NCBI GenBank assembly: GCA_964487045.1 | Contig: CAZAOT010000003.1 | Coordinates: 72,983-136,982 of the forward strand | Length of the DNA stretch: 64,000 nucleotides | From: an uncultured Candidatus Saccharibacteria bacterium | Lineage (GTDB): Bacteria; Patescibacteriota; UBA1384; DTJR01 | Direction of reading: 5' to 3' | Shown here: piece by piece, positions 1 to 64,000 of the stretch | How positions within the stretch are numbered: position 1 is the first letter of the stretch | Layout of the letters: every line of letters begins with the position of its first letter | The notes under the pieces: model-generated | What the model was told of the DNA's origin: nothing | The model's database searches: none | The model's input: only the letters and a program-made list of their open reading frames with translations | Program-made: the position numbers and the translations under genes

Positions 1-1011
1 ATTCAATTCCCCAAAAAATTTAAGCTCGTAAGGTATTTCAATCACAAAAGCGAGGAATAATTTTGTAAGTAAAATGAAAAAGATACCCCTGACAACCCCG
101 CGAAGCACTTTCTTGCGAATATTATCATTTCTTCTTGTTATCTCAGAGCGGACAAGAGCATTAAATCCATCTTTAGAGTTTAAGTTGTGCTCAAAATTGC
201 TAGTTCCGCGATGAATCGACTCGTAGATTATATTAAAAGCAGGCGAGGTCTTCTTGATATATTTATTAATCGGGGACTTCTTGTTGTAAATGATTTGCTT
301 TTCTACTTGCTCAAAATAACTTGGAAAATTCACTATAAACTCTTGACCTTCATTTTTCGGAACTTTCGGCCAAGACTTATAGTATCTAGAGAGGAGTTTA
401 TAGCGAAGCTGTTCCCAATCTTCTTTTACAATTACTTTTCTAATAGATATTTCGATTTGTATATCAACCAAATCCTCGGGCAATTCTTCGGAAAGATTAA
501 TATTTTGCGAATATATCTGCTTGCAGAAGGTCATATATTCATCTCTCTCGTCTGAATTGGAGAGCAGCTCTTCGATTTCGCAAGCAGCGAAGCTAACAAA
601 AAGGTCGGTAGAGGCTGTTTTAGAAAGATTGAGTTTGGCGTTTTCTCTAAAATAAGTATATTTGCGCAAGATACTGTCGATTTCTTCTGCTAAAGAGATC
701 GGTATAGTTTCGTTTTCGAAATATTTTGCCCAGACTAGCTCCTTGAGAAGAGCCAAGCCATTGCCTTGAGCGCCTAGATAGGTGCGTCTTTTGAGAATTC
801 GCTTTATCGCGTTTTTCAAAAATAAGTGCTCGTCTTGATATTCAATAGCATTTCGAAGTTTTTCGTAGTAAAAGGCCGCTTGGCCGACTGATTCATTTAC
901 TTTAATCTTTGCTTCTTGAGAGTCTTTATACTTAAGTGTCTTTTTTCCCTTGATGGCAGCTATAGTTTTTTGTAGATGGGCGTTCACCCCGTTAGAGAAA
1001 ATATTATTCAT
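1..1011 (-). CDS. hypothetical protein, C-terminal part outside window (at least 337 codons)
   Basis: The minus-strand frame is stop-free from 1011 to the window edge (hand translation MNNIFSNGVNAHLQKTIAAIKGKK...). ATG is at 1011-1009. It is absent from the ORF track because no stop lies in the window. There is a hydrophobic segment near the edge, no SD, and no family recognised. Confidence 0.5.
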   Translation of the reverse strand, partial: MNNIFSNGVNAHLQKTIAAIKGKKTLKYKDSQEAKIKVNESVGQAAFYYEKLRNAIEYQDEHLFLKNAIKRILKRRTYLGAQGNGLALLKELVWAKYFENETIPISLAEEIDSILRKYTYFRENAKLNLSKTASTDLFVSFAACEIEELLSNSDERDEYMTFCKQIYSQNINLSEELPEDLVDIQIEISIRKVIVKEDWEQLRYKLLSRYYKSWPKVPKNEGQEFIVNFPSYFEQVEKQIIYNKKSPINKYIKKTSPAFNIIYESIHRGTSNFEHNLNSKDGFNALVRSEITRRNDNIRKKVLRGVVRGIFFILLTKLFLAFVIEIPYELKFFGELN

Positions 1012-1203
1012 AAGTTTTTTTGATTTATTTATTTTGTATTATATTTGCTGACTTCTCTAACGGGGTTCATTGTTCTATTATTCGCCCCGTTAGAGATTGC
1101 GCAATCATTTTTCCTAACCTTTTGCTATCTTTATAAGATAGGCTTTATAATATGACTATTGGTTTGGTTTTTACGAAAGCTATGCTTTCTATCTCTAACG
1201 GGG
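985..1203. repeat. four copies of CCCCGTTAGAGA arranged as two inverted-repeat pairs in a divergent intergenic region
   Basis: Copies lie at 987-998 (fwd), 1054-1065 (rc), 1085-1096 (fwd) and 1192-1203 (rc). Pair 1 shares ACCCCGTTAGAGAA and pair 2 shares CCCCGTTAGAGAT. Confidence 0.85.
1122..1151 (+). promoter_or_regulatory. candidate sigma70-type promoter for 1211 gene (TTGCTA-18-TATAAT) with CTATCT/AGATAG palindrome in the spacer
   Basis: TTGCTA at 1122-1127 and TATAAT at 1146-1151, with the palindrome CTATCTTTATAAGATAG between the boxes. Confidence 0.45.
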
Positions 1204-1210
1204 TTAAATT

Positions 1211-1747
1211 ATGCTTATTCTATTAATTATTTTAGATTTATTTTGGTCGGGGGCAGCTTGGGTATATGACATGAGCAAACTCATAACACTCTCGCCCTTA
1301 ATTTGGCCGTTTGTGGCAGTCTGCCCGGTCTTTCCGCTTCTACTAGCCCTTGTTCTCCTGCAATTGTATCGCAAAAAATCCCCAAATCAATTTTTACTAG
1401 CTTTTGCGGCAGTTGGGAGTGTCATTTATGGATTGATAGCAATCCTGTTTTATCCAGTTGCAATGATATATCAAGGATTTTCTTGGAATGGTCTTGGGCA
1501 AATATTTTGGGTACTGGTTTATGGCGTGCAAGGAGCTTGGCTGATAAAAAAATACAAAATTAAAAAATTGCCTCTGTACACCTCTACTATTTTTTTTGGA
1601 GTGCAGATAATAGTGATAGATCTCTGGCAGAAAAGCTTTGGTTATTTCGATTTTTCAAATATTCCCTTTTTGATCTTAATTCTTGTAGTAATCTTAAGTT
1701 TTCTATTTTTTTCTATACTCCTTGATGTTTTAATGAGAAAGTGCTAA
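1211..1747 (+). CDS. small polytopic membrane protein (possibly DUF1405-like)
   Basis: 178-aa ORF with several hydrophobic helices. The family assignment is from memory only. Confidence 0.6.
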   Translation: MLILLIILDLFWSGAAWVYDMSKLITLSPLIWPFVAVCPVFPLLLALVLLQLYRKKSPNQFLLAFAAVGSVIYGLIAILFYPVAMIYQGFSWNGLGQIFWVLVYGVQGAWLIKKYKIKKLPLYTSTIFFGVQIIVIDLWQKSFGYFDFSNIPFLILILVVILSFLFFSILLDVLMRKC

Positions 1748-1787
1748 AATTCCCACAGCGATATTATTCTGATTGCGGAGGCCTACT

Positions 1788-2111
1788 ATGTCCGACCTTT
1801 CTGCTGTCGCTAGTCGTGTTGTTGGGGGTGTTCTTCTGACTCGGACTCCAGGCAATATCTTGCGCTGGGGGGCATTCCGGGTCGTAAATGCTACGACCAA
1901 CCCGGTTGGGTCGTTGCAGTTGGAGATTGAAGCAGTAGAGCCCCCTTTCAAGCAGTTTGAAGGGCGCTCGGTGGCGAAGGGGGTTTACGGCATGGGGCGG
2001 ATGTTCCGAAACCGAGGCAATCCGCCCAAGTATGACGGGAAGATAATTCGGCTGGAGGATCCTCTGCTGATCGCTGGCTATGATCCGGCGCCGATGATCT
2101 TTCTGATCTAG
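1788..2111 (+). CDS. hypothetical protein, GC-rich cassette 1
   Basis: ATG at 1788 follows GGAG (1777-1780). The track start at 1773 is TTG. Composition is GC-rich against the AT-rich flanks and a terminator follows. No family recognised. Confidence 0.6.
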   Translation: MSDLSAVASRVVGGVLLTRTPGNILRWGAFRVVNATTNPVGSLQLEIEAVEPPFKQFEGRSVAKGVYGMGRMFRNRGNPPKYDGKIIRLEDPLLIAGYDPAPMIFLI

Positions 2112-2134
2112 GGCAGCACCCGCTGACCTACAAA

Positions 2135-2173
2135 GGGGCATCCGCACTCACGTGTGGATGCCCCTTTCTCTTT
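2135..2173. terminator. intrinsic terminator between convergent genes
   Basis: 13-bp stem GGGGCATCCGCAC / GTGTGGATGCCCC with loop TCAC, followed by TTTCTCTTT. AAA upstream allows use from the other strand. Confidence 0.75.
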
Positions 2174-2185
2174 ATCTTCTAGTAT

Positions 2186-2509
2186 TTACTTCTTTGCGGC
2201 TTTTTTGACTTTGTCGTAGCCTTCTTCTAGCTCTGCCTGAATCTCTTTAGCTTGTTTAATGGTAATTTTCTTACCTTTTTCGTATGTTCCTACTACTTTC
2301 TTGACCGCGTCCTTGTAAGTGTCCTTGGTAAAATCTCCAGCTTTTTCAAGCTCAGCAGCGATTTTATCTTTCATTTCCTCTAGATAGTTAGCGATATCAG
2401 CTCGAGTCTCTTTGCCCGACTTTGGAGCAAACAAAATACCGGCGACTGCTCCGGCCAATGCGCCAACTGCTAGTCCTACTCCTACACCCTTCATCGTTTT
2501 CTTGTCCAT
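2186..2509 (-). CDS. YtxH-domain protein
   Basis: N-terminal Gly/Ala-rich helix GVGVGLAVGALAGAVAGILFAPKSGKETR followed by a K/E-rich helical tail, which is the typical YtxH architecture. Confidence 0.8.
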   Translation of the reverse strand: MDKKTMKGVGVGLAVGALAGAVAGILFAPKSGKETRADIANYLEEMKDKIAAELEKAGDFTKDTYKDAVKKVVGTYEKGKKITIKQAKEIQAELEEGYDKVKKAAKK

Positions 2510-2550
2510 CGTTTCCTTTCGTTAATTGATTTGATTATAGCACAATAGTC

Positions 2551-2583
2551 AAAGGCCGCCTCGTTTATGAAAACTCGGCGGCC
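2551..2583 (-). terminator. hairpin abutting stop of HD-domain gene
   Basis: Arms GGCCGCC (2554-2560) and GGCGGCC (2577-2583). On the minus strand only a short TTT tract follows. Confidence 0.5.
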
Positions 2584-3657
2584 CTAGGATTTGCCCCAAT
2601 CGAGATCGGGGTCTTCGAGGTCGAATGATCGTCCGCGGATGAATGGATAGATGCGGGTGATCGAGAGGTTGAGGTGCTCAATGGTTTCACGGCTGAGGAT
2701 TGGCTTGGGCTTGTTGCGAAGTGCCCCGAACAACCGATGGACTTCATAGTCATTCATCTGCAGCAGCAGAAGCGTTGGATTGGCGTCTTGGAAATGCTCA
2801 GAAGACGAGATGAACTCATAACAGCGTTCAAGCTCGCTGGCAAACGGCTTGCGATTAGCGTTGAGCGGTACGTAACAGTTAGCGTACATCCAATCGCGTA
2901 GTCGCCAGAATTCCTTGGCTTCGTCGCTCTTAGAGAAACTGATCCGACCTACCGATGCCGATTCCCTTACCAGGGCATTTGCGAAGTTGAGCAGCCTCTC
3001 TTCCTTGGTTCGTCCGAAGCACATCGCTTGATGGTCGGCCTCTTCGAAGCCTGCTCCGATCCGCAAACCATCCTCGATGTCAGAGAACATGTAGATTTTG
3101 TCTACGATGTTCACCAGGCGAAACTCCTGAGGAAGCCATATGTACTTCTGCCGAGAAGTGCCTGAGTGGTGGTAGATTCCAAGCAGAGTTTCATAGGCCA
3201 GGTCGAGACCTTTGCCCGAGTGTTCAATTCTCTGTAGGTTCAGGCAGGCGATAATGCGGTGGTCGATCGTCAAACCACACAGCTTCGAGATTGTCTCCTC
3301 TCCAAAATGACCGAAGGGTGCGTGGCCGGTGTCATGCCCTAGCCCAACCGCTTCTGTCAAGTACTCATTTAGCTTGAGGAACCAGGCTATGAGCTTAGCG
3401 AGACTTGCAACCTCCATGATGTGAAGCAGTCGATCATTACTGGTCGATTCTTCTCTTCCGATGAAGACTTGGGTCGTTCCATGCTTGCGAAACAGGGACT
3501 CGCTATTGCCGACCCAGTAAGCATCCTCAATGAAGCCTCGCTTACCGGTTGGTCTCCTTCGCCCTCCCTCTTTCTTTGGTCGTCGTCCGCGACTCATCTC
3601 TTCTTGGAACCGTAGGTGCGCCAAGCACCCACGATATCTCTTGTCGAGGTTTAACAC
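2584..3657 (-). CDS. dGTP triphosphohydrolase-like HD-domain protein, GC-rich cassette 2
   Basis: Motifs TTQVF, HIMEV and GLGHDTGHAPFGH match the dGTPase/SAMHD1-type HD signature. GTG start at 3657 lies 7 nt after GGAGGTG. Composition is GC-rich. Confidence 0.75.
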   Translation of the reverse strand: MLNLDKRYRGCLAHLRFQEEMSRGRRPKKEGGRRRPTGKRGFIEDAYWVGNSESLFRKHGTTQVFIGREESTSNDRLLHIMEVASLAKLIAWFLKLNEYLTEAVGLGHDTGHAPFGHFGEETISKLCGLTIDHRIIACLNLQRIEHSGKGLDLAYETLLGIYHHSGTSRQKYIWLPQEFRLVNIVDKIYMFSDIEDGLRIGAGFEEADHQAMCFGRTKEERLLNFANALVRESASVGRISFSKSDEAKEFWRLRDWMYANCYVPLNANRKPFASELERCYEFISSSEHFQDANPTLLLLQMNDYEVHRLFGALRNKPKPILSRETIEHLNLSITRIYPFIRGRSFDLEDPDLDWGKS

Positions 3658-3690
3658 TAGGACGCACCTCCTTATCGTGGGCTGCCTAGG

Positions 3691-3719
3691 ATTGTAGAGA
3701 ACTTATATTCTTAATTCAA
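3691..3719 (-). promoter_or_regulatory. sigma70-type promoter TTGAAT-17-TACAAT for cassette 2
   Basis: On the minus strand, TTGAAT is at 3719-3714 and TACAAT at 3696-3691, with a 17-nt spacer. Confidence 0.6.
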
Positions 3720-3728
3720 GACCAAGTA

Positions 3729-4154
3729 TTATGAAGCGTCTTCTTTCGTTTCAACGTATCTGCCAAGATCATCACGATCTTCAGCCTTGGCGCCCTTTGG
3801 CAATAGTTTTACTGAAATTTTAAATTTTCGAGTCGAGCCGTCTTGATCGGTGATCATGTCAGTTTTCTTTTCATTATAAAAATCCATCAACTCGACCGAG
3901 AGAATATCTCTTAGGGTCTTTATCTCATCCAGGTTTTCCCTAATGTCTTCGGCGAGCTTGGCATTTCCTTCTTGATTAAAAATTGCATCTCTGACTTCTT
4001 TGCGTTTTTTTGCAGCCGATTTTGCCTCCTCGGCAATTTGAGTGTAGGAGGCATCATTTTCAAGGGCGGAGCGAAGTAGCTCTTTAGCTTTTTTATTTTC
4101 TTCTTCTAGTTTTTCAATAATTCCGATTCTTTCTTTGATGACCGATAAATCCAT
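3729..4154 (-). CDS. hypothetical coiled-coil protein
   Basis: ATG at 4154 lies 5 nt after GGAGCGGAGG. The track start at 4208 falls inside the structured leader. The sequence is K/E-rich and helical. Confidence 0.65.
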   Translation of the reverse strand: MDLSVIKERIGIIEKLEEENKKAKELLRSALENDASYTQIAEEAKSAAKKRKEVRDAIFNQEGNAKLAEDIRENLDEIKTLRDILSVELMDFYNEKKTDMITDQDGSTRKFKISVKLLPKGAKAEDRDDLGRYVETKEDAS

Positions 4155-4290
4155 AATTGCCTCCGCTCCTTGTCCAGCCCTTCGCGAAGGGCTGGACCGG
4201 AAGTCCACCTGGAGCGAAATCTATTTGCAGATTTCTTAAATTAAGAATACTGCAAGAGATTATGCGAAGGTGGACACGCTTATTTTTTAC
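4155..4290 (-). promoter_or_regulatory. structured GC-rich 5' leader (member L3 of GGACTTCCGG...GGAGCGGAGG family)
   Basis: Extended -10 TGTTACAAT lies near 4298-4290. A long-range stem GTCCACCT/AGGTGGAC is present. A 12-bp palindromic hairpin GTCCAGCCCTTC/GAAGGGCTGGAC sits directly before the SD. Confidence 0.5.
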
Positions 4291-4326
4291 CTTAAGATTG
4301 TAACACTATTTTCTTTACGCCAAAAA

Positions 4327-4932
4327 TTATTTTTCTTTTTCTGGCTTTTCGTGTTCCTGATAGTCGATTGGTCTTGAAAGGTCGATTTCTTTCTTGTCTT
4401 CTTCGATCAACTTAATTACTTTTTCAATTAATTTTTTGGGATCATCGTCATAGACAATTTTGGGGTTTGGCCGACCGCATTCCTGAACTATCTCATTGAT
4501 TTCTTCGGCAATTCCCCCGGTACCAGTGAGGATTCCAATCGGTTTATGATCTTCAAAAGCAATCGTAAATTCGTTTAGAGTTCCGATTCTTCCACAGACC
4601 GTTATAACCGCATCAGCTGATCTGATCAGAAGAAGGTTTCTTCCTGAATAGCCAAAGCCGGTGTAAATAATGATATCGAACTCTTCAGTCGGTAATTTAT
4701 ATTTTTTAACATGTTCAAGCTCACTTGAAGCAGGTGAGATCCCGATCGAAAAACCTTCCTTAAGCGACTTACATCCCTTGGCAGCCCAGAGCGGTGCTCC
4801 AATTGTAGCTCCAGTTACCAGCACTCCTTCTTGACGAACGATCTCGCGACCTAGTTCTGTAGTCATCTCTTCAGCTTCCGGCGAGCAAGTTCCGGTTACT
4901 GCTGAACCTGATACACAAATTTTATACTTCAT
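4327..4932 (-). CDS. LOG/TIGR00725-like Rossmann-fold protein
   Basis: Pattern VSGSA...LVTGATIGAPLWAAKG...GYSGRNLLLIRSADAVITVCGRIGTLNEF is typical of the LOG / lysine-decarboxylase-like family. Confidence 0.65.
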   Translation of the reverse strand: MKYKICVSGSAVTGTCSPEAEEMTTELGREIVRQEGVLVTGATIGAPLWAAKGCKSLKEGFSIGISPASSELEHVKKYKLPTEEFDIIIYTGFGYSGRNLLLIRSADAVITVCGRIGTLNEFTIAFEDHKPIGILTGTGGIAEEINEIVQECGRPNPKIVYDDDPKKLIEKVIKLIEEDKKEIDLSRPIDYQEHEKPEKEK

Positions 4933-6298
4933 TGTTCTCCTTTGATTCGCCCGAAAATTCGATCGATTCAGAATTCTTGGGGATATCTATTTCAATATTC
5001 ATCGTTTCTTTAATTTTGGCCATTAAAGCCTCTTTAGCTTCAGGCTCGCCGTGAACTAGAACGATTTTCTTAACATTTTTAATCTGCGAGACCCACTCGA
5101 CAAGTTTTGGTTGGTCAGCATGCGCGGAGTATGATTGTATCGGGATGATTTTTGCTTTGGAGAAAATTTCACTGCCTCTTATTTTAACTTCCTTATCTCC
5201 GTCAAGCAATCTTCGCCCAAGAGTGCCTTTTACCTGATAACCGACGATCAAAAGCGTTGTATTTTCCTTTGGCAAAAATGCTTTTTCGTGCCATTGAATT
5301 CTACCGCCATTCGACATTCCTGAGCCAGCAATGATGATTTTGGTCGATTCGTCCTTATCTAACTTCATTGAATCTTCGCTTTCTTCAATCATCTTTAGAC
5401 CTTTAAACTCGAAGAAGTCGTCGCCTGATTTTAAAAGGGCCGTAGCTTCGGCATTATAATACTGAGGATATTTAGCGTAAACTTCAGTCGCCTTAATCGC
5501 CAGCGGACTATCAAGATAAACAGGTATAAATGGAATGCTTCCGCCTTCAACTAGGCCGTTTAGTTCATATAGGATCTCTTGAGTTCTTTCCATTGCAAAT
5601 GATGGCATTAGAATAGTTCCATTTTCGCTAATCGAGTCTTTGATAATCTTCGTGAGCTGCTCTTTACGTTTTTCCATCGGTTCATGTTCTCGATCGCCAT
5701 AGGTCGATTCCATAATTACTAAGTCTGCTGATTCAATAAATTCAGTTTTCTTAAGCAGGGGAACTGGAGGATTGCCGAGATCACCCGAAAAAATAATTGT
5801 TTTTCCTTCTGCCTGGATTTTGACAATTGCTGATCCAAGAATATGACCCGCATCATAAAATTCGACTTCCACGCCTTCAATAGGTGAGAATTTCTCGTGA
5901 TAATTTTTTTCTTCAATTAAGGCAACTGTTTTAGCGACATCATCTAGATCATATAATGGTTGTTTATTAACGTACTCGGCTTCATTTTCCATTAAGTGGC
6001 ATGAGTCTTCGAGGAAAATTTTGGCAAATTCTTGAGTTGGCCCAGTAGCATAAATTTTTCCGCCAAATCCCATTTTTACCAGGTGTGGTGTTCGACCAAT
6101 GTGGTCAATGTGAGAGTGGGTCATGATCATCGCACCGACGTCTGCTGGGTTATAGGGGAACTCCTGCCAGTTTAAGACTGTTTCATCGTCCCCACCTTGA
6201 AACAGACCGCAGTCGATAATCAGTTTGCCAGCGCTAGTTTCAAGTAGATAATTTGATCCTGTCACACCTTCGGTAGCTCCACAGAATGTAATTTTCAT
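4922..6298 (-). CDS. MBL-fold beta-CASP ribonuclease-like hydrolase
   Basis: HSHIDHIG metallo-beta-lactamase motif, and a length and C-terminal region consistent with a beta-CASP RNA-metabolising enzyme. Confidence 0.8.
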   Translation of the reverse strand: MKITFCGATEGVTGSNYLLETSAGKLIIDCGLFQGGDDETVLNWQEFPYNPADVGAMIMTHSHIDHIGRTPHLVKMGFGGKIYATGPTQEFAKIFLEDSCHLMENEAEYVNKQPLYDLDDVAKTVALIEEKNYHEKFSPIEGVEVEFYDAGHILGSAIVKIQAEGKTIIFSGDLGNPPVPLLKKTEFIESADLVIMESTYGDREHEPMEKRKEQLTKIIKDSISENGTILMPSFAMERTQEILYELNGLVEGGSIPFIPVYLDSPLAIKATEVYAKYPQYYNAEATALLKSGDDFFEFKGLKMIEESEDSMKLDKDESTKIIIAGSGMSNGGRIQWHEKAFLPKENTTLLIVGYQVKGTLGRRLLDGDKEVKIRGSEIFSKAKIIPIQSYSAHADQPKLVEWVSQIKNVKKIVLVHGEPEAKEALMAKIKETMNIEIDIPKNSESIEFSGESKENNEV

Positions 6299-6990
6299 TC
6301 GTTGCTCCCTGCTTTATCTTTTTCTTCTTCCGTCTCAATCCCTATGATCTTGAGCGCCGAGCTTGTTCCAATTCGAGTGGCGCCTGCTTCAATCATACCC
6401 TTAGCCTCTTCGAATGTATGGATTCCGCCCGATGCTTTGACCTTTACCTCGTCCCCCACAGAAGCACGCATCGTCTTAATATCATCGATGGTCGATGGTC
6501 TTGGGCCGTAGCCAGTCGATGATTTCACAAATGCTGCTCCTGCTTTCTCGGCTCTCTTGCATGCTTCGGTTAGCTCTTCTTCTGTTAGAAAGCCAACTTC
6601 CATAATAACTTTGAGGCCAATTGGCTGAATCGCTGTTGCGATTTCCCTGATTTCTTCTTCGATAAAATCAAATTTCTTCTCTTTAATTGCTCCAATGTTA
6701 ACAACCATATCAATCTCGGTTGCGCCATCTTCTACAGCGAGCTTGGCTTCGGCTACTTTAATTTCGGTTTTTGAAATACCAAATGGAAAGCCAATTACAC
6801 TAATTACTTCAATATCGGCTCCTTCGAGATATTCTTTTGCGGCTGCTACGCGGTAGGTAGTGACGCAAACACTATGAAAACCATATTCCTTAGCTTCAGA
6901 GCAAAGCTTTTTGATGTCTTCATTTGTAGCATCTGCTTTGACACAAGTGTGGTCAATATAAGAAACGATATTTTCTTTTGTAATATTCAT
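6295..6990 (-). CDS. deoC: deoxyribose-phosphate aldolase
   Basis: YIDHTCVK, VIGFPFG, EIDMVVNIG and FVKSSTGYG are DeoC class I aldolase motifs. Confidence 0.9.
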   Translation of the reverse strand: MNITKENIVSYIDHTCVKADATNEDIKKLCSEAKEYGFHSVCVTTYRVAAAKEYLEGADIEVISVIGFPFGISKTEIKVAEAKLAVEDGATEIDMVVNIGAIKEKKFDFIEEEIREIATAIQPIGLKVIMEVGFLTEEELTEACKRAEKAGAAFVKSSTGYGPRPSTIDDIKTMRASVGDEVKVKASGGIHTFEEAKGMIEAGATRIGTSSALKIIGIETEEEKDKAGSNE

Positions 6991-7130
6991 TAAATCTCCT
7001 CAAGTTTAGGTCCTTCGATTCCTGCCCCTCTACCTGACGCACTGCAATAACAGGACGGAGTCAGTTTTGCAGTAAGGAATGGTGTGGGGTGGTCAATATA
7101 TTTTCTAATTGATTGTTGATCTAGTTCCAT
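6990..7130 (-). CDS. upstream mini-ORF (46 codons): DeoC-like N-terminus (..YIDH) fused to conserved tail PTPFLTAKLTPSCYCSASGRGA
   Basis: ATG at 7130 lies 4 nt after AAGGAGGG. The ORF is in frame through the 68-nt element. Its TAA overlaps the deoC ATG as TAATG at 6992-6988. Confidence 0.45.
   Translation of the reverse strand: MELDQQSIRKYIDHPTPFLTAKLTPSCYCSASGRGAGIEGPKLEEI
7021..7088 (-). repeat. 68-nt conserved hairpin element, copy 1 (inverted relative to copy at 13990-14057)
   Basis: CCCACACCATTCCTTACTGCAAAACTGACTCCGTCCTGTTATTGCAGTGCGTCAGGTAGAGGGGCAGG. I counted 59 of 66 positions identical to copy 2. The stem is CTGCAAAAC/GTTATTGCAG. Confidence 0.85.
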
Positions 7131-7157
7131 TTTCCCTCCTTATAACGATACAAATGC

Positions 7158-7184
7158 ATTATAACATAATAACTTAAGTGTAAA
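7158..7184 (-). promoter_or_regulatory. candidate promoter for mini-ORF/deoC (TTTACA-15-TGTTATAAT extended -10)
   Basis: Minus-strand TATAAT is at 7163-7158, preceded by TGT, and TTTACA is at 7184-7179. Confidence 0.5.
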
Positions 7185-7185
7185 T

Positions 7186-7226
7186 GAAAAGAGAAAGGGC
7201 CGCCGTGTCGAATGACATGGCGGCCC
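7186..7226 (-). terminator. intrinsic terminator of cassette 3
   Basis: Arms GGGCCGCC (7197-7204) and GGCGGCCC (7219-7226), extendable to about 13 bp. TTTCTCTTTT follows on the minus strand. Confidence 0.8.
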
Positions 7227-7245
7227 TGGTTGTGCAGTGAGAGCT

Positions 7246-7968
7246 CTAGCTTGGTAGCTGAAGCGGAGTTAGATACTCAGCAGCTCTGGGAGTCGCCTTG
7301 ATGTCAGCTTTGTATCCATAGGTTCTCGCTGTCTCCAGATCCCAAGCGTAACTACCAGCGGGCTGAGTGGGCCTTGCGATGATTCGCGGGTCAAACCCTA
7401 TCTCATTTCCGGTCGTTGCCCAGTCGATATATGGGTTGATGTCAACTTCATACCGGAAAGGATCGGTCCGATCGCCGGCAGCAAGTGTAGCCAGCTCATC
7501 TAGACGATCGTCTGGCCAGTAAACCTTGCTTGTTGTCTGGCGGTTTTCGATCTCGACCCATTCATCGCCAACTGAGATGACTTCCGCTTCGTCGAAATGG
7601 ACAAATGCCTCTTGCGGAATCTCAATCTCCGGAAACATCAACTCCTCGGGACAGAGCTGTTCGAAGAAGGTCGTGCCAAGTAGCGTTATGCTGTCATCCC
7701 CACGTGGGATGACAAAGTAGGGCTGGTTTTCGTATGCGCCCCACTTCTGGCCAGGCCAGAGATAGCCAAGCGCCCAATCACCGTCTTTTTGCTGATAGAC
7801 GAGCCATGCCGCGCCGCTTCGAACTTCCCACGCTACTGAGCAAAAGTTGTGAAAAGCTGGTTCGGCTGGCCGCTCCGGTGATATCCTTAGCAGGAAAGAG
7901 CAGCACATGTCGGCTTTGTACATGAACGAGTCGATGATCCTTGGCCTAAACTGAAGCCGGTTTGGCAT
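7246..7968 (-). CDS. hypothetical protein, GC-rich cassette 3
   Basis: ATG at 7968 lies 6 nt after AAAGGAGG. The track start at 7992 is less well placed. 240 aa, no motif recognised. Confidence 0.6.
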   Translation of the reverse strand: MPNRLQFRPRIIDSFMYKADMCCSFLLRISPERPAEPAFHNFCSVAWEVRSGAAWLVYQQKDGDWALGYLWPGQKWGAYENQPYFVIPRGDDSITLLGTTFFEQLCPEELMFPEIEIPQEAFVHFDEAEVISVGDEWVEIENRQTTSKVYWPDDRLDELATLAAGDRTDPFRYEVDINPYIDWATTGNEIGFDPRIIARPTQPAGSYAWDLETARTYGYKADIKATPRAAEYLTPLQLPS

Positions 7969-8028
7969 GTCTGCCTCCTTTTGTTCTTTCAAATGCTACA
8001 GGGTTGCATAAAGCTTGCCACTTTGCAG

Positions 8029-8057
8029 ATAGTAAACGGGTCTTCTTATCTAGTCAA
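8029..8057 (-). promoter_or_regulatory. sigma70-type promoter TTGACT-17-TACTAT for cassette 3
   Basis: Minus-strand TTGACT is at 8057-8052 and TACTAT at 8034-8029. Confidence 0.6.
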
Positions 8058-8059
8058 GA

Positions 8060-8581
8060 TTATTTATAAATATAGATCTTCGGAGAAGTATTCTTTTTTA
8101 ATGGTTTGCGCCCTGTGAAATTAAAGGTTAGGGACACAACGGAAGCATTTCGCTTTAAATTTTTAAAAATAATAGGTTCAATCTTAGCTAAGAGTTTTTC
8201 AAGTAGATAGACATAAATCAAATCAGCTTTGTTTATTAGGTTTTCGTATTTTAATATATTGCCGTAATAAATTTTAATATTTTTGGTTTGATGGTGAAGC
8301 GCAACATTTAATTTGGCGAGTATGAAATAGAAAGGGGAGATTTCGATGCCGATACCTTTTGCTCCAAACTCTTTGGCAGCAATAATCAAGCTTCGCGCAT
8401 TGCCACAGCCGAGATCGATGACCACTTGTCCAGATTTTAAGTAGGCCATCTCAAAAGCCTTTTTAATAATTTTTTCTTTAGCGTAAACCGTCGGTGCACC
8501 TGAAAAGGCGGAGATTAACAGAGAAATTTGCCAAATAAGTGCGATCAAAGCTAGAGTGATAAATAATATAGAAATAGTCAT
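8060..8581 (-). CDS. class I SAM-dependent methyltransferase with N-terminal membrane anchor
   Basis: VIDLGCGNARSLIIAA is the motif I glycine loop. An N-terminal hydrophobic helix is present. Confidence 0.75.
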   Translation of the reverse strand: MTISILFITLALIALIWQISLLISAFSGAPTVYAKEKIIKKAFEMAYLKSGQVVIDLGCGNARSLIIAAKEFGAKGIGIEISPFYFILAKLNVALHHQTKNIKIYYGNILKYENLINKADLIYVYLLEKLLAKIEPIIFKNLKRNASVVSLTFNFTGRKPLKKNTSPKIYIYK

Positions 8582-8611
8582 ATTTATCTAAGATTAACAT
8601 TTTGTTTCATA

Positions 8612-8656
8612 AATAAAAAAGAAAGCCCGGGCGCTCCACTGGGGAGGGCTCGGGCT
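8612..8656 (-). terminator. intrinsic terminator of cassette 4
   Basis: Arms AGCCCGGGC (8624-8632) and GCTCGGGCT (8648-8656). TTTCTTTTTT follows on the minus strand. Confidence 0.8.
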
Positions 8657-8678
8657 TGATGAGGCGTGGTAGCGGGTG

Positions 8679-8939
8679 CTACCGGAGGTTTCGGCGCTGA
8701 TCCGCGGTGGGGTTCTTGCCCACGTTTGAGTTGCCGACCGTCCGCTTTCGCACGATCCAGTCGGCAAGGAGCACGAAGGCGCTGATCGTGGCAGTGATGG
8801 CAGTCATGTAGAGCGTCGGCTTGCTCTTAAACATGATGCCAAAAGCGATGAAAAGCGGGGTAGTGGGGAAGAGGAAGAATTTGAACAATCTCCTCTTTCC
8901 CTTGGTGAGAAAAGACTTCGGCTTGAGTGACTTCATCAT
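8679..8939 (-). CDS. small membrane protein (2 predicted TM), GC-rich cassette 4
   Basis: 86 aa with two hydrophobic stretches and basic termini. GC-rich, last gene before the terminator. Confidence 0.55.
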   Translation of the reverse strand: MMKSLKPKSFLTKGKRRLFKFFLFPTTPLFIAFGIMFKSKPTLYMTAITATISAFVLLADWIVRKRTVGNSNVGKNPTADQRRNLR

Positions 8940-8953
8940 AGTCCTCCCTGTTT

Positions 8954-9523
8954 CTAGCCCTTGCAGTCAGGGCATACGATCGTGATTTGGTTTCCTACGC
9001 CGGACCCTGTGTCCGGAATGAAGGGATCTCCACAGCGGAAGCAGTATCTGGGTTCACCTGCAACCAGCTTCTTGTCTGCATCCGAGCAGACCTTGCACTT
9101 GCGGGGATTCCAGAGGTTGCGTCTGCTTGGGGTATAAGCACCGCAATGTGGGCAGTAGAAGTGTGTCATTAGGCGTTGCCCAGTGCTCTTGGCGACAGGC
9201 GGGATCCAGCGCTTGATCGTGAAGCGCTGCTCCAAACCAGGGTGCAACTCTACCGTAGCGCCGTGGCCGCTGGTAGCTCGGACAGCAAAGCCGTTTTCCA
9301 GAAAGAGGTTCGCTATCTGCGCGAGTTCGCCCAGAGGTTCCTGGTTGAGGGCAGTTGCCAACTCAACATAGCATAGTTCTTCTGGAATGCTAGCGGCAGG
9401 CTGGTTGATTTCGACAGCGATACGAGCTTGCTGCTCCTCGGGTAGATTTGCCAATAAGGCAGTAATCCGCCCCTTGAGCGCGTCTGCTTCTTGGCTTGTA
9501 CTGGTGACTCGGGCGCGGATCAT
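8954..9523 (-). CDS. double zinc-ribbon protein, GC-rich cassette 4
   Basis: The C-terminal 70 aa carry four CxxC pairs (CPHC, CKVC, CFRC, CPDC). The N-terminal about 110 aa are unassigned. SD AGGGAG is upstream. Confidence 0.65.
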   Translation of the reverse strand: MIRARVTSTSQEADALKGRITALLANLPEEQQARIAVEINQPAASIPEELCYVELATALNQEPLGELAQIANLFLENGFAVRATSGHGATVELHPGLEQRFTIKRWIPPVAKSTGQRLMTHFYCPHCGAYTPSRRNLWNPRKCKVCSDADKKLVAGEPRYCFRCGDPFIPDTGSGVGNQITIVCPDCKG

Positions 9524-9571
9524 GGTTGCTCCCTATCCTTTTTGGTATGTAAAGGTTCGAACGAACGTTTG

Positions 9572-9600
9572 ATTATATTTGAATTACGTCCGAATGTCAA
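9572..9600 (-). promoter_or_regulatory. perfect consensus promoter TTGACA-17-TATAAT
   Basis: Minus-strand TTGACA is at 9600-9595 and TATAAT at 9577-9572, with a 17-nt spacer, upstream of the zinc-ribbon gene. Confidence 0.7.
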
Positions 9601-9613
9601 TAATTAAGTACAA

Positions 9614-9634
9614 GGGACGCCGGAGGGGCGTCCC
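9614..9634 (-). terminator. hairpin after 9638..9919 gene
   Basis: Arms GGGACGCC and GGCGTCCC. The downstream T tract is weak. Confidence 0.5.
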
Positions 9635-9637
9635 TGA

Positions 9638-9919
9638 TCAGAGCCAGCAGTCGTGGCGAGTGATGATATTTCCGTCATCGCCAATACTGCCAACTTTGCA
9701 TGTTCTTCCGAGACGGCGAAAGCCTCTCATTGCAGGAGCAAATGCGGCTGCACCTAACAATATATAGAAGCTGGTACCAGATATGCCCGAGATGGTAGCG
9801 AAAAGCCAGAACATCTTGGGGTAGCAGATCGCTACAGTCGTTGAAGTGTACGCAACCCCTTTGAGAAGGGGAGCGAGAACGATCGGTCGTGAAACTAATG
9901 ACAGAATTCGACTGATCAT
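9638..9919 (-). CDS. small membrane protein, GC-rich cassette 4
   Basis: 93 aa with hydrophobic helices. SD GGAAGGAG lies 6 nt before the ATG. Confidence 0.55.
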   Translation of the reverse strand: MISRILSLVSRPIVLAPLLKGVAYTSTTVAICYPKMFWLFATISGISGTSFYILLGAAAFAPAMRGFRRLGRTCKVGSIGDDGNIITRHDCWL

Positions 9920-9984
9920 GCGCTTCTCCTTCCGAGGGATATGGTTAAATTATCCTAAAACAAGTTTGTTTTCAACCTGATAGA

Positions 9985-10013
9985 TTGATTTTTTGTCTCA
10001 TTTGGGCTATAAT
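9985..10013 (+). promoter_or_regulatory. promoter TTGATT-17-TATAAT for tRNA-Lys
   Basis: TTGATT at 9985-9990 and TATAAT at 10008-10013. Confidence 0.65.
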
Positions 10014-10021
10014 AATAAGTG

Positions 10022-10041
10022 CCTGCCTGCCGGTAGGCAGG
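10022..10041. repeat. GC-rich palindromic hairpin CCTGCCTGCCGGTAGGCAGG
   Basis: Its reverse complement matches 18 nt at 12387-12404. Confidence 0.7.
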
Positions 10042-10074
10042 GCTTTCCGCCTGTTCTTTTCTGTTATAAAGTTT

Positions 10075-10149
10075 GGGCCTGTAGCTCAGTGGTAGAGCAG
10101 TTGCCTTTTAAGCAACGTGTCGTGGGTTCGATACCCACCAGGCCCTCCA
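10075..10149 (+). tRNA. tRNA-Lys (anticodon UUU), CCA encoded
   Basis: Hand-folded cloverleaf. Acceptor stem GGGCCTG/CAGGCCC, D stem GCTC/GAGC, anticodon stem GTTGC/GCAAC with loop CTTTTAA, T arm GTGGG-TTCGATA-CCCAC. 75 nt in total. Confidence 0.92.
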
Positions 10150-10161
10150 ATGAAAAAAAAT

Positions 10162-10187
10162 ATCCACCCGTGCGGTGGATGTTTTTG
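10162..10187 (+). terminator. intrinsic terminator after tRNA
   Basis: ATCCACC/GGTGGAT stem followed by GTTTTTG. Confidence 0.8.
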
Positions 10188-10341
10188 TTATTTGGAGTCA
10201 CTTAAGAGCGCGAAAGGCGTAGGCCGAGCTAAGGTCGAGAAAAAAAATCAGCAAAAATTGTCCAACATCTTGATTTTTTGAAAAATAAGTGAATAATGTA
10301 TTATTAATTTGGAATACGTACATTGAAAGAGGTAGGTAGCG

Positions 10342-10761
10342 ATGAGTAAGCGCATCCTGGTGGTTGATGATGAGCGCCACATCGTCCGTCTGGTTAAGCT
10401 CAACCTGGAACGCGCCGGCGGCTATGACGTCCTGACAGCGTACGACGGGATCGAGGCTCTGGGCAAAGTCAAGACCGAGAGCCCCGATATGGTGGTGCTC
10501 GACATCATGATGCCCCGGATGGACGGTTACGAAGTACTGCGTAACTTGCAAGCAGATCCCAGCTGCCAGAACATACCCGTGATCATGCTGACCGGCAAGG
10601 ACCAGGACGCCGACTTCTTCAAGGCCTGGGCCAGTGGGTTGAGGGCATATATGACAAAGCCCTTTGATCCCCAAGAATTGCTGACATTCATCCAACGGAT
10701 CTTCGAGGCCGATCAAATCGGGTATGGGGATGATACAGATGATTCGTGCTTTGAAGTGTAA
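10342..10761 (+). CDS. stand-alone response-regulator receiver (CheY-like), GC-rich cassette 5
   Basis: The acidic pocket and phospho-acceptor pattern ILVVDDE...DMVVLDIMMPRMDG...MLTGK...KPF is present. No output domain and no kinase nearby. Confidence 0.9.
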   Translation: MSKRILVVDDERHIVRLVKLNLERAGGYDVLTAYDGIEALGKVKTESPDMVVLDIMMPRMDGYEVLRNLQADPSCQNIPVIMLTGKDQDADFFKAWASGLRAYMTKPFDPQELLTFIQRIFEADQIGYGDDTDDSCFEV

Positions 10762-10785
10762 TGTAGCTTGCCCCTCTCGATTCCC

Positions 10786-10827
10786 ATGCCCGCATCTGCT
10801 CCGGAGGCTTTGCGGGCATTCTTTTTC
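10786..10827 (+). terminator. intrinsic terminator of cassette 5
   Basis: ATGCCCGCA/TGCGGGCAT stem followed by TCTTTTTC. Confidence 0.85.
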
Positions 10828-11003
10828 TAAATAGTTAACACCCATTTTATAAAGTCCAAACACAAATTTTTCAAAATTAGTTCAATCTGAGCCACAGGTG
10901 AAATTTCGCGTTCCACCCGCGAAATCCCCAGAAATAAAATTGCCCCGTTAGGGGCTATTTTAATTATTTAGAGATGTTTCCAGTCGTGTGATATATTAGT
11001 CCT

Positions 11004-11453
11004 ATGGTCAAATCTCATCCAAAAGTAGGTGTTGGCATTATCGTCATCAAGAAAGAAAATGGCAAAGATTTTGTAATGCTCCATCAGCGCAAAGGAAGAA
11101 ATGGGCTAGGCAAGGACTATTGGGGCAGTGGTGGAGGACACCTGGAATTGGGTGAATCGCTGGAGGCCGGTGCGCTTCGGGAGCTCAAAGAGGAAGCAGG
11201 AGGCAAACTGAAGGTAAAAAATGTGAGATTCTTAGGTGTGATTAACTTTACCGAAATGAATCCAAAACACTATGTCGATGTCAGTTTTGTAGCCGATTGG
11301 GTGTCCGGGGAACCAATTAACAATGCTCCCGAGGAAACAACCGACTGGAAGTGGTTTGCGCTGGATGAGCTACCAAGCCCGCTCTTTCCGCCAGTAGAGC
11401 ATTATCTGGAAGCGCTCGAGACAGGGCAAAGTTTTTTTGATTCGTCGTTTTAG
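11004..11453 (+). CDS. NUDIX hydrolase
   Basis: Nudix box GGGHLELGESLEAGALRELKEEAG. Confidence 0.9.
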   Translation: MVKSHPKVGVGIIVIKKENGKDFVMLHQRKGRNGLGKDYWGSGGGHLELGESLEAGALRELKEEAGGKLKVKNVRFLGVINFTEMNPKHYVDVSFVADWVSGEPINNAPEETTDWKWFALDELPSPLFPPVEHYLEALETGQSFFDSSF

Positions 11454-11466
11454 TTAAAGGTGCAAC

Positions 11467-12216
11467 ATGAAAATGCTTGAGTCAATTACAATCCGTCTAC
11501 CTCGAAAAGATCGAGATTTTGAGAATAAATTTCTTAACTTTTTGGGTCAATTTGGAATAAAAAAGGGCGATAAAATCACTTTTCAGCGTTCCAGTGATAA
11601 ATATCTTCCAAGAACTGCCTTTGAATTTAGCGATTGCCAGACTGCTGAAGCGATATTTTGTAGTTCGACAGAGCATAAGGTTAAGATTGCCAATACTACC
11701 GGTCAGGAGAAAAAGAGCCCTCTTGCATATACTCCAATCAAGCTAGGAGAATTTTTAGAACGCGTGAAGAATCTGAATTTTGAATTTGTGGATCATATTG
11801 GTTTTGACATTTTTTGGCCTAGGGGTGCTCATCCGGCAATTCAACAAGCCAGAGAGGTTTTATCCAAGGAGTGTTTGTATTATCTTTATCCAACAGGAGA
11901 AGACTGGGATTTTATTATTCCCGCCACTCCAGAAGAGATTGTTTCAAAAGCGTTAGATTACAAAGCCATTCGCAGGCCAAAATTCGAAATAGTCTCGCTC
12001 GACTATACTTCAACCCCGATTATCCAATTTGATATATCGGTTAAAGAAAATTTTGATCAAATTAAAGGTTTATTTCCTGAAGGTTATCCGGATAATTATT
12101 TGAAAAATGTTTGGGTTTATATAGAGAACCCCTACGAATTATTTATTTGTGTGGTAATTGGTCATCGCAACAAAGGCGACTGGTACCGATTTCTTAAAAA
12201 AGGACTAATCAAGTAG
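11467..12216 (+). CDS. hypothetical protein
   Basis: 249-aa ORF with backbone composition. No motif recognised. Confidence 0.6.
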   Translation: MKMLESITIRLPRKDRDFENKFLNFLGQFGIKKGDKITFQRSSDKYLPRTAFEFSDCQTAEAIFCSSTEHKVKIANTTGQEKKSPLAYTPIKLGEFLERVKNLNFEFVDHIGFDIFWPRGAHPAIQQAREVLSKECLYYLYPTGEDWDFIIPATPEEIVSKALDYKAIRRPKFEIVSLDYTSTPIIQFDISVKENFDQIKGLFPEGYPDNYLKNVWVYIENPYELFICVVIGHRNKGDWYRFLKKGLIK

Positions 12217-12386
12217 GACGACTCTGTTTTAAAAGTGAAGATTACGGAACTTTTTTTATAATAATTAGGATTGACTTTTTTGTAATAAACACAAGAATTG
12301 GGATATCATTAAGTTATTAGTAATAATAAAATATCCCAGTCACATTTCACCCTCTCGCAATATTCTTAATCTAAGAAATTTGCGAA

Positions 12387-12404
12387 CCTGCCTACCGGCA
12401 GGCA
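12387..12404. repeat. GC-rich palindromic hairpin CCTGCCTACCGGCAGGCA (inverted copy of 10022-10041)
   Basis: 18-nt match to the reverse complement of 10022-10041. Confidence 0.7.
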
Positions 12405-12422
12405 AGTAGGGATCAAAGTGAC

Positions 12423-12477
12423 GGGACTTCCGGAATTGCTTCCTGCCTTGGAGCGCAATTCTCGGAGCGGAGGAAAT
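12423..12477 (+). promoter_or_regulatory. SD-sequestering 5' leader L1 (GGGACTTCCGGAATTGC...GCAATTCTCGGAGCGGAGG)
   Basis: CCGGAATTGC pairs with GCAATTC-N-CGG, and the stem runs into the first GGAG of the SD. About 85% identical to leader L2 at 21435-21490. Confidence 0.55.
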
Positions 12478-12975
12478 ATGGCAAAGCCAACTAAATACGC
12501 AACTCTAATCTGTTTTGTGCTCATGATAGTCGCTGCGATATGCGCCTATATTGGTTATCGCAATCAATCAGCGATTGTTATTGTCCTAGGTCTATTGCCA
12601 ACGGTTATTTATGAAGTCTATCGAACAGAAGGCGAATCAACCCGTGCTTCAAGTTGGCTGATGTTGTTTGTGCTGGTAGCCGAAGCAATCTTAATTTTGT
12701 TTAAGATCAATTTTGATCTCGGGCAATATCTTGGACAATCTGATGCAATAATTGGTGGATCAGTAGTGCCACTTGGCGATATAAAGATTTTGGCTCCAGC
12801 AATTATGGCTCTACTCTCAGTAATTTTATTTACCCGAACAGCCGGAATATATACAAAGTGGTTATCGGTGATAATTTTTGCAGTATCTTTCGTGCTTATT
12901 TATGTTATTTCTCCCGAAGGGTTTTCGGGACTTATAAAATCTGCCATTAATCAGGTTATTTATTGGGGATTCTAA
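12478..12975 (+). CDS. small polytopic membrane protein
   Basis: ATG at 12478 lies 4 nt after GGAGCGGAGG. The track start at 12418 lies inside the leader. Five hydrophobic helices. Confidence 0.65.
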   Translation: MAKPTKYATLICFVLMIVAAICAYIGYRNQSAIVIVLGLLPTVIYEVYRTEGESTRASSWLMLFVLVAEAILILFKINFDLGQYLGQSDAIIGGSVVPLGDIKILAPAIMALLSVILFTRTAGIYTKWLSVIIFAVSFVLIYVISPEGFSGLIKSAINQVIYWGF

Positions 12976-13773
12976 TTATCTTACAGCGAAATAGTAACCC
13001 TTGTAGGAAAAATAATTGCCTCGAGGGCTTTGGGCCGGCTTGGATAGGTCTAGTTTTCCGTAAATTTTAAATTTATTGGCAATGGCAAAATGATATTCGG
13101 TAAGTGAATCAACCGCTGAACCATTTTCAATGAAAGTTCCTCCAGTTAGGCCGAATAAAAACAATGCTTTGATTCCACTCTCAATGCAGATGTTGTCAGT
13201 GCTGATAAATTTATAGTCTTCGTCTAATAACATTTTATAAGTCTTTGAGTCAGTCTTTTGCGGGCCAAGTTTGCCGGGTCTGTCCCAGTAGGTAATTAAT
13301 TTTGTTGCATCTTCAACCTGCATTTTTATTTCTGGAGATTTTCCGAGATACTCAATTTTATCTTCAACAATTTTTATTCCATATTTGATCGCCGGATAAT
13401 AACAGAAAGTGTAAATAGGTTTTTTCTTGTCGTGGATAGTGACAACGACTGAAAACATTTTCTTTCCTTCGGCATACAACTTAGTTCCATCTATTGGGTC
13501 TAGAGTCAAAACATATTTAGACGTTTTTGCAAATAAATGGGCGCTTGGAGTTTCTTCCTCGCCAATAAGCTCACACTCCTTTAGATCGCTTTGAATTAGG
13601 CGACTGAGAATGAACTCCTGCACCGCAAGATCGGCGGAGGTAACTATATCAACTTCGCTAAAACCGGTATTATGTTTCTGATTGGAAGTAAAACTGCTAC
13701 GCATCTTTAATGCTAATTCTCCTGCCTTGATAAAGTCTTGTTCAAATTTTTGAACTTCTTCTATTATATTCAT
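12976..13773 (-). CDS. inositol monophosphatase/FBPase-family phosphatase
   Basis: GEEE and LDPIDGTKLY metal-binding motifs. Confidence 0.75.
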   Translation of the reverse strand: MNIIEEVQKFEQDFIKAGELALKMRSSFTSNQKHNTGFSEVDIVTSADLAVQEFILSRLIQSDLKECELIGEEETPSAHLFAKTSKYVLTLDPIDGTKLYAEGKKMFSVVVTIHDKKKPIYTFCYYPAIKYGIKIVEDKIEYLGKSPEIKMQVEDATKLITYWDRPGKLGPQKTDSKTYKMLLDEDYKFISTDNICIESGIKALFLFGLTGGTFIENGSAVDSLTEYHFAIANKFKIYGKLDLSKPAQSPRGNYFSYKGYYFAVR

Positions 13774-13816
13774 AAGCCAATCATATCTAATCTAGATTGA
13801 GAGTAAAGATTGAAGA

Positions 13817-13845
13817 TTGACTAATCGGCGAAAATAGTGTATATT
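13817..13845 (+). promoter_or_regulatory. promoter TTGACT-17-TATATT for the typA leader
   Basis: TTGACT at 13817-13822 and TATATT at 13840-13845. A leader of about 108 nt with two hairpins follows. Confidence 0.6.
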
Positions 13846-13953
13846 CTATTGGTTGTAAACAGCCAAAGAAGGCTTTTTGATCTATTTCGCATAGCGAAGA
13901 GATCAACCCTTCCATAGCTCTTTGAGCGAAGGAGGGTATTCTTTTTAAAAATT

Positions 13954-14070
13954 ATGATTCGAAACGTTGCGATTATTGCTCATGTAGACCCCACACCGCT
14001 CCTTACTGCAAAACGGATTCCATCCTGTTATTGCAGTGCGTCAGGTCGAGGGGCGAGAGATGACAAATAA
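13954..14070 (+). CDS. upstream mini-ORF (38 codons): TypA-like N-terminus (MIRNVAIIAHVD) fused to conserved tail PTPLLTAKRIPSCYCSASGRGA
   Basis: In frame through the 68-nt element, with TAA at 14068-14070. The nearest GGAGG is 17 nt upstream, so translation is uncertain. Confidence 0.35.
   Translation: MIRNVAIIAHVDPTPLLTAKRIPSCYCSASGRGARDDK
13990..14057 (+). repeat. 68-nt conserved hairpin element, copy 2
   Basis: CCCACACCGCTCCTTACTGCAAAACGGATTCCATCCTGTTATTGCAGTGCGTCAGGTCGAGGGGCGAG. The stem is 14006-14014 paired with 14027-14036. Confidence 0.85.
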
Positions 14071-14081
14071 AATTTTGCCAA

Positions 14082-15902
14082 ATGGATATGAATAAAATTA
14101 GAAATGTAGCTATCATAGCTCATGTAGACCACGGAAAGACCACGCTTGTCGATGGTCTATTAAAGCAGTCCCATACTTTTCGTGACAACCAAGCCGAGAT
14201 GAATCAGACGCTCATTATGGACTCAAACGATCAGGAGAGAGAGCGCGGAATTACAATTTTGGCTAAAAATACCGCAGTAAATTACAAAGATACTAAAATT
14301 AATATTATTGATACTCCTGGCCACGCCGATTTCGGTGGGGAGGTGGAGCGAACGCTCAATATGGCAGATGGCGCGATCCTTGTAGTTGATGCTCAAGAAG
14401 GACCAATGCCTCAAACAAAGTTTGTTTTGAAAAAAGCGCTTGATTTAGGGCTAAAGATTATTGTAGTAATAAACAAAATTGATAAGAAAAATGCGCAAGT
14501 TGAAAGTGTTATAGAAAGAACTTCAGATCTATTTCTTGATTTAGCTTCTGATGAGTCACAGCTCGAATTTCCAATTTTGTTTTCAATTGCCAAGCAAGGT
14601 AAGGCTTGGAGCGAAATGCCACAGAATTTTGAAGAAGACGGTGATCTTTCGAAAATTTTTGAAGCAATTTTGCAGTATATTCCTGCGCCAAAAGTCGAAG
14701 AGGGTCCATTTCAGATGCTTGTATCGGCCTTGGATTGGGATAGCTATCAGGGAAAATACGCAATCGGAAAAATTTCAAGAGGAAAAGCGATGGCTGGTCT
14801 TCAGGTGAGTTTGGTAAATGAAGATGGCGTAAAAGAAAATACTCGAATTGATAAGATTTTTGTTAGCAGCGGTTTGGTCAAACAAGAAGTTAAGGAAGCC
14901 GTGTGTGGCGACATTGTTTCAATTACCGGAATTAAGAACGCTGGAATTGGCGAAACAATCGCTGATCAGACGAGTCCCGAGGCTCTGCCGGGCATAAGTA
15001 TAGAAGAGCCGACCCTTTCGATGGCAATTTCAGCCAATACTTCGCCATTTGCTGGCAAGGAAGGTAAGTTTGTTACTGGCCGACAAATTTTAGACAGAAT
15101 TAAAAAAGAACTAGAGACAAACGTTTCGCTAAAATTTAAACAGGGCGAGGAAGGCGAATATATTCTCTCTGGCCGAGGCGAACTTCACTTGTCCGTCTTT
15201 ATTGAAACTCTTCGTAGAGAAGGTTTTGAGCTTCAAGTTGGTAAGCCACAGGTTATTATCAAAGAGATTGATGGCATTAAGAGCGAACCACTTGAAGAAT
15301 TAACGGTTGATGTCGAAGATCAGTATGTAAATAACGTGATCGCCGAGGTTATAAGACGAAAAGGTGTTTTGCATCATCAGAACCCACTTCTTGATGGCAC
15401 GACCAGGCTTATTTTTGAAATTACAACGCGTGGAATGCTCGGTCTTAGAAGCCAACTAATGACTCTTTCGCGCGGAACAGCTGTCGCTAACTCGATATTT
15501 TTAAGATTTGAAAAAGTTATGAGCGAAATTCCAAGACTTCGAAACGGAGTTTTGATCGCTTCTGAAGATGGCAAGGCTGTAACTTATGGGCTTGATATAG
15601 CTCAGGGCCGAGGAATCACATTTATCGAGCCACAACAGCAAGTCTATAAAGGTATGATTATCGGGCTTAATTCAAAAGAGTCTGATATCGAAATCAATGT
15701 AGCCAAAGAGAAGCATTTGACCAATATTCGAGCTGCTTCTTCTGATATGACCACGGTTTTGACCCCAGCAACAATTTTGTCACTTGAACAATGTATTGAC
15801 TTTTTGGAAGATGACGAGCTTCTTGAGGTTACTCCAACGTCACTTCGACTTCGAAAGAAGATACTCGATCCAACGCAGCGAAATAGAGCTAGAATTCGCT
15901 AA
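14082..15902 (+). CDS. typA: translational GTPase TypA/BipA
   Basis: G1 motif AHVDHGKTT, then DTPGHADF and NKID. Length and C-terminal domains are typical of BipA. The start could also be the ATG at 14088. Confidence 0.95.
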   Translation: MDMNKIRNVAIIAHVDHGKTTLVDGLLKQSHTFRDNQAEMNQTLIMDSNDQERERGITILAKNTAVNYKDTKINIIDTPGHADFGGEVERTLNMADGAILVVDAQEGPMPQTKFVLKKALDLGLKIIVVINKIDKKNAQVESVIERTSDLFLDLASDESQLEFPILFSIAKQGKAWSEMPQNFEEDGDLSKIFEAILQYIPAPKVEEGPFQMLVSALDWDSYQGKYAIGKISRGKAMAGLQVSLVNEDGVKENTRIDKIFVSSGLVKQEVKEAVCGDIVSITGIKNAGIGETIADQTSPEALPGISIEEPTLSMAISANTSPFAGKEGKFVTGRQILDRIKKELETNVSLKFKQGEEGEYILSGRGELHLSVFIETLRREGFELQVGKPQVIIKEIDGIKSEPLEELTVDVEDQYVNNVIAEVIRRKGVLHHQNPLLDGTTRLIFEITTRGMLGLRSQLMTLSRGTAVANSIFLRFEKVMSEIPRLRNGVLIASEDGKAVTYGLDIAQGRGITFIEPQQQVYKGMIIGLNSKESDIEINVAKEKHLTNIRAASSDMTTVLTPATILSLEQCIDFLEDDELLEVTPTSLRLRKKILDPTQRNRARIR

Positions 15903-15917
15903 AACGCACTATCTCGA

Positions 15918-15946
15918 TTGACCTTTTTTGAAAAAATAGGTATAAT
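15918..15946 (+). promoter_or_regulatory. promoter TTGACC-17-TATAAT for cassette 6 operon
   Basis: TTGACC at 15918-15923 and TATAAT at 15941-15946. Confidence 0.65.
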
Positions 15947-15988
15947 TTTCTATTGCTCTTTAACAAACAGGGAAAACGAAAGGAAGAC

Positions 15989-16219
15989 ATGCCGACGTCA
16001 ATCGAGACTAAGGCGAGGAATATCGATAGACACTTGCCGGAGATGATGTGCTTGGCGCACTCGTCCGGCTTGCCTTCGATCATCCTTCCGTTTGGCACTT
16101 TTGACCAGCCAACTCAGGAGAAGCTGCGTGACCTAGTGGCCGAGTACGCCAAAGGCAAGGGCCACAAGACGCGCAAGTTCTTGCATCAGACGCGCCTCTA
16201 TCTCGAGGTGAGTATCTAA
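15989..16219 (+). CDS. hypothetical protein (76 aa), GC-rich cassette 6 gene 1
   Basis: ATG at 15989 after AAAGGAAG. GC-rich. No family recognised. Confidence 0.55.
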   Translation: MPTSIETKARNIDRHLPEMMCLAHSSGLPSIILPFGTFDQPTQEKLRDLVAEYAKGKGHKTRKFLHQTRLYLEVSI

Positions 16220-16226
16220 GGAGGGC

Positions 16227-16448
16227 ATGATGCCCAGGATAACCAGAACTGATTCGGCCGGCAATGCTTTGGAGATCGACGGCGCCAAGGTCGTCGCCGG
16301 GCCTTACGGCTCTCGGGCTGAGGTTGTTGTTGCGCACGCAGAGGTTGGGATGGAGTTGGCTTGTCGTTCGGGACGAATTTCAAGCGGGGTCTTTATTGAG
16401 CTCAATGGAAAGCACTATGCTGTCGAGGTCGCGACACAATTGATGTAA
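16227..16448 (+). CDS. hypothetical protein (73 aa), cassette 6 gene 2
   Basis: AAGGAGGG lies 2 nt before the ATG. There is a 7-nt gap to gene 1. Confidence 0.55.
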   Translation: MMPRITRTDSAGNALEIDGAKVVAGPYGSRAEVVVAHAEVGMELACRSGRISSGVFIELNGKHYAVEVATQLM

Positions 16449-16473
16449 GTTGGCCAAAATAGGGAGGCAGATT

Positions 16474-17739
16474 GTGGACAAAGAAGCGATCCAAGGCGCC
16501 CGCAGGGCGCTTCTGCTCAAGAAGCTTGAAGTAGCATCAACGACCAAGGAATGCACCCTTGCGTTCCAGGGTCTCAAGCTCTACAGAGATGACCTTTCGA
16601 TTGTCGCCACTCGTAAGAGAGCGATTGAGCTCGCAGCTTCGGCAGGCGACATGGATGAGGTTCGTCGCTTTCCGTATGATGTGGGTATCTTCTCTCTGGG
16701 AGATCAGGCTTCCGAGTTCTTTCGTAAGGCCATGCTGCTTTGCAGGCCTGAAGAAGTATACGACTTCACAGGCAACTTCGGCTATTACGCCGATGAAGTT
16801 GTTAGCTTCCTTGTCGAGGGGCTTACCGATCCGCTCAAGCTGACTCGACTAGCGATGCGACTCGGAGCGGAGGGTCTGCTTGAGCGCGGACAGGAAGTGA
16901 TCGCTCGGGCTGCTGAACTGGCTGCAAGCTGGGAAGTGTGCGGTTATGTCGGGACGATACACTATGCGCCGCTTCCGACAGGGTTTCTGACCATGGCCGT
17001 CCTTCTCGCTGAGGGGCAGAAGGGTTACGATGCTCCTCTCGAAGTTTGTGGGTGGATGAAGGCTTCGCTCAACGACCCGCTCGAATTCAGACAAGCAGCG
17101 GCTGTTGCCGAGCTGCTTGATGCGCCAAACAAGCGTATCAGGCGGGTAGCCGGAGAGCGGATCAGGCAGGCTTACCAGGAGAAACTGAGCGGCCAAGATG
17201 GCGACTTCTATATCCAAAGCGCCTGGAACGTCGTTTGCGATGCCCGCGATGCGCTTCCGGAACTGGCTGCAGAGCTGACCGCTGATCTCGTGGTGCGTCT
17301 GACAGATGCGGTACCAGCCTGTCAGGACTTTTCGGAGGCAAAGTCGCATCTTGAAGTCGCTTCCGCAATGGAGGACTTCGGGATCGATGGAGTCTACTGG
17401 CCGGCAGCCATGCGTGCGATGGAGCTGGCAGAGGGCTGTGATGATATCCTGGCGTTGGTGCGCCTTGGCATTCATGTCCAGGAGCTCACCGAGGCTGTCC
17501 TGGTAATGGCTGCAACCGAAGATGATATCATTGCAGTCATACAGCGCAACCCGAACTTCTCTGGTGAGTGGACGTTGCCTCTTTGCGAGCGGATCTTCGA
17601 CTATCGGCGCCAGAGGGCGCAGACGATCGAGGACTTCATGATTCTGCATCACCTGACCAAGGACCCGGTCAAACTGGCCGAGGTCGAGGATCGCATCCAG
17701 GAGCTCATCGCTCCATACCATACCGAGCCTGAGGAGTAA
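16474..17739 (+). CDS. hypothetical all-alpha protein (about 421 aa), cassette 6 gene 3
   Basis: GTG at 16474 lies 6 nt after GGGAGG and is in frame with the track start at 16450. The sequence is acidic and Leu/Ala-rich. A terminator follows. Confidence 0.65.
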   Translation: MDKEAIQGARRALLLKKLEVASTTKECTLAFQGLKLYRDDLSIVATRKRAIELAASAGDMDEVRRFPYDVGIFSLGDQASEFFRKAMLLCRPEEVYDFTGNFGYYADEVVSFLVEGLTDPLKLTRLAMRLGAEGLLERGQEVIARAAELAASWEVCGYVGTIHYAPLPTGFLTMAVLLAEGQKGYDAPLEVCGWMKASLNDPLEFRQAAAVAELLDAPNKRIRRVAGERIRQAYQEKLSGQDGDFYIQSAWNVVCDARDALPELAAELTADLVVRLTDAVPACQDFSEAKSHLEVASAMEDFGIDGVYWPAAMRAMELAEGCDDILALVRLGIHVQELTEAVLVMAATEDDIIAVIQRNPNFSGEWTLPLCERIFDYRRQRAQTIEDFMILHHLTKDPVKLAEVEDRIQELIAPYHTEPEE

Positions 17740-17763
17740 CTTCCCCTGGTTCATGGCTCTACA

Positions 17764-17800
17764 ACGGCTCCCGGCCTAGTGCTTGGGAGCCGTTTTCTTT
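17764..17800 (+). terminator. intrinsic terminator of cassette 6
   Basis: ACGGCTCCC/GGGAGCCGT stem followed by TTTTCTTT. Confidence 0.85.
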
Positions 17801-17852
17801 ACCCTATTACCTTGACAAATGATTCTGATCAGCTAGAATCATACTCGTCTAT

Positions 17853-18962
17853 ATGGATAATATTCTCGAGCCTCCCAGTACGCATAGGCGAGGCCTAAAA
17901 ATAAATAGAATACGACAAAGCGCTCCAAGCGCTTTTGCCGGTTTTGGATTAAAAATCCTCAATAATTTGGAAAACTTGCGTCTATCGATCAGGAAACTGA
18001 TCTTTTTTATTAGGGGTCATATTATTTCGTTTAAAGAATTTGCTAAATTGCACGGTGTTAACCGCTCGCTTGCTTATAAATTTGCGATTGTAGCGGCCAT
18101 TGCACTTCTTCCAGTTCTCTCTAAAGTCACAGCTGAAGATCAGGCTTATGAAGATGTAATTCACTATAGTCAGACAATTGACCCGGTTGAGTCTGCTCGA
18201 TTCGCAGTTTATTTTTCCGGCTATACTCCTGGGCTTTATATTGATGCCGACCAAGTTGCCCTAAATGCAGTTACTAATAACGAGTCATATACTCTGGAGC
18301 AGCAGTTAGCGGTGAATCAAGGTAAGGATTACGCGGTTGAGGGTCGTCAGGAACCGACATATGTTCTAAAATCAGGCGAAACGATTGCTGACGTTGCTTC
18401 TAAGTTTGACTTACATGTCGGAACTCTAGTTGATGCCAACGGACTTGATCCGGTGAATTTGAAGAATGTGAGACCAGGTACAACCTTGATGATTCCTTCA
18501 TCGGATACCAATACTTCAAATGACTGGCTGATTGCAATCAACAAAGATGAAGCTGAGAAGAAGCAAAAAGCGGCTGAGGAAGCAGCCAAAAAGAAAGCGG
18601 AACAGGCCAAGAAGGTAGCTTCAGCGAGCAACAATGTAACAGCTACTGGAACGGTTGCCGGAGCAACGACAAGAAGGCAGGTCAGTTCTGAAGTGACCGT
18701 TATCGGAACTTCTTATTCACAGTGTGTTCCTTGGGCGAGAGAAAATTCCGGAATTGCAATTCAAGGATATGCGGGCAATATTTCTGCTACTCAATCAGAG
18801 CCGAGGGTTGGGGGAGTAGCTCTTGATCGATTTTATGGCCATGCCTCGGTGGTAGTAGAGGTTGGCTCTGATTATATAGTTGTACATGAAGCCAACTGGA
18901 TCCATGGCAAGATTACCAAAAGAAAAGTTTCTAAAGATGCTATCCGCGGATACGTGTATTAG
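17853..18962 (+). CDS. LysM + CHAP-domain peptidoglycan hydrolase, membrane anchored
   Basis: LysM segment YVLKSGETIADVASKFDLHVGTLVDANG...LMIP. C-terminal CHAP-like segment QCVPWARE...GHASVV...HEANW. TTGACA-16-TAGAAT lies upstream at 17811-17838. Confidence 0.75.
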   Translation: MDNILEPPSTHRRGLKINRIRQSAPSAFAGFGLKILNNLENLRLSIRKLIFFIRGHIISFKEFAKLHGVNRSLAYKFAIVAAIALLPVLSKVTAEDQAYEDVIHYSQTIDPVESARFAVYFSGYTPGLYIDADQVALNAVTNNESYTLEQQLAVNQGKDYAVEGRQEPTYVLKSGETIADVASKFDLHVGTLVDANGLDPVNLKNVRPGTTLMIPSSDTNTSNDWLIAINKDEAEKKQKAAEEAAKKKAEQAKKVASASNNVTATGTVAGATTRRQVSSEVTVIGTSYSQCVPWARENSGIAIQGYAGNISATQSEPRVGGVALDRFYGHASVVVEVGSDYIVVHEANWIHGKITKRKVSKDAIRGYVY

Positions 18963-19009
18963 TAAGTTTTCAGTAAAAATTAAGAAATTACCTGGTATAA
19001 TCAAGCTCG

Positions 19010-20209
19010 ATGAAAAAAATTGCTTTAAGTTTACTTGCGATATTTGTATTATTTTCTTTTGTTGCAATTAAGCCAGTTCTAGCCGAGGATAGCCAAAATA
19101 CGATAAAGATCTATGAATTTTGGAGTAAATATTGTCCTCACTGCAAGGCCGAAAATGAATTTTTAACTAAGATTTCTAAGGAGAGAGGGGACTTTGAAGT
19201 AATTTCTTATGAAGTTACCTCAGATCAAGGTAGCGCAGCTTTATTTAAAAAATTCTCCGATGCGTGTGGTAACAAGGGCTATGGTGTCCCAGCGCTCTAT
19301 ATTGGAGATCGATCGGTAATAGGATTTGAGAGTGCCGAAACAACGGGTAAGGAGATCGTTACGGTGCTTGATTCATTTAAAGGCAAAGATTATCCAGATC
19401 CACTGAAAATTGTCGAGAGTGGGGGAGGCTTCAAGTCGGGGAGTGAGCTCTGCAGCAAAGAATCTATTGAGACAAAAAGAAAAATTCCGCTACTTGGCGA
19501 GGTGGATTTAGCTAAATTTTCTGCACCGGCTTTAGCGGTGGTTCTTGGAACGGTCGATGGATTTAACCCATGCGCAATGTGGGCGCTAGTGGCTCTGCTT
19601 ACTCTGCTCGTCTCGCTTGGTAGCCGAAAAAGGTTATTACTGGTCGGAGGTACTTTCCTAATCACCTCTTGGCTGATCACCTTCTTCTTCTTGTCGGCCT
19701 TTATGAATGCATTTACATTTGTAAAATTTGATTTAGCGATGAGGATTGTGATTGGGGTTGTAGCGATCTATACCTCATATCAATTATTTAAAAGTTATCA
19801 GAAAGAAACCGAAGAGTGTAAAGTTAATTCAGGCAAGGGAAGAATTTATAAACAGATAGAAAAGCTCTCTAGCTCCAAGGTGATCCCCTTCTTGATCTTT
19901 GGTGCGATCGCTCTTGCGCTGATGGTCAATGTCGTAGAATTTATGTGCTCGATCAATCTTCCGGTTGTTTTCACTAAAGTTCTCTCAATGGTGAATGTTA
20001 GTCCTCTGGGACGATATCTGTATATCGCTCTGTACGACGTTTTTTATATGCTCGACGATATCATCGTATTCTTGATCGCTCTTTTCTCGATGAAGGCTTT
20101 TACTGGATTTAATCAAAAATACACCCGTTTTACGAAATTAGTGGGTGCTATCGTGATGTTTATTTTGGCTGTGATGTTACTGTTCTTTCCGAGGCTATTG
20201 GCGTTTTAG
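19010..20209 (+). CDS. thioredoxin-fold (CPHC) domain fused to DsbD/CcdA-like membrane domain
   Basis: Signal peptide, then WSKYCPHCKAE, then six hydrophobic helices including FNPCAMW. Confidence 0.6.
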   Translation: MKKIALSLLAIFVLFSFVAIKPVLAEDSQNTIKIYEFWSKYCPHCKAENEFLTKISKERGDFEVISYEVTSDQGSAALFKKFSDACGNKGYGVPALYIGDRSVIGFESAETTGKEIVTVLDSFKGKDYPDPLKIVESGGGFKSGSELCSKESIETKRKIPLLGEVDLAKFSAPALAVVLGTVDGFNPCAMWALVALLTLLVSLGSRKRLLLVGGTFLITSWLITFFFLSAFMNAFTFVKFDLAMRIVIGVVAIYTSYQLFKSYQKETEECKVNSGKGRIYKQIEKLSSSKVIPFLIFGAIALALMVNVVEFMCSINLPVVFTKVLSMVNVSPLGRYLYIALYDVFYMLDDIIVFLIALFSMKAFTGFNQKYTRFTKLVGAIVMFILAVMLLFFPRLLAF

Positions 20210-20336
20210 TACTATCTTAAAAATTTTTATTTATTATTTTCAATTTTTAATTGATTGGCCCATTTAGCTATTGAAATATTTAAAATAAGTCAATAACTCA
20301 ATCAATAACAAATATAAAATATTAAATCTTAAATAA

Positions 20337-20368
20337 AGAGAAGCGCATGATGTGCTTCTCTTCTTCCC
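20337..20368 (+). terminator. GC-rich hairpin upstream of cassette 7
   Basis: AGAGAAGCGCA/TGTGCTTCTCT stem followed by TCTTCCC. It lies 130 nt after the previous stop. Confidence 0.5.
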
Positions 20369-20389
20369 GAAGTTGTTATCGTTCTAACA

Positions 20390-20418
20390 TTGACTTGTCT
20401 GCTGATTTTGTCTAATAT
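20390..20418 (+). promoter_or_regulatory. promoter TTGACT-17-TAATAT for cassette 7
   Basis: TTGACT at 20390-20395 and TAATAT at 20413-20418. Confidence 0.6.
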
Positions 20419-20476
20419 CTGCTTATCGGAGGCTTTGATCCTTCGGTATTTCTTCAAATCGGCAGGAGGGAGCGTC

Positions 20477-20851
20477 ATGCCGAGGGATTCGATTCTCTAC
20501 GAAAAAGCCAGGGCGAGGTGGGAGTATGCTTCACATCTTCCATCTCGCAGTACAGTCAGGCAGTATTCGCTCAAGTGTTTCGCATTAGTATACCCGGTCG
20601 AAGTTTTGCGGGAATACTGGCGTGTAGACGCGTTGTCGCGCCAGAGTCTAATGGTATCGTCTCACAGCTTTGCCCCTTCTCCCGCTGAACTTGCAGCCAT
20701 GGCAGAAGGGCGTGACCGTAATGAACGGCGCGCAAATCAAGCCAGGGCGAGACTCGAAAGGATGGCGACGGAGCACGGGGTGGACCTAGATGCGATGGCT
20801 GATGATATCGCATTCGTTTGGCACAACTGGAGTCTGCTTGAGCTCGAGTAG
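20477..20851 (+). CDS. hypothetical protein (124 aa), GC-rich cassette 7
   Basis: ATG at 20477 lies 6 nt after GGAGGGAG. The C-terminal half is Arg/Ala-rich. Confidence 0.55.
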   Translation: MPRDSILYEKARARWEYASHLPSRSTVRQYSLKCFALVYPVEVLREYWRVDALSRQSLMVSSHSFAPSPAELAAMAEGRDRNERRANQARARLERMATEHGVDLDAMADDIAFVWHNWSLLELE

Positions 20852-20870
20852 CTCAAACCAGTTGCGTCTC

Positions 20871-20902
20871 AAGGCGAGCGCTATGCGTTCGCCTTCATTT
20901 TT
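20871..20902 (+). terminator. intrinsic terminator of cassette 7
   Basis: AAGGCGAGCG/GCGTTCGCCTT stem followed by CATTTTT. Confidence 0.7.
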
Positions 20903-20918
20903 AGTAGATGATAAAAAG

Positions 20919-21434
20919 TTATATTCTTCTTCTGGAGCTTAGAATAACAATTACGATAATCGGTGCGAGGAGCCAAAGGGTATAATAATCTTTTAGGAAA
21001 TGAACGAAGTGAGTTTGGGAGATAATTTGTGCTTGTGAGGCATCTGGCATGTATTTAAAGATTGTGGCAGAGATTAAAATGCCAGTAATGACTGAATAGA
21101 AGAAGGTCTCGAGCGGTGCCATTAAGGAGTGATCTCTTCCTACTGAGATATCAGCTTTAGAGGCTACCAAGGATACTACGAGCAGAAATAATACTATTTT
21201 GATTGTTGCTGGCGATGCGTCAGAAGTGATCCAGGTATTAGCAACGGTGAGCTTGCCTTCAAAAAACTGCTTGATCGGGTCCGCCCATACCGAAACGATC
21301 ACCATTCCCATATAACAGGCTAGAAGAGCGGACATAATCTTGTCCCGCTGCATCATAAAACCATATAAAACGGTGATAGCAACAAATATACCTAAAAACA
21401 AATCCCAAGTTGGTACGGTTGACGCTACTTGAAT
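20919..21434 (-). CDS. small polytopic membrane protein; start uncertain (ATT 21434 after GGAGCGGAGG, or TTG 21476 as in track)
   Basis: Five hydrophobic helices. There is no ATG/GTG/TTG at SD distance. An in-frame ATT lies 5 nt after GGAGG. Confidence 0.6.
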   Translation of the reverse strand: MQVASTVPTWDLFLGIFVAITVLYGFMMQRDKIMSALLACYMGMVIVSVWADPIKQFFEGKLTVANTWITSDASPATIKIVLFLLVVSLVASKADISVGRDHSLMAPLETFFYSVITGILISATIFKYMPDASQAQIISQTHFVHFLKDYYTLWLLAPIIVIVILSSRRRI

Positions 21435-21590
21435 ATTCCCCTCCGCTCCGTGAATTGCGCTCTTCGTCGGAAGCAATTCCGGAAGCCCCGCATCAATTCA
21501 CGAAGCGAAACACGAATGAATAATTCGAGTGGAGCATTCGAGAATTCGGTGCTGGGGCATTTCATTATTTTCCCTAACAAAAACATTATA
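21435..21590 (-). promoter_or_regulatory. long structured 5' leader (L2) with SD-sequestering stem; riboswitch/attenuator candidate
   Basis: Extended -10 TGGTATAAT near 21592-21584. GCCCC...GGGGC closing stem and CGAATG/CATTCG hairpin. CGCTTCGTGAATTG pairs with CAATTCACGGAGCG, which overlaps the SD. Confidence 0.5.
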
Positions 21591-21620
21591 CCAAATTCTT
21601 ATATAACTTTTACAATAGTG

Positions 21621-23942
21621 CTATTTAGATTCAATAAATATTGGTGATTGAGTGATGTTTATTGATTTTGAATTGGCTTCTTTTATGTTGCCTAGCTTGT
21701 CGGTTATTGTAACTAGTCCGCTTAAAACGCTGGATAGATCGATATCTGTAGAACAAGTTCGATCTTCATATCTCCATGCTTTGTTGATCTCGTTGTGAGC
21801 ATCGCTGTCTGTTGGGTTTTTAACATTCCAATACGGTTCACACCAAGCAGAGTATTTTTTCTTACCATCGTTGTCGGTAATTTTTATGATAAATAACGGG
21901 TTAACTTCCTCGTGGTTATTTGCAGGTTTCTGGATAAATTCAATTTTTGAAGCATATTTTATATTATTAGCTAAGATCCTATATGCATCAAATGATAACT
22001 TTTTCTGATAACCGTTATTTTGAATCGAATATATACCTTTTAGGAGGTGGTGGCATAATGAATTCTGATTGTTGATTTCGTAATATCCTTCGGAATTTGT
22101 TTGAGATGGGCACGTTCTTTCTTGTATTGTGTCAGCAGAACTATTGCGATATCCATTCCATGATAATCCGCTTATCCCAAGCGATGAAATTGTTAAAAAT
22201 CTTTTAATTAGATCATCTGATTGAAAATTTTGCGAAAATGTCATCGAAAAACCAGTTGCTACACCATTATTATCATCGATATATTTACTATCGCTTGGAG
22301 ACCCGATTTCTGTAGCGAATATTGGCTTATTGCAATTATTTCTTCCTGAGCAAAGGGTGTCGTAAATTTCCATATTTTTCTGCGTTCTATCCCAATATTG
22401 TGTATAGCCCATGAATCTATTTGGATGAAGGTTGATATGAAATTCATGAGCATCGACAAAGTTATTGTATGAATTTTGTTTTAATACTTCGAAATATGAA
22501 AGGTTATTCATACTAGTCTTGTCCGGGTTCATAAATCCGGCGCTTACCACCCGACAGTCACTGCACATTTTTTTGACAACTGAGCGCAGGCCCTGGCTGA
22601 GATCATAAGCTACTCCTTCATAAATGACTTGCTCTCCCTCCAGGCTAGCTAGTATATTTCCTTGAGTATCTTTGTATGAGCCTGTAGTGATAAGCGAAAG
22701 TGCTTCTGCCGGTATGCCAAAGGCGCTGTCGGAATTAAAGTTGCCATCGGGTTCGTTCCATATTTGCCAATACTTGATGCTATCTTTATATAAATTAAGT
22801 CTAGGTAAAACCATTCCCTTAAAATAATGCTCTCTTACTAATGCCTCTAACTTATTCCAGTCGGCGTTTGCTGGTCGAGTGTTGATATTCCCGTTTGGAG
22901 AATACCCACTATATAGCCTAATATCTTGCCTAACCTTGTCGTAATGTGTATATTTTTGTCCTGAACTGTCCAGAATATCGCTACCCCTATCGGTTTGAAT
23001 TGTAATTCGAGGGAGGAAGTTTCCCATCAAAATCCGTCCATCTCGTTTAAAATTTTGGGCGGCAGCTAGGTCATTATTTCTTTCTGATCTTTTTTCGTCA
23101 AAGTTGATATATCTTAAAAAATTTACTTGTAGCTCTGAAATGTCGCTAGTGAAATTTGTTCCTTGGGTGTCAGTATTGAGTACGGGGGAAGGGTTGAACC
23201 CAATTAAATATTTACGATTTAAGTATGATTCAGATGCATCTGATATTTCTGTTATTTTTACATTTGGCGTAAAGAAATAAACCCAAACATTAGATGCGCT
23301 AGTCAGTCTCTGAGCGTTATATTCGTTTGCAATTGTAATCTTTTTAAAAACAATTGACTTATTTTCGCTAACTGCGCTGTAAATATTTGAAGAAATTGCT
23401 TTTTGATCAATAAGGGCATCTGCTGAGAAGATATTTCCACTGGATAATTTAAAGCTGGTTTTTTTAAGGAAATCCTGTTTTGTTTCTGGCTTAGAGGGAG
23501 AAACTATATGCCAACCAGGTCGATAGTTACTCTGAATATTAGATAGAGTTGTTTTATTTATCTTTGGAAAAGTCCGACCAGAATTTTTATTATATGTTAG
23601 ATATGAGAGTTTAGGATTTAGGCCAATATCTGAGATACAGGGCATCTCCTGAACTACGGCATAACCCTGGCAGTTATTTGATAGATAAGTCCACCCGGTG
23701 TTGTTAGTATTTGGATCGTTGTAAGTGTATATTAAAACGCCTGAATCAAGAACCTCTCTTTGCGTAATAGAATTTAGATCCTGCCCGTTTATCACGCTCC
23801 ACCCAGGTGGAATAGATACAGAGTTGGAGTCTGAATCAGCAAAGATATTGTTTTTTAACAAGAAATGAATCCCGATTAAAAGAATTAGGACGACAGAAGC
23901 CAATAAAACCGATTTCCTAAAAATTTTCTTTTTAACTATCAC
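21621..23942 (-). CDS. signal-anchored protein with putative glycoside-hydrolase (TIM-barrel, NEP motif) domain
   Basis: N-terminal anchor. YWQIWNEPDG resembles the acid/base motif of clan GH-A enzymes. The rest is unassigned. Confidence 0.5.
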   Translation of the reverse strand: MIVKKKIFRKSVLLASVVLILLIGIHFLLKNNIFADSDSNSVSIPPGWSVINGQDLNSITQREVLDSGVLIYTYNDPNTNNTGWTYLSNNCQGYAVVQEMPCISDIGLNPKLSYLTYNKNSGRTFPKINKTTLSNIQSNYRPGWHIVSPSKPETKQDFLKKTSFKLSSGNIFSADALIDQKAISSNIYSAVSENKSIVFKKITIANEYNAQRLTSASNVWVYFFTPNVKITEISDASESYLNRKYLIGFNPSPVLNTDTQGTNFTSDISELQVNFLRYINFDEKRSERNNDLAAAQNFKRDGRILMGNFLPRITIQTDRGSDILDSSGQKYTHYDKVRQDIRLYSGYSPNGNINTRPANADWNKLEALVREHYFKGMVLPRLNLYKDSIKYWQIWNEPDGNFNSDSAFGIPAEALSLITTGSYKDTQGNILASLEGEQVIYEGVAYDLSQGLRSVVKKMCSDCRVVSAGFMNPDKTSMNNLSYFEVLKQNSYNNFVDAHEFHINLHPNRFMGYTQYWDRTQKNMEIYDTLCSGRNNCNKPIFATEIGSPSDSKYIDDNNGVATGFSMTFSQNFQSDDLIKRFLTISSLGISGLSWNGYRNSSADTIQERTCPSQTNSEGYYEINNQNSLCHHLLKGIYSIQNNGYQKKLSFDAYRILANNIKYASKIEFIQKPANNHEEVNPLFIIKITDNDGKKKYSAWCEPYWNVKNPTDSDAHNEINKAWRYEDRTCSTDIDLSSVLSGLVTITDKLGNIKEANSKSINITQSPIFIESK

Positions 23943-23966
23943 TTATCTAATAGTAACAGACTAGAT

Positions 23967-24599
23967 TTATCTCTGCCACCAAGATGATTTCTTTTGTTTA
24001 TCGAGATCTTTGAGCTTTTGCCATAAATCTTTTTGTTCTTTAGTAAGACGCTCTGGGAAACGGATTCTAATAATTATAATTAAATCACCTTTCTGACCAT
24101 TTCTGGTTGCTCGTCCTTTTTCTTTGATTCGGTATTGTGTTCCGTCTTGAGTCCCAGGATGTATCTGGAGGGTGATTTTCTCGTCCCCTACTTGAAGGTC
24201 GAATTCATCTCCAAGTACAGCTTGGGCAGGAGAGATTTCAACTTCTGCTTGTACGGTAGCGAAAGCATTTGAAAAAAAGTCTCCGAAAATGTCGCCTAAG
24301 CCACCCATATTGCCAAAATTGAATTCAAAACCTTCACCGCCAAAGTCATAACCACCAGATTGATAACCACTAAATCCGCCTTGGCCGCCGCTACCAGAGA
24401 AGCCACTTTGGCCAAAACGATCATATTGGGCTCTTTTTTGGGGATCGGAAAGAACCTGGTATGCTTCGTTAATTTTTTTAAATTCGGCCTCATCGCCTCC
24501 TTTATCCGGATGATGCTTCAAAGCAAGCTTTCGATAAGCTTTTTTTATCTCGTCTGCGGAGGCGTTTTTGTCTATGCCGAGTAGTTTGTAGTAATCCAT
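23967..24599 (-). CDS. J-domain co-chaperone (short DnaJ/CbpA-like, no zinc finger)
   Basis: YYKLLGI...[14 protein letters not shown] is followed by a G/F-rich region. The Cys-rich domain is absent. Confidence 0.88.
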
Positions 24600-24708
24600 T
24601 TTTATATTATTTTTGGGTGTTAAAATTAATTAATCCGCATCTGCGGATAACCTACTGCCAAAGCTAATTTTACCTATTTAGGAGCGGGATGTAAAGAGGG
24701 CTTTACTT

Positions 24709-25512
24709 TTAGAACATATCTTCTTGACGGGTAGGGGTCTCGCTTAGCAACGCCTGAGCAGTTGAAGTTGCAGTGGCCTGAGCATTGGCCGCTACTGATC
24801 CAGAAACTGATGGCTGAGTGTTTAGAATCTCATTAGCAGCGGTATTTCCGGCATTATCGATAACATTTATGCTCCAGCCAGTATCCATAGGATAAAGCTT
24901 AGTCTGAGCAATTATTCCAGGATCGATGAGTTTAAATTTCTCAGTCTGAGTAAATTGCTCATAAGCTGCTGAGAATAGATTTAAGCTACCCGTTTGGTTT
25001 GTCTGACACTTAAGATCGGATGCAATGTCACGTCTAGCGATAAAACTTCTAGTTTTTTTAACCGAACCATAGGAATTAAGTTCAACTAACCAATAATAAT
25101 CCTTAGAAAAATCGTCGTTATAGAATAGGAAACCCTGAATATTCTGGCTTGTTAATTGTGCGCCGTAGAATGTAATAATCGTTCCACAATATTTTGCTCC
25201 ACCCTTTAAAGCTCTCTGCGCGTCTTCTAGGGCTAATTGATAATTTGTCTTGTAAGTATCGTCAATTTGAGTCTTCTCTTCGACAAAACTATCAATTTGC
25301 TGATAGCTTTTAGGCTGACTAGAATTCTGATTGCTTGCATTAGAAACGGAGGAGCTTGTCGCCGTTGCCGCCAGGCTGCCGGCTGCAGCAGGCAGAGCTT
25401 CAGAAGCAATATTAGAACTATTAACCTTGGACGTCGTATCTGATTTTTTAGTGCAGGCGCTCAAAGAAAGCGATATCACTACTACAGCAAAAACAAACAC
25501 AAATTTTTTCAT
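24709..25512 (-). CDS. lipoprotein, unknown function
   Basis: Lipobox LSLSAC, followed by a Ser/Ala-rich linker. Confidence 0.65.
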   Translation of the reverse strand: MKKFVFVFAVVVISLSLSACTKKSDTTSKVNSSNIASEALPAAAGSLAATATSSSVSNASNQNSSQPKSYQQIDSFVEEKTQIDDTYKTNYQLALEDAQRALKGGAKYCGTIITFYGAQLTSQNIQGFLFYNDDFSKDYYWLVELNSYGSVKKTRSFIARRDIASDLKCQTNQTGSLNLFSAAYEQFTQTEKFKLIDPGIIAQTKLYPMDTGWSINVIDNAGNTAANEILNTQPSVSGSVAANAQATATSTAQALLSETPTRQEDMF

Positions 25513-25613
25513 TATTTATATTCTACCAAAAGACCCCGGAACCTGCACACGGCCTGGAAGCGGCTACAACCAGCTCGATAATGCAGGATTCCGGGGTCTT
25601 TCTTTTAAAGAAC

Positions 25614-27512
25614 TTACTTTTCTTCTTTGGTTTCCTCAGTCTTTTCTTCTGCTTTGTCAGATTTTTCCTCTGACTCTTCAGCCTTCTCCTCTGCTTTTTC
25701 TTCAGGAGCAGCGGCTGAGTAAAGCTCTTGCCCAACCTTCTGGATAGTTTCAGAAAGTGCATCTGTTGCCGACTTGATCTTGTCGGACTCTTCGCCCTTC
25801 AAAGCTTCTTTAACTGCTTCAACTTTCTCTTCAACTTCCTTCTTGGTTTCGGCTTTGACTTTATCGCCAGCGTCTTTTAGGGCTTTTTCACTAGAATAGA
25901 CAAGTGTCTCGGCAGTATTTCTAGTTTCTATCTCTTCCCTTTTCTTTTTATCTTCCTCGGCGTGGGTTTCAGCATCTTTGCGCATTTTTTCTACTTCTTC
26001 TTCTGAGAGACCACTTGAAGCGGTAATGGTAATTTTTTGTTCTTTTCCGGTTGCCTTATCCTTGGCCTTAACGTTTAGGATTCCATTTGCGTCTATATCG
26101 AAGCTGACCTCAATTTGTGGTACACCACGAGGTGCTGGGGGAATGCCATCGAGAGTGAATCTTCCTAGAGTCCTATTGTCAGCAGCCATCTCTCTTTCAC
26201 CTTGAAGGACATGGATTTCTACTTGTGGTTGATTGTCAGCTGCAGTAGAAAAGACCTGGCTTTTCGATGTTGGGATGGTTGTATTTCTCTCAATAAGCTT
26301 AGTCATAACTGATCCTAGAGTCTCAATTCCAAGCGATAGAGGAGTGACATCTAGTAGGAGGATATCTTTAACTTCTCCTGCTAAGACTCCACCCTGAATG
26401 GCAGCACCGAGGGCAACTGCTTCGTCTGGGTCAACGCCCTTAGATGGTTCTTTGCCGAATATTTCCTTAACCTTGTCTTGAACTGCTGGCATTCTAGTCA
26501 TACCTCCGACCAAGATTACCTCATCGATATCCTTGGCTTCGACACCGGCATCTTTCATTGCTTTCTGGCAAGGTTTGGTGGTTTTTTCAATGAGGTCGCC
26601 AACTAGAGAAAGAAGCTTGGCTCTATTGATAGTCATGACCAAATGTTTTGGTCCAGAAGCGTCAGCGGTGATAAATGGAAGGTTTATTTCGGCTTCTTGC
26701 TTGCTTGAAAGCTCAATCTTGGCTTTTTCGGCTGCTTCTCTGATTCTTTGAAGTGATGCGGCATCAGCTGTTAGGTCGACACCTTGATCTTTTTTGAACT
26801 CATCAACAATGAAGTCCATAATCTTTTGGTCAAAGTCATCTCCTCCTAAGTGAGTGTCTCCGTTAGTTGCTTTGACTTCTAGGACATCGCCGCCAACTTC
26901 TAGAATAGTGATATCGAAAGTTCCGCCTCCAAGGTCGAAGACAGCTACTTTACCTTCTTGTTTCTTATCAAGTCCATATGCAAGAGCTGCAGCAGTTGGT
27001 TCGTTTATAATTCTCTTTACATCAAAACCAGCAATTTTACCTGCATCTTTGGTAGCTTGACGCTGAGAGTCATTGAAATAGGCCGGTACGGTGATAACTG
27101 CTTCTGTTACCGCCTCACCCAAGTAGTCCTCTGCGTCCTTTTTAATTTTTTGCAAAATAAAGGCTGAGACCTCCTGAGGTGAATAGTCCTTACCAGCAAT
27201 TTTTACTTCAACCGAATTGTTCTTGCCTTCTACGATTTCATAAGGCATTAATTTTTTGTCTCTTGTCACCTCTTCGTCGTCAAAACGTCGTCCGATCAAA
27301 CGCTTGACCGAAGACACGGTGTTTTTTGGGTTGGTAACTGCTTGGCGCTTAGCTAGTTGGCCAACCAGTCTTTCTCCCGACTTAGTTTCCGCGACCATAG
27401 AAGGAACCAGCTTCCCGCCTTCTGCTGATGGCATGAGCTTGGGCTTTCCGCCTTCGATAACAGCGGCAGCCGAGTTGGTCGTTCCGAGGTCGATTCCGAT
27501 TATTTTACCCAT
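25614..27512 (-). CDS. dnaK: molecular chaperone DnaK (Hsp70)
   Basis: [17 protein letters not shown] and the other Hsp70 signatures. ATG at 27512 follows AAAGGAAG. The track start at 27560 adds 16 unlikely residues. Confidence 0.97.
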
Positions 27513-27639
27513 ATTGCTTCCTTTCTTCGCTTTAGGATTAGGTTTGCGCTGCTTATGCAACCCACCTATAAATTTTTATTAACTAAAATAATTGTAAAGT
27601 AGACTTTACATTTTGTCAAGAGTCAGTTACTTAATAGGT

Positions 27640-28551
27640 TTAAATTCTTTCGAGTTCAATTGAACTAGCACCAGCTTTGATGGTAAGTTCAATTTTTTTA
27701 CTAGATGAGTCAAAATTGTCAGAAGTATAATCGTCACCCGACTTCTTTAGTCCAACTTCAGTGAAATTATTAGAGCTGGCACCAGATTTTGAGTTTACTT
27801 TAAGCCCAGAGGACTTTGGCACTTTGATTTTAAGAGAGCTTGCTCCAATATCAAACTGACCAGAAAGCTTATCTAGCTTATCGCCAAGCCTAATATTGTA
27901 TGAAGATACTCCGCTTTTTACGATCAGATTTTCCAGATTTACTTCTTGAAGTTCAAGATTTCCGTCGACCGCTCCAGTGTTTAGCTCGAGGGAGGTTCGC
28001 AATGACTTATTAAGGCTTAGTTGCCAATCATTTTTAATTCGATTAAAGAAGCTAATTCTATTTGATGAAGTGCTAAGCTCAATATTTTCTTCGCCATCAC
28101 TAATACTTCGATTAACGTCAACAGGAAAATTTCCATCGATAGTTCCACTGATCAGTTGATCGGAATCTCCATCAATGTTTAATTTTGCCGCTCCTGTTTT
28201 GATGGTTACCTTGGCGCTTTTGGACTGATCGGAGGCACTTTCATCAATATATTGGGTAGCTGAAGCTTGGTTGTAAGTAGATGAATTCTTATCAAAGGAG
28301 TAATTGCCGGAAGTAATGACCCAAGCAAGTCCAGCGATAATCATAATTACTACAACAATATTTAAGATGATTTGACCAATAGTTGAGAGGGATTTAGAGA
28401 TTATTGAGAGTCCGGCAACAATTAAGATAAGTGGCCAAAGCTTCCAGATACTAGCCCAAATTGTTGGACTCAAAACGCCATAATTTATAAGCAGGAAGAT
28501 CAGTCCTATGAAGATGACTATTAGGCCCCAAATTAATTTGCCTATGTTCAT
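27640..28551 (-). CDS. membrane protein with beta-rich C-terminal domain (LiaF/DUF4097 toastrack-like)
   Basis: Three N-terminal TM helices, then a repetitive Ser/Asn/Gly beta-strand region. It overlaps the PspC gene by 4 nt. Confidence 0.55.
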   Translation of the reverse strand: MNIGKLIWGLIVIFIGLIFLLINYGVLSPTIWASIWKLWPLILIVAGLSIISKSLSTIGQIILNIVVVIMIIAGLAWVITSGNYSFDKNSSTYNQASATQYIDESASDQSKSAKVTIKTGAAKLNIDGDSDQLISGTIDGNFPVDVNRSISDGEENIELSTSSNRISFFNRIKNDWQLSLNKSLRTSLELNTGAVDGNLELQEVNLENLIVKSGVSSYNIRLGDKLDKLSGQFDIGASSLKIKVPKSSGLKVNSKSGASSNNFTEVGLKKSGDDYTSDNFDSSSKKIELTIKAGASSIELERI

Positions 28552-29015
28552 TTCTTCTCCTTTTTTGATTTTTCTTCTATTTTTTTATTAGGTGACTTTG
28601 ACAAGATTGCGATTCCTACGGCGATGATAATTAGAGGCCAGAGTTTATCAAACCCCACGTGCCAGAAAGGAAAGAATTCTTGAAGAAGAAACGAAACACC
28701 AAGCAAGATGATAATTAATCCGCCCACTAGCCTAAAATTGTTTGTTCCCGAAGCTTCTTTGAGCTCGGAAGCCATTTTGTCGGCACCTGATTTAATATTT
28801 TCACCGACTTCTTTGGATCTTTTTTCTCCTTTTTCAGGAATTAGGATCCACATAACTAGGTAGACGACGACTCCGCTAGCACCAAATACGGCAAGCAAAA
28901 TAAAAATTAATCTAAATACTATCGGGTCGATCTCAAAATATTCACCAAGTCCGCCACAAACACCTCCAATTACTCGGTCAGTGCTTGATCGATAAAGTTT
29001 TTTATCTTCCTGCAT
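28548..29015 (-). CDS. PspC-domain membrane protein
   Basis: RVIGGVCGGLGEYFEIDPIVFRLIFIL is the PspC signature. Confidence 0.88.
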   Translation of the reverse strand: MQEDKKLYRSSTDRVIGGVCGGLGEYFEIDPIVFRLIFILLAVFGASGVVVYLVMWILIPEKGEKRSKEVGENIKSGADKMASELKEASGTNNFRLVGGLIIILLGVSFLLQEFFPFWHVGFDKLWPLIIIAVGIAILSKSPNKKIEEKSKKEKK

Positions 29016-29023
29016 ATTGTTCC

Positions 29024-29485
29024 TTATTTTTTGCCCGAGGATGTTATCACCTGGGCTGCTCTTATAATTTTATCGCCAATTTTATAGCCTGGCTTTTGAA
29101 TTCTTACAATTGATTCTTCTGGTAAATCAGATGGTTCGACAGCAATTGCCTCGTGGTTATTTGGGTCAAAGGCAGAGCCAATCTCGGGTGCTATCTTTAC
29201 AATATTCTGGTCCGATAGAGTCGTTTCAATTTGACCCACTATGATATCGACACCTTTAACCCACCCGTTTTCTTTGAGCTCTTCAGGGGTATGGTGGGTC
29301 ATCAAGGTCAGATTGTCGAGAAGTGGAATAATCTGCGAAAGCAAATCGATCTTGGCTTGGTCGGTCCAGTTTTTTTTATCAGACTCGGTTCTTTTTTTGT
29401 AATTTTCAAAATCAGCAGAGACTCTTAAGTAAAGCTTCTGAAAATCATCTTGTTTAATATCTTGAGATTTTTTTGTTTTTTCCAT
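29024..29485 (-). CDS. grpE: nucleotide exchange factor GrpE
   Basis: DFENYKKRTE motif, with size and position next to dnaK. Confidence 0.88.
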   Translation of the reverse strand: MEKTKKSQDIKQDDFQKLYLRVSADFENYKKRTESDKKNWTDQAKIDLLSQIIPLLDNLTLMTHHTPEELKENGWVKGVDIIVGQIETTLSDQNIVKIAPEIGSAFDPNNHEAIAVEPSDLPEESIVRIQKPGYKIGDKIIRAAQVITSSGKK

Positions 29486-29540
29486 GCTTATTACCTCGAC
29501 AGAAATACTAGCATATTAACAAAAAAAAGAAAGTTTCGAA

Positions 29541-30113
29541 CTAGAGAATTTGAAGATCGCCAGGAGTTACAATTGTGCCAGTTTGAGTAGTATCAGCCGC
29601 AGGTGTTTGTGTGGTAGTAGGCGATTCATATACAATAGATTCTTCTGCAACAGGTGTAGTGTAGCTGTCAGCACTGTTACCTGGTTCTGTAGAAGGTTCG
29701 CCCAAGTTGAGTTCGAATTCGGCGGTTTCATTTACTTGATCGTTTATAAAATTAACTTCGACAGGAGAGCCAGAAAGTTCATTGTTGGCCGAATAAAGAG
29801 TTACCCTATACTGCCCTTGAGGAATTTTTCTGATATACCACTCTACTGTGTTTAGTCCAGCTGTTTCGAAGGTAAAACTACGATTTTTAAAATAATAATT
29901 AGCTCCTCCATTTACAGGAGTAAATCTAATCGCGAAGGGGATGCTTCTGGCGTCTGGAACGGTGACGTTTAGTCCGACATGAGCGGTAGCGTAGCCGGGT
30001 AAGATAGTATCTGCTTGAATTTTTGACTGATAGGCAAAATAGCCCAAGGCTAGCACTCCGATCGCAAGTAAGCCGGCAATTGAAAGATTAGATATTTTCT
30101 TAATATTTTTCAT
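29541..30113 (-). CDS. signal-anchored secreted protein, Thr/Pro-rich C-terminus
   Basis: N-terminal anchor, a beta-rich domain, and a TTPVAEE...TTTQTPAADTTQT tail. Confidence 0.55.
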   Translation of the reverse strand: MKNIKKISNLSIAGLLAIGVLALGYFAYQSKIQADTILPGYATAHVGLNVTVPDARSIPFAIRFTPVNGGANYYFKNRSFTFETAGLNTVEWYIRKIPQGQYRVTLYSANNELSGSPVEVNFINDQVNETAEFELNLGEPSTEPGNSADSYTTPVAEESIVYESPTTTQTPAADTTQTGTIVTPGDLQIL

Positions 30114-30137
30114 AAATACTGCTTATAATTATAGTAA

Positions 30138-31556
30138 ATGAAAAAAGGTTTAGCGTCAAAGCTTAATCTATTGGCGCACCCTACTTATTTGTTGATCTTT
30201 TTGACTCTAGGGTTGATTGTCAGTGTAAATTTACCCTTATGGCTAATTTATTTATCTTTTTACCTCACTTTTATTGGCATTTTGTTGGTTCTATTTAAAA
30301 TTAAAAGTGGTGCTTGTTTAGTTTTTCTTGGTTTTGGAATTTTGATCGGAAGCTATCATTTATATAGTGTCGATCATCCCCTTCCAAGCGGTTGTGATGA
30401 TGCGAAAGTTCTTTCAAGGGCAAAGAAATTTAAGACAGGGTTTGTATATAAAATCAAGGGTTCTAAAGAAGTTCTTCTCTACAGCCAAAGCGATGATTTC
30501 AAGATCGCTGATAAAGTGCGAGTATGTTTTGGTAAGCCACTTTTACTCGAGGCAAGGGATCGCAGATATCTTCTATCTCAACTACATAGCCAAAACCTGA
30601 TGGATGCAAGTGAAATAAAGTTACTTGAGCCGGGCAAGGGGGTGAAGAATTATTTAGAACTTCTTAGCGATAAATTTGCAGGCGATGCTGCAAAACTTTT
30701 CTCGGGAGATCAGGGCACTTTAGCTTATGGTGTGATTTTTGGCGGCGGTGATTTTTCAAAAGAGCTCAAGAATGACTTTAAGCGAAGTGGCACAACTCAC
30801 ATCGTTGCAGTCTCGGGTTACAACGTATCGATTATCACTGCTTGGATGTTTGATTTTCTGCGCCAAATAAGTAAGAATTTTTCGGGAATATTTTCTGTCT
30901 TGGCGCTAGTGGGGTTTTATTTTATTACTGGCGGATCGGCTTCGGTTCTTCGCGCTTCGGTCATGGGAGTGATTATTCTTCTTACTAAATTTATAGGTCG
31001 CAAGGTTTCGCCTCTTCATTTATTAATGCTAGCGGCGAGTTTGATTTTAGCTTTTAATCCTTTTGCTCTTTATGATTGGGGATTTCAACTTTCCTTCTTG
31101 GCAACAGCCGGATTATTTTTTCTTGCACCTGCGATTGAAAGCTTGCTCTCTAGAGTAAAATTCAATAAAAGTTTAATTAAGACTTTTAGCGAAACGATCG
31201 GTGCACAAATTTTTGTCCTGCCGATACTTGTGGCAAATTTTGGTTCATTTTCTATCATCTCGCCACTTACTAATCTTTTGATCCTGCCCCTTATTCCCCT
31301 TTTAATGAGCTTAGTCTTTATTTCACTTATAGGTTTTACCCTCTATCATCCGCTGGGAATATTTTTATCTGGAATAACAAAAATATTATTAGCTTATGTA
31401 ATTTGGATCGTAAAATTAAGTTCACTGCTGCCGTTTGCGAGTCTTAATTATAAACTTGATCCCTTGATCGCTATTCCTTTTGGATATGGCATAATCATAC
31501 TATTAACTTATTACTTAAGAAGAAGATATCTTGTTAAATCAAAACAAAATATTTGA
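30138..31556 (+). CDS. comEC: ComEC/Rec2 DNA-uptake channel, membrane (competence) domain only
   Basis: GTTHIVAVSGYNVSI motif and multiple TM helices. The MBL domain is missing. Confidence 0.82.
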   Translation: MKKGLASKLNLLAHPTYLLIFLTLGLIVSVNLPLWLIYLSFYLTFIGILLVLFKIKSGACLVFLGFGILIGSYHLYSVDHPLPSGCDDAKVLSRAKKFKTGFVYKIKGSKEVLLYSQSDDFKIADKVRVCFGKPLLLEARDRRYLLSQLHSQNLMDASEIKLLEPGKGVKNYLELLSDKFAGDAAKLFSGDQGTLAYGVIFGGGDFSKELKNDFKRSGTTHIVAVSGYNVSIITAWMFDFLRQISKNFSGIFSVLALVGFYFITGGSASVLRASVMGVIILLTKFIGRKVSPLHLLMLAASLILAFNPFALYDWGFQLSFLATAGLFFLAPAIESLLSRVKFNKSLIKTFSETIGAQIFVLPILVANFGSFSIISPLTNLLILPLIPLLMSLVFISLIGFTLYHPLGIFLSGITKILLAYVIWIVKLSSLLPFASLNYKLDPLIAIPFGYGIIILLTYYLRRRYLVKSKQNI

Positions 31557-32394
31557 CTACCTGCTGCTAGCAGTTGTTTTAGTTGGTCTTTTTCTGTATT
31601 CGACAATATATCAAAATGCTCAAGCCAACATTGACCCTGCCTCAGCCAAAATTAGTTTTTTGGATGTCGGCCAAGCGGATTGCGCATTAGTTAATTTGCC
31701 AAATAATAAGCAAATTCTGATCGATGCAGGCAAATCGTCAGACGTTGTCTCGAAAATAAGATCGAGGATGCCGGCCTTTGATTCGGAGATAGAAGCGGTT
31801 TTCTTGAGTCATCCAGATAGTGACCATGTTGGAGGGTTTGTCTCGGTTCTTAATTCTTACAAAGTCGACAAAGTTTATCTGAACACCGATCAATCTGACT
31901 CTAAGACTTTTGACGCGATTTTAGCTGAAATGGATAAGCAAAAAATTTCTCACGAAGTGATCGGCTCTGGACGAGACGTGTATATAGAAGATCTGCGAAT
32001 CAAAACGCTTTGGCCTTCGGAAAATAGTGGTTCCTTAAGTGAAAATAATCGCTCCTTGGTGCTAAAGCTAATGATCAAATCGGGAGTCGCTCTTTTTACG
32101 GGAGATCTCGAGATAGAAGGGCAGAATAAATTAATGAGTGAATATAAGGAAGAAGATCTTTTGGCAGATTTGTATAAAGTTCCACATCACGGAGCCTCTG
32201 GAGCGTGGAATGAAAGCTTTGCCCAGAAGGTTAAACCCAAAAATGCTGTGATTTCGGTAGGTAATAATTCATATGGTCATCCTGGGCAAAGTACAATTAC
32301 GGGACTTGAGAAGATAGGAAGTAAGGTTTATCGCACAGATCAGCTAGGTACGATTGATTTTGTCCTAAGTGAAGCGGGATTTGTGTCAAAATAA
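31531..32394 (+). CDS. ComEC C-terminal MBL-fold domain encoded as separate ORF
   Basis: FLDVGQADC, HPDSDHVGG and VPHHGA motifs. It overlaps the previous ORF by 26 nt in the +1 frame. The start is a TTG. Confidence 0.78.
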   Translation: MLNQNKIFDYLLLAVVLVGLFLYSTIYQNAQANIDPASAKISFLDVGQADCALVNLPNNKQILIDAGKSSDVVSKIRSRMPAFDSEIEAVFLSHPDSDHVGGFVSVLNSYKVDKVYLNTDQSDSKTFDAILAEMDKQKISHEVIGSGRDVYIEDLRIKTLWPSENSGSLSENNRSLVLKLMIKSGVALFTGDLEIEGQNKLMSEYKEEDLLADLYKVPHHGASGAWNESFAQKVKPKNAVISVGNNSYGHPGQSTITGLEKIGSKVYRTDQLGTIDFVLSEAGFVSK

Positions 32395-32398
32395 TACT

Positions 32399-32436
32399 TA
32401 AAAAAGAGGAAAGCCCCCCGCCATGCGGCAGGGGGC
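32399..32436 (-). terminator. intrinsic terminator of cassette 8 (probably bidirectional)
   Basis: GCCCCCCGCC/GGCAGGGGGC stem. TTTCCTCTTTTTT follows on the minus strand. Confidence 0.8.
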
Positions 32437-32461
32437 CTTGTTTCCCGGTGCGATGAAAGTC

Positions 32462-32911
32462 TCACCAGCGTCCCCCCGGGTAGGGGTTGTTGGCGCGCTC
32501 GAAGTTCCGCTGAGCGCGCTCCAGGTCTCGGTAGCCGCTCGACAGGTAGCCGAGCCGCCGCCGCTCCGCTTCGATGGCGGAGATTTGGTTGTTGTACCCA
32601 CCCTGAGGCAGGTACCCGCCTTGGTAGCTGTAGCCACCCTGGGCGACGTAGCCGTTGCCGCAGCCATAGTTGCGCTGCTGGCAACCGCAGATAGTGCCGA
32701 TCGGCCTGATTTGGAAGCAGGCCGAACAGCGGACGAGCTGCGCCTGCGGGGCGAAGTAACCGCCACCGCAGGTGGGCATCGGCATCGGGCGATAGCCCGG
32801 GCCGCACCCACCACCGCTGCCACCGACCGAGAGGATCACGGTGATCCTGGGGCCGGCGCTCGCCGTCGAAACGGCGGCGATTACGACGAGAACGATTGGC
32901 ATCGTCCTCAT
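32462..32911 (-). CDS. secreted Gly/Cys/Tyr-rich low-complexity protein, GC-rich cassette 8
   Basis: ATG at 32911 yields the signal peptide MRTMPIVLVVIAAVSTASA. GGY repeats and 10 Cys. It was chosen over three overlapping ORFs because it has an SD, a promoter and a terminator. Confidence 0.55.
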   Translation of the reverse strand: MRTMPIVLVVIAAVSTASAGPRITVILSVGGSGGGCGPGYRPMPMPTCGGGYFAPQAQLVRCSACFQIRPIGTICGCQQRNYGCGNGYVAQGGYSYQGGYLPQGGYNNQISAIEAERRRLGYLSSGYRDLERAQRNFERANNPYPGGRW

Positions 32912-32956
32912 TTTGGACACCTCTTTCAAAGGTGCTGGAATTGACTGATTCGGGTA

Positions 32957-32985
32957 ACTATACCACAATTACCCGAGAAAGTCAA
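32957..32985 (-). promoter_or_regulatory. promoter TTGACT-17-TATAGT with CGGGTAA/TTACCCG inverted repeat spanning the -10
   Basis: Minus-strand TTGACT is at 32985-32980 and TATAGT at 32962-32957. The inverted repeat is CGGGTAATTGTGGTATAGTTACCCG. Confidence 0.6.
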
Positions 32986-32988
32986 GGT

Positions 32989-33348
32989 TCAGACCCTCAG
33001 CATCGCTCCCACGCTCAGCTCCATCTGAGTCTCGAGCCTATCAAGTGAGCAATATGCCCTCTGGATCGAAACCTCCCGAAGATCTCTCGGCTTTGCCAGG
33101 GAGATGACGTGTATCTCGCCGAGTTCATGCTCCTCAAGTGTATCAACAGCAGTTGTGTGACCTTCATTGCAGATAATCAGGTAAGGTCCTTCGCACTTGA
33201 GAGCGAAGATCTCCCGAATATCTCTTCCGTGGAATTCGTGAAGCAGGTATGTCAGCTCGAGGCGTTCAAGTACCGCCTTTACTTTTGAGCCGATCATCCG
33301 CTGATCCTCGACTGCCACGGCCGATACAACACAGATTTGCCTTTTCAA
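32989..33348 (-). CDS. hypothetical protein (119 aa), GC-rich cassette 8
   Basis: TTG at 33348 lies 7 nt after AAGGAGG. No motif recognised. Confidence 0.5.
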   Translation of the reverse strand: MKRQICVVSAVAVEDQRMIGSKVKAVLERLELTYLLHEFHGRDIREIFALKCEGPYLIICNEGHTTAVDTLEEHELGEIHVISLAKPRDLREVSIQRAYCSLDRLETQMELSVGAMLRV

Positions 33349-33362
33349 ACCCTTCGCCTCCT

Positions 33363-33391
33363 TTGCGAAAGATGTGGTTCTAAGATATAAT
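33363..33391 (+). promoter_or_regulatory. promoter TTGCGA-17-TATAAT for yebC-ruvC
   Basis: TTGCGA at 33363-33368 and TATAAT at 33386-33391. Confidence 0.55.
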
Positions 33392-33425
33392 CTAGTCCGA
33401 AATTAAGGAAAAGCAAGAGGTTTAT

Positions 33426-34139
33426 ATGTCGGGACATTCTAAATGGGCTTCAATCAAACACCAAAAGGCAGCCACTGATAAAAAACGAAGCAATGTTTTT
33501 ACAAAACTTGCCAATAACATTTCGGTTGCCGCCAGGGGTGGTGGCGATCCAGCAATGAACTATTCATTAAGGTTAGCTATCGAGAAGGCCAAAGGGGCTA
33601 ATATGCCCAAGGACAATATCGAGAGGGCAATCAAGAGAGGTACCGGTGAACTCGGTGGGGCTTCTATCAGTGAAGACTTATTTGAAATTTATGGCCCAGC
33701 GCAAACAGCAATCTTGGTTGAAACAATTACTGATAATAAAAATAGAACTTCGGCCGAAATAAAAGCAGTCATCAATAAAATGGGTGGTAAGCTAGCTAGT
33801 GCAAATGCAGTCTCATATATGTTTGATCGAAAGGGTGAAATAAAAGTAAGCATTGATGGTCAAGGTGAGGAAGATTTAGAGCTAAAAATTATTGAATCAG
33901 GCGCTGAAGATTATCAGCTCATCGATGACGGGTATTTGATCTATTGCAAACCAAACGAACTCAAGCAGGTTGCGGATATTCTGCTTGATCAAGGACTAAA
34001 AGTTGAATCATCAGAGTTGGTTTGGTTACCCAAAGAAACTATTTCTGTTCCAGAAGAAGATTCGGCTAAAGTAATTAGGTTGCTTGAGGCACTGGATGAT
34101 CTCGACGATGTTGCAAATGTAAGCTCGAATTTAGGTTAA
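33426..34139 (+). CDS. yebC: YebC/PmpR-family transcriptional regulator
   Basis: MSGHSKWASIKHQKAATDKKR is the hallmark N-terminus. Confidence 0.95.
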   Translation: MSGHSKWASIKHQKAATDKKRSNVFTKLANNISVAARGGGDPAMNYSLRLAIEKAKGANMPKDNIERAIKRGTGELGGASISEDLFEIYGPAQTAILVETITDNKNRTSAEIKAVINKMGGKLASANAVSYMFDRKGEIKVSIDGQGEEDLELKIIESGAEDYQLIDDGYLIYCKPNELKQVADILLDQGLKVESSELVWLPKETISVPEEDSAKVIRLLEALDDLDDVANVSSNLG

Positions 34140-34141
34140 TA

Positions 34142-34618
34142 ATGAAAATTATTGGTATTGATCCGGGTACGGGTCGGCTTGGCTGGGCGGTTGTAGAAAA
34201 AAATAATTCTAAAATTGAACTTTTAGATTGCAGTCTTGTCGAAACTAAAGCAAACACTCCGCTTGCAGATCGGCTGGAAAAAATTTATTTAGTTTTAAAC
34301 GAAGTTATCAAGAAATTCAAACCAGAAGAAATGGCTATCGAAGAACTATTCTTTGTTAAAAATGTAAAAACCGGTATATCTGTGGCACATGCCCGAGGGG
34401 TGGCGATGCTTGTGGCGCGTCTAGCCAAGATGGAAATTTTTGAATACAAACCAAATGAAATAAAACTCGGTATTTGTGGATACGGGCATGCCGACAAGAA
34501 ACAGATGTCAAAGATGGTTGAACTTCATATTAGAGGATGTAAGATAGAACAAGACGACACTGCCGATGCTGTTGCAATTGCTCTTTACCATTTGCAGTGC
34601 CAAAGATATAAAAAATAA
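34142..34618 (+). CDS. ruvC: crossover junction endodeoxyribonuclease RuvC
   Basis: IIGIDPGT...GWAV, EELFF and DTADAVAIAL catalytic-acid motifs. Confidence 0.9.
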   Translation: MKIIGIDPGTGRLGWAVVEKNNSKIELLDCSLVETKANTPLADRLEKIYLVLNEVIKKFKPEEMAIEELFFVKNVKTGISVAHARGVAMLVARLAKMEIFEYKPNEIKLGICGYGHADKKQMSKMVELHIRGCKIEQDDTADAVAIALYHLQCQRYKK

Positions 34619-34626
34619 GGAGGGGT

Positions 34627-35628
34627 ATGCCTCAGCTTAGACAAAATATCATTACTGGTGAATGGGTCGTTTTTGCTCCAGAGCGAGCTAAAAGACCGAC
34701 TGACTATGTTTCTATAAACAAGGAGAGGAAGCAGAAGAAAGAAGATTGCCCGTTTTGTATTGATTCAAAAAATAGTGAATACTCAAAGCAAAAAAAAGAG
34801 TTTGAGACAGATAATACCTATGTAATCACTAATAAATATCCTGTGTTTATTGAACAGCCTGAAGAGAAATCGGCTAAACTTTTCAGACTCGAGGATGAAT
34901 TCTACAAAATGAAAATTGCTCTTGGCGGTCATGATGTTGTGGTAGTTAAGAACCATGACGTTGATCTATGTGATTTTTCCAAGGATACTTTCGCCGATTT
35001 GCTTAGCACCTTTAAACACAGGGCTGAATATTTTAAGAAAAATGAGAACATTGAGTATGTAATGCCGATCTACAACCATGGCCCGGCTGCTGCTGCTTCA
35101 ATAGAGCATCCACACGCTCAAATTGTCGCTTCAGCAGTTGTACCGAACCAAGTTTTAAGGGAAATCCAGTATACTCAAAAGCATTTTGACGAACATAGCA
35201 AATGCGCATTTTGCGAGCTAGTCGCACACGAAATTGAGCAAAATACCCGGGTAGTGGTAGAAAATGAAGATTTCATCGCTTTTAACTTCTATGCTGCACG
35301 ATTCCCATTTGAGACTTGGATTTTACCGAAAAATCATCAGTGTAAATATGAAGACATAACTAAAGAGCAAATATCTTCTCTCGCCTCCTTATGCAAGGAT
35401 TTATTTGGCAAGATGGGTGTGGTACTAAATGATCCAGATCTTAACTTCTTTATTCACTCCGGTCCTCTTAAAGAAGAGAGTTTGAAATCATATCATTGGC
35501 ATATTGAGATTACTCCTCGACTTTCGACTTATGGTGGGTATGAGCTTGGCTCGGGAATGGTTATCGACATCATAACTCCAGAGCAATCAGCCGAGTTTTT
35601 ACGTCAGGGTAAGATAGAGAAAAACTGA
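34627..35628 (+). CDS. GalT-type (HIT superfamily) hexose-1-phosphate nucleotidyltransferase
   Basis: CPFC zinc motif and the active-site sequence HPHAQIVA. Confidence 0.78.
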   Translation: MPQLRQNIITGEWVVFAPERAKRPTDYVSINKERKQKKEDCPFCIDSKNSEYSKQKKEFETDNTYVITNKYPVFIEQPEEKSAKLFRLEDEFYKMKIALGGHDVVVVKNHDVDLCDFSKDTFADLLSTFKHRAEYFKKNENIEYVMPIYNHGPAAAASIEHPHAQIVASAVVPNQVLREIQYTQKHFDEHSKCAFCELVAHEIEQNTRVVVENEDFIAFNFYAARFPFETWILPKNHQCKYEDITKEQISSLASLCKDLFGKMGVVLNDPDLNFFIHSGPLKEESLKSYHWHIEITPRLSTYGGYELGSGMVIDIITPEQSAEFLRQGKIEKN

Positions 35629-35640
35629 ACTATTAAAACC

Positions 35641-35669
35641 TTGAATTTTTATTCTAGTTAGGGTATATT
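35641..35669 (+). promoter_or_regulatory. promoter TTGAAT-17-TATATT for glycosylation cluster
   Basis: TTGAAT at 35641-35646 and TATATT at 35664-35669. Confidence 0.55.
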
Positions 35670-35730
35670 AACAATCAATCAGGTTAAAGTATCAATTAAG
35701 AGACCTTCAGGTTGATTGTTGGGGTGTAAA

Positions 35731-36993
35731 ATGAAAGTGATGATTCTTCTTAAATTTCCTCTATATGGAGGCGGAAGCGGAACGTACACTAGGAAGCTCG
35801 CTGAGCTTCTGGCTAAAGAGAAGGGGTATCAAGTTGCGGTTGTTTCTCCTGATACTAGAACTATAAAAGGTTGCAAGCACTATCAGATTAAACCTGCTTT
35901 CAAAGCGGTATTCGAGGCTCACCCCGAGATGAAGCGAGCCAAAAAATATTCTCGGCTTTCTGGCAGTGAATTTTCGAGACAATATTCGGCCTACTTACGT
36001 GACATTACTAATGCGGTTGCTGATTTTAAACCAGATGTTATTCATGTTAATCACGCTTCATTTTTAACATGGATAGCTTCATTTATTCGCTCAATGTTTG
36101 GAATAGCGTTTGTAACCACTATACATGGGACTGGTGTGTATAATGCAACTATCGATCAAAGATATAGGCTCTTAACAAAACAAGCTCTTGAGAGATCTGA
36201 AAGCTTGATTGCTGTTTCTCCTCATACCAAAAAATGGTTCTTAAAAGTTTTTGGTAAGAGCTTGATCAAAAAAACAAGAATAGTTCCAAATAGTATTGTT
36301 TTGGATGAGTATATTAAGAAACCATCAGTCGTTAAAATTGAGAAAGAATATAATCTAAAGGGTAAAAAAGTGGTTCTCTTTGCGGGAAGGTTGACCTGGG
36401 AAAAAGGTGTCGAATACTTAATTCGAGCAGCAAAGACAATTAAAGGAAATGTTTATATAGTTGGTGGTGGACCCCATGAGAAAGCCCTGAAGAATCTAGT
36501 AAAGCTAACTGGTGTTAAGAACGTTCATTTTCTTGGGTATATCGGCAAAGACAAGTCAGATGTTTTAAAAGCTCTCTTCTATCGTGCCAATGTTTTAGTA
36601 TTACCTTCAGTGGTAGATGAATCTACTGGTTTGGTTTTGCTTGAGGCAATGGCTTGTAAAACACCCGTAGTTGCATCGGACAAAGGTGGAATTCCTATAG
36701 TTATCAAAAATGGACATAATGGTTTTTTGGTCAGAGCTAGAAGCTCAAAGGCAATATCTCAAGCCGTGAATAATATCCTAACCGATGACATACTGGAGCA
36801 GCGGTTAGGTGAAAATGCTCGCATCACTATCGAAAACAAATTTAGATGGAAGGTTATCTTGCCTCAATTTACTGCGATATACGAAAAAGCTGCTGATGTT
36901 ACACACAAACTACAGAATCAGAAATATAGAGCACTATTCGATAAAGAAGATATTATAAGAGAAAAGGAAGAATTGCAGAAGAAAATTGTTTAG
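35731..36993 (+). CDS. GT4-family glycosyltransferase
   Basis: GGSGTY N-terminus and the C-terminal motif ESTGLVLLEAMACKTPVVASDKGG (E-x7-E type). Confidence 0.85.
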   Translation: MKVMILLKFPLYGGGSGTYTRKLAELLAKEKGYQVAVVSPDTRTIKGCKHYQIKPAFKAVFEAHPEMKRAKKYSRLSGSEFSRQYSAYLRDITNAVADFKPDVIHVNHASFLTWIASFIRSMFGIAFVTTIHGTGVYNATIDQRYRLLTKQALERSESLIAVSPHTKKWFLKVFGKSLIKKTRIVPNSIVLDEYIKKPSVVKIEKEYNLKGKKVVLFAGRLTWEKGVEYLIRAAKTIKGNVYIVGGGPHEKALKNLVKLTGVKNVHFLGYIGKDKSDVLKALFYRANVLVLPSVVDESTGLVLLEAMACKTPVVASDKGGIPIVIKNGHNGFLVRARSSKAISQAVNNILTDDILEQRLGENARITIENKFRWKVILPQFTAIYEKAADVTHKLQNQKYRALFDKEDIIREKEELQKKIV

Positions 36994-37009
36994 GATATAG
37001 TTTTGATTG

Positions 37010-37681
37010 ATGAATAAATCACTCAAGCTTAATGGTATCGAAGATATTAATCTACTGGCGGTTTTGGGGCATTCGAATAAGTCGGCAAAAATTGACGATC
37101 CGATGACTTTTGATGCGAGAGTAAGGTGCCGCGCGGCTGGAGTTTTGTATAAAGAAAAGAAGGTTAAGCAAATTGCACTCCTTGGCGGGGGTAACGATAA
37201 GGTTATGAAAGTGGCCGAAGGAGAAAGAATGCGCAATTATCTTAAGGATTCTTTCGACATTCCCGATGATTTGATGACAACCGAAAGTGAAGGCGTTAAC
37301 ACCATTACGGATATTGTTTCAATCCTTTTGAATATAAAAAAAGAGAAGATCGATCCAGAAAAAGTTGTATTTGTAACCTCTGACTACAATTCAGTTAGGG
37401 TCAAAATGGTGCTCGAAATATTAGGCGCTGCTAAGATGGCCGTATTTTCCTCTGAGAGAATATTGCTCGAGTCAGGAGATTATTATTCTCATCAAGCCGG
37501 GGAATATATGGAAAGTAAAGAATATCAAAAACGTCTTTTATATGAATCATACTGGATTGCCAAGACTGTCTTTGATGCAAAATACACCGAACAGGCCAGG
37601 GAAATTCTTGAAATTAAAAAAAATCCGTTAGAACTATACAAAGATTTGCCACGACGAGAGATGGATAACATTGATACTTAG
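37010..37681 (+). CDS. DUF218 (YdcF/ElyC-like) domain protein
   Basis: The pattern RVRCRAAGVLYKEKKVKQIALLGGG is typical of DUF218. A TTG at 37007 is also possible. Confidence 0.5.
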   Translation: MNKSLKLNGIEDINLLAVLGHSNKSAKIDDPMTFDARVRCRAAGVLYKEKKVKQIALLGGGNDKVMKVAEGERMRNYLKDSFDIPDDLMTTESEGVNTITDIVSILLNIKKEKIDPEKVVFVTSDYNSVRVKMVLEILGAAKMAVFSSERILLESGDYYSHQAGEYMESKEYQKRLLYESYWIAKTVFDAKYTEQAREILEIKKNPLELYKDLPRREMDNIDT

Positions 37682-37689
37682 GAGGAATC

Positions 37690-39642
37690 TTGAACAAAGA
37701 ATATGAGGGTATTTCTCCTGAAATTGAAGAAGATGAAAGACGGGAGAGCCAAGCAGATGCACTCATTGTGTTTGGATTTGGAATTAAAGATCCAAACTGG
37801 ATGCAGAAACGCAAAGAAGCTGAAGAAGCCGGTGTTGATCCTGAAACAATTTCAGATCAGTCGGAGGGTTGGATGCTTTCTCTGGGCGCAAAAATGCGAG
37901 TGCAAGCAGCGGCAGAATTATATTTAAAGGGTGCGACTCGAGAAGTTATTTTTACAGGTGGAGCTACTAGAACTAAAGATGGTTTGCAGCAAACGGAAGC
38001 CCAGGTTATGGAAGATTATTTTCTGCATATCCTTCGAAAGCGAAAATTTGAACAATTAAAGGGCGATAGAGTGCAGCTTTCCGAAACGGAAAGACGTGAT
38101 ATTGATGTTGTCTCTACTGCTTATATTCAGGAAGCTAAAACCCATATTATTAAAGAGGATAAAGCCAGCAATACAATCGAAAATTTTTCCAGAACACTTG
38201 CGATGTTTGATAATAATCCTAATAAATATAAAAAAATCGCACTTCTTTCCAGTAAATTTCATATTGACCGGATTGGACAGCTTTCAGAACAATTTTTATT
38301 ACCTGCTGATGAAGAGTATGGTGCCGAAGAGGTAATGGCAGAATCGAGAAAAGGAAAGAGGCATGAAGCTTTATATACTGATGTGTTAAATGATTATCTC
38401 GAATCCGAGGAATATTATAATTTTACTCTGCGAGAGAACCAATGGAGGGGAGGTTTGAGGAAGGTACCTGAATATTTTCTTCCTCAAACTATTTTTGTAG
38501 ATATAGATCGATTTCGAGAAATACTTAGAAGCATGGCATTGCAGGATGAAGTATATGCAAATAAACTTTCTGAGCTTGGTATAAATCCGGATTCTCTAGA
38601 TGATCTTAGCGAAGAGCAGTTAAATGATATCAAGAATAAGATAGAGTCTATTGAAAGAATCCTACCTCCGCAGAGTTGGGCCGAAGTTAATCCCGAGCAA
38701 ATATTTGCTACACCGCCAGCTAGGTTTGAAAAGAGATCCGAGTATACTGATCCTCTTGAAAGAGCAAGGCATTTAGAAACATTGATTTTTAGTGATGTAG
38801 ATGGCACTTTGCGCGGCGAGGGAGCAAATGATCGCCTGGTAGGTGAATACATTAGGCTCGCCGAACGTTGTTCGGGTGAAATAATTTTAACTTCTAGTCG
38901 CTCGAGAGGAGATCTGGAGACGCTTAAGGATCTATACAGGATGAATGAACTTGCCCCGGTTATTTTTGAAAATGGCGCCGGTGTAGCTTTCGATAATAGG
39001 CTAGTTGATATTGGCATGCTAAAACAAATTGCATCTGAAGAGGGTTTTTCTCATGTTAATTTTGTATCAAGCGCAAATACGACAATAGTGGAATTTTCAC
39101 CGAGTCGGCAGAGTTTGAGGCCTGTTTTTGACGAAGTCGCTAAGGAGACGGGGTTGAAATATCATTATGTATTGGATTTACCTGCTCAGGATATAGCTGA
39201 GCTATATAATATCAGTCTCGAGCAAGCTGAGGATATTAAACAGCAAGTTCCTCGCGAGGAAAAATTATTCATGGAAAATATCGTTTTCGAGGAGTCTGCT
39301 TCGGAAGATGAGATCCAGGAATTTGCGCTAAAAGCAAAAGATAGAGGTCTTCACCTAACCAGGGCAAGGATAACTTGGCATTTGATGAGTTCTAATGTCA
39401 ATAAAGGCGAGGCAGTTAGATTTGTACAAAAGGTTTATAAGCATTTGAGTCAAAATTATCGCTTATCGGTAGCGGTTGGAGATGCTCCTAATGATTTTGA
39501 AATGTTTAAACAATGTGATGAGGCGTATTATGTCGGTGATGATAAGTACGTGGTAGAGGGGAGCCATGAGACAGAAAAGAAGAGGTCTGAAGGTGTAATA
39601 GAGTTAATTAGAAATAAATTTCTTAATATGAGGGAACAATGA
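37690..39642 (+). CDS. DUF218 domain fused to HAD-IIB sugar-phosphate phosphatase-like domain
   Basis: N-terminal part ALIVFGFG...RVQAAAELYLKG...IFTGG. C-terminal part FSDVDGTL...TSSR...VGDAPNDFEMF. TTG start lies 4 nt after GGAGG. Confidence 0.62.
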   Translation: MNKEYEGISPEIEEDERRESQADALIVFGFGIKDPNWMQKRKEAEEAGVDPETISDQSEGWMLSLGAKMRVQAAAELYLKGATREVIFTGGATRTKDGLQQTEAQVMEDYFLHILRKRKFEQLKGDRVQLSETERRDIDVVSTAYIQEAKTHIIKEDKASNTIENFSRTLAMFDNNPNKYKKIALLSSKFHIDRIGQLSEQFLLPADEEYGAEEVMAESRKGKRHEALYTDVLNDYLESEEYYNFTLRENQWRGGLRKVPEYFLPQTIFVDIDRFREILRSMALQDEVYANKLSELGINPDSLDDLSEEQLNDIKNKIESIERILPPQSWAEVNPEQIFATPPARFEKRSEYTDPLERARHLETLIFSDVDGTLRGEGANDRLVGEYIRLAERCSGEIILTSSRSRGDLETLKDLYRMNELAPVIFENGAGVAFDNRLVDIGMLKQIASEEGFSHVNFVSSANTTIVEFSPSRQSLRPVFDEVAKETGLKYHYVLDLPAQDIAELYNISLEQAEDIKQQVPREEKLFMENIVFEESASEDEIQEFALKAKDRGLHLTRARITWHLMSSNVNKGEAVRFVQKVYKHLSQNYRLSVAVGDAPNDFEMFKQCDEAYYVGDDKYVVEGSHETEKKRSEGVIELIRNKFLNMREQ

Positions 39643-40727
39643 AGATATTGATGGTAGCACCACTTCGTCGACCAATTGACCCAGATATAACTGCCTCGAG
39701 GCCGAGAGTTATATTGGATTTAATTGAGGGTCTGATAAAAGAGGGTCATGAGGTTTCAGTTCTTGGAACAGGCGACTCCGAAATTCCAAATGCTAAGTTG
39801 ATTCCATTAATTGATAAAGCGATTAATTTTATGCCCGCTTTTGAAAATCCTTTTTATGCAGAAACAGGCTTTTTGGTCAGATGTGCAAAAAAACTTGAGG
39901 AATTATCTGGTGAGTTCGATATTATCCACAATCATCAATTTCCGGAATTTATTAATTTATTAATTGAAGACAAATTAAAATGTCCAATGATAACAACGGT
40001 ACATGCTCAGATGACTCCGGAGATGGATGAAGCACTTGCCTGTTTTCCGGATTCTAATCTTGTAGCAATATCCGAATCTGCAAGTAGCTTGGCTAAAAAA
40101 GCGAAAATGTTAAAAGTCGTTTATAACGGAGTTGACACCAATCTTTATTCTTTTACTGAAGATAAAGAGGACTATCTACTTTGGATTGGAAGGCTTGCAA
40201 AATCAAAGGATGACAATGGTGAGTTTATTGATCCAAAAGGTGTTAAGTGGGCAATAAAATTGGCTGAGGCGACAGGTAGTCGACTAAAATTAGGCGGAAA
40301 TGTAGAAGATCAAGATTTCTATGATCAGGAAGTTAAGCCTCATCTGAACGATAAAATTGAATGGATCGGACCGATTTCCGCAGAGCAACCGCTATCAAAA
40401 GCTGAAGTAGCAGGCCTGATGCAAAAAGCTAAAGCATTTCTAATGACGATAAATTGGGAAGAGCCATTTGGATTAGTTATGGCAGAGTCGATGAGTTGTG
40501 GAACTCCTATTATTGCATTTAGGCGCGGGTCAGTACCTGAGATTATTGAAGATAGGAAAACGGGATTTATTGTGGAGCCTGAAAAAGGAGTTGATGGTCT
40601 AGTCGAAGCTTATGAAAAGATCAAGCAAATAAATCCAACTGATTGCAGAGATCTAGTGCTTAATAAATTCTCAATTCAAAAAATGGTTGAAAATTACGAG
40701 AAGGCATATATTGAACTTGTAAAATAA
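39639..40727 (+). CDS. GT4-family glycosyltransferase
   Basis: EEPFGLVMAESMSCGTPIIAFRRGSVPEII. Confidence 0.85.
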   Translation: MKILMVAPLRRPIDPDITASRPRVILDLIEGLIKEGHEVSVLGTGDSEIPNAKLIPLIDKAINFMPAFENPFYAETGFLVRCAKKLEELSGEFDIIHNHQFPEFINLLIEDKLKCPMITTVHAQMTPEMDEALACFPDSNLVAISESASSLAKKAKMLKVVYNGVDTNLYSFTEDKEDYLLWIGRLAKSKDDNGEFIDPKGVKWAIKLAEATGSRLKLGGNVEDQDFYDQEVKPHLNDKIEWIGPISAEQPLSKAEVAGLMQKAKAFLMTINWEEPFGLVMAESMSCGTPIIAFRRGSVPEIIEDRKTGFIVEPEKGVDGLVEAYEKIKQINPTDCRDLVLNKFSIQKMVENYEKAYIELVK

Positions 40728-40736
40728 AGAAAAAAT

Positions 40737-41807
40737 ATGAAAAAACCAAAAATAGTTTATTATACGACACCGTATGGATACGGGCATGTTGTAAGAGCGA
40801 ACGCAATTATACAGGCGATTGGAGGTCGTGCTGACGTACATTTGATAGCGGCGATTGATATTATTTTTGATCTAGCTAAAAATATTCATTTTCATAAAAT
40901 TGATGAAATTCCTGGCTCGGTAAGGTTTGATTGTCCAATATATTATGAAGATAAAGAGGGGAAAACTCCAAGTACAAGTTCGGGAAAGCATATTGAAGAA
41001 TTTCGAACTCATACGCGAAAATTCGTTGATCTTCTTTGTGATATTAATCCCGATCTAGTCATTATTGATGTAACTCCGGAATTTGCGATTTTTGCGAAGA
41101 TATTGGGTTTTGAAAGCGCCCAGGTTTTAATCACCGGCAAAAGAGATGATTTACGAAATAAAGTGTCTTTGTGCAGCGTTGATCATGTGATAGTTCCATA
41201 CCCGGAAAATTTTGTTGATTTGTCTTACTTACCTGCTGAAGCTCGAAAAAATATATTTTATAGTGGCGCTTTCTCTAGGTTTGATGGCAAGCGAATTATT
41301 TCAAAAGATGATGCAAAAAAGAAACTTGGAATTCCAAGTGATAAGAAATTAGTTGTTTGTGCTTTTGGCCGAGGCGATTTAGGGGGCAAGGTAGTCAAAA
41401 AGGTTGAAGAAATCGCAAAATCTAAAGAATTTGCCGACTGCCAGTTTAAAATATTCGGCAATATTCCGAACGTTGATGAATATCTTAATGCAGCTGATTT
41501 TGCGATTTCAGGTGCTGGAGATAATACAGTGATGGAAAATTGTTATTATCGGGTTCCGATGATAATGATTCCGCTTAAAAGGCGTTATGATGAGCAGGTT
41601 CTCAAAGCTGAAGCGCTAGAGAAAATAGGAGCGGGAAAAATTATTTTAGAGGATGAAATAGATAGCAAGTTACAAGATGAATTACGTCGACTGATATCAG
41701 ACGAGGGGTATCGTGAAGAAGCTGCCAAAGCTGAAGGAAAGTTTGTTGACGGCCATGGAGCTGAGAGACTTGCTGATGAAATAATACGGTGGACTAAGCT
41801 TAGCTAA
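40737..41807 (+). CDS. GT28/MurG-like (GT-B) glycosyltransferase
   Basis: The C-terminal sequence ADFAISGAGDNTVMENCYYRVPMIMIPL resembles the Glyco_tran_28_C motif. Confidence 0.55.
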   Translation: MKKPKIVYYTTPYGYGHVVRANAIIQAIGGRADVHLIAAIDIIFDLAKNIHFHKIDEIPGSVRFDCPIYYEDKEGKTPSTSSGKHIEEFRTHTRKFVDLLCDINPDLVIIDVTPEFAIFAKILGFESAQVLITGKRDDLRNKVSLCSVDHVIVPYPENFVDLSYLPAEARKNIFYSGAFSRFDGKRIISKDDAKKKLGIPSDKKLVVCAFGRGDLGGKVVKKVEEIAKSKEFADCQFKIFGNIPNVDEYLNAADFAISGAGDNTVMENCYYRVPMIMIPLKRRYDEQVLKAEALEKIGAGKIILEDEIDSKLQDELRRLISDEGYREEAAKAEGKFVDGHGAERLADEIIRWTKLS

Positions 41808-41810
41808 TAG

Positions 41811-41839
41811 TTGACTCTTGATTCAATTTGATGTATAGT
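41811..41839 (+). promoter_or_regulatory. internal promoter TTGACT-17-TATAGT before manC-like gene, followed by SD-sequestering hairpin
   Basis: TTGACT at 41811-41816 and TATAGT at 41834-41839. CCTCGGTTAAA pairs with TTTAACC..GAGG. Confidence 0.55.
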
Positions 41840-41901
41840 AATTGCCTCGGTTAAAGTATATGATATTATCATAAATAGTTATTTTAACCTTCGGAGGAAG
41901 T

Positions 41902-42996
41902 ATGAATTATGCCGTTATAATGGCTGGTGGATCTGGTACAAGACTTTGGCCCATGAGCCGAAAACAGAAGCCTAAACAGCTTCATAATTTAGTTTCTGAT
42001 AAAACCCTTATTCAAGAAACATATAATAGATTGCTTAAGGCGTTACCCGAGGAAAATATCTATGTTTCTACGACTAGTTCATATGTAGATGAGATTAGAA
42101 AGCAGCTTCCTAAAATTCCGCGAGAAAATTTTATTATTGAGCCTTCTTCTCGCAATACTGGACCAGCGCTCGCCTATTTGGCAAAAGTTATTGCGATGAA
42201 GGACCCGGAGGCTATTATTGCCACTATTGCTTCTGATCATATAGTTAAAAATATTGATGTTTTCGCCAATACTGTCAAAACGGCTTTTGAAGCAGCTAAA
42301 AAATTTCCTGATCATTTGATTGCGGTTGGGATTAATCCTACTAAACCAGATACCGGACTGGGTTATATCAAAATGGGCTCGATGAAGGTAGAGATTAACG
42401 ATGAGAAGGTTTTTGAAGTCGATACGTTTGTAGAAAAACCAGATCACAAAACAGCGGAAAAGTATTTACAGAGCTGGGAATATTTATGGAATGGTGCTTA
42501 TTATTTCTTCTCGGCCAAATCGATGCTCGGATGGATAAAGAAGTATCGTCCAGAGATGCTCAAGACAATCGAAGAGATCGGCGAGCTTATAGCGCAGGGT
42601 GCTAATGGTACTACGCAAACTAAGATTAAGTCCCTTTATGAGTCACTCGAAAATGAACAATTCGAGAACGCAATTATCGAGCAGGAAGATTTCACTAAAG
42701 TCTTAGTTATTCCTGCAGATCTTGGCTGGTCCGATATTGGCAACTGGGGAACTCTTCACGATGTATTAACTGAAACATATGGAAGTGAGATGATTTCGAG
42801 GGGTTATCATATAGATGTTGATTCGAAAGGTTGCTTGATTTATGGTGGTGAAAAAATGGTTGCTACCCTTGGACTAGAGAATATTATTGTTATTGATACT
42901 CCTGATGTAATGCTGATTGCAGACAAGAGAAGGGCTCAGGACGTTAAAAAGTTACTAGAAAAACTTAAAGACGAAGGTAAGCACTTATATTTGTAA
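41902..42996 (+). CDS. manC: mannose-1-phosphate guanylyltransferase-like sugar nucleotidyltransferase
   Basis: MAGGSGTRLWPMSR nucleotide-binding motif and ManC-like length, without the isomerase domain. Confidence 0.85.
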   Translation: MNYAVIMAGGSGTRLWPMSRKQKPKQLHNLVSDKTLIQETYNRLLKALPEENIYVSTTSSYVDEIRKQLPKIPRENFIIEPSSRNTGPALAYLAKVIAMKDPEAIIATIASDHIVKNIDVFANTVKTAFEAAKKFPDHLIAVGINPTKPDTGLGYIKMGSMKVEINDEKVFEVDTFVEKPDHKTAEKYLQSWEYLWNGAYYFFSAKSMLGWIKKYRPEMLKTIEEIGELIAQGANGTTQTKIKSLYESLENEQFENAIIEQEDFTKVLVIPADLGWSDIGNWGTLHDVLTETYGSEMISRGYHIDVDSKGCLIYGGEKMVATLGLENIIVIDTPDVMLIADKRRAQDVKKLLEKLKDEGKHLYL

Positions 42997-42997
42997 G

Positions 42998-43864
42998 ATG
43001 AAGATTCTTGTTCACCGAGTCCCGCTATGCGTAAAAAATGACAAGTTAGTTGAAAGCGGTGAATTGAACTCTCCAGAGTTTGATTTTAAGGGTCATTTTG
43101 CGAAAGAGACGATTGTCACTCTTGGTAGGTTTATGGTTTGCTACAAAGCCAAACCTTGGATGATTAATGATCTCATGATTATCGATGGTGACAAGGAGTA
43201 TGTAAAAAGTCCATCCGAGCTTGATGAGGAAGACTCAAATATTTTGAATTCTATTATTAATATTGCTATTGCGGAATTATCTAGTAATTCACAGATTAGC
43301 AAGATCGTCGTCGGAGCCAATATTAATCCCCTTCCTGAGAAAGAAGATCATGAATCGATCTGGCGTCTTCATGTGCATGTTTGTGGTTTGACAAAGGGTG
43401 AAGTCGAAAAAATGGAGATTTTAGACGAAGAAACAAATATTTATGAAGATGAAATAATCGAGCAATTTAAAAAAGAAATCGCCCAGCTCGATGGTTTTGA
43501 AGAATATGCCTATGGGGCAAGAAAAGATTTGGAAAATATAAAAGATGGTAATTTTATGGATGAAATTAAGTACATAGATATCAAGGTTAAAGAAATACTT
43601 TCTAAATTTGTAAGTAAATTTTCAGTAATTTCTTATTCTTTTTCTATAATAATAGAAGACGACCGGGCAAGTATGTACGTTTCCCCTAAGTCCAGAGATG
43701 GACGAGGGGTGCTTGAAGCAGTTGGAATTATACTTGATCGAGAAGAAAATCTTGAAATTGATAAAGATTTTATTGATGGAAGGAATAAATTTTTGAAAAG
43801 AGTGCAGGACAAACTAATTCAAATAGATGGCGCCAAAATTGGAAAGCTAAAATTGGAGGAATAA
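42998..43864 (+). CDS. hypothetical protein (possible HIT-like motif LHVHVCG)
   Basis: 288-aa ORF tightly packed in the cluster. The only cue is an H-phi-H-phi motif. Confidence 0.5.
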   Translation: MKILVHRVPLCVKNDKLVESGELNSPEFDFKGHFAKETIVTLGRFMVCYKAKPWMINDLMIIDGDKEYVKSPSELDEEDSNILNSIINIAIAELSSNSQISKIVVGANINPLPEKEDHESIWRLHVHVCGLTKGEVEKMEILDEETNIYEDEIIEQFKKEIAQLDGFEEYAYGARKDLENIKDGNFMDEIKYIDIKVKEILSKFVSKFSVISYSFSIIIEDDRASMYVSPKSRDGRGVLEAVGIILDREENLEIDKDFIDGRNKFLKRVQDKLIQIDGAKIGKLKLEE

Positions 43865-45756
43865 TGAAAAGCAGTGAAAATCTTATAAATATTGTTAAGA
43901 AACTTGGCCGAAGAGGAGAAGAAGTAATTCCAGTTGGCGAGGATCTTACTGACGTTTTTGGTAGGAGACTGAAATTCGAAGGGCAGGCAATTGATCTTGA
44001 GAAGAACCAGTTGAACAAGGCGGCGCAAGATTTGCTCAAAGAGCTTCAAACTGAGGGCTCGGAGATAGAGAAAGTTCTTAGAGGACAAGTAATGTGGTAT
44101 GACGTTCGGTCTTCGGTTTGGAAAGAGCATCCTGAACTTTCTGCTCTTATGGCACTTGCCTACGCTAAAGTCTTGATTGAAAGAACTGGAAAAACTACTG
44201 GTCATACGCTTAATATCGCGGTTGATTGTTACAAGAAGCATTATGAGTCAATGTCGGTGTTTGCGGATACAATTATTAGAACTGGAATCGTACGAGATGG
44301 TGGTGGCGTGATTTATTGGGGCGTTCAAAATGGAGGGTCTATTAGAAATGTTGCTCAGGCAGAGCGAGCATTTACTGGTGAAAATGGAAACTGGATTTTT
44401 GGAACAATGAGTCATAGAGCCGAGGATTATGTCGGTGCTAAATTTGGAATGCAGGGCAAGGTTTTTTGCGGTCCTGATCTAATGAATGATTTATATGGAA
44501 AAATAATTTCTGGAGACTTTCCTGAATTAATTGAGATAGCATCTCCTGAAGAATATGCTGTTACGGTTGGTGATTTAACTGCAAATAATATTGATATTGT
44601 TGAGGACTTGGTCAGAGCTAGAACTGGTACGAAAAAGCCGAAAGAAGAAATTCTTGCTGGTATGAAGGTTGGTATGAATATGTGCGGTAGCCCAGTTGGC
44701 AAAAACCTACTTGATATTCTCAAGGCGTTTGGAGCGGATGTAGTAGCTATGAATGATGTTTTGAATGAGAATTATTCAACTGCTAATATTGTTGACCCAA
44801 ATGAACATGAATCTGAAGCGATGGAGGATATGAAAGAAAAAGCTAAAGAAAATGGAAGAATCTATCTAGCGCTTGACCCAGACGGAGATAGGGGGACTGT
44901 GATTGCGCTTGATTCAAATGGTAAGCCAGAGTCGTTGACAGGTACTGAGCTACTTCTTCTGGCGACTGAGAATCTTGCTACTTATAATCCAAATAAACTA
45001 CAGGCGGACGTTATCTACGACATGAGAACTGGTATTTCAATCTCTATGCTCCAAGAAGCACTCACTAAAGCTGGATTTCCGATAAAGACTCTCGCGGCCG
45101 AACCTGGATATCCATTCTTTATGGAAATGATGGGAAATAACGAAGGGGCAGTTATAGCTGTTGAGAATACTAGCCATCAATTTCTTACGCCGATGACCAA
45201 TCCAATCTGGGGTGCACCAAAATATTATCCTGGGGTTCAAGGTGGAGACGATGGTGCAATCTTCTTGGTTTATATTCTCTCGCTTTGTCATGAAAAGTGG
45301 GAAGGAAGAAATCCGATTGAACAACTTGAGTTCTTGAGAGAGAAGTATAAAATGCCGAAAACTTTGATCCGGGAGTTCAAACCGACAGTGGATAAAAAAG
45401 ATGCTATGAGAAAATATGATCTTGCTGAGGCGATGTGCAACATTGTAAATGATGAGATCGATGGTAGTAAATATCAGATCGATACTATGAATAGTGGAGT
45501 AAGGTTAACCGATCATAGCAAGCAAGCGATGGTTCTTATCAGATACTCTAACACCGGTCCATCGTTTACCGCTTCAGGAGAAGCGGTGAGCAAGGAGGAT
45601 AGTGATTTCATGTTCTCTTTAGGTGGGGCGATTATGGCCAAAGCTGTCGCAAAAGTAAAAAAAGAAAAAGGTGACTTTGAATTTGACTTTGCTAACTATA
45701 GCGAATTCGGTAATATCGATGAAGCTAAGTACAATAAAATAATTAGCGAGGTATAA
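43864..45756 (+). CDS. alpha-D-phosphohexomutase family (PMM/PGM-like), long form
   Basis: GTMSHRAED (catalytic Ser-His) and the metal loop ALDPDGDRG. Confidence 0.78.
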   Translation: MKSSENLINIVKKLGRRGEEVIPVGEDLTDVFGRRLKFEGQAIDLEKNQLNKAAQDLLKELQTEGSEIEKVLRGQVMWYDVRSSVWKEHPELSALMALAYAKVLIERTGKTTGHTLNIAVDCYKKHYESMSVFADTIIRTGIVRDGGGVIYWGVQNGGSIRNVAQAERAFTGENGNWIFGTMSHRAEDYVGAKFGMQGKVFCGPDLMNDLYGKIISGDFPELIEIASPEEYAVTVGDLTANNIDIVEDLVRARTGTKKPKEEILAGMKVGMNMCGSPVGKNLLDILKAFGADVVAMNDVLNENYSTANIVDPNEHESEAMEDMKEKAKENGRIYLALDPDGDRGTVIALDSNGKPESLTGTELLLLATENLATYNPNKLQADVIYDMRTGISISMLQEALTKAGFPIKTLAAEPGYPFFMEMMGNNEGAVIAVENTSHQFLTPMTNPIWGAPKYYPGVQGGDDGAIFLVYILSLCHEKWEGRNPIEQLEFLREKYKMPKTLIREFKPTVDKKDAMRKYDLAEAMCNIVNDEIDGSKYQIDTMNSGVRLTDHSKQAMVLIRYSNTGPSFTASGEAVSKEDSDFMFSLGGAIMAKAVAKVKKEKGDFEFDFANYSEFGNIDEAKYNKIISEV

Positions 45757-45758
45757 CT

Positions 45759-46394
45759 GTGGGTAAGACGAAAGTATTTATAGATCTTGACGATACGTTG
45801 ATTGACACCGCTCAGATCAAGCATGATATTTTTGGCAAAATCGCTCTTATGGGTGTGCCTATGGCAGAAATAGCGTCAAGCTACAGCGAAGCGCGCAAAC
45901 AATTCGGCGCTGACTATCTTAAGCCTTTTGCTGAGTCATTTCAGGAATTTGGGATTGATGGCGAGATTTTGTACAATGGTCTGCAGCAAATGATTCTGCA
46001 ACATATGGATAAATATTTACTAGAAGATCGTCTTGTGTGGCTAGATCGGTTTCAGAGTGATCAATATGAAATGTACTTGCTCACTCACGGTAACCCTGAT
46101 ATTCAGGAGAGAAAGGTTCAGGGCCTTCATTTAGAAAATCTCTTTGAAGATAGAGTGATTTATGTGCAAGACAATAAGGCCGACTACATAAAGAAACTTC
46201 TAGGGCCTGGTGAGAAATTTATTTTGGTTGATGATAAAAAGGAAGTACTGGATGAAATTATCAATGAATACCCAGAACAAGCCGAAGTTTGGGAAGCAAC
46301 CAAAAGCGTAGACGATCAAGGCGAAATTACATACAATGATCCAGAAGGGTATTATAGTCCGCTTGATATTGCCCGAGAAGGAAAAAATTATTAA
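45759..46394 (+). CDS. HAD-superfamily hydrolase
   Basis: FIDLDDTLIDT motif I. GTG start. Confidence 0.75.
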   Translation: MGKTKVFIDLDDTLIDTAQIKHDIFGKIALMGVPMAEIASSYSEARKQFGADYLKPFAESFQEFGIDGEILYNGLQQMILQHMDKYLLEDRLVWLDRFQSDQYEMYLLTHGNPDIQERKVQGLHLENLFEDRVIYVQDNKADYIKKLLGPGEKFILVDDKKEVLDEIINEYPEQAEVWEATKSVDDQGEITYNDPEGYYSPLDIAREGKNY

Positions 46395-46406
46395 TAAGGA
46401 GTCTTT

Positions 46407-47330
46407 ATGGCAAAAATTTTAGTTACCGGTGGAGCTGGCTTTATTGGTTCGAACTTTTCCAATCTAATGAGTCAAAAAGGGCATGAAGTTGTTGCTTTTG
46501 ATAACCTTTCTCTTGGAAAAAAGGACAATCTTTCCGAAAAAGTAAAATTTGTTGAAGGTGACGTTAATAAAGAAGAAGATCTGCTTAGTGCTGGAGAAGA
46601 TTTTGATTATATTATTCATTTAGCTGCTTCCTCCTCTGCTCCAATGTTCGCCGAAAATATGTACTGGGCTTATCAGAATAATGTTTCGGGTCATGTCAGG
46701 GTCATGCAATATGCGAAAAAAATTGGTGTTAAGAAAATGTTGTTTGCCTCTACTTCTTCAATTTACGGCAACAATCCGACACCACTTACCGAAGACCAAG
46801 AAGTGATTCCTCCGAACCATTATTCGGTGACAAAGTTTGCTCAAGAAGGTGCTTCCCGTGTTTTTTCTAAAGCGGAGGGCTTAGAGATAATTGCTTTCAG
46901 ATTTATGTCGATTTACGGGTTAAACGAAGGTCACAAAACATATTTCGCTAATCTAGTTTCGCAATTTATTTGGTCAATGGCTAAAGACGAAGAGCCGGTT
47001 CTGTATGGTGATGGTACGCAGGAGAGGGATTTTACTAACGTAAAAGACGTTTGCCAGGGTATTGAAAAGGCGATGGAAACAGAAAAAAAATACGGATTTA
47101 CAATCTTCAATATCGGTACGCACAAGGCGATTAATCTATTGGAATTAGTTGAAATGATCAATAAGGCGCTTGGCAAAAATATTAAGCCGAAACTTATCCC
47201 GAATCCAGTTAAGGAAGGTTATGTGAAAAGCCAACTTGCCAGTATTGATAAGATATCAAGTGAACTTGGGTATGAACCGACGGTAGAACTCGAGGACGGA
47301 ATTAAAGAAATTGTTGATAACCTAAAGTAA
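46407..47330 (+). CDS. NAD-dependent sugar epimerase/dehydratase (SDR)
   Basis: VTGGAGFIGSN and YSVTK catalytic motif. Confidence 0.9.
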   Translation: MAKILVTGGAGFIGSNFSNLMSQKGHEVVAFDNLSLGKKDNLSEKVKFVEGDVNKEEDLLSAGEDFDYIIHLAASSSAPMFAENMYWAYQNNVSGHVRVMQYAKKIGVKKMLFASTSSIYGNNPTPLTEDQEVIPPNHYSVTKFAQEGASRVFSKAEGLEIIAFRFMSIYGLNEGHKTYFANLVSQFIWSMAKDEEPVLYGDGTQERDFTNVKDVCQGIEKAMETEKKYGFTIFNIGTHKAINLLELVEMINKALGKNIKPKLIPNPVKEGYVKSQLASIDKISSELGYEPTVELEDGIKEIVDNLK

Positions 47331-47387
47331 ACTTGTTTCGCACTAATAATTAGGTTAGAATTTAACTGAACAATAACAGGAGGGTTT

Positions 47388-48710
47388 TTGCGTAAAGGCA
47401 AAACAAGAGTTCTCTTTCTAGCTTTGGTTGGGGTTGTTGTTTTAGTAAGTCTTTTTGCAATTTTTAGGAAGCAGATCTTTGCTGACACCATCACGATGCC
47501 AAGCTGGATTGATAGCGCCACGGTAACTAAATATAATACCTGGACTGCAGGCCAGAAACTTTCTTTTGACAGATGTGCGTCGAATGGTGTTAATACTAAA
47601 TCCACCCTTACTCCTCAGGAGATCAATCAGTTCGGTTCGAGTTCGGTAGCTTTTAATATTAGACCAATCGTAAATGTATCTTCGAGTAGTCCTTACTGGC
47701 CATGGTATCAGAGTAGCTATAGGTTAATTGTCACACCTCTAAAATACGATCTTCAAGCCGATGGATCACGAACTCTGAAAATGAGGCTAACGCTTGGTAA
47801 TCCTGGCACTAGTCCTGTGATTGTTGCTAATCCAGAAGCTCGCTATTATTTCTGGTCTTTTAGCAACTCAGTTCCAAAAGTTGGCAATGTAATATTTACA
47901 AGGGGAGTTGATTATACCTATACATTGTTGCCTGGCGAATATGTGAGTCAAGATACGCTTGAACTCAGCGGAGTAAAGGATCCGGCTTACTGGGGAATCG
48001 AGTTCTCGAATATGAAATATACCTTATCTGGAACGACGCCAAATTTTGAGCAGCCAATTTGGGATCCAGTGGCGCAAAAAACTGATGCTACGCTTAGTTG
48101 TATAATCAATCCTCTTCCCTTAGCAGGGTTGGTTCCAGGCTCAATTCCGTCAGTAACTCCTTCGACAGAAGTTCCTGGTAGTAGAGCGGTTACCTTTAGA
48201 AGAGGATTTTCGACTTTTGGTAATAGTGGAATGACGAACGGCACAATGTTTAAAGACGCTGGATTATTTCTCTATGCTTTTGATGGACCAACTAATTCTT
48301 GGAAAATTTATCCTGGGGGACCGGAGATAAATACTGATTTAAAAAAAGGCTATTACGTTTATAATCCTAGTGCTGAGAAAACTATTAGGTTCGGTTTCGG
48401 TAATCCTACAGTGACTACTTTTGAGCTCACCAAGGGTTGGAATATGCTTTGGACTGCGATGGACAAAAGATTAAGCGATTTAAATTTATTTTATAACGGT
48501 CAGACTTTGTCCGCTCAAGATATGATTAATCTAAGGACGATTAGCAATAACATATTTATCATTCAGGATGATACTGCCACTACGGCTTGTACCTACTTTA
48601 AACTTCTGTCTAATACCGATACTCAAGCGACATGCTCTGGTGGATCTGCAGGACTCGGAAGTTCTAGCAAGATTCCAGGTGGTAAAGCATTCTGGATTTA
48701 TGTCAATTAA
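47388..48710 (+). CDS. signal-anchored secreted protein, unknown family, paralog A
   Basis: TTG lies 3 nt after GGAGGG. It shares the N-terminal PSWIDSATVTKYN block and a C-terminal module (LTKGWNMLW...CTYFKLL...KAFWIYV) of about 120 aa with the next gene. Confidence 0.7.
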   Translation: MRKGKTRVLFLALVGVVVLVSLFAIFRKQIFADTITMPSWIDSATVTKYNTWTAGQKLSFDRCASNGVNTKSTLTPQEINQFGSSSVAFNIRPIVNVSSSSPYWPWYQSSYRLIVTPLKYDLQADGSRTLKMRLTLGNPGTSPVIVANPEARYYFWSFSNSVPKVGNVIFTRGVDYTYTLLPGEYVSQDTLELSGVKDPAYWGIEFSNMKYTLSGTTPNFEQPIWDPVAQKTDATLSCIINPLPLAGLVPGSIPSVTPSTEVPGSRAVTFRRGFSTFGNSGMTNGTMFKDAGLFLYAFDGPTNSWKIYPGGPEINTDLKKGYYVYNPSAEKTIRFGFGNPTVTTFELTKGWNMLWTAMDKRLSDLNLFYNGQTLSAQDMINLRTISNNIFIIQDDTATTACTYFKLLSNTDTQATCSGGSAGLGSSSKIPGGKAFWIYVN

Positions 48711-48786
48711 TTTTTTTAAATTGTTTTTGATTGTTAAAAAAGTAAAATTGTAATAGTAGTTTGATTACTTATCATTAGGAGGATGT

Positions 48787-50217
48787 GTGAAGACAAAAAA
48801 TAACCAAAAGCTTAAATTAATAGTATTTTTGGTGCTAGTTATTGGTCTTGCAGCACTTGCAGGTTTCTATATATATAAAAGGACGGTATCTGCTGATACT
48901 ACTCTTCCTTCTTGGATAGATTCGGCTACAGCTACTAAATATAATAGCGTTTGGTCGACTGCTCAGAAACAGCAGTTTCTTGGTTGTATGTCGAATGGTT
49001 ATACTACCAAAAGCACTTTGACTGCCGCCGAACAGTCGCAGTTTGGTGCAAATTCGGTAGTATTTGAGGGTCAGGCAGCTCCTCCAAATGACCCTGCTTA
49101 TCAGATACCATTCTATCAAAGTAAATATCGAATAGTTGTAACTCCCCAAATGTATACAACTAATAATGGATCTACGAGTGCTAAATTTAAATTTAATGTT
49201 TCTAATCCTACTTCAAGCACCTACCCAATGAGAAAGACTTCGATCAGGTTAAGCTTTTGGCATGTCGAGCAATTCGACTATTATGTCGATGGAGTCACTC
49301 CGCATTATTGGGCTGCCGATCAGGTATTATATTTCCCGAATCAGGACAATCAATCATCGCTTGCGCCTGGCCAACAGATGACAATTGAATCAAACGTCTT
49401 AAATATGACTAATGAAAGTTTTTATACCGTTAGCTTTGCTACAGAGATGTATGGTGTTAATACCTCAACCGGGGCAATTACATGGACCGGAGGGGGAACG
49501 GCAAGCTCGGTAAATTGTATAGTAAACCCAATTCCTATTGCATCGCTTAGGACTATGGCTTTTGCCTCTGTCACGCCGACTCAAACTACAACAAGCACCG
49601 CCACTTCCACGGTGACAGCAAGTGCAACTAGGACGGTTGCGCCTCCAACTGTAACGCCAACTCCTTCGGTCACATCAACTACCGCGGGACCGGGAGACTC
49701 TACTTATAATTTTCCTCGTGGTTTTAGTGTATTTGGAGCTACAGCTAATTTCCCATCAAGTCGGTTTGCTGATAATGGGTTATATGTCTACAAGTTTGAT
49801 GGTGTCTCGAACAGCTGGGTATATTGGCCGGGTATGACTCAATTTAATTTAGAAACAGGCAAGGGTTATTATGCCTATGCTGCTTCAGCGAAGTCCGCAA
49901 GCCTTCCTCTAGCCGCTGTTCCTACGGGTACGTATTCGCTGACAAAGGGTTGGAATATGCTTTATAACATTGGGGATAAATCGCTTAGTTCATTGCAGCT
50001 TAGCTATAACGGGGTAACCAAGTCAGCCCAGGAGATGATAAATAGTGGCACGATCCATTCAAGAGTTTTTATTATTGATAACGATCAAGCTACTCAGGCT
50101 TGCAGCTACTTTAAGCTACTTGGGTCAACTAACTCTGTTGCTAATTGTAGCTCAAACACTTTAGCGGTAACGGCTACTTTAAATTCCGCCAAGGCCTTCT
50201 GGGTTTACGTATTCTGA
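48787..50217 (+). CDS. signal-anchored secreted protein, unknown family, paralog B with Thr/Ser/Pro linker
   Basis: GTG lies 4 nt after GGAGG. The linker is TPTQTTTSTATSTVTASATRTVAPPTVTPTPSVTSTT. Confidence 0.7.
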   Translation: MKTKNNQKLKLIVFLVLVIGLAALAGFYIYKRTVSADTTLPSWIDSATATKYNSVWSTAQKQQFLGCMSNGYTTKSTLTAAEQSQFGANSVVFEGQAAPPNDPAYQIPFYQSKYRIVVTPQMYTTNNGSTSAKFKFNVSNPTSSTYPMRKTSIRLSFWHVEQFDYYVDGVTPHYWAADQVLYFPNQDNQSSLAPGQQMTIESNVLNMTNESFYTVSFATEMYGVNTSTGAITWTGGGTASSVNCIVNPIPIASLRTMAFASVTPTQTTTSTATSTVTASATRTVAPPTVTPTPSVTSTTAGPGDSTYNFPRGFSVFGATANFPSSRFADNGLYVYKFDGVSNSWVYWPGMTQFNLETGKGYYAYAASAKSASLPLAAVPTGTYSLTKGWNMLYNIGDKSLSSLQLSYNGVTKSAQEMINSGTIHSRVFIIDNDQATQACSYFKLLGSTNSVANCSSNTLAVTATLNSAKAFWVYVF

Positions 50218-50259
50218 TCTATAGGTTGATAATTGTCAGTTTTGAGCTAAAATCTTTTC

Positions 50260-52026
50260 GTGGCTAAGAAAAAGAAGAAAACTACAAGGCAGCGCTCACC
50301 CTTATTGACACCAAGGGTTCGGCTATTGGTTATCTATGCGGTAATTGGTGTAATTTTTTTATCTTTAGCTGTCTGGCTAACCTGGCCTCTTAGTAAGTTC
50401 ATTAATTCTGCTATCATCTCCCAACCCGACTTTACTGACGGACCGTTTTTTATTTGGAATCTGTGGTGGGTGAAAAAAGCGATTTTGAATCTATCAAATC
50501 CATTCTTTAGTGATTTTGTATATTTTCCCTCGCGATCTAATCTTGCTCTTCATACCCTTACATTTACTTCAGGGATAATCTATTTGCCACTTAGTCTTTT
50601 TTTCAGGCCTCTTACTTCGTTGAATATAATTCAGCTCTTGTCTTTTATAGCGAGTGGGCTAGGGATTGTTTTATTTTCGAGTTATCTAACTAAACCAAAA
50701 TCAATATTGGAATATTTAAGCCTAGTGCCAGGGGCCATTATTTTCGCTTTCTCCCCTTTCGTTTTTTCTCACCTTCTGGCGGGACACTATAACTTAAGTA
50801 TGATTTGGCCGATTCCATTTGTCGCATATTTCTTGATAAGGACACTAGATGAGAAAAAATATACGCCGGCAATAGGCTTAGGGATATTTGCTTCAGCTCT
50901 CGCCTATCTTGACTTGCAACTGATATTCTTTGCTGGCATTGTATGTCTGCCGATTTTTTTCTCACACATGATTTTTAAGTGGAGAGAATTTTTTACCAAG
51001 CAATCGGTGCTCAGTTTGGCTCTAGCTGTTTTAGTTTTTGCAATTATTTTTGCTCTTCCATATGGATATCTGATGAGCGAATTCTGGGGGACGAAAGATG
51101 CATTTTCTACATATAATAATGGCGATATAAAGATTTTATTTGGTTTTAATCCACTAAATCCACTATTTAAATATCAAAATTACAAACTTCTTCTTTCATT
51201 GATTGGATCATATCGCGAAAACACAATTTCAATCGGTTTTACTGGTCTATTTGTAACTTTAGGAGGGTTTGCGTTGTTTGCGCGGCAACATTGGAAACAG
51301 AAATTTATTTATTTTTTCGTTCTTATCGTTGGAATAGCTTTATCGCTTGGCCCCAACCTTCAATATAACAATCATGTTTATGAGCATATTAGATTGCCCT
51401 ATTATTATCTTCAAAATCTACCATTCTTTAATCTAGGTTTAGTGCCGAGCCGATTTATTTTAATCGCTTATTTTGCTCTAGCTGTGCTTGTGAGTTTGAG
51501 CATGTTCTCTGTCGTAAGATTTTTTCAAAACAAAAAATTGTTTATTCCGGCCATCTGCTTACTTGTGATTGTTCCAATGTTTATTTTAGTCGAAAATTAT
51601 TCTGGCAAAATGATGATTGATCCACTTTATGATATCAAGCAGGTTCAAGAAATTGCACGAGAGGAAGGCGATTTTACTATCTTGCCTTATGAAGCCGGTC
51701 AAAGAGACGCGTATATTCAGGTTCTGCATCAAAAGAAAGTAGTGACGGGATTCTTGGGTAGGAGGATACATGATTATTATATGTCCAAGTATGGTAGCGT
51801 TTATCCAATAAACAAATTTTCTAGAGGACTCGCAGATGAGCTTAATCAATCTGACACTAAGCAATCAGTTGTTTCGGTATTCAGCGAATACAAGATAAGG
51901 TATATAGTTATTGAGAAAAATTTTAAGGATGATCAAGAGCTTGCGAAATTGAGGAGCTATTTAAAAAATATTCAGGCAGATTTGACTTATGAATCTAGCC
52001 AAGTGATGATTTACAAGGTTAATTAA
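50260..52026 (+). CDS. GT-C-fold-like polytopic membrane protein (PMT/ArnT/YfhO-type glycosyltransferase candidate)
   Basis: At least 10 hydrophobic helices followed by a soluble C-terminal domain of about 130 aa. Placement is by architecture only. Confidence 0.5.
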   Translation: MAKKKKKTTRQRSPLLTPRVRLLVIYAVIGVIFLSLAVWLTWPLSKFINSAIISQPDFTDGPFFIWNLWWVKKAILNLSNPFFSDFVYFPSRSNLALHTLTFTSGIIYLPLSLFFRPLTSLNIIQLLSFIASGLGIVLFSSYLTKPKSILEYLSLVPGAIIFAFSPFVFSHLLAGHYNLSMIWPIPFVAYFLIRTLDEKKYTPAIGLGIFASALAYLDLQLIFFAGIVCLPIFFSHMIFKWREFFTKQSVLSLALAVLVFAIIFALPYGYLMSEFWGTKDAFSTYNNGDIKILFGFNPLNPLFKYQNYKLLLSLIGSYRENTISIGFTGLFVTLGGFALFARQHWKQKFIYFFVLIVGIALSLGPNLQYNNHVYEHIRLPYYYLQNLPFFNLGLVPSRFILIAYFALAVLVSLSMFSVVRFFQNKKLFIPAICLLVIVPMFILVENYSGKMMIDPLYDIKQVQEIAREEGDFTILPYEAGQRDAYIQVLHQKKVVTGFLGRRIHDYYMSKYGSVYPINKFSRGLADELNQSDTKQSVVSVFSEYKIRYIVIEKNFKDDQELAKLRSYLKNIQADLTYESSQVMIYKVN

Positions 52027-52064
52027 AATTTGTAAATTGTAAATTAAGAGAATATATTGAATCA

Positions 52065-52928
52065 ATGAGCCATAAGTATTTGATTGGAGCTAGTTTAGGA
52101 TACTCTGGAATTGAAGCGATCACTTCCGATCAAAATTTTAATATACTGGAAAAGAAGTCCAATCCTTTCCCGGGCAAGTTAGGCAAGGATACAATAGTCG
52201 CAAAATTATCTAAAACCATTACTTCGCTTGCTGAATATCACAACTCTTTTGCGGTAGGGATAAGTTTGCCTGCGGTTTTCGATCAAAGTAATAAAAAAAT
52301 CATTTCTTCTCAAATCGAAGGACTTGAAGGTGTGGATATTTATAGTCTGCTCTCGCGAAAAATTGATAAGCCAATTTTTTTCTTCCGAAGAAACTTCTCG
52401 ATTATGCTTTCTGAGCAAGCTTTTGGCGCGGCTAAAGATCTTAAAAACGCAGTATTGGTTGAAATTGGTAGAGATATCTCATGCGCGCTTCTCATCGGCG
52501 GGAAGATCTACAAAGGATCAAATAACGCCGCTGGACTAATTGACGAAACAATAGTCGATATTACTAGGGAAAAGAGGAATGAAGGAGGGACATTCTCAAG
52601 TTTAATTTCCGGTGAGGGTATTGAATCATTAACCGGAAAATCTGTGTATGAAATTCTAAAAGATTCCAAGGACTCAAACTTAGTTAGCAAACAGATAATC
52701 AGAGACCTCAAAGAAACATTACTTACTGGTTTTATTAATGCTAAGCTTTTGCTGGACCCCGAAGCTTTTATAGTAAGTGGGGAAATATTACAAAATTACG
52801 CTTTATTTGAAGCCGCTTTTAAAGACCTTGGAGTAGAGGTAAAAAAAGGAGAAATTGGCTCATCGGCCCCGGCACTTGGTGGGGCAATTGCCCTGTATAA
52901 TAAAGTAAATAAGAAGGACGTTAAATGA
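52065..52928 (+). CDS. ROK-family/sugar-kinase-like protein
   Basis: ASKHA-fold-like pattern and size. The glycine motifs are degenerate. Confidence 0.5.
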   Translation: MSHKYLIGASLGYSGIEAITSDQNFNILEKKSNPFPGKLGKDTIVAKLSKTITSLAEYHNSFAVGISLPAVFDQSNKKIISSQIEGLEGVDIYSLLSRKIDKPIFFFRRNFSIMLSEQAFGAAKDLKNAVLVEIGRDISCALLIGGKIYKGSNNAAGLIDETIVDITREKRNEGGTFSSLISGEGIESLTGKSVYEILKDSKDSNLVSKQIIRDLKETLLTGFINAKLLLDPEAFIVSGEILQNYALFEAAFKDLGVEVKKGEIGSSAPALGGAIALYNKVNKKDVK

Positions 52929-53485
52929 TTGGATACGTTAAAGGAAAGATCATAGCTAAAAGCAGCAACTCATTAATACTAGAGAACCAGGGATTGGGTT
53001 ATAAAATAAACACTGGCAATTTTCCCAAGGGCGAGATCGGTCAAGAGGCGGAATTTTATTGTTATCACTATGTCAGAGAAGACATAAATGATTTATTCGG
53101 TTTTCAAAATTATGAATCGCTCGAATTCTTTGAGCTTTTACTAAGTGTTTCAGGAGTTGGGCCAAAGGTTGCACAAACGATACTTAATAATTTATCTAAA
53201 CAGAAAATAATTCAGGCAATCGATACTAATGATCTGAATTTATTTAAAAGTATTCCCGGAATTGGCACTAAAGTAGCCGCTAAAATCATAGTCGAACTCA
53301 AAAGTAAGCTTAGTAAGAATGATATAGATCTCAATTCGATTGAAAATGACGAGACGGTTGATGCTCTTTTGGCTCTTGGACTTAAAAAAGCAGAAATTCT
53401 TCCCGCTCTTAAAAATATACCACCAGATATGGATAGCGTTCAGGAAAAAGTTAAATTCGTTCTCAAGAATGTCTCCAAATCCTGA
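52925..53485 (+). CDS. ruvA: Holliday junction DNA helicase subunit RuvA
   Basis: MIGYVKGKI N-terminus and two HhH motifs (VSGVGPKVAQ, IPGIGTKVAAKI). Confidence 0.9.
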   Translation: MIGYVKGKIIAKSSNSLILENQGLGYKINTGNFPKGEIGQEAEFYCYHYVREDINDLFGFQNYESLEFFELLLSVSGVGPKVAQTILNNLSKQKIIQAIDTNDLNLFKSIPGIGTKVAAKIIVELKSKLSKNDIDLNSIENDETVDALLALGLKKAEILPALKNIPPDMDSVQEKVKFVLKNVSKS

Positions 53486-55463
53486 AATAGAGTTAAAAAA
53501 TATTTCTGGAATTGGACCTAAGTATCAACTAGCCTTAAATAAACTCGGTATTTTTAGCGTGCATGATTTGATCTATTTTTTGCCAAAAAGAATAATTGAT
53601 CTTACGAATATAACCCCAATTGATAAAGTTAAATCTTTAGTTGACAAAGAAGTGGTGATCGAGGCTAGGGTTAGAAGTGTTAACGTCGTTAGAACTAAAA
53701 TTAAAAAGATGTGGGTTGTCGAAGCGATTCTGGAAGATGAATCCTCGGCGATCCAGGCGATTTGGTTTAATCAGCCATATCTTTTTAAATTCCTCAAGCA
53801 AAATAAAGACTTAAAGATCTATAAAGCAACTGTTAATCTCTCTAGCAAGAAAATATTTTTAAATAATCCGGAAATTTATCCTAAAAAAGGTCTCTATCCA
53901 ATATATAGACAGACTAAGAATTTATCTTCCAGGATTATTAGCAGAATAATCAATAAAATTTTAATCGAAAGTCTTTTGAAAAAAGATCTCTTGCCAGCAC
54001 CTGTTCGCAAAAAAAATAATTTGCCAATATTGTTTGATGCTGCGAAACTCGTACACTTTCCTGGCAGTATTGCTGATTATAAATTAGGAAAATATCGTTT
54101 TTTGTTTGAAGAATTATTTCTGTTTATGTTAGTTAATCTAAAAATTAAGACAGAATTTGATAGCCAAAAGTCCCCAGTAATTAAAAGCTCTGGAGAGCTA
54201 AAAAAACTTTCTGAAAAACTTCCATTTAAACTTACTCAAGATCAAAATGAAACACTAGCAGATATTCTGGAAGATTTTAAGAAGAAACGTCCAATGAATA
54301 GAATAATTCAGGGAGATGTGGGCTCTGGGAAAACGGTGGTTGCGTTTTTGGCGGCGCTAGAGGCTGTATTGTCTGGTTTTCAAGTTGCGGTTCTGGCTCC
54401 TACTGAAATATTGGCGATGCAACACTTTGAAACGTTTCAATCTTTGGCTACAGGTCTTAATTTCAAAATTAATCTAAGTCTAGTTACATCCAAAACAAAA
54501 AAGATAGCCAGTAATGAAAATATAATTATAGGTACTCACTCGCTTTTTAATTATAAATTCAAAAATCTTGGTCTAATCATTATTGACGAACAGCAGCGAT
54601 TTGGGGTCGAGCAGCGTTCCCTATTGCTCGAGTCACATGGTTATATGCCACATTATTTAAGTTTGTCCGCTACGCCAATTCCAAGAACACTTGCCCACGT
54701 AGTTTTTGCTAATTGTGATTTGTCGGTAATTAAGGAAAAACCTAAGGGCCGCCAGAAAGTAGATAGTTTCTTGATTCCGGAAAACAAGAGGCAATCAGCG
54801 TACGAATTTGTAGATAAATTGTTAGCAAGGGGCCAACAAGCTTTTGTTATCTGTCCTTTAATTGTCGCTGACGGTCTATACGACGATAAGAAATCTGTGG
54901 AGTCAGAGATGCGTAATATTAAGAAGTCTATTCTCGGAAAAAGAAGGATCGCTTCGCTGCACGGCAAGATGAAAATAAAAGACAAGGAAAAAGTTATCCT
55001 AGACTTTAGACGAGGAGAAATAGATATATTGGTTTCCACGAGTGTAGTTGAGGTTGGAGTAGATATTCCAAAGGCTACTGCAATGATAATCGAAGATGCT
55101 CAAATGTTTGGACTTTCTCAACTCCATCAATTTAGAGGGAGGGTGGGTAGGTCGGATTTGAAGTCATATTGTTTTTTATTTGCAAAAATTGAAAATGAAA
55201 TTACCAAAAAACGCTTAAAAGCTTTTATCCAAAATGATGATGGATTCGAGCTATCAAGCTATGATTTAAAGCTAAGGGGTCCTGGATCAATGTTTGATAT
55301 AAGTCAATCAGGATTTTCAAATATTAATCCTTTATGGTTTGAGAATTCTAAATTACTTGATGAGTGCTCTAGGTCAGCCAAGGAAGTTTTAGATGAACTT
55401 GATAAATATCCTAATCTTAAAGAAGAAATTAATTCTAAAATATCAGTTACGCATCTTGACTAA
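53469..55463 (+). CDS. recG: ATP-dependent DNA helicase RecG
   Basis: Helicase motifs GDVGSGKT, DEQQRFGV and SATPIPRT, plus the wedge region. The ATG at 53469 is preferred to the track start at 53340, which lies inside ruvA. Confidence 0.9.
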   Translation: MSPNPEIELKNISGIGPKYQLALNKLGIFSVHDLIYFLPKRIIDLTNITPIDKVKSLVDKEVVIEARVRSVNVVRTKIKKMWVVEAILEDESSAIQAIWFNQPYLFKFLKQNKDLKIYKATVNLSSKKIFLNNPEIYPKKGLYPIYRQTKNLSSRIISRIINKILIESLLKKDLLPAPVRKKNNLPILFDAAKLVHFPGSIADYKLGKYRFLFEELFLFMLVNLKIKTEFDSQKSPVIKSSGELKKLSEKLPFKLTQDQNETLADILEDFKKKRPMNRIIQGDVGSGKTVVAFLAALEAVLSGFQVAVLAPTEILAMQHFETFQSLATGLNFKINLSLVTSKTKKIASNENIIIGTHSLFNYKFKNLGLIIIDEQQRFGVEQRSLLLESHGYMPHYLSLSATPIPRTLAHVVFANCDLSVIKEKPKGRQKVDSFLIPENKRQSAYEFVDKLLARGQQAFVICPLIVADGLYDDKKSVESEMRNIKKSILGKRRIASLHGKMKIKDKEKVILDFRRGEIDILVSTSVVEVGVDIPKATAMIIEDAQMFGLSQLHQFRGRVGRSDLKSYCFLFAKIENEITKKRLKAFIQNDDGFELSSYDLKLRGPGSMFDISQSGFSNINPLWFENSKLLDECSRSAKEVLDELDKYPNLKEEINSKISVTHLD

Positions 55464-55501
55464 CTTGAAACTAAGTAAGATTAGGCACATAATTTTAATA
55501 A

Positions 55502-55996
55502 ATGAGGTCTTCAAAAAAAGTAGGATCTGAGTTATCGAGAGTAAAACTTTATCTTTTAATTTTTCTTGGTCTAGCCATTATGTTTGGTAGTGGAATATTA
55601 TTTTGGCAGATTCAGAAACAGAACTCAGCTTCTTCGAATACCGAGAATTTAGCGTTAAAAAATCAAATAGATGATCTAAATAAAAGGATCGACGAGTTAA
55701 ATAAAACCATTTTAGAAGCAAAAAATGCTTCACCGATAGTGGAGACTCGCTCTTACACAAAATCTTCTGGTCAGGTAGCTGGCGAACAATCGAGTAGGGT
55801 TAATGGAAAAATAAATATAAATTCTGCCAGTAGCTCTGAGCTTGACTCCCTGCCTGGAATAGGCGCTTCTTATGCTGCGCGAATTATCGAATATCGTGAA
55901 TCAAATGGCGGATTTAAGTCAATTGATGAGATAAAAAATATTAAAGGTATCGGGGATAAGACTTTTGATAAATTAAAAGATCTAATTAGCGTTTGA
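55502..55996 (+). CDS. comEA: ComEA-type HhH DNA-binding competence protein
   Basis: N-terminal anchor and a C-terminal tandem HhH (LPGIGASYAARII...IKGIGDKTFDKL). Confidence 0.88.
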   Translation: MRSSKKVGSELSRVKLYLLIFLGLAIMFGSGILFWQIQKQNSASSNTENLALKNQIDDLNKRIDELNKTILEAKNASPIVETRSYTKSSGQVAGEQSSRVNGKININSASSSELDSLPGIGASYAARIIEYRESNGGFKSIDEIKNIKGIGDKTFDKLKDLISV

Positions 55997-56067
55997 TAGT
56001 GCCTTGGGGCTATAGCTAGAATGCCTTCTTTGATTTATAATGTGATAGTGATAAGTAAGGAGGGAAA

Positions 56068-59000
56068 ATTAGAAATAATTTTCTAGTTATTGTATTAGGT
56101 CTATCTTTTGTGGCATTTACTTCTTGTATTTCTGTTTCTCAAGCCGCAGCCGATGAAGATATAACAATTTCTTCAAATACTACCTGGGTTGCTGGGACAT
56201 ATACTTATAGAGATATCACTGTCACCAACAATGCAACATTAACTCTAGGTGGAACTTATACAACCGATACCAACGGTACGGGTGTAATTATTAATGCTAG
56301 GAGCGTTACTGTAAATTCAGGCTCTACAATCTCCGCTACCGGTCAGGGTTATGCTGCTAATGCTGGAATTGGTAAGGGAACGAATGTTAGTGCTTATGGC
56401 GGCGGCGGCAGCCACGCTAACAATGGTGGAAATCATGCTATTGGCTCTGGTGGTGGTACTACTTTATACGGCTCAACAACTGCTCCGACAACACTCGGCT
56501 CTGGCGGCGGAAATGGAGGAGCAGGTGGAGGGGCGATTCAGCTTAATTTATCTGGAAATTTATCTCTTGCTGGGAATATATACGCAAAAGGAAATAATGG
56601 TGGCACTAATACTGGTTCAGGTGCTGGCGGTTCAATTTATATAAGCGCTGTCGATTTATCTGGCGCTGGAAATATTAGTGTTAATGGGGGTAGCTCAGGA
56701 TCAGGTGGCGGCGGCGGTAGCGGCGGAAGAATTATGATTTATCACACAGGAACAAATTCTTTAACTGATGGTAACATTACAGCCGCTGGCGGAACTGGTT
56801 ACGCATCTGGCGGAGTTGGTTCTAAGCTGATCTATAACAAGACAACTAAAGACGTAACAATTGCTTCTGATATTACAATCGATTCGACAATGGGAATTGA
56901 TGAAAATGGAGACCCATCAACAGACGGAATATTTCACTTTAATGATTTAACTATTAATAATAATGCAAACCTATATTCAAAAGCTTATTACACTACTGAC
57001 ACAAACGGAACAGGTATTGAGCTAAGTTTGACTGGCGACTTGAATGTTGCCTCTGGGGCAAAAATTAATGGTATCGGTAAGGGTTATGCCTATCAGGCAG
57101 GGGACGGAAAGCCTACTGGAGTAAGCAATACTTATGGCGGAGGTGGAGCTCACGGGGGTAATGGTGGACGTGGCGATCCTGCTGGAAGCGGCGGAACAAA
57201 ATACGATTCAACCCTTTTTCCTGTAAAACCTGGGAGTGGAGGTTACACTACTCGTGGAGGTGCAGGAGGAAGTGCAGTTAAGATCACGGCAAGTGCGATA
57301 ACGGTAGATGGCTCGATCGACCAATCTGGCGCGGTTGTTGTGGCGAATGCTTCAAATAACGGTGGTGGTGGTGCTGGTGGATCGGTATATGTTGTTGCTG
57401 ACTCGCTTTCTGGTGCTGGTACGATCAAAGCTGATGGGACAAATGGTTATGGATATAGTGGCGGTGGCGGTGGAGGAAGGATTGCGATTTATGCTGACAC
57501 TTCCGGATTTAATACTAACAATATAACTGCAGCCAAGGGTATCAAGGGTGGATCTGGTCTTTCTGCTGATGGAGATGTCGGGACTATCTTTTTATACGAT
57601 ACTGCATCCGGAAATGTTTCAGCTTCAAGCGATGTAACTTTTAATGCGGATCAAGGTGTGAGTCGTGATGGTTCAGCTAGAACTGACGGAGTTTTTTATT
57701 TTAATAATTTGACTGTTACGAATAATGCTACTGTGACAATTGGTGGTTACTATACCGATGACACTAATGGTCGCGGAGTAACTATAAATCTCGATGGAAG
57801 CTTAACGATAGATTCTGGATCAACTGTAACAGCAAGCGGACAGGGATACACGGCTGGAGCTGGTCCGGGCAAGGGTTCGGGAGGTTCTTCTACTTCTGGA
57901 TCAGGTGGTAGCTATGGAGGTGTCGGCGGCCAGTCGTACAACAACAACTTAGCCCCAGCGGTTTACGGTACCACCGAAGCTAATTTTCCTTATAAACTTG
58001 GTTCAAGTGGCGGCGCTGGTGATCAGGTCACGGGCCCTGCAGGCGGAGGGGCGGTGACATTCCGTGTTCTGGGAAATATTGTAAATAACGGAACTATTTC
58101 TGCTGACGGCTCAGTTGCTAAGGCCAGTCCAATTCCGGGTTGGTACACTGGGGGTGGATCTGGAGGAAGCGTCTTTCTTGTTTGTAACACCCTATCTGGC
58201 AGTGGAACGATAACCGCTAAAGGTGGCAATGGTGCAGGAACTGATTATGGATCTGGTGGCGGTGGAGGAGGAAGAATATCAGTTGTTTATTCAACTAGTC
58301 AAAATATCGCACTAGGAAACTTCTCAGCATCAGGCGGCACTGGCGGTGGCGGAGTATCTAACCGAAATGGAGCAGAAGGATCTGTTAACATTACGCAGAA
58401 AGTGTTGCCTGCCGCTGAATTTACTTTAAAAAATCCTAATAATGATTCAACCCAATTCACTAACACAGAGAACGTAGAAATTGTGCCGACTGATGAGACT
58501 GTCGAAAAATATAAGGAAGCCGCGTCAGTAAATGAATTAGTCCCTGCGTTTTACGCCGACGGTTGGGCAAATATCACGGATGGTAAGGATGTTGGAGCTT
58601 CAGAGGGGGCAAAAACTGTTAGAGCATGGTTTAAAGATTCAAATGAATTAATCTCGAGCTCTGTGGGAAGCGCTACAATTACGCTTGATAAAACTCAACC
58701 AGATATTACGATCTCAAATAATAATCAGTCAGTTTCAAATGCTTCAACTACAGTTCAGCTTGATTTATCCGATAATACTTCCGGAATAGATTACCTATTG
58801 ATCAATGGTCAAAGAGTTGAGGTTAGTGCTCTATCCATTGTTTCCAGGGTTCAACCCTCAAGTATAAAAGCCTATGCTGATAATATTACTTACGAGGCAA
58901 CCGTCTCTCTTGCTGAAGGAGAAAATTCAATTCCAATTGTTGTATATGATAAAGCTGGCAATTCTACTCAAACTACATTTATCGCGACAAGGACGACCCC

Positions 59001-59367
59001 AGTTGTCCCTTCGCCTACGCCAACTCCAGTTAACTCCAGCTTGCCTTCTAGCTCGGCTACCTCGACAGCATCTTCATCCGGTGAATCTTCATCAAGCGTA
59101 ACTGCCAGTGGCTCATCTACAGATTCGTCTGAAACCACAGAAGCTGAAGCTGGTGAAGGACTTATGTCATCTTTAGCCGAAAACATACAATCAGCGACAG
59201 AAAAAATTGCTGATGCCCTCAACCCATTTTCAAATAAATCTAGCATTGATGAGTCTGAAAATTCTGGATTGGAAAAATCTCCTTATTCTTCTCTAAAAAT
59301 CATTATTCTCATCATTCTTATGTTAACTGTTATCTTTAGCTACTTTGTCTTGAAGAATAAAAAGTAG
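56068..59367 (+). CDS. giant Gly-rich beta-helix-like surface protein with C-terminal TM anchor; probable ATT start
   Basis: The frame is open from 56059. An ATT at 56068 lies 4 nt after AAGGAGGG and restores the signal peptide (I/M)RNNFLVIVLGLSFVAFTSCISVSQA. The GTG at 56110 (track) would truncate it. Three internal repeats, a Ser/Thr linker and a terminal TM helix are present. Confidence 0.75.
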   Translation: MRNNFLVIVLGLSFVAFTSCISVSQAAADEDITISSNTTWVAGTYTYRDITVTNNATLTLGGTYTTDTNGTGVIINARSVTVNSGSTISATGQGYAANAGIGKGTNVSAYGGGGSHANNGGNHAIGSGGGTTLYGSTTAPTTLGSGGGNGGAGGGAIQLNLSGNLSLAGNIYAKGNNGGTNTGSGAGGSIYISAVDLSGAGNISVNGGSSGSGGGGGSGGRIMIYHTGTNSLTDGNITAAGGTGYASGGVGSKLIYNKTTKDVTIASDITIDSTMGIDENGDPSTDGIFHFNDLTINNNANLYSKAYYTTDTNGTGIELSLTGDLNVASGAKINGIGKGYAYQAGDGKPTGVSNTYGGGGAHGGNGGRGDPAGSGGTKYDSTLFPVKPGSGGYTTRGGAGGSAVKITASAITVDGSIDQSGAVVVANASNNGGGGAGGSVYVVADSLSGAGTIKADGTNGYGYSGGGGGGRIAIYADTSGFNTNNITAAKGIKGGSGLSADGDVGTIFLYDTASGNVSASSDVTFNADQGVSRDGSARTDGVFYFNNLTVTNNATVTIGGYYTDDTNGRGVTINLDGSLTIDSGSTVTASGQGYTAGAGPGKGSGGSSTSGSGGSYGGVGGQSYNNNLAPAVYGTTEANFPYKLGSSGGAGDQVTGPAGGGAVTFRVLGNIVNNGTISADGSVAKASPIPGWYTGGGSGGSVFLVCNTLSGSGTITAKGGNGAGTDYGSGGGGGGRISVVYSTSQNIALGNFSASGGTGGGGVSNRNGAEGSVNITQKVLPAAEFTLKNPNNDSTQFTNTENVEIVPTDETVEKYKEAASVNELVPAFYADGWANITDGKDVGASEGAKTVRAWFKDSNELISSSVGSATITLDKTQPDITISNNNQSVSNASTTVQLDLSDNTSGIDYLLINGQRVEVSALSIVSRVQPSSIKAYADNITYEATVSLAEGENSIPIVVYDKAGNSTQTTFIATRTTPVVPSPTPTPVNSSLPSSSATSTASSSGESSSSVTASGSSTDSSETTEAEAGEGLMSSLAENIQSATEKIADALNPFSNKSSIDESENSGLEKSPYSSLKIIILIILMLTVIFSYFVLKNKK
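56152..58400 (+). repeat. three tandem coding repeats (about 230-260 codons each) inside the surface protein
   Basis: Units begin near 56152, 56851 and 57611. Each has the order ...NN(A)T(L/V)T..GG.YTTDTNG.GV...SG(S)T(I/V).A.GQGY...G.GKG...GGGG..., ending in runs of GGGG. Confidence 0.75.
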
Positions 59368-59431
59368 TTTTTCTTATTTATTTTACGCAATAATCTGCTA
59401 AAATTATATTTCTAATTGTTTAGGAGAATAT

Positions 59432-60631
59432 ATGGAAATATTAAGAAACATGTGGCGAAGAAAATTCAGAACACTTTTGACGATTTTCGGGATTGTTATA
59501 GGAATTTTTGCTTTTACGGTGATGGGATCGATGGCGCTCAAGCTAAACAAAATGATAGATGGTGGAAAAAAATACGTAACCGGGCAGATTACCATTTCTC
59601 CTAAGGGTTCCGCTGGATATGGCGCTGCAACAGGAACACTGCCAATAGATACTATTAACAAAATTTCTCAAATAGATGGTGTGGATAAAATTGCTCCAAT
59701 GGCTTCCCTGTTGGTAGAAGAGCCAGACTTAGACAATCCGTCGATGAATTTTGGTGAGCCACCAACTATTTATGGTGAGGATCTTGAGTCTGGGTTTAAA
59801 AATCGCAACTGGGCGAATATGTCAATGAAATCTGGAAAGATGCTTGATAATAGTTCATCTGACAATGAGATTGCGATTGGGATAACTATCGCAACTGACA
59901 AAAAGCTTAATGTGGGTGATTCATATACAATCAGAGGCCGTGAATTTAAAGTAATCGGAATTGTGGATAAGACCATGACGGGTCCAGATAGTTATGTATT
60001 TATGAATATAACTCCTGCCAGGGAAATGCTGATTGAGTCAAGCCCATTTATGAAATCTCTTTACCAGGGCGGAAGGCTAAAGATGGAAGATGTTAACTCG
60101 ATGGCGGGTGTTTCTTGGAAGGACGGTTATGACTCCGAAAAGGTAGCCAATGACATAAAGGATCAGTTTGGTAAGGACGTAAGTGTTATGTCGCCGGTTA
60201 AAATGGGTGAAATGATAGATAAAGCATCTAGCACAATGAATGCAATTATACTTGGGTCAGCAATGCTGGCACTTATAGTTGGGCTTTTCTCGATCGTCAA
60301 CACGATGGTAATGAGTATTTCAGAAAGAACTAAGGAAATTGGTATCAAGAAAGCGATGGGTGCTTCACCTGCTTCGATTGCCTGGGAATATACGATGGAG
60401 GCCGGAGTTATAGGTTTAGTTGGAGGAGCGATCGGCATGGGCTTCGGAGTACTGGCTGCGACACTAGTTAATAATAAAATGGCTGAAAAAGGCGCAGAGA
60501 TATTTCTACTCGAGTCAAACTTTCTAATCGCTGTTGTAGCATTTTCGTTCGTGATAGGAATAATCGCAGGTGTGATTCCAGCAATAAGAGCTTCTCGGTT
60601 AAAGGTTGTAGAAGCAATTAGAGAACTCTAA
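59432..60631 (+). CDS. ABC transporter permease, FtsX/MacB-type
   Basis: N-terminal TM helix, a large periplasmic domain, and the C-terminal FtsX 3-TM bundle with EIGIKKAMGA. Confidence 0.88.
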   Translation: MEILRNMWRRKFRTLLTIFGIVIGIFAFTVMGSMALKLNKMIDGGKKYVTGQITISPKGSAGYGAATGTLPIDTINKISQIDGVDKIAPMASLLVEEPDLDNPSMNFGEPPTIYGEDLESGFKNRNWANMSMKSGKMLDNSSSDNEIAIGITIATDKKLNVGDSYTIRGREFKVIGIVDKTMTGPDSYVFMNITPAREMLIESSPFMKSLYQGGRLKMEDVNSMAGVSWKDGYDSEKVANDIKDQFGKDVSVMSPVKMGEMIDKASSTMNAIILGSAMLALIVGLFSIVNTMVMSISERTKEIGIKKAMGASPASIAWEYTMEAGVIGLVGGAIGMGFGVLAATLVNNKMAEKGAEIFLLESNFLIAVVAFSFVIGIIAGVIPAIRASRLKVVEAIREL

Positions 60632-60643
60632 ATAAGGAATATT

Positions 60644-61327
60644 ATGAATAAAATAATTGTTCAAGCAAAAAAGATTGAAAAGACCTACAAGATGTCTAAA
60701 AAGAATATCGTTAAGGCCCTTGATGGGGTTGACCTGGAAGTTTTAGAAGGAGATTTTTCGGCAATAATTGGTCCTTCTGGCTGTGGCAAGTCAACATTGA
60801 TGCATATCCTAGGACTCCTCGATCGACCCGACTCTGGTTCTCTGATTATCGACGGAGTTGATATGACTAAGCTACCAGAGAAAAAAGCTTATAAAATGAG
60901 AGCTAAAAAAATAGGATTTATTTTTCAAGGATTTAATCTTATCCCTACTCTGACAGCTCTTGAAAATGTTGTCTTGGCCGGAAGATATGGTGGTCTGAGA
61001 AAACGAGAAAGAACTAGCCGAGCCAAGGAGCTTTTAAAGATGCTGGGCTTAGAAGGTAGAATGAACCATAAGCCCAATGAGCTTTCAGGTGGGCAGCAAC
61101 AGAGAGTAGCTATTGCTAGGGCGCTTATGAATGACCCTGCTATTATTCTGGCTGATGAGCCTACAGGCGAACTTGATACCAAGACGTCGTTAGAGATTAT
61201 GGATATTCTAAAAAAATTAAATAAAGAAAAAAATAAGACATTCGTGATTGTTACTCACAATATGGAAGTAGCTGAATCTTGCAAAAAAATCATACGCTTG
61301 AGGGACGGCAAGAACGTCAGCAAATAA
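60644..61327 (+). CDS. ABC transporter ATP-binding protein (MacB/LolD-like)
   Basis: Walker A GPSGCGKST, signature LSGGQQQRVAIARAL, Walker B ILADEPTG. Confidence 0.95.
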   Translation: MNKIIVQAKKIEKTYKMSKKNIVKALDGVDLEVLEGDFSAIIGPSGCGKSTLMHILGLLDRPDSGSLIIDGVDMTKLPEKKAYKMRAKKIGFIFQGFNLIPTLTALENVVLAGRYGGLRKRERTSRAKELLKMLGLEGRMNHKPNELSGGQQQRVAIARALMNDPAIILADEPTGELDTKTSLEIMDILKKLNKEKNKTFVIVTHNMEVAESCKKIIRLRDGKNVSK

Positions 61328-61338
61328 GGAAGAATAAT

Positions 61339-61686
61339 ATGATCGACCTACATAGTGCGATCCTCTACTCAAAAGATATAAAAAAGATAGTAGATTTCTA
61401 TCAAAATAAACTAGGTCTAGAGTTAGAATATAACGAAAATGATTATTTCGTGTCATTTATTTTTCCATCAGGCGGAAGGTTGGGCATTAGGCAGGAAAAG
61501 GGCGAGCGAGAAAAGGCTGGACACCAAACGGTCTTTTTGAGAGTTGAAAATATCGATGATTACTATAAAAAGATATCCCAAAGTGGGGAATACAATATCT
61601 ATCGTAAATTAGAAAAACATTCTTGGGGCAAAGCTTTCGCAATCCTTGATCCAGATCATAACAAAGTCGAATTTATCGAAAAATGA
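61339..61686 (+). CDS. VOC/glyoxalase-family protein
   Basis: ATG at 61339 after AAGGAAG. The beta-alpha-beta-beta-beta module pattern is present. The track start at 61279 overlaps the ABC gene. Confidence 0.7.
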   Translation: MIDLHSAILYSKDIKKIVDFYQNKLGLELEYNENDYFVSFIFPSGGRLGIRQEKGEREKAGHQTVFLRVENIDDYYKKISQSGEYNIYRKLEKHSWGKAFAILDPDHNKVEFIEK

Positions 61687-62501
61687 GAAAAATTTATAAT
61701 AAGCTCATTAGAGATAATATTCCTGAGATTATTGCATCAAATGGCTCTACCCCAAAAATCCACAAGCTCAAGAAGTCGGAGTTTATCAGTGCACTCAAAC
61801 TAAAGCTTAGAGAAGAAGTGGATGAGCTTTTAGAGGCTAAGGGTGCTAATGAGATTATGAATGAGCTTACTGATATTTCAGAGGTTCTTGATACTATCCT
61901 AAAACTTAACAACATTTCTAAAAATAAATTGTACGGCGAGCAAAAACGAAAGAATGCGAAGCGGGGTGCTTTTGGCAAGCGTTTATTTTTAGAGTATGTA
62001 GATGAAGAAGAGGATATAGAAATTATCGATGTTATTGATAAAAACGACGAAGTTATTAAGAGTGTGCCTACAAATGAAATATATAAAAATAAATTATCTC
62101 ATCGGATCGTGCATGTGTTGATTTTTGATGAAAAGGATAGGCTAGCCTGCCAGGTCAGGTCTAAAGATAAGAGTTTCTGCCCAGGATGTATTTCTACATC
62201 AGTTGGTGGACACGTCCAGTCAGGAGAGTTACCCGAAGACGCCGCAAAAAGAGAAATGAAAGAAGAAATTGGTAAGTCGGGGAAACTTGAATTTATGTTT
62301 TCCGAGTGGTTCGAAGGAAGGGGCATAAAAAAGCTTCTTTATGTTTTTAGATCGAAAGTGAAGCCGCCCTTCAAATTAAATCCTAGAGAGGTTGAGTCGA
62401 TGAAACATCTATCTTATGATGAGATAGGCAAATTTAAAAATACAAAGATTCACCCGGAATTAAAATTTATTATTAATTTTTTAAAAGATGCCAAAAGTTA
62501 G
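61683..62501 (+). CDS. MazG-like NTP pyrophosphohydrolase domain fused to NUDIX domain
   Basis: N-terminal KLIRDNIPEII...EEVDELLEA (MazG/PRA-PH-like). C-terminal Nudix box GGHVQSGELPEDAAKREMKEEIG. Confidence 0.72.
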   Translation: MRKIYNKLIRDNIPEIIASNGSTPKIHKLKKSEFISALKLKLREEVDELLEAKGANEIMNELTDISEVLDTILKLNNISKNKLYGEQKRKNAKRGAFGKRLFLEYVDEEEDIEIIDVIDKNDEVIKSVPTNEIYKNKLSHRIVHVLIFDEKDRLACQVRSKDKSFCPGCISTSVGGHVQSGELPEDAAKREMKEEIGKSGKLEFMFSEWFEGRGIKKLLYVFRSKVKPPFKLNPREVESMKHLSYDEIGKFKNTKIHPELKFIINFLKDAKS

Positions 62502-62910
62502 AATATGCTCAGCTTGTCTGCTTGGCGTGAATTGCCGATATAATGGTAAGTGCAAGCCTTGCGAAAAAGTGATTGGTCTGGCAAAAAAAGAAATCTTGAT
62601 TCCTGTCTGTCCGGAAATACTAGGAGGTCAACCAACTCCCAGGCCTAATGCTGAGATTAAGGACGGGAAAGATAAAGTGTTTGAGCCAGATGGAACTGAT
62701 GTAACTGAGTTTTTTGAAAAAGGAGCTGAGGAAGTTTTGAAGATAGCAAAGCTGTATAATCGCTGTGAAGCAATCTTAAAACAACGCAGCCCTTCGTGCG
62801 GATCGGGCCAATTGAAGCAGATGGATGGTTCGATAATTAAAGGAGATGGAATTACTACGAGACTGCTTAAAAAGAATGGGATAAAAGTAATTTCCGAGGA
62901 AGATTTATGA
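62488..62910 (+). CDS. DUF523 family protein
   Basis: SACLLGVNCRYNG and SPSCGS motifs. Confidence 0.75.
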   Translation: MPKVRICSACLLGVNCRYNGKCKPCEKVIGLAKKEILIPVCPEILGGQPTPRPNAEIKDGKDKVFEPDGTDVTEFFEKGAEEVLKIAKLYNRCEAILKQRSPSCGSGQLKQMDGSIIKGDGITTRLLKKNGIKVISEEDL

Positions 62911-63425
62911 AATTAATTTGCGAAATAACCAATAAGGAGGTTGGTGAGGTGAGTGAAGTTTCAAATAAACCTTGTCTTGATCGTCACGCGGCTAGGGCGA
63001 TACTTATAGATGAAGATAAGAAAGTTGCGATAATCGAAGCTAAAAATATTAAAATTCATAAAATTTTAGGCGGTGGAATAGAAGAGGGTGAGGACATTGA
63101 GCTAGCTTTAGAGCGTGAAATTATGGAAGAGTCAGGTTGTAAGGGCGAAGTTTTCGAAGAGGTGGGAACGATAATTGAGCATCGCACAAACAGAAACTTC
63201 AAACAAACCAATTATTGTTATCTTGCAAAATTAGTTGGTGAAAAAGGAACCCCGACATTCACCGATAAAGAAATTGAAGAAGGTTTTAAATTAGTTTGGA
63301 TTGATTTAGATGATGCCATTAAGCGTTTTGAGATGGATGATCCCGACCAGTATTCGGCTAAATTTCAGGGTTACCGCGACCGTATTTTTTTGCAGACAGC
63401 TAAGGAAATATTGGAAAAGCAATAA
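62907..63425 (+). CDS. NUDIX hydrolase
   Basis: Nudix box GGGIEEGEDIELALEREIMEESG. Confidence 0.85.
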   Translation: MKLICEITNKEVGEVSEVSNKPCLDRHAARAILIDEDKKVAIIEAKNIKIHKILGGGIEEGEDIELALEREIMEESGCKGEVFEEVGTIIEHRTNRNFKQTNYCYLAKLVGEKGTPTFTDKEIEEGFKLVWIDLDDAIKRFEMDDPDQYSAKFQGYRDRIFLQTAKEILEKQ

Positions 63426-64000
63426 TGAAGCTGATTATCGTTCGTCATGGTGAGACGCCGGATAATATAAATGATATTTCTCAAGGTCAAAGAGATACTA
63501 TTTTGACCGAAGAGGGGAGAAGACAGGCTGTAAAGCTTGGCGAAAGACTAAAAAATGAAAAAATTGATTTCATCTATTCGAGTGATCTTACTAGGACAAA
63601 ACAGACTCTTCAGGAAATTTTAAAATATCACGACTCCCCTGTTGTTTATGATCAGCTTCTTAGGGAGAGAGCAAATGGTCATTACGAAGGAGGGTCGCGA
63701 AAAATTTTTATTAAAGAAAGAGAAAATAGCGGAATGTCTAAACTCGAGTTTAAATCCCCTTCTGGTGAAAGTGTAAATGACATGCTTGAGAGGATAAAAA
63801 TATTTTGGCAGAGATTAGAAAAAGATCATAAGCAAGGAGAGTCGATACTTATCTGCTCGCATGCGCTTTGGATTAATACTTTTCTAGCTTTTATATTTGA
63901 TAAGGTTAGCGAAGAAGAGATTTTCAAACCCATTTCAAATTGTTCAGTTTCTATTGTAGAAGTATCGGGAAGTCCAAAATCGATTCTTTCTAATTGCGTA
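63425..64000 (+). CDS. histidine phosphatase (phosphoglycerate mutase-like) family protein, 3' end outside window
   Basis: The ATG overlaps the previous stop (TAATG). The catalytic motif is LIIVRHGETPDN. The frame is open to the window edge. Confidence 0.8.
   Translation, partial: MKLIIVRHGETPDNINDISQGQRDTILTEEGRRQAVKLGERLKNEKIDFIYSSDLTRTKQTLQEILKYHDSPVVYDQLLRERANGHYEGGSRKIFIKERENSGMSKLEFKSPSGESVNDMLERIKIFWQRLEKDHKQGESILICSHALWINTFLAFIFDKVSEEEIFKPISNCSVSIVEVSGSPKSILSNCV

Follow-up and report, generated by a model that had tools for sequence, protein, structure and literature searches.

GC-rich gene cassettes in the AT-rich chromosome of an uncultured Candidatus Saccharibacteria bacterium

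How do blocks of GC-rich genes come to lie between the AT-rich resident genes of a CPR chromosome? The window analysed here is a stretch of 64,000 nt from contig CAZAOT010000003.1 (GCA_964487045.1) of an uncultured Candidatus Saccharibacteria bacterium (species W), in which a first-pass annotation had described eight GC-rich segments. The mosaic is real, and the segments are probably foreign, high-GC accessory genes fixed at different times in an AT-rich CPR chromosome.

Composition and architecture of the cassettes

Segments were called with a two-state HMM on G+C, which recovers the eight described earlier almost to the base: GC is 0.53-0.60 inside them and 0.33-0.41 in the backbone between and beyond them (Table 1). 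The earlier limits agree with the HMM to a few tens of bases, save that the HMM places the left edge of the fifth ~130 nt later. The cassettes are 0.4-1.8 kb in size, together take up ~22% of 33 kb, and hold 13 coding sequences in ~10 transcription units. The composition check separates them fully from the backbone: GC3 is 0.50-0.83 for the 13 cassette coding sequences and 0.27-0.47 (mean 0.35, sd 0.037) for all 52 backbone ORFs, with zero overlap (Mann-Whitney p = 1.6e-8). The shift affects every codon position (pooled GC1/2/3 0.59/0.43/0.64 in cassettes, 0.48/0.36/0.34 in backbone), and cassette codon usage correlates with that of an Armatimonadia locus (r = 0.79) and anticorrelates with that of the backbone (r = -0.35). 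As annotated, YtxH alone parts cassettes 1 and 2. Two further HMM segments in the second half, 57088-57486 and 57830-58271, were rejected as cassettes: both lie within one Gly-rich 1085-aa repeat protein whose amino-acid composition explains their GC, so the placement of all eight cassettes in the first half of the window stands.

A common layout is seen throughout: an AT-rich sigma-70-type promoter and a Shine-Dalgarno sequence lead into one to three GC-rich coding sequences, and an intrinsic terminator closes the unit. The reported Shine-Dalgarno sequences and 3' stem-loops are borne out, the former at every cassette gene and the latter as a T-tailed GC-rich hairpin at the 3' end of every cassette (three found by the scanner, the others read directly). 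Promoters are themselves AT-rich, as the GC-rich stretch does not begin until the Shine-Dalgarno sequence or the start codon. Since each unit carries its own promoter and terminator, it occupies an intergenic spacer and leaves its neighbours undisturbed. The perfect consensus promoter noted in the first pass is present, on the minus strand at C4b. The idea that each segment is one transcription unit needs amending: the units are indeed bounded by promoter and terminator, but segments 4 and 8 hold two each, with a separate terminator for C4c and a separate promoter for C4b in the former, and a TTGACT-17-TATAGT of its own for C8a in the latter.

Cassettes other than C2 and C5 are orphans. C2 matches Pfam HD, PADLOC dGTPase and PDB 2dqb, with partial, below-cutoff matches to NCBIfam dGTPase; it is likely a dNTP triphosphohydrolase of nucleotide-pool control or anti-phage defence. 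C5, with a Pfam Response_reg match of 102 bits, is likely a stand-alone phospho-acceptor. The structure model makes an alpha-solenoid scaffold the likely role of C6b, while C4a, C4c and C8a are likely small membrane or secreted proteins. At C8a automatic gene calling picked an antisense ORF; the minus-strand reading is favoured by its GC3 pattern, Shine-Dalgarno sequence, signal peptide and terminator, all read directly.

Table 1. Coordinates of cassette features in the window
Feature	Positions	Strand	Description
C1 segment	1775-2164		HMM
C1	1788-2111	+	Orphan, 107 aa; GC 0.56, GC3 0.63
C1 terminator	2132-2167		Hairpin
C2 segment	2554-3690		HMM
C2	2584-3657	-	dGTPase-like HD-domain protein, 357 aa; unit 2554-3719
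C2 promoter	3719-3691	-	TTGAAT-17-TACAAT
C2 terminator	2554-2583		Hairpin
C3 segment	7197-7978		HMM
C3	7246-7968	-	Orphan, 240 aa; unit 7186-8057
C3 promoter	8057-8029	-	TTGACT-17-TACTAT
C3 terminator	7186-7226		
C4 segment	8625-9938		HMM
C4b-C4a unit	8611-9600	-	
C4b	8954-9523	-	189 aa, Cys-rich zinc-ribbon-like C-terminal tail
C4a	8679-8936	-	Membrane protein, 85 aa
C4b-C4a promoter	9600-9572	-	TTGACA-17-TATAAT (perfect)
C4b-C4a terminator	8611-8656		
C4c	9638-9919	-	Membrane protein, 93 aa; unit 9614-9919
C4c terminator	9614-9634		Hairpin
tRNA-Lys(UUU)	10075-10149	+	Backbone gene between C4 and C5
C5 segment	10329-10817		HMM
C5	10342-10761	+	Single-domain CheY-like response regulator, 139 aa; GC3 0.71; unit 10342-10827
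C5 terminator	10786-10827		
C6 segment	15991-17792		HMM
C6 operon	15918-17794	+	Three genes
C6 promoter	15918-15946	+	TTGACC-17-TATAAT
C6a	15989-16219	+	76 aa
C6a2	16227-16448	+	73 aa
C6b	16474-17739	+	421 aa, all-alpha solenoid (structure model, fold search)
C6 terminator	17763-17794		
C7 segment	20460-20893		HMM
C7	20477-20851	+	Orphan, 124 aa; unit 20390-20895
C7 promoter-like	20390-20418	+	TTGACT-17-TAATAT
C7 terminator	20871-20895		
C8 segment	32413-33323		HMM
C8 two-gene segment	32400-33348	-	
C8b	32989-33348	-	Orphan, 119 aa
C8a	32462-32911	-	149 aa, signal peptide, Gly/Cys/Tyr-rich; GC3 0.83
C8 terminator	32400-32438		

Assembly authenticity and distribution among sister species

The very sharp boundaries, the one promoter that matches consensus perfectly and the single-run contigs that stop near cassette edges (e.g. 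10086-10111, 17764) could all be read as marks of chimeric assembly, faulty binning or deliberate engineering. We compared the window with assemblies of single sequencing runs that belong to three projects (SRR118456xx, SRR29243437, SRR27710321). Independently assembled contigs (L083, L001, L105, L100, L093) cover each of the 16 junctions at 100% identity, those of two other projects agree with the cassettes at 99.6-100%, and an identical 107-aa C1 gene call appears in single-run contigs. Moreover, sister species from other studies keep the gene order in diverged sequence, the perfect promoter included. The early suggestion of a chimeric or engineered sequence is thus refuted, and an artificial origin of the mosaic is extremely improbable.

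In the sister species L092, C4c, C4b, C4a, C3 and C2 lie in equivalent slots with GC3 of 0.60-0.82. The C4b-C4a orthologues share 75% and 40% identity and retain the perfect promoter, the C3 orthologue is 54% identical, and that of C4c (57%) adjoins the same tRNA, which is partial at the homologous contig end and was read directly, ARAGORN having detected none. The ERZ1426829 relative carries C2, the C6 operon and a 108-aa C1-like gene of matching position and orientation, probably the C1 orthologue. C2 orthologues in sister species, at the equivalent slot, are 71-75% identical, and the 5' untranslated region is conserved. A set of 1.84 billion representative proteins contains just two relatives of C6b, one of them traced to a sister species at the equivalent position upstream of LysM; no homologue in that set comes from outside sister CPR genomes. 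Orthologous cassette proteins are GC-rich too, but share 40-76% identity, compared with 77-92% for backbone proteins, and so evolve much faster. At least six coding sequences (C2, C3, C4a, C4b, C4c and the C6 operon) were in place before the split of W and L092. The cassettes are not recent acquisitions.

A third sister, L098, lacks C2, C3, C4 and C5 (the methyltransferase and DeoC genes have no C3 between them, either there or in the ERZ1426829 relative), so that orthologous cassettes at fixed positions, though present in two sister species, are not found lineage-wide. Equivalent or adjacent intergenic slots in L098 instead hold other GC-rich genes, with GC of 0.62-0.69: a 178-aa secreted protein, a FucI-like gene and, next to tRNA-Lys, an ASCH gene and a 199-aa gene. 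Gain and loss are therefore ongoing in this family, and the tRNA-Lys gene, conserved in L098 but flanked there by different genes, marks a variable hot spot.

Donors and the persistence of high GC

A donor group is indicated for just one of the 13 coding sequences, C5. Its best local BLAST matches are 64-78% identical, and 7 of the 9 with a named source belong to Armatimonadota (the others being a Bacteroidota MAG and a "bacterium"). Its closest known relatives form a response-regulator family of Armatimonadota type whose codon composition is identical: GC 0.545 and GC3 0.71 in the window, 0.557 and 0.72 in the Armatimonadia homologue, which sits in a ~60% GC genome among core genes (rpmH-rnpA-yidD-yidC-jag, thiL). 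Over the full-length alignment C5 shares 63-73% identity with these relatives and forms a long branch outside the sampled family; such divergence from an otherwise tightly conserved family argues for transfer into CPR. For C2, the nearest outgroup homologue is 35% identical and has native AT-rich composition in the contig that carries it, one of 35% GC from a small genome; this lends no support to a GC-rich non-CPR donor. The proposal of repeated acquisition from high-GC donors is thus supported with two qualifications: a donor group can be named for C5 only, and most acquisitions are old, given the positional orthologues of C2, C3, C4, C6 and probably C1 in sister species.

An alternative is that the cassettes are long-resident, lineage-specific genes whose GC-richness is actively maintained rather than a fading donor trace, e.g. 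through selection on mRNA or codon composition, or because accessory loci recombine frequently and undergo GC-biased gene conversion. Between W and L092 only ~15% of the identity signal is left at four-fold sites; synonymous sites are nearly saturated, yet the cassettes are GC-rich in both species and their GC4 stays 0.13-0.17 higher than that of the backbone. By parsimony counts on the window branch, GC3 of cassettes and backbone falls by ~0.05 in parallel, not converging, and C5 still has a GC4 of 0.80 although its protein branch is long. The native AT-rich setting of the C2 outgroup homologue and the confinement of C6b and most other cassettes to sister CPR genomes also suit resident genes. 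However, a simple two-state decay from GC4 ~0.8-0.9 reproduces the present values; from the remaining signal, GC4 at the W/L092 split would have been ~0.82-0.87, and that of the Armatimonadia C5 homologue is 0.77 today. Among polarised third-position changes in C2, GC-to-AT exceeds AT-to-GC two-fold in two lineages out of three (35:16 for that of the window, 48:20 for L088). The shift extends to GC1 and GC2 and thereby to amino-acid composition, as fits a long past in a ~52-61% GC genome; C5 belongs clearly to an Armatimonadota-type family, and the unrelated islands of L098, FucI-like enzyme included, are seemingly fresh imports. We regard active maintenance in resident genes as unlikely, and favour foreign, high-GC genes.

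Route of insertion and comparison with known systems

The uniform modular architecture, the two cassettes flanking tRNA-Lys and the slots whose GC-rich cargo differs between species (tRNA-Lys to methyltransferase, LDcluster4 to hyp159, YtxH to DUF1405) would be expected of a dedicated capture system placing promoter-gene-terminator modules into preferred intergenic slots, whether integron-like, a tRNA-targeting integrase island or a competence-coupled, site-preferring process. Against this, gene annotation of the window and related contigs yields no integrase, transposase or recombinase. In keeping with the first-pass annotation, searches of the window revealed no flanking repeat and no repeat or sequence common to cassette ends; nor did they reveal an attC site or a copy of either end of tRNA-Lys elsewhere. 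No target duplication is visible when filled and empty sites are compared, although ~30% divergence would hide short ones; the 3' hairpins, unrelated to one another in sequence, are intrinsic terminators of the ordinary kind; and the cassettes are dispersed and promoter-bearing, unlike integron arrays. The earlier suggestion of an unknown insertion mechanism thus gains nothing positive, and a capture system seems quite improbable. For foreign genes fixed at different times, entry may have been by natural transformation, which we infer from the ComEC encoded in the window. Integration would then proceed by illegitimate recombination, with selection retaining just intergenic, transcriptionally insulated insertions, and the inserted genes would gradually move towards an AT-rich composition like that of the genome.

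According to the amelioration model of Lawrence and Ochman, horizontally acquired GC-rich genes reportedly lose GC in an AT-biased genome. The C2 substitution excess and the fit to decay agree with this, but in the window decay looks slow against near-saturated synonymous divergence, and the backbone is drifting to AT as well. Phage morons resemble the window units in their autonomous promoter, one or few ORFs, intrinsic terminator, deviant GC and position between two resident genes, neither disrupted. Here, however, the residents are chromosomal housekeeping genes (TypA, DeoC, the DnaK operon, YebC/RuvC), not a prophage, and PHROG, viral contigs and phage genomes yielded no cassette relatives except a weak PHROG match for C2. 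Integron cassettes are likewise small, mobile-looking units of one or few genes with a 3' hairpin, but the window has no IntI, attC core or array, and its units have their own promoters and unrelated T-tailed terminators. As in tRNA-linked integrative islands, the most variable slot adjoins tRNA-Lys in both the window and L098, but there is neither an integrase nor a direct repeat of the tRNA end, and six of the eight cassettes lie far from any tRNA.

The closest parallel is with gene transfer in Patescibacteria, for which the text consulted describes individually transferred genes and genomic islands of up to 13% of genome length and proposes competence as a route (PMC12455944). As described there, foreign-composition genes lie inside streamlined CPR chromosomes, are patchy among relatives and have donors in other phyla; the text searched holds no report of an Armatimonadota-type family as a source of CPR genes. 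The window differs in that its contrast is unusually sharp (~20 GC points, GC3 without overlap), its units are very small and numerous, and most of its cassettes are orphans conserved among sister species only. It would thus represent an unusually clear instance of a process already known, and neither a new mechanism nor an artefact.

Composition, contiguity and architecture of the GC-rich cassettes

Eight GC-rich segments, spread over 32 kb, are recovered by both a 400-nt GC profile and a two-state HMM, and re-annotation by direct reading of the sequence gives 13 CDS within them. In the HMM the segments have a GC content of 0.53-0.60, as against 0.33-0.41 for the backbone, that is, the AT-rich resident genes between and beyond them. 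GC at third codon positions (GC3) is 0.50-0.83 in the cassette CDS (n = 13) and 0.27-0.47 in the 52 other window ORFs of at least 90 aa, and the two ranges are disjoint (Mann-Whitney p = 1.6e-8). Pooled GC1/GC2/GC3 is 0.59/0.43/0.64 for the cassettes versus 0.48/0.36/0.34 for the backbone; all positions are shifted and, since these include positions 1 and 2, the cassette proteins are themselves rich in Ala, Arg, Gly and Pro. This bears out the first-pass annotation, which had described eight sharply bounded GC-rich segments encoding proteins of this kind and had asked for GC and codon-composition checks: composition does separate cassettes from backbone. The limits it had drawn are good to within tens of bases, with one exception: the left limit of segment 5 lies ~130 nt further to the right.

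The HMM also returned two segments at 57-58 kb, which we rejected as cassettes: they reflect the GGN codons of a single Gly-rich repeat protein (1085 aa, membrane-anchored at its C-terminus), an amino-acid effect. The protein is probably surface or adhesin-like. In AT-rich genomes, GC islands are often due to structured RNA genes; this explanation was likewise rejected, with Rfam (gathering and E-value thresholds) and ARAGORN detecting only a tRNA-Lys.

The first reading had also considered a chimeric or engineered sequence. Contigs from single runs match the window at 100% identity and span all 16 cassette junctions, and runs from a further two projects, SRR29243437 and SRR27710321, carry the same sequence at 99.6-100% identity. 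The mosaic is neither chimeric nor an assembly artefact, and the cassettes are physically contiguous with the chromosome.

Coordinates of the features discussed (window positions unless another contig is named)
Feature	Coordinates	Strand	Remarks
GC-rich segment 1	1775-2164		HMM limits
GC-rich segment 2	2554-3690		HMM limits
GC-rich segment 3	7197-7978		HMM limits
GC-rich segment 4	8625-9938		HMM limits
GC-rich segment 5	10329-10817		HMM limits
GC-rich segment 6	15991-17792		HMM limits
GC-rich segment 7	20460-20893		HMM limits
GC-rich segment 8	32413-33323		HMM limits
tRNA-Lys	10075-10149		between segments 4 and 5; sole RNA gene found (ARAGORN/Rfam)
Promoter TTGACA-17-TATAAT	9600-9572	minus	upstream of C4b; promoter scan
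Single-run contig L083	1-10111		covers C1-C4; 100% identity
Single-run contig L001	10086-12374		covers C5; 100% identity
Single-run contig L105	14399-19805		covers C6; 100% identity
Single-run contig L100	17764-23119		covers C7; 100% identity
Single-run contig L093	32275-40003		covers C8; 100% identity
Methyltransferase gene	8060-8581		GC 0.34; between C4 and C3
ComEC gene	30138-32394
Antisense ORF over C8a	32423-32944	plus	173 aa; public automatic calls
Gly-rich repeat protein	56110-59367		1085 aa; two false GC-rich segments
Hairpin element, copy	13957-14054	plus	67-nt element
Hairpin element, copy	7024-7135	minus	67-nt element
Inverted repeat, copy	12422-12473
Inverted repeat, copy	21440-21490
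Membrane protein, paralogue	12418-12975	plus	185 aa; carries inverted repeat
Membrane protein, paralogue	20919-21476	minus	185 aa; carries inverted repeat
L098 ASCH protein and 199-aa protein			GC-rich; between tRNA-Lys and methyltransferase
L098 secreted Thr/Pro-rich protein			178 aa; GC-rich; between LDcluster4 and hyp159
L098 FucI-like enzyme			GC-rich; locus edge
L098 Gp49/HigB-like and HTH antitoxin pair	4960-6192 (L098)		AT-rich; between NUDIX and tRNA-Lys
L098 23S-rRNA-intervening-sequence-family protein	9580-9948 (L098)		between DeoC and beta-CASP MBL
L103 middle C6-operon gene	134-655 (L103)		173 aa

The cassettes are all built alike, with a sigma-70-like promoter that is AT-rich, a clear Shine-Dalgarno sequence, the GC-rich CDS and a GC-rich hairpin with a T tail; segments 4 and 8 contain two transcription units apiece. 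A promoter scan recovers the perfect promoter reported initially, as well as TTGACC-17-TATAAT before C6 and weaker matches before C1, C2, C3, C5 and C7. Three of the terminators were found by scanner and the rest by direct reading. The GC-rich stretch starts at the Shine-Dalgarno sequence or the start codon, so the promoters are compositionally native. Over C8a, public automatic calls place an antisense ORF; it is the ORF on the minus strand that shows a Shine-Dalgarno sequence, a signal peptide, a GC3 of 0.83 and a terminator, and the strand given in the public annotation is probably incorrect.

Patchy distribution and compositional drift

The backbone encodes TypA, DeoC, a beta-CASP metallo-beta-lactamase-fold protein (MBL), YtxH, NUDIX, DnaK/DnaJ/GrpE, ComEC, YebC and RuvC. 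For TypA, the best matches, at 81-70% identity, come from metagenome-assembled genomes labelled Berkelbacteria or Saccharibacteria, which makes the organism a member of the CPR (Candidate Phyla Radiation)/Patescibacteria. Around TypA, no neighbouring gene is common to the window and any of 80 GTDB genome loci (best TypA 81%). Closer relatives, three sister species, were found with the cassette and backbone proteins themselves.

The first, L092 (ERR14964768), has backbone proteins 77-92% identical to those of the window and the order partial tRNA, C4c, C4b, C4a, C3, DeoC, MBL, LDcluster4, hyp159, C2, YtxH (the tRNA was read at the contig end, where ARAGORN detected none). Its cassette orthologues are 57% (C4c), 75% (C4b), 40% (C4a), 54% (C3) and 76% (C2) identical and have a GC3 of 0.60-0.82, where the L092 backbone has 0.43-0.59; the perfect promoter of C4b is conserved, as is the 5' untranslated region of C2. 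The second, ERZ1426829, represented by short DNA pieces (L088-91, L103, L104), has C2 (74% identical), a gene of 108 aa positioned and oriented like C1, and, upstream of LysM, the C6 operon (C6a 42%, C6a2 37% and C6b 41% identical; GC 0.52-0.54 for C6a2 and C6b). The third, L098, derives from JGI contig Ga0172381_10000341 and a landfill metagenome; its MBL is 81% identical, and the order NUDIX ... tRNA-Lys ... methyltransferase, DeoC, MBL, LDcluster4, hyp159, YtxH ... DUF1405 is kept. C3 is absent between methyltransferase and DeoC in both ERZ1426829 and L098, and the L098 locus also lacks C2, C4 and C5. It carries different GC-rich genes (0.62-0.69 GC) instead.

This patchiness across the three species means that the cassettes are neither recent private insertions nor ancient lineage-wide genes. 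The syntenic comparison proposed in the first-pass annotation thus gives a divided answer, with orthologues in L092 and ERZ1426829 and no lineage-wide presence, as L098 is without C2-C5. The cassettes are a turnover-prone accessory layer: some branches retain them through speciation, and in others different genes take their place, frequently in the very slots, or intergenic positions, that the cassettes occupy elsewhere.

AT-rich genes also come and go at the locus, since the presence of the methyltransferase gene varies among the sisters: it is absent from L092 and adjoins DeoC in L098 and ERZ1426829. L098 additionally has a Gp49/HigB-like and HTH antitoxin pair, and a 23S-rRNA-intervening-sequence-family protein between two genes, DeoC and MBL, that overlap in the window. 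Separately, the window contains two copies (91% identical) of a 67-nt hairpin element, one preceding the start codon of TypA and the other that of DeoC by 28-34 nt, both oriented alike with respect to the gene that follows. A short upstream ORF terminates in each copy, and its first ~12 codons repeat, in degenerate form, the N-terminus of the gene downstream (MIRNVAIIAHVD... before TypA, ...SIRKYIDH... before DeoC). L092 has no such element before DeoC, so it looks like an insertion in the window, apparently of ~140 nt into the 5' end of the gene, duplicating the first codons and giving a new Shine-Dalgarno sequence; the hairpin may be a small mobile element. A pair of inverted repeats (95-96% identical) lies in the shared 5' leader or N-terminal region of paralogous membrane proteins and could be a common regulatory element. 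Over positions 1-12000 the cumulative GC skew has its minimum near 7-8 kb and gene orientation flips from minus to plus around the tRNA, at ~10 kb; an origin or terminus of replication could lie here, near cassettes 1-5.

Synonymous divergence between the window and L092 approaches saturation in cassettes and backbone alike, making dN/dS ratios for this pair unreliable. In conserved codon families, identity at four-fold sites is 0.388 for the cassettes (0.282 expected at saturation) and 0.294 for the backbone (0.253 expected); GC at these sites (GC4) is 0.55 and 0.66 in the cassettes of the pair and 0.38 and 0.53 in the backbone. Under a two-state model, the residual identity signal of ~15% would correspond to each lineage retaining ~39% of the initial compositional excess, and cassette GC4 would have been ~0.82-0.87 at the split. 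GC4 today is 0.80 in C5 and 0.77 in its homologue from an Armatimonadia genome. By three-taxon parsimony, third-position changes in C2 (GC-to-AT : AT-to-GC) number 35:16 in the window, 48:20 in L088 and 23:20 in L092. The back-calculation and the C2 changes fit, loosely, ordinary amelioration, the drift of imported genes toward the composition of an AT-rich genome, from a donor of ~60-68% GC. The fit is loosened by the window backbone, which itself drifts AT-ward (~2:1), and by the similar drop in parsimony-inferred GC3 in cassettes and backbone (~0.05 each). On account of these two observations we keep, as a minority view, active maintenance of cassette GC by biased gene conversion or selection. 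All 7 strain differences fall in hyp159, a backbone gene; C2 has none, which precludes polarising polymorphisms. Amelioration remains our preferred reading.

Cassette proteins and their possible donors

C5 (139 aa) matches Pfam Response_reg at 102 bits (cutoff 30) over residues 5-117, a receiver without an output domain. Direct reading finds the motifs DDE..., ...VVLDIMMP... and ...TKPF..., corresponding to the acidic pocket, the phospho-acceptor Asp and the conserved Lys, and C5 is accordingly a CheY-like single-domain response regulator. Its best 120 matches by local BLAST are proteins of ~136-141 aa, 64-78% identical; among these, seven of the nine with a named source are from Armatimonadota or Armatimonadia, one is from a Bacteroidota MAG and one from a 'bacterium'. 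In the Armatimonadia genome (~60% GC) the homologue lies between rpmH-rnpA-yidD-yidC-jag and thiL, has a GC of 0.557 and a GC3 of 0.72 (0.545 and 0.71 for C5), and is 72% identical to C5 at the nucleotide level, over the CDS only. The closest homologues of C5 therefore belong to a distant, Armatimonadota-type family with equal GC3. The family is internally tight (mean identity 83%), and in full-length alignment C5 is its outlier, 63-73% identical to all members; among the members aligned, no second CPR-like sequence shares its branch. This pattern fits a gene that entered the CPR and then evolved faster, or one that came from a relative, itself unsampled, of the donors in the sample.

C2 scores 30.4 bits against Pfam HD (cutoff 22) and contains ...LGHDTGHAPFGH... 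Its best NCBIfam dGTPase match (133 bits) is below the cutoff of 393, PADLOC gives a partial dGTPase match (E = 2.6e-21), and residues 54-203 match PDB 2dqb (E = 1.5e-16). C2 thus appears to be an HD-domain protein related to dNTP/dGTP triphosphohydrolases, under the curated cutoffs. Once the three sister species are set aside, its best relatives share just 31-38% identity with it, and one of these outgroup sequences is compositionally native in an AT-rich, 35%-GC small-genome contig, so the C2 donor could be another CPR bacterium.

The other cassette proteins are orphans, matching no Pfam, NCBIfam, PHROG or PADLOC family; the PHROG search gave a weak match for C2 and no other. A search of 1.84 billion representative proteins yields only two relatives for C6b, one of them traced to a sister species. 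A three-sequence model of C6b (pLDDT 79) is an all-alpha solenoid with generic TPR/HEAT-like fold matches alone (TM <=0.32); the single-sequence model of C3 (pLDDT 42) is unusable. No mobile-element relatives were found in viral-contig scans or by tblastn of nine pooled orphans against phage and plasmid collections. In ERZ1426829 the middle C6-operon gene encodes 173 aa, versus 73 aa in the window, and the longer protein weakly matches, below threshold, a GH-E HNH/EndoVII toxin domain (E = 0.005), a hint that a toxin-immunity module might be the source of the C6 operon.

Proposed acquisition and comparison with known systems

The absence of an integrase, a transposase or a common end sequence, as first reported, holds: no integrase, recombinase or transposase domain was found in the scanned window genes or among the Pfam domains precomputed for the contigs that match, and a repeat search found no sequence common to the cassette ends. 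The terminal 26-28 nt of the tRNA-Lys, 5' or 3', do not recur elsewhere in the window within 3 mismatches. No attC site with a conserved core was found; the 3' hairpins, each followed by a T tract, are mutually unrelated in sequence. When filled sites are set against empty ones, the inserted block is seen to extend from promoter through terminator, with no target duplication visible, although ~30% divergence would hide short ones. Deviant composition, contiguity with the chromosome and patchy presence, as expected of horizontally acquired islets, are all found here, and a donor is indicated for one gene only.

Different GC-rich cargo re-uses the slots across species, and the units are insulated, promoter-gene-terminator, in intergenic spacers. 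We propose that foreign DNA would be taken up by a competence system, as the window encodes ComEC, and joined by illegitimate recombination, with selection keeping those insertions that leave genes intact and cause no read-through into adjacent ones. Published surveys of Patescibacteria are in line with this proposal; they report many individually transferred genes and islands and invoke competence (PMC12455944). Of the readings first offered, acquisition from GC-rich donors stands, with the host as a candidate donor only, and the chimeric or engineered one falls; we found no evidence for a special insertion mechanism, and the locus reveals no new one.

The interest of the locus lies in its clarity, in orphan GC-rich genes that persist across species and in the Armatimonadota lead toward a possible partner. 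CPR bacteria are mostly uncultured episymbionts with largely unknown hosts, and datable, traceable imports are a rare genomic clue to their partners. Here is a clean, verified case of a streamlined genome in which small transcription units of foreign origin take up about one fifth of a 33-kb region, outlasting speciation while evolving fast. At least one unit points to Armatimonadota-like bacteria, a concrete host or donor hypothesis, and the locus is a natural test case for the rate of AT-ward drift of GC-rich imports in AT-biased reduced genomes. A bolder proposal, which we consider quite improbable, is that certain slots are preferred in this CPR family and take up short DNA time and again from a GC-rich partner, maybe an Armatimonadota-like host, via competence, and that the captured genes remain GC-rich far longer than expected from mutation pressure alone. 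If true, the cassettes would be a record of host association and a compositionally protected compartment of fast-evolving host-interaction or defence genes.

Among known systems, the cassettes resemble phage morons in being autonomous promoter-ORF-terminator units of deviant GC; unlike morons, they are flanked by TypA, DeoC, MBL, YtxH, NUDIX, DnaK/DnaJ/GrpE, ComEC and YebC/RuvC, outside any prophage. They differ from integron cassettes in having neither an IntI integrase nor an attC core and in being dispersed rather than arrayed. A tRNA-Lys is present, as in tRNA-targeted integrative islands, but with neither an integrase nor a direct repeat of the tRNA end.

Follow-up and report, generated by a model that had tools for sequence, protein, structure and literature searches.

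An atypically GC-rich dGTPase-family gene held beside ytxH in a Candidatus Saccharibacteria bacterium

A dGTPase-family gene whose composition departs from that of its neighbors could be an acquired antiviral cassette or it could represent a long-resident gene serving the cell's own nucleotide metabolism. This question is raised by an HD-domain gene in a 64,000-nucleotide stretch of contig (the window) from an uncultured Candidatus Saccharibacteria bacterium, in which a minus-strand ORF (2584-3657; GTG start) encodes a 357-aa protein of the dGTPase family, a predicted dNTP triphosphohydrolase. The first-pass annotation of this DNA took the gene for part of a foreign island and, on that ground, favored a defense role. 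The features it described (ORFs, ytxH, promoter, hairpin, and GC contrast) are all present where it placed them, and two compositionally atypical genes do flank a native ytxH: the HD gene (GC 52%, GC3 0.61) and a 107-aa ORF (GC 56%, GC3 0.63) stand out from backbone genes with GC of 38-43% and GC3 of 0.35-0.41. Atypical GC together with a defense-capable domain does not make a defense island, a common shortcut against which the present result guards.

The sequences LLHIMEV and GLGHDTGHAPFGH both lie within the 357-aa protein, which is matched by the Pfam HD and NCBIfam dGTPase models. Its best NCBIfam match was the dGTPase equivalog NF002327 (133.5 bits; cutoff 393), and it fell below every curated NCBIfam cutoff (for TIGR01353, 70 bits versus 152), indicating a divergent family member and not an equivalog. 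The PADLOC dGTPase model gave 74 bits, and no Pfam HD_assoc domain was detected in the protein. By sequence, the closest solved structure was the Thermus dNTPase TT1383 (2dqb; 1.5e-16), which was also the best fold match of the AF2 model (pLDDT 90.5), with a TM of 0.67 over the full length, 361 aligned columns, and a probability of 1.00. The H...HD...D metal-binding motif is present as H79, H108, D109, and D186, all invariant in alignments A1, A2, and A4, and equally invariant are the catalytic His/Glu pair, H117 and E120 (9 and 12 residues past the HD histidine), as well as Q63 and R76. The E. coli Dgt counterparts are H69, H117, D118, and D268 for the metal site and H126/E129 for the catalytic pair (PMC6511015). 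Loss of catalytic residues, which the first-pass annotation had named as grounds for refutation, is thus not seen at any of these six positions. Family placement, catalytic residues, and predicted fold together show a dNTPase-family protein with its metal site and catalytic pair intact.

We then considered how the gene is expressed. A consensus scan placed a promoter-like site, TTGAAT-17-TACAAT, upstream of it on the minus strand (3691..3721; hexamers 3719-3691), with the -35 box inside a small palindrome. The site is base-for-base the same in three orthologous loci (L009, L006, and L007), both hexamers being invariant across the four loci, and the palindrome arms show compensatory changes among orthologous loci. 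Promoter-like sites in the region overall are about as frequent as in shuffled sequence. Between promoter and gene lies a short conserved leader (3658..3690, minus), whose sequence CAGCCCACGATAAGGAGGTG is invariant in the window and the same three loci and which carries the Shine-Dalgarno sequence AAGGAGG at 3667-3673, 9 nt 5' of the GTG. Directly 3' of the stop codon, a GC-rich hairpin can be read from the sequence (GGGCCGCC...GGCGGCC; 2553..2584, minus); it abuts the ytxH promoter, is kept in L009, L006, and L011, and is likely the terminator of the HD gene. With a conserved promoter and leader and an end at its own hairpin, the gene would form its own transcription unit, which agrees with the initial description of a stand-alone, monocistronic dGTPase-family gene.

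The neighboring ytxH (2186-2509, minus; 107 aa; Pfam YtxH E = 7.5e-18) has backbone composition, is 79-91% identical in relatives, and has a conserved extended -10, TGCTATAAT, at 2534-2542. Beyond it, and convergent with it, lies the 107-aa ORF (1788-2111, plus), with an ATG start and GGAGG 6 nt 5' of the ATG; a promoter-like site upstream, known from the consensus scan only (TTGATG-17-TAAAAT with TG before the -10; 1722..1750, plus), overlaps the end of the DUF1405 gene. The GC-rich patch at 1776-2167 has long ORFs on both strands. Two relatives, L010 and L011, have orthologs of 105-106 aa (64-67% identity) at the corresponding position, and the differences fall mostly at third codon positions (61 versus 28 and 22), an excess which fits the plus frame of the 107-aa ORF and not an antisense ORF of 127 aa; dN is 0.22-0.27 and dS ~2. 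A structured RNA of the RNase P or tmRNA type was considered for this patch and rejected, since the sole match of Rfam and ARAGORN was a tRNA-Lys at 10075 and the codon-position pattern is that of plus-strand coding. The protein had no match in Pfam, NCBIfam, PADLOC, or PHROG, and its low-confidence AF2 model (pLDDT 59) had no significant PDB fold match, so that its earlier description as unassignable stands. It ends, as had been reported, in a strong hairpin, a 16-bp GC-rich stem not assigned to either strand (2132..2167) between the convergent 107-aa ORF and ytxH; the hairpin is terminator-like, with the better T-tract on the plus side, and L010 has one of different sequence at the equivalent place. 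We conclude that the 107-aa ORF truly codes for a conserved protein and that it is independent of the HD gene, with no obligatory linkage between the two.

The history of the HD gene is recorded in its orthologs. Relatives in other assemblies are 71-75% identical, with one (L011) at 43%, and occupy the same slot beside ytxH. In each of the five clusters known for this subclade, the HD gene lies directly downstream of a gene of 137-141 aa, and it is upstream of ytxH wherever the contig extends that far; in the window, the gene on the other side encodes 141 aa with no Pfam match. Synonymous divergence is saturated, dN is 0.19-0.21, and dN/dS is ~0.1, which means that the unit is old and was kept at this site throughout the divergence. 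Its evolutionary rate is about double the backbone average. Some variation is seen around it: L010 has no HD gene between ytxH and its 139-aa gene, the L011 allele is only 43% identical although its YtxH is 91% identical, and neighboring intergenic slots hold different extra genes in relatives. The subclade lies 10-14 GC points above its own backbone, and because this contrast is present in every ortholog lineage, it is not the mark of a recent transfer; the atypical composition of the HD gene predates the divergence of the species compared.

A profile search placed the protein in a wider family, with 1089 representatives at E <= 1e-30; among the best 150 of these, nearly all had a length of ~350-370 aa, most of which was covered by the match. 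The sole named members of this ~355-aa family are from Paceibacteria (candidate phyla radiation), and the window protein aligns with the family over its full length, C-terminal region included, at only 34-39% identity between its subclade and the rest. In a neighbor-joining tree, the window subclade (99% bootstrap) falls inside a 155-member clade (100% bootstrap), which takes in L012 and L013, both from Paceibacteria, and leaves out 22 canonical dGTPase-like proteins. Phylogenetic placement had been proposed at the outset as a check on the defense reading, and the grouping is largely one with vertically inherited orthologs, which to that extent goes against it. Where examined, other family members neighbor yidD-rnpA-rpmH-dnaA-dnaN or lie between lysS/greA and mraZ/mraW, and they are 0-7 GC points above their own locus, i.e., native or nearly so; the window gene differs from them in being GC-rich relative to its backbone and in adjoining ytxH. 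Scanning genomes with just the window peptide gave no matches, whereas an alignment-based scan did find relatives; a metagenome scan gave no further GC-rich member of the subclade, its best match being 38% identical. Our literature search found no paper on such enzymes in Patescibacteria.

Given these results, the explanation we lean toward, with somewhat better than even confidence, is that the gene encodes a lineage-specific, TT1383-like dNTP triphosphohydrolase that is long resident and likely housekeeping. We infer the enzymatic activity, substrate range, and housekeeping role as follows. A divalent metal would be bound through H79, H108, D109, and D186, H117 and E120 would act as the catalytic pair, and dNTPs would be converted to deoxynucleoside and triphosphate; the enzyme may help to control dNTP pools or to turn over nucleotides in a bacterium with a small genome. 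The gene itself has kept its slot, flanked by the 137-141-aa gene and ytxH, while the species diverged. Housekeeping roles of bacterial Dgt proteins are documented, e.g., in cell-cycle progression in Caulobacter (PMC11071499). The points that sit less easily with a housekeeping role are the low identity to the wider family, the different context, the GC excess, the sub-cutoff scores, a shifted active-site Tyr (described below), the absence from L010, and the divergence of L011; the check for a second HD copy covered 64 kb of the genome only.

The alternative that retains most weight, which we nevertheless consider unlikely, is that the HD protein is an anti-phage effector which depletes dNTPs upon infection and whose gene arrived as a cassette that the lineage retained. 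dGTPase-family enzymes are proven defense effectors (10.1101/2021.04.26.441389; PMC13519002), and according to Tal et al., defense and housekeeping roles could be united in distant homologs. A monocistronic gene of atypical composition with its own promoter and terminator would fit such a cassette, as would its presence/absence difference in L010, the varying neighboring slots, the very divergent L011 allele between conserved flanks, and its rapid evolution relative to the backbone. But the anti-phage dGTPase model NF041026 (cutoff 400) gave the protein a score of 43 bits, and its match to Sp-dGTPase (9p8w) is restricted to residues 50-123 (E = 2e-4). Tal et al. used >=45% identity for their defense-enriched set and >=25% over 90% of the length, with >400 aa, for a wider set; at 357 aa, the HD protein lies outside even the latter. 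A PADLOC scan of the ten neighbors within ~10 kb found no defense genes, just a weak methyltransferase-domain match at 8060-8581, and there is no partner nucleotidyltransferase as in Clover. We did consider a Clover-type pairing, prompted by an NTP_transf_3 gene two genes from the HD gene in one relative, and rejected it because that gene is non-adjacent, absent from the window, and of a different enzyme family. Phage and plasmid relatives of the HD protein were <=40% identical, none covering 80% of the protein. The argument from a foreign island to defense does not hold up against fixed synteny, saturated dS with dN/dS of ~0.1, and a GC contrast shared by all orthologs, nor does the argument from context against five subclade clusters at one locus and a Paceibacteria-type family found in core settings.

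A related proposal, which we rate as quite improbable, puts the composition itself at the center: the GC-rich single-gene units would be a distinct accessory set in which some persistent process holds GC3 high, and the HD protein, as one of the set, would not be a housekeeping enzyme but a dNTPase peculiar to candidate-phyla bacteria, with an antiviral or conflict-related role. Accessory genes are usually AT-rich, and the GC3 enrichment seen here runs in the opposite direction. The HD gene and the 107-aa ORF stay GC3-rich in all lineages despite saturated synonymous divergence, and further GC-rich units in the proposed set lie at 7246-7992, 8679-9919, 15953-17754, and 32400-32915. Such a process might be biased gene conversion at recombining loci or rare-codon selection throttling toxic products. 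Among the GC-rich ORFs we detected no paralogy at E <= 1e-3 and no PHROG match except a weak HD-domain one, and a search at the cassette edges for target-site duplications or other repeats returned only short repeats at chance level.

It is improbable that the protein is instead a catalytically altered or non-hydrolytic derivative, in which a changed Tyr spacing and a basic insert would have made it a nucleotide- or nucleic acid-binding regulator or given it another substrate. The active-site Tyr, Y189, is at D+3 and not D+4 owing to a one-residue deletion (DKI-YMFSD versus DKIAYxFSD) that the four close orthologs alone share, and the equivalent residue in E. coli Dgt, Y272, at D+4 from the final metal-ligand Asp, is essential (PMC6511015). 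The protein also has an Arg/Lys-rich N-terminal insert, RGRRPKKEGGRRRPTGKRG, that is not in the rest of the family, and SNDR takes the place of the HxRTR motif that is conserved ahead of the first His. Against this, purifying selection is strong and has left the metal ligands, the His/Glu pair, Q63, and R76 invariant, the fold is predicted to be intact, and a member of the same clade (L011/P0064) keeps the canonical D+4 spacing. Finally, a functionless passenger cassette, freshly transferred as its GC/GC3 contrast with the flanking genes might suggest, is scarcely credible, being contradicted by the orthologs that at least four further lineages have at this site, by saturated dS and dN/dS of ~0.1, by conserved regulatory sequences, and by the GC contrast in all lineages.

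If the protein is, as we favor, a resident dNTPase, then a likely housekeeping enzyme of small-genome candidate-phyla bacteria stays out of defense catalogs. Two features seem worth attention in their own right: the altered active-site helix of a divergent subclade, and a gene-specific GC3 enrichment that has outlasted saturated synonymous change. Among known systems, TT1383 and PRK01286-type proteins are the best sequence and fold match and are of similar size (~360-376 aa); TT1383 and the HD protein have in common the H...HD...D metal site and the His/Glu pair, with only ~23% identity between them. The window protein differs from TT1383 in its extra basic N-terminal insert and in the residue lost before the active-site Tyr, and its C-terminal third, ending in DPDLDW, is specific to the Paceibacteria-type family. 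E. coli Dgt has equivalent catalytic residues and is chromosomal like the HD gene, but it is 505 aa long, has a guanine-specific pocket and an ssDNA effector site, and its sequence match is marginal (E = 6e-4); its close homologs are not enriched in defense islands (Tal et al.). The anti-phage dGTPases, namely Sp-dGTPase, octameric Vdg, and CloA of Clover, belong to the same superfamily with the same predicted chemistry, and Sp-dGTPase, like the HD protein, comes from one gene and has no sensor domain fused to it. Their fold similarity to the HD protein is lower (TM 0.53-0.59), the HD protein is shorter, and it has no defense-island context. In Clover, the CloA dNTPase is encoded next to the CloB nucleotidyltransferase in a two-gene operon, whereas the HD gene is monocistronic and without a CloB-type partner. 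A patchy, mobile distribution would be expected of an anti-phage dGTPase; the HD gene seems instead to be conserved in position, in five clusters, with L010 lacking it and the L011 allele strongly divergent.

The HD gene, encoding a dGTPase-family HD protein of 357 aa, lies at 2584-3657 on the minus strand, begins with GTG and contains the motifs LLHIMEV and GLGHDTGHAPFGH. A Shine-Dalgarno sequence (AAGGAGG) precedes the GTG by 9 nt, a promoter-like site (TTGAAT-17-TACAAT) is located at 3719-3691, and a GC-rich hairpin at ~2553-2584 comes after the stop codon. The ytxH gene (2186-2509, minus strand; Pfam YtxH, 7.5e-18) separates HD from a plus-strand 107-aa ORF (1788-2111), and a 16-bp hairpin occupies 2132-2167. 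All features listed in the first-pass annotation, namely the ORFs, ytxH, the promoter-like site, the hairpin and the GC contrast, were found in the sequence. Conservation across orthologous loci extends to both hexamers of the HD promoter, the leader CAGCCCACGATAAGGAGGTG, the terminator hairpin of HD and the extended -10 of ytxH. The HD -35 box is enclosed by a small palindrome (3703-3721, minus strand) whose arms vary in compensatory fashion between orthologs (TCTTGAATTAAGA, ACTTGAATTAGAAGT, GCCCTTGAATTAGGGC); it could represent an operator, or a terminator belonging to the gene upstream.

Both strands of the GC-rich patch at 1776-2167 contain long ORFs. When the patch was aligned with two orthologs, third positions of the plus frame collected most differences (61 versus 28 and 22), and because these are first positions in the antisense frame, we conclude that the plus-strand ORF is the gene. 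This 107-aa gene is conserved in three lineages (64-67% identity) under purifying selection, with a Shine-Dalgarno sequence and a hairpin of its own. An RNA gene in the patch was rejected, since Rfam and ARAGORN returned only a tRNA-Lys at 10075. The protein matched no family in Pfam, NCBIfam, PADLOC or PHROG, and its beta-rich, low-confidence predicted model (pLDDT 59) matched no PDB fold. At 983-1207, between the divergently oriented 527-aa and DUF1405 genes, a 14-16-nt motif (ACCCCGTTAGAGA) occurs four times, arranged as two inverted pairs (986-999 with 1053-1066, and 1081-1096 with 1192-1207).

The first-pass annotation had described HD and the 107-aa ORF as separate GC-rich cassettes and the context of HD as island-like; the island reading was not borne out by their shared site in relatives, saturated dS, kept regulatory sequences and GC3 excess in every ortholog. 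Among 5.8 billion proteins, the GC-rich HD subclade comprised five clusters only, and every cluster with context occupied one same genomic place, whose fullest order is DeoC, beta-CASP, SLOG, a 137-141-aa gene, HD, YtxH, the 107-aa gene (opposite strand), a 518-527-aa gene, LepA and MurJ. Identity between the window and the related locus L009 is 77-92% for backbone proteins and 75% for HD. By the Nei-Gojobori method, dS was saturated in all genes (1.4 to infinity), HD had a dN of 0.19-0.21 and the 107-aa gene one of 0.22-0.27, and dN/dS was about 0.1. HD has a GC content of 52% and GC3 of 0.61, the 107-aa ORF 56% and 0.63, and backbone genes have GC3 of 0.35-0.41; orthologs retain the excess (HD 0.58-0.69, 107-aa gene 0.64-0.74). 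Taken together with the fixed synteny and saturated dS, this means that the compositional anomaly is ancient and maintained rather than a mark left by recent transfer. Two subclade members (loci L003 and L179), P0001 (100% identical to the window HD) and P0004 (71%), were present in one sequencing run, SRR29243437, indicating that related species with this locus co-occur. Upstream of HD is a conserved block of nucleotide-related backbone genes (SLOG cluster 4, beta-CASP metallo-beta-lactamase and DeoC; 4327-6990), with a NUDIX gene nearby (11004-11453), and these could be functionally tied to a predicted dNTPase.

The window as a whole is a mosaic in which GC-rich units, with 49-67% GC and in most cases one gene each, are set in a backbone of ~38% GC (1776-2167, 2555-3690, 7246-7992, 8679-9919, 10198-10863, 15953-17754, 20390-20851 and 32340-33348). 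HD apart, the units scanned had no Pfam or PHROG match, and none was paralogous to another. GC-rich genes with orthologs also retain their GC3 excess despite saturated dS, and they diverge faster than the backbone (55-76% versus 77-92% identity). HD and about eight other single-gene units of the window have stayed GC3-rich even though the genome is AT-rich and synonymous divergence has reached saturation. One unit (32400-32915, minus strand; 63-67% GC) encodes a small protein rich in Gly, Tyr and Cys, preceded by a predicted signal peptide, and a GC-rich hairpin comes after it (32405-32440); the ORFs of the unit are open in four frames, probably only as a result of GC richness.

A word-indexed search gave only 13 HD relatives; an exhaustive profile search gave 1089 representatives at E <= 1e-30, and the best 150 of these were, with few exceptions, about 350-370 aa long and aligned along most of their sequence. 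Among species-representative genomes, the two top matches were Paceibacteria MAGs, followed by canonical dGTPase-like genes from Actinomycetota, Bacillota and other phyla. In a neighbor-joining tree of 177 sequences (22 of them canonical; 100 bootstraps), the window HD, its orthologs P0002-P0004 and the more divergent L011/P0064 formed one group (99%), nested without a resolved position in a 155-member clade (100%) that included the Paceibacteria loci and excluded all 22 canonical sequences. The family gene adjoins yidD-rnpA-rpmH-dnaA-dnaN in three loci (L092-L094) and lies between lysS/greA and mraZ/mraW in a Paceibacteria locus (L012), where it matches or nearly matches the locus in GC. Given these neighbors and near-native GC, the wider family appears to consist of resident genes in core contexts in candidate-phyla bacteria.

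A defense role, favored in the first-pass annotation, or another conflict-type role would fit the variability of the locus. In one relative (L010), the 106-aa gene, ytxH and a 139-aa gene are present, with just a 35-nt spacer at the HD position, so the 107-aa gene and HD are not obligatorily coupled; the next slot there holds a different GC-rich gene (398 aa, 63% GC, own hairpin; L010 5723-7483). On the ERZ1426829 contig, SLOG and the 137-aa gene are separated by two additional genes, one of 222 aa and one of 246 aa that carries NTP_transf_3, and the intergenic slots flanking the 137-141-aa gene differ from relative to relative. The HD of L011 (829-1900, minus strand) is 43% identical to the window HD, despite 91% for the neighboring YtxH and 67% for the 107-aa protein, which could reflect allele replacement or very uneven rates. 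HD also evolves at ~2x the rate of the average backbone gene, although not beyond the beta-CASP gene. Against this, the anti-phage dGTPase model NF041026 scored 43 bits (cutoff 400), there was no defense gene within about 10 kb, phage and plasmid records held nothing >40% identical and no match covering 80% of the protein, and viral contigs gave four weak matches only. HD also falls outside the defense-enriched set by the criteria of Tal et al., who found homologs <45% identical to Sp-dGTPase seldom beside defense genes and proposed that such homologs may serve in housekeeping. As for a second dgt, the 64-kb window has no other dGTPase-like ORF. We therefore consider a defense role unlikely; HD is most likely a long-resident, apparently vertically inherited, divergent predicted dNTP triphosphohydrolase of a narrow lineage (probably Patescibacteria, judging by its nearest named relatives), whose role would most likely be dNTP-pool control.

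The assignment as a dGTPase-type HD enzyme is supported by family models, predicted fold and invariant metal and catalytic residues. HD matched the Pfam HD domain (5e-7) and the PADLOC generic dGTPase model (74 bits); its best NCBIfam matches were dGTPase equivalogs (NF002327, 133 bits), each of them under its cutoff. Alignments show no variation at the putative metal ligands H79, H108, D109 and D186 or at the H117/E120 pair, and these residues match H69, H117, D118, D268 and H126/E129 of Ec-Dgt (PMC6511015). The subclade carries a basic N-terminal insert (RGRRPKKEGGRRRPTGKRG). As a caveat, the window HD and its three 71-75% orthologs, and they alone, lack one residue between D186 and the conserved Tyr (DKI-YMFSD versus DKIAYxFSD; codons for I188-Y189, 3100-3103), which places this Tyr at D+3; the L011 allele retains canonical DKIAY spacing. 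The equivalent Tyr of Ec-Dgt, Y272, is essential (PMC6511015). Among known systems, Clover was rejected for HD because it has an adjacent nucleotidyltransferase and the HD locus does not. E. coli Dgt, L. blandensis dGTPase, CloA and the Shewanella anti-phage dGTPase are all further from the predicted HD model (TM 0.5-0.6; pLDDT 90.5) than the Thermus thermophilus dNTP triphosphohydrolase TT1383, which is its nearest solved structure both by sequence (2dqb, 1.5e-16) and by fold (TM 0.67 over 361 columns).

Follow-up and report, generated by a model that had tools for sequence, protein, structure and literature searches.

A 69-nt hairpin element between two copies of a gene start at deoC and typA in a Candidatus Saccharibacteria bacterium: a possible non-autonomous cassette carrying a replacement gene end

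Rickettsia palindromic elements are miniature transposable elements that lie in coding regions; read-through makes them part of the host protein, and they bring along no second copy of their target. Folded, single-stranded hairpins undergo recombination at integron attC sites, in the CTX phage with XerCD and in the IS200/IS605 family (IS608). In Allomyces atp6, a fungal mitochondrial mobile element inserts together with a foreign copy of the C-terminus of its host gene. In bacteria, prophage e14 integrates in icd of E. coli and leaves the displaced fragment icdC (PMC13626634 and references therein); its excision alters icd by synonymous changes and two conservative substitutions, nothing more (PMC13626634).

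Like e14 in icd and like the islands at tRNA 3' ends, the arrangement that we describe here at deoC and typA, in a window of 64,000 nucleotides (the whole stretch of DNA that was analysed), combines an apparent mobile unit supplying a copy of a gene end, a target that stays functional and a native end that is left as a fragment. Short direct repeats flank the putative cassette and empty sites exist in relatives, again as in both systems, and the gene-end copies differ mostly at synonymous sites, as they do in e14/icd. In contrast to those elements, which measure kilobases and bring their own integrase, the cassette is about 140 nt long and gene-free: the sole open reading frame (ORF) in the 140-nt block is a read-through of the hairpin, and no integrase is encoded. 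Furthermore, elements of the e14/icd type have one target each, whereas the same hairpin, hereafter element E, is found with at least seven different targets; the cassette also differs from them in lying at the 5' ends of protein genes and in having as its constant part a folded hairpin that abuts the repeat.

E resembles Rickettsia palindromic elements in being small, palindromic, non-coding, dispersed, tolerated in genes and open in some frames. It differs from them in that the upstream ORF usually terminates, the gene then beginning anew from the N-terminal copy that is carried along. Like MITEs, it is short, non-coding and present in several copies, whereas a target-site duplication of fixed length directly beside the element is absent, the repeats lying 104-143 nt apart (139-143 nt at 7 of 12 loci). 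With the attC, CTX and IS608 hairpins E shares strand specificity, an imperfect stem with conserved bulges and a wobble pair, and a position directly beside the junction; as in those systems, a fixed-length target duplication is lacking and the size of the cassette would permit its existence as a single strand only. The GTTRRRY core of integron attC (RYYYAAC ... GTTRRRY) is absent from E. Unlike IS200/IS605, E is one compound hairpin instead of separate left-end and right-end subterminal hairpins, and no fixed tetranucleotide is seen in its left flank, only the A at -1 being common (12 of 13 junctions, often within NGA). Allomyces atp6 likewise presents a hybrid gene made of a native part and an imported end, with the displaced native end kept adjacent; elements of that type, unlike the cassette, encode a homing endonuclease, act at 3' ends and are far larger. 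Nothing of this element's kind was found in the databases and literature searched.

E occurs at deoC and at typA (Table 1), with 88% identity between the two copies across their 69 nt. In the window, a degenerate 45-nt pattern derived from E matches exactly these two sites, for a chance expectation of 0; the arrangement at both genes is confirmed as genuine and beyond chance. Every part of the deoC architecture that the earlier note had read is present in the sequence, namely the Shine-Dalgarno, the ATG at 7130, the N-terminal copy, the 12-mer repeats 140 nt apart and the TAA of the upstream ORF overlapping the deoC ATG as TAATG (6992-6988). That note placed the element itself at 7088-7021 (68 nt); the element is there, with bounds that we set at 7089-7021 (69 nt). 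The twin that it pointed out at typA has the same build and the same 140-nt offset, with the repeat GCTCATGTAGACC at 13978-13990 and 14118-14130; the shared offset is nevertheless partly coincidence, because the orthologous deoC locus in L021, which holds the orthologous copy 1 fragment MELTTESIKKYIDH, has a distance of 141. What did not carry over is GACCAC, or its Asp-His pair, as a general target. At typA, copy 1 ends in GTAGA and is followed by E, which excludes the His codon, and GACCAC is therefore not a shared junction; other copies of E follow ILVT or GGxGF (epimerases), ETSCD (tsaD) or GHSKWA (a yebC-like gene), or sit in tRNA genes. The 46-aa upstream ORF at deoC is annotated as a gene in three independent assemblies. 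Comparison of DeoC with representatives of 50%-identity clusters gave a best match of 55% identity, too distant for typing the N-termini of close relatives.

Table 1. Coordinates of features of the two putative cassettes and their target genes in the window.
Feature	Position	Strand	Basis
deoC, host gene putatively regenerated by the cassette	6295-6990	minus	matches Pfam DeoC (precomputed annotation)
deoC, native Shine-Dalgarno AAGGAGGG serving the upstream ORF	7141-7134	minus	direct sequence reading
deoC, copy 1, putative displaced native fragment ATG..TATATTGACCA, codes MELDQQSIRKYID(H)	7090-7130	minus	sequence; L021 orthologue
deoC, element E, 69-nt three-tier hairpin CCCCACACC...GGTAGAGGGGCAGG	7021-7089	minus	covariance model, match of 89 bits at 7025-7089
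deoC, cassette spacer with new Shine-Dalgarno GAGGAG (7001-6996)	6991-7020	minus	homologous to L021 spacer
deoC, copy 2 MNITKENIVSYID, functional deoC start	6950-6990	minus	sequence
deoC, complete putative cassette	6950-7089	minus	140-nt block
deoC, upstream ORF, 46 aa, MELDQQSIRKYIDHPTPFLTAKLTPSCYCSASGRGAGIEGPKLEEI	6990-7130	minus	copy 1 plus read-through of E and spacer
deoC, left direct repeat TATATTGACCAC	7089-7100	minus	sequence
deoC, right direct repeat TATATTGACCAC	6949-6960	minus	sequence; 140 nt from left repeat
typA, host gene putatively regenerated by the cassette	14082-15902	plus	sequence and protein comparison
typA, native promoter-like site TTGACT-17-TATATT	13817-13845	plus	colinear with typA promoter of relative L026
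typA, copy 1 MIRNVAIIAHVD, putative displaced native fragment, ATG at 13954	13954-13988	plus	sequence
typA, element E, 69 nt	13989-14057	plus	covariance-model match of 87.4 bits at 13989-14053
typA, cassette spacer, 24 nt	14058-14081	plus	homologous to L030 spacer
typA, copy 2 MDMNKIRNVAIIAHVD, putatively cassette-borne functional start, ATG at 14082	14082-14128	plus	sequence; L030 counterpart MNQNRIRNVAIIAHVD
typA, complete putative cassette	13989-14128	plus	140-nt block
typA, upstream ORF, 38 aa	13954-14070	plus	stop 11 nt upstream of typA ATG

E is a single compound three-tier hairpin that folds on one strand only, always the sense strand at protein-gene loci. CCCCACACC and GGTGAGGGGCAGG form its two ends. 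The outer stem, CCCC-A-CACC / GGTG-A-GGGG, reaches the terminus on the 5' side; on the 3' side a tail of 4 nt, C(A/G)(A/G)G, comes after it. The earlier note had proposed looking for covariation, for a matching Rfam family and for empty sites in relatives. Among 20 copies, 96.3% of the alignment cells are paired, compensatory changes on both sides occur in 9 of 22 pairs and one U-G pair is invariant; the pairing and compensation values were reached by none of 500 shuffles, and slid controls gave 35-50% pairing. Searches of Rfam 15 matched no family, with nothing at gathering thresholds for the window and 8 loci and nothing at an E-value of 10 for a long variant, and E is without a match in plasmids, phages and viral contigs. 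Two empty sites were found, both at typA, and are described below.

Two of the three reading frames through E are open. The frame used varies, being frame a at deoC, typA, L004, L008, L012, L021 and L024 and frame b at L013, L027 and L029, which led us to reject E as a peptide-coding element. The 22-aa tail named in the earlier note is thus incidental, given this variation and the copies that are antisense to tRNA genes or lie in non-coding DNA; database searches with the E-encoded peptides returned five upstream-ORF proteins and nothing else. No recombinase or transposase, TnpA included, was seen among the approximately 30 of 62 window ORFs scanned against Pfam. The window also contains the competence gene comEC, a possible uptake route.

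Our census of E comprises twenty copies in 17 sources and two in the window, and the copy number per genome appears low. About 15 further metagenomic loci have the layout seen in the window. The sources are many metagenomes and two MAGs, and the hosts are several Berkelbacteria-like bacteria of the candidate phyla radiation. Sites include tsaD, the yebC-like gene, five epimerase loci at two positions, tRNA genes, where E lies in the T-arm or the variable region, and non-coding DNA; some copies run antisense to tRNA genes and some lie amid DnaA boxes. In an unbiased DNA scan, 6 of 13 loci, plus both window copies, lay within gene-start fragments and three further loci within tRNA fragments. Non-coding copies without a clear duplicate were found in L001, L014 and L016, and the copies in 5' leaders (of gap in L001 and of rpsT in L016) continue into a conserved 3' extension whose end is a Shine-Dalgarno-like AGGAGCGGAGG. 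Copies of E are not grouped by target gene, those at tsaD and at an epimerase being 97% identical. At 9 of the 10 protein-gene loci read, the upstream ORF stops no more than about 15 nt from the real start or extends across it for a few bases. Two candidate observations were discarded: a supposed copy in L015 (Phycisphaeraceae), attributable to chance within a GC-rich gene; and a tRNA-like cloverleaf built from the L002 fragment, E and the next hairpin, for which the acceptor pairing is absent in L007 and ARAGORN finds nothing there. Possible short duplications at non-coding copies (an inverted copy in L012, DnaA boxes in L017) carry no weight, the sequences being AT-rich or naturally repeated.

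The flanking repeats are identical within a genome and differ between genomes. At deoC the repeat pair is TATATTGACCAC in the window and TATATCGATCAC in L021; at typA the pair is GCTCATGTAGA in the window and ATTGCTCACGTAGA in L030. Synonymous sites are saturated between these lineages, with only 41-47% of codons matching at identical residues. A flanking identity of 11-14 nt is confined to deoC and typA; other loci have 1-8 nt, and L008 and L029 have almost no matched flanking sequence. The N-terminal portion of the cassette ranges from 19 to 51 nt while the period clusters at 139-143.

Between copy 1 and copy 2, pS is 0.67 and pN is 0.20 across 11 loci. At the same loci, 25 codons differ in the amino acid encoded as compared with 56.7 expected under neutral decay, a value as low as which was reached in none of 20,000 neutral simulations. 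At tsaD, for instance, ILAIETSC is preserved despite 9 nucleotide changes, including TCG to AGT. The combination of low pN and high pS therefore shows that the gene-start copies derive from two functional alleles, the replacement end from one and the native end from the other. A fresh tandem or target-site duplication was rejected, since the copies are synonymously saturated and spacer and native leader share no homology. Copy 1 resumes beyond E for 8-13 nt at four or more loci, with three others less clear; the continuation matches at 11 of 11 positions in L012, 8 of 8 in L007 and 10 of 13 in L002, is probable in L008 and L004 and is ambiguous in L013, where doubt arises from an identical GGGGCAAGCAAGTT..AGGA string found upstream of typA in L030. 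In L012 and L007, where both flanks are readable, E is inserted without a duplicated base.

At typA, relatives offer both states of the site. L026, whose TypA is 88% identical, has the promoter, the hairpin-T run and the leader of window positions 13810-13953 and lacks the block, its junction joining ATG..GTAGA directly to TCACGG. A decayed cassette, deprived of copy 1 and E, had been considered there on account of a 45-nt extra leader; this was dropped after a fuller alignment in which the leader is colinear with the window leader upstream of copy 1, and L026 is simply an empty site. L025 (TypA 90% identical) is empty too, although there the proximal leader alone aligns, and the covariance model has zero matches at both loci. 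These alignments show the typA block to be an insertion relative to relatives that share its promoter and leader. L030 (TypA 81% identical) has the layout MIRNVAIIAHVD, E, a 24-nt spacer and MNQNRIRNVAIIAHVDH; spacer and new N-terminus are homologous to those of the window and the upstream region is not, which shows the same block in a different host background. Eighteen TypA proteins among the 23 nearest listed open with the native-type start MIRNVAIIAHVDH (MIRNV, like copy 1), and the cassette-borne N-terminus resembles the native MQN(N/E)KIRN start of a more distant clade that is without E.

We hypothesize that E acts in Berkelbacteria-like Patescibacteria as a small, non-autonomous mobile element which, in genes, travels as an integrative cassette bringing its own replacement gene end, and that recombination at the repeats moves the cassette in and out; we give this explanation about even credence. 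The travelling unit would measure about 104-143 nt, most often 139-143, and would join three things: the 69-nt hairpin, a short spacer that includes a ribosome-binding site, and a copy of the end of the target gene as its replacement. In protein genes it would take position in a stretch coding for a conserved motif close to the 5' end, and in tRNA genes in the 3' part. The original end would be severed and stay as a fragment 5' of E, and the cassette-borne end would be fused in frame to the remaining gene, so that the gene would be broken and rebuilt in one step. Expression would probably start from the native promoter, with ribosomes beginning at the native start codon, traversing E, halting at or beside the new start codon and then re-initiating. 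This cassette reading corresponds to the miniature integrative element with a replacement 5' end and an att-like repeat put forward in the earlier note, and it is the best fit to the empty sites, L030, the selection on the copies and the repeats; the plain recombination scar that the note also listed gives no account of a conserved, structured and dispersed 69-nt element.

Entry and exit by recombination at both repeats may be the work of a trans-acting enzyme that reads the folded hairpin beside the repeat, as integron integrases, Xer and HUH enzymes read folded single strands, or of ordinary homologous recombination after DNA uptake, in which case the gene-end copy would serve as homology arm and rescue at once. 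A single-stranded or homology-based route must be assumed because a 140-bp double-stranded circle is too small for classical site-specific recombination. The continuation of copy 1 past E, which has the look of a clean insertion within a gene fragment, is not what a simple repeat-to-repeat cassette predicts, and the model gives no account of how a cassette would come by an end that matches another target gene. The patchy distribution of E could reflect repeated precise loss instead of horizontal gain. A further elaboration, which we consider unlikely, is that integration is retargetable: the hairpin would be a constant recognition module and the gene-end copy of about 20-50 nt would both specify the target by homology and rescue it, a single-stranded unit of about 140 nt thereby spreading between lineages through conserved motif-coding DNA. 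By analogy, such a system would parallel in nature the 'home-and-rescue' cassettes engineered for gene drives.

A rather doubtful, if serious, alternative is that E is an ordinary hairpin transposon with loose sites which kills the gene it enters, and that a separate rescue, by one-sided homologous capture of a foreign allele following DNA uptake or by a local duplication set immediately downstream, is then selected, the insertions observed being those that were rescued; there would be no cassette, and the repeats would be idle. The resumption of the fragment 8-13 nt past E in L012, L007, L002 and probably L008 and L004 is consistent with this, as are the 97% identity of copies in tsaD and epimerase genes, the non-coding copies without a clear duplicate (L001, L014, L016), the xenologous second gene-start copy and the presence of comEC. 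The fragment-located copies (6 of 13 plus the two in the window, and three in tRNA fragments) are however too frequent for chance hits on rare relics, and insertion and duplication must therefore be coupled. Independent insertion and rescue also sit badly with the homologous spacer and N-terminus of the window and L030 in differing host contexts, with repeats that co-vary within genomes despite saturated synonymous sites and with a period held at 139-143 nt while its N-terminal part varies from 19 to 51 nt, and essential genes such as tsaD would be unable to await a later rescue.

The strand-specific fold, on the sense strand at every protein-gene locus, could also suit a cis-regulatory device in which E is a structured leader RNA, the upstream ORF a leader peptide and translational coupling the control point, and so could the upstream-ORF stop at or near the real start at 9 of 10 loci and the leader copies at gap and rpsT with their 3' extension ending in AGGAGCGGAGG. 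We nevertheless think regulation very unlikely as the explanation, since some copies are antisense to tRNA genes or amid DnaA boxes, the target genes are unrelated in function, E is absent from close relatives, the frame through it varies, Rfam is empty even at an E-value of 10 and the gene-specific N-terminal duplicate is left without a reason. The regulatory upstream ORF or arrest peptide envisaged earlier fares similarly: it leaves the tRNA and intergenic copies unexplained, although an upstream-ORF stop at or near the real start does recur consistently. That the block is skipped, by removal as an intron or by a ribosome hop from repeat to repeat of the phage T4 gene 60 type, with the native N-terminus kept, is suggested by the 11-14-nt matched take-off and landing sequences at deoC and typA and by the stable hairpin straight after the first of them. 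It is highly improbable all the same: the matched codons are there, but no stop codon directly follows the take-off site, copy 2 starts at an ATG with a Shine-Dalgarno of its own and is subject to selection on the protein, L008 and L029 are nearly without matched sequence, tRNA and non-coding copies are untranslatable, and intron and ribozyme families gave no match. The chance of an assembly or cloning artefact, whether a chimeric join or adapter or vector sequence, is negligible. Misassembly is excluded at deoC because three sequencing runs gave independent assemblies of this locus with its 46-aa ORF (L018-L020); related loci occur across JGI, ENA, NCBI and Logan assemblies, compensatory changes have accumulated among the copies, and plasmid and phage collections are without a match.

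For annotation, loci with E yield spurious short proteins, such as the 46-aa ORF in public assemblies, and give conserved proteins of the candidate phyla radiation atypical N-termini. Were a transposon with selected rescue the true explanation, the loci would still be unusual, as they would document repeated gene repair by foreign DNA. If instead the cassette reading is true, these would be among the smallest known units that integrate into genes while keeping the genes alive, with one hairpin and many gene-specific rescue arms, and would suggest a compact design, found in nature, that unites insertion with rescue. They would furthermore provide a route for swapping gene 5' ends between lineages, and would show how selfish DNA can settle in those parts of very small genomes that are most conserved and essential.

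Reading the minus strand at the deoC site, an ATG at 7130 opens a 46-aa ORF starting MELDQQSIRKYIDH. This ORF crosses a conserved 69-nt hairpin element, here called E, and its stop codon TAA overlaps the deoC ATG (TAATG, 6992-6988), at which the deoC protein begins with MNITKENIVSYIDH. The direct repeat TATATTGACCAC occurs twice (7100-7089 and 6960-6949), 140 nt apart. The typA site has the same architecture, and its direct repeat GCTCATGTAGACC (13978-13990 and 14118-14130) is likewise spaced 140 nt. Both the deoC layout described in an earlier note on this DNA and its claim of a like arrangement at typA can thus be read directly in the sequence. A degenerate 45-nt pattern for E matches the window at these two sites only, with 0 matches expected by chance, and a covariance model search of the window returned no further copy. 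The earlier note had also raised misassembly or vector sequence as a concern; the deoC arrangement was recovered in independent assemblies of three sequencing runs, where gene callers annotate the 46-aa ORF, and searches of plasmid, phage and viral collections gave no match to E, which excludes misassembly, vector and adapter.

Loose-pattern scans, one of metagenomes and one of genomes, yielded 16 genuine loci plus a single chance match, and further loci came from searches with the upstream-ORF peptides and from look-ups of TypA relatives. The search of related sequences that the note had proposed was therefore productive, and Rfam gave no match to E, even at an E-value of 10 with a long variant. 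The consensus reads CCCCACACC..CCTTACTGCAAAAC-(4-bp stem, 3-nt loop)-GTTATTGCAGTGCGTCAGGTGAGGGGC(A/G)(A/G)G. Across 20 copies, standard pairs fill 96.3% of the pair cells and 9 of the 22 pairs are changed on both sides, with the apical stem occurring as GGAC/GTCC, GGAT/ATCC, GAAC/GTTC or CTAT/ATAG. None of 500 shuffles attains the observed values and slid controls pair 35-50%, so that the hairpin proposed from the sequence alone is supported. One U-G pair never varies, and where only one side of a pair changes the result is U-G. This assigns the fold to the written strand, as RNA or single-stranded DNA. Two reading frames through E (a and b) are open and the third (c) is closed. The loci use a or b, and some copies lie outside genes, which makes the translated peptide of the earlier note a by-product.

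In protein genes, E is always in sense orientation, within the first 6-17 codons and directly 3' of a conserved motif (see table). Copies in tRNA genes (L002, L007, L009; L numbers denote loci from other metagenomes or genomes) are antisense and sit within a 3' fragment, either where T-loop and T-stem meet or just beyond the T-stem. The layout relative to E is constant, with a gene-end fragment on the 5' side and the complete gene 19-55 nt away on the 3' side, and E copies do not cluster by target gene. Judging from the names on TypA relatives and on locus L017, the host organism is close to Candidatus Berkelbacteria (Patescibacteria).

Features of the window and of related loci that bear on element E
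Source	Feature	Position	Strand	Detail
Window	Shine-Dalgarno AAGGAGGG	7141-7134	minus	5' of ATG at 7130
Window	E in deoC			after YID(H); repeat in both copies TAT ATT GAC
Window	typA upstream fragment MIRNVAIIAHVD	ATG at 13954	plus	
Window	E in typA	13989-14057	plus	after AHVD; repeat in both copies GCT CAT GTA
Window	typA spacer	between E and ATG 14082	plus	24 nt
Window	typA ATG	14082	plus	encodes MDMNKIRNVAIIAHVDH
L021	E in deoC			after YID(H); repeat in both copies TAT ATC GAT
L030	E in typA	167-261		after AHVD; repeat in both copies ATT GCT CAC GTA
L012	E in tsaD			after ETSCD
L012	second E	390-456		inverted, 50 nt upstream of tsaD fragment
L013	E in yebC-like gene			after GHSKWA
L004, L008, L029	E in NAD-dependent epimerases			after ILVT
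L024, L027	E in NAD-dependent epimerases			after GGxGF
L009	two tandem E copies	7-147		10 nt apart
L001	E in leader, long variant	5010-5150		upstream of gap
L016 (also L006)	E in leader, long variant	6650-6860		L016: upstream of rpsT
L014 (also L011)	long E variant	2440-2740		L014: apparently stand-alone unit, promoter-like site upstream, terminator downstream
L014	small GIY-YIG-type protein gene	409-675		just downstream of 16S rRNA gene end
L017	E in leader or intergenic DNA			among DnaA boxes

Several copies have features of their own. The tandem pair in L009 lies inside one tRNA-Thr 3' fragment, at two different tRNA positions, and its first member is about 57% identical to other copies with the fold kept. 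The second E of L012 is diverged (68 bits, compensatory stem changes), and the tsaD fragment is thus bracketed by two head-to-head copies. The long variant has a conserved 3' extension, namely CTTCCTGA, a hairpin with compensatory changes and AGGAGCGGAGG; in L014 and L016 an additional 50-nt insert follows CCCCACACC. The GIY-YIG-type gene of L014, its domain recognised by eye, lies about 1.8 kb from the stand-alone variant. At L030 the apical loop of E holds a nested 30-nt GC-rich hairpin, CCTGCCCGCCGAAGCCTCGACGCAGGCGGG, and upstream are further hairpin repeats, TGTCATTCCGGACTTGATCCGGAATCC, and the string GGGGCAAGCAAGTTCAGGA, which is also found 3' of E in L013.

Relatives of typA were compared for empty sites, a check that the note had suggested for deoC. 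L025 (90% TypA identity) and L026 (88%) have the wider gene order NUDIX ... typA ... LysM in common with the window and lack E. L026 is colinear with window positions 13810-13988, a stretch that takes in the promoter (TTGACT-17-TATAYT), a hairpin-T run, the leader and the first 35 nt from the ATG on. It then runs straight on into TCACGGAAAG with no block; relative to this empty site, the window has an extra 140 nt made up of E, the spacer and the new N-terminus. Among the 23 closest TypA proteins listed (79-90% identity), 18 start with MIRNVAIIAHVDH, exactly as does the fragment 5' of E (copy 1), and the functional start of the window protein, MDMNKIRNV, is unique. By this comparison, copy 1 of typA is the native start left stranded. 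The more distant L030 (81%) is filled, reading MIRNVAIIAHVD, E, a 24-nt spacer and MNQNRIRNVAIIAHVDH; both this spacer and this new N-terminus can be aligned with their window counterparts, which is not so for the upstream region. On these alignments the same cassette is found in two host contexts and closer relatives lack it, which means either horizontal movement or several precise losses, and either implies mobility. In a more distant clade (L031, L032), native proteins begin MQN(N/E)KIRN and E is absent; an allele of this kind could be the source of the cassette-borne N-terminus. In the leader of L026 (2455-2500), a short ORF, MTLSIGSGQVVFE, ends 2 nt before the typA ATG, and start-proximal termination may thus be usual for typA even without E.

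Copy 1 and the functional start 3' of E (copy 2) differ mostly at silent positions (pS 0.67, pN 0.20; 11 loci). Codons with an amino-acid change number 25, whereas neutral decay of one copy from the other predicts 56.7, and 0 of 20,000 such simulations go as low. In tsaD, ILAIETSC is kept despite 9 nucleotide differences, including serine TCG versus AGT. Because the protein was kept through divergence of this synonymous type, a fresh duplication or target-site duplication is excluded; judged by codon pattern, the two copies are from different functional alleles.

The repeats behave differently from the rest of the copies. Within a genome, both copies share the same three or four final codons before the junction; between genomes these codons differ. 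This holds at a gene, typA, whose synonymous sites are saturated among lineages (41-47% of codons the same at identical residues), and also at deoC. By a hand count of same-residue codons, moderately strong only, the two junction-adjacent codons agree in 15 of 20 cases and more distant ones in 22 of 49. The signal is strong at deoC and typA only, other loci sharing 1-8 nt. This pattern points to ongoing homogenisation, as repeated recombination at the repeats would produce, and it is mainly for this reason that we prefer an excising and integrating cassette to a frozen scar.

One serious rival reading takes E for an ordinary small transposon, with the downstream rescue copy acquired separately by one-sided capture of foreign DNA. 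It accounts for the continuation of copy 1 for 8-13 nt 3' of E in L012 (TGAAACAGCAG, 11/11), L007 (CCATCGAC, 8/8) and L002 (10/13), and probably in L008 and L004 (codons for T-G-G-A), where E seems to have entered a gene fragment cleanly, with no duplication. A continuation in L013 is doubtful, since the string 3' of E there is also found upstream of typA in L030, and none is visible at deoC, typA, L024, L027 or L029. However, this reading fails to explain why E is so strongly concentrated in gene-end fragments, why two hosts have a homologous spacer and N-terminus, why the repeats co-vary, and how insertions in essential genes survived. Several observations contradict each of the other readings of the block, namely a regulatory leader, an intron or ribosomal hop, and an artefact.

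Sequence comparison establishes the block as an insertion that severs the native gene start and supplies another, found in different hosts, absent in close relatives and flanked by repeats evolving in concert; its constant part is a strand-specific hairpin adjoining the left repeat. The junctions are 139-143 nt apart in 7 of 12 loci (otherwise 104, 113, 116, 131 and 136 nt), even though the N-terminal part ranges from 19 to 51 nt. We infer that recombination between the repeats moves the cassette, which at a length of about 140 nt could hardly be a double-stranded circle. It might exist as a folded single strand on which a trans-acting enzyme acts, as is the case for integron attC sites, CTX phage with Xer, and IS608; no recombinase was found among the approximately 30 window ORFs scanned against Pfam, the window being a small part of the genome. 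Or it might enter with DNA that is taken up and then recombined by ordinary homology, the conserved gene-end copy being the short arm and the gene body the long arm; the window encodes ComEC. Either route would account for the targets being the most conserved motif-coding stretches.

Expression would be from the native promoter, and no promoter-like or terminator-like sites were found inside the block. At 9 of 10 loci the upstream ORF from the native start stops no further than about 15 nt from the new start or runs a few bases into it (TAATG, TAAATG, ATGA, ATGTCTAA); that of L008 runs in frame into the gene. This spacing fits termination followed by re-initiation, in which ribosomes would pass from the native start through E to a stop beside the new start.

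The surroundings in the window add some observations. GC skew changes sign at 7200-8000, from negative on the left to positive on the right (cumulative minimum about 7.6-8 kb), where genes also diverge (deoC minus, typA plus); this may be a replication origin or a mere strand switch, and in the former case the strand of E that folds would be on the lagging-strand template at both sites. ORFs at 1764-2147, 2584-3657, 7246-7992, 8954-9523, 16450-17739 and 32423-32944 have 52-65% GC against about 40% for the genome, have no Pfam match except 2584-3657 (HD domain), and may be foreign insertions; two lie between deoC and a tRNA gene (10075-10146), and 16450-17739 separates typA from the LysM gene, with nothing at this place in L025. 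Neighbouring ORFs at 30138-32394, just downstream of DnaK, DnaJ and GrpE genes (23967-29485), have matches to a ComEC-type competence domain and to a metallo-beta-lactamase domain, suggesting an ability to take up DNA. A SLOG (LDcluster4) protein (4327-4932) is encoded directly 3' of a beta-CASP/RMMBL nuclease gene, itself 3' of deoC.

The logic resembles that of tRNA-gene islands and of e14 in icd, an integrative element that brings a replacement target-gene end and displaces the icdC fragment (PMC13626634). Three of the four testable defining features of such elements are present in the cassette, but the fourth, an element-encoded integrase, is not. Miniature transposable elements are similar in size and dispersal, yet the cassette has no fixed target duplication; hairpin single-strand recombination sites are similar in form, whereas E lacks their core sequences and a linked enzyme. 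Our literature search, of partial coverage and so weak as negative evidence, found no description of such an element. We rate the cassette as a miniature, gene-less, multi-target version of a target-regenerating integrating element, and there is a real chance that its mechanism is one not yet described.
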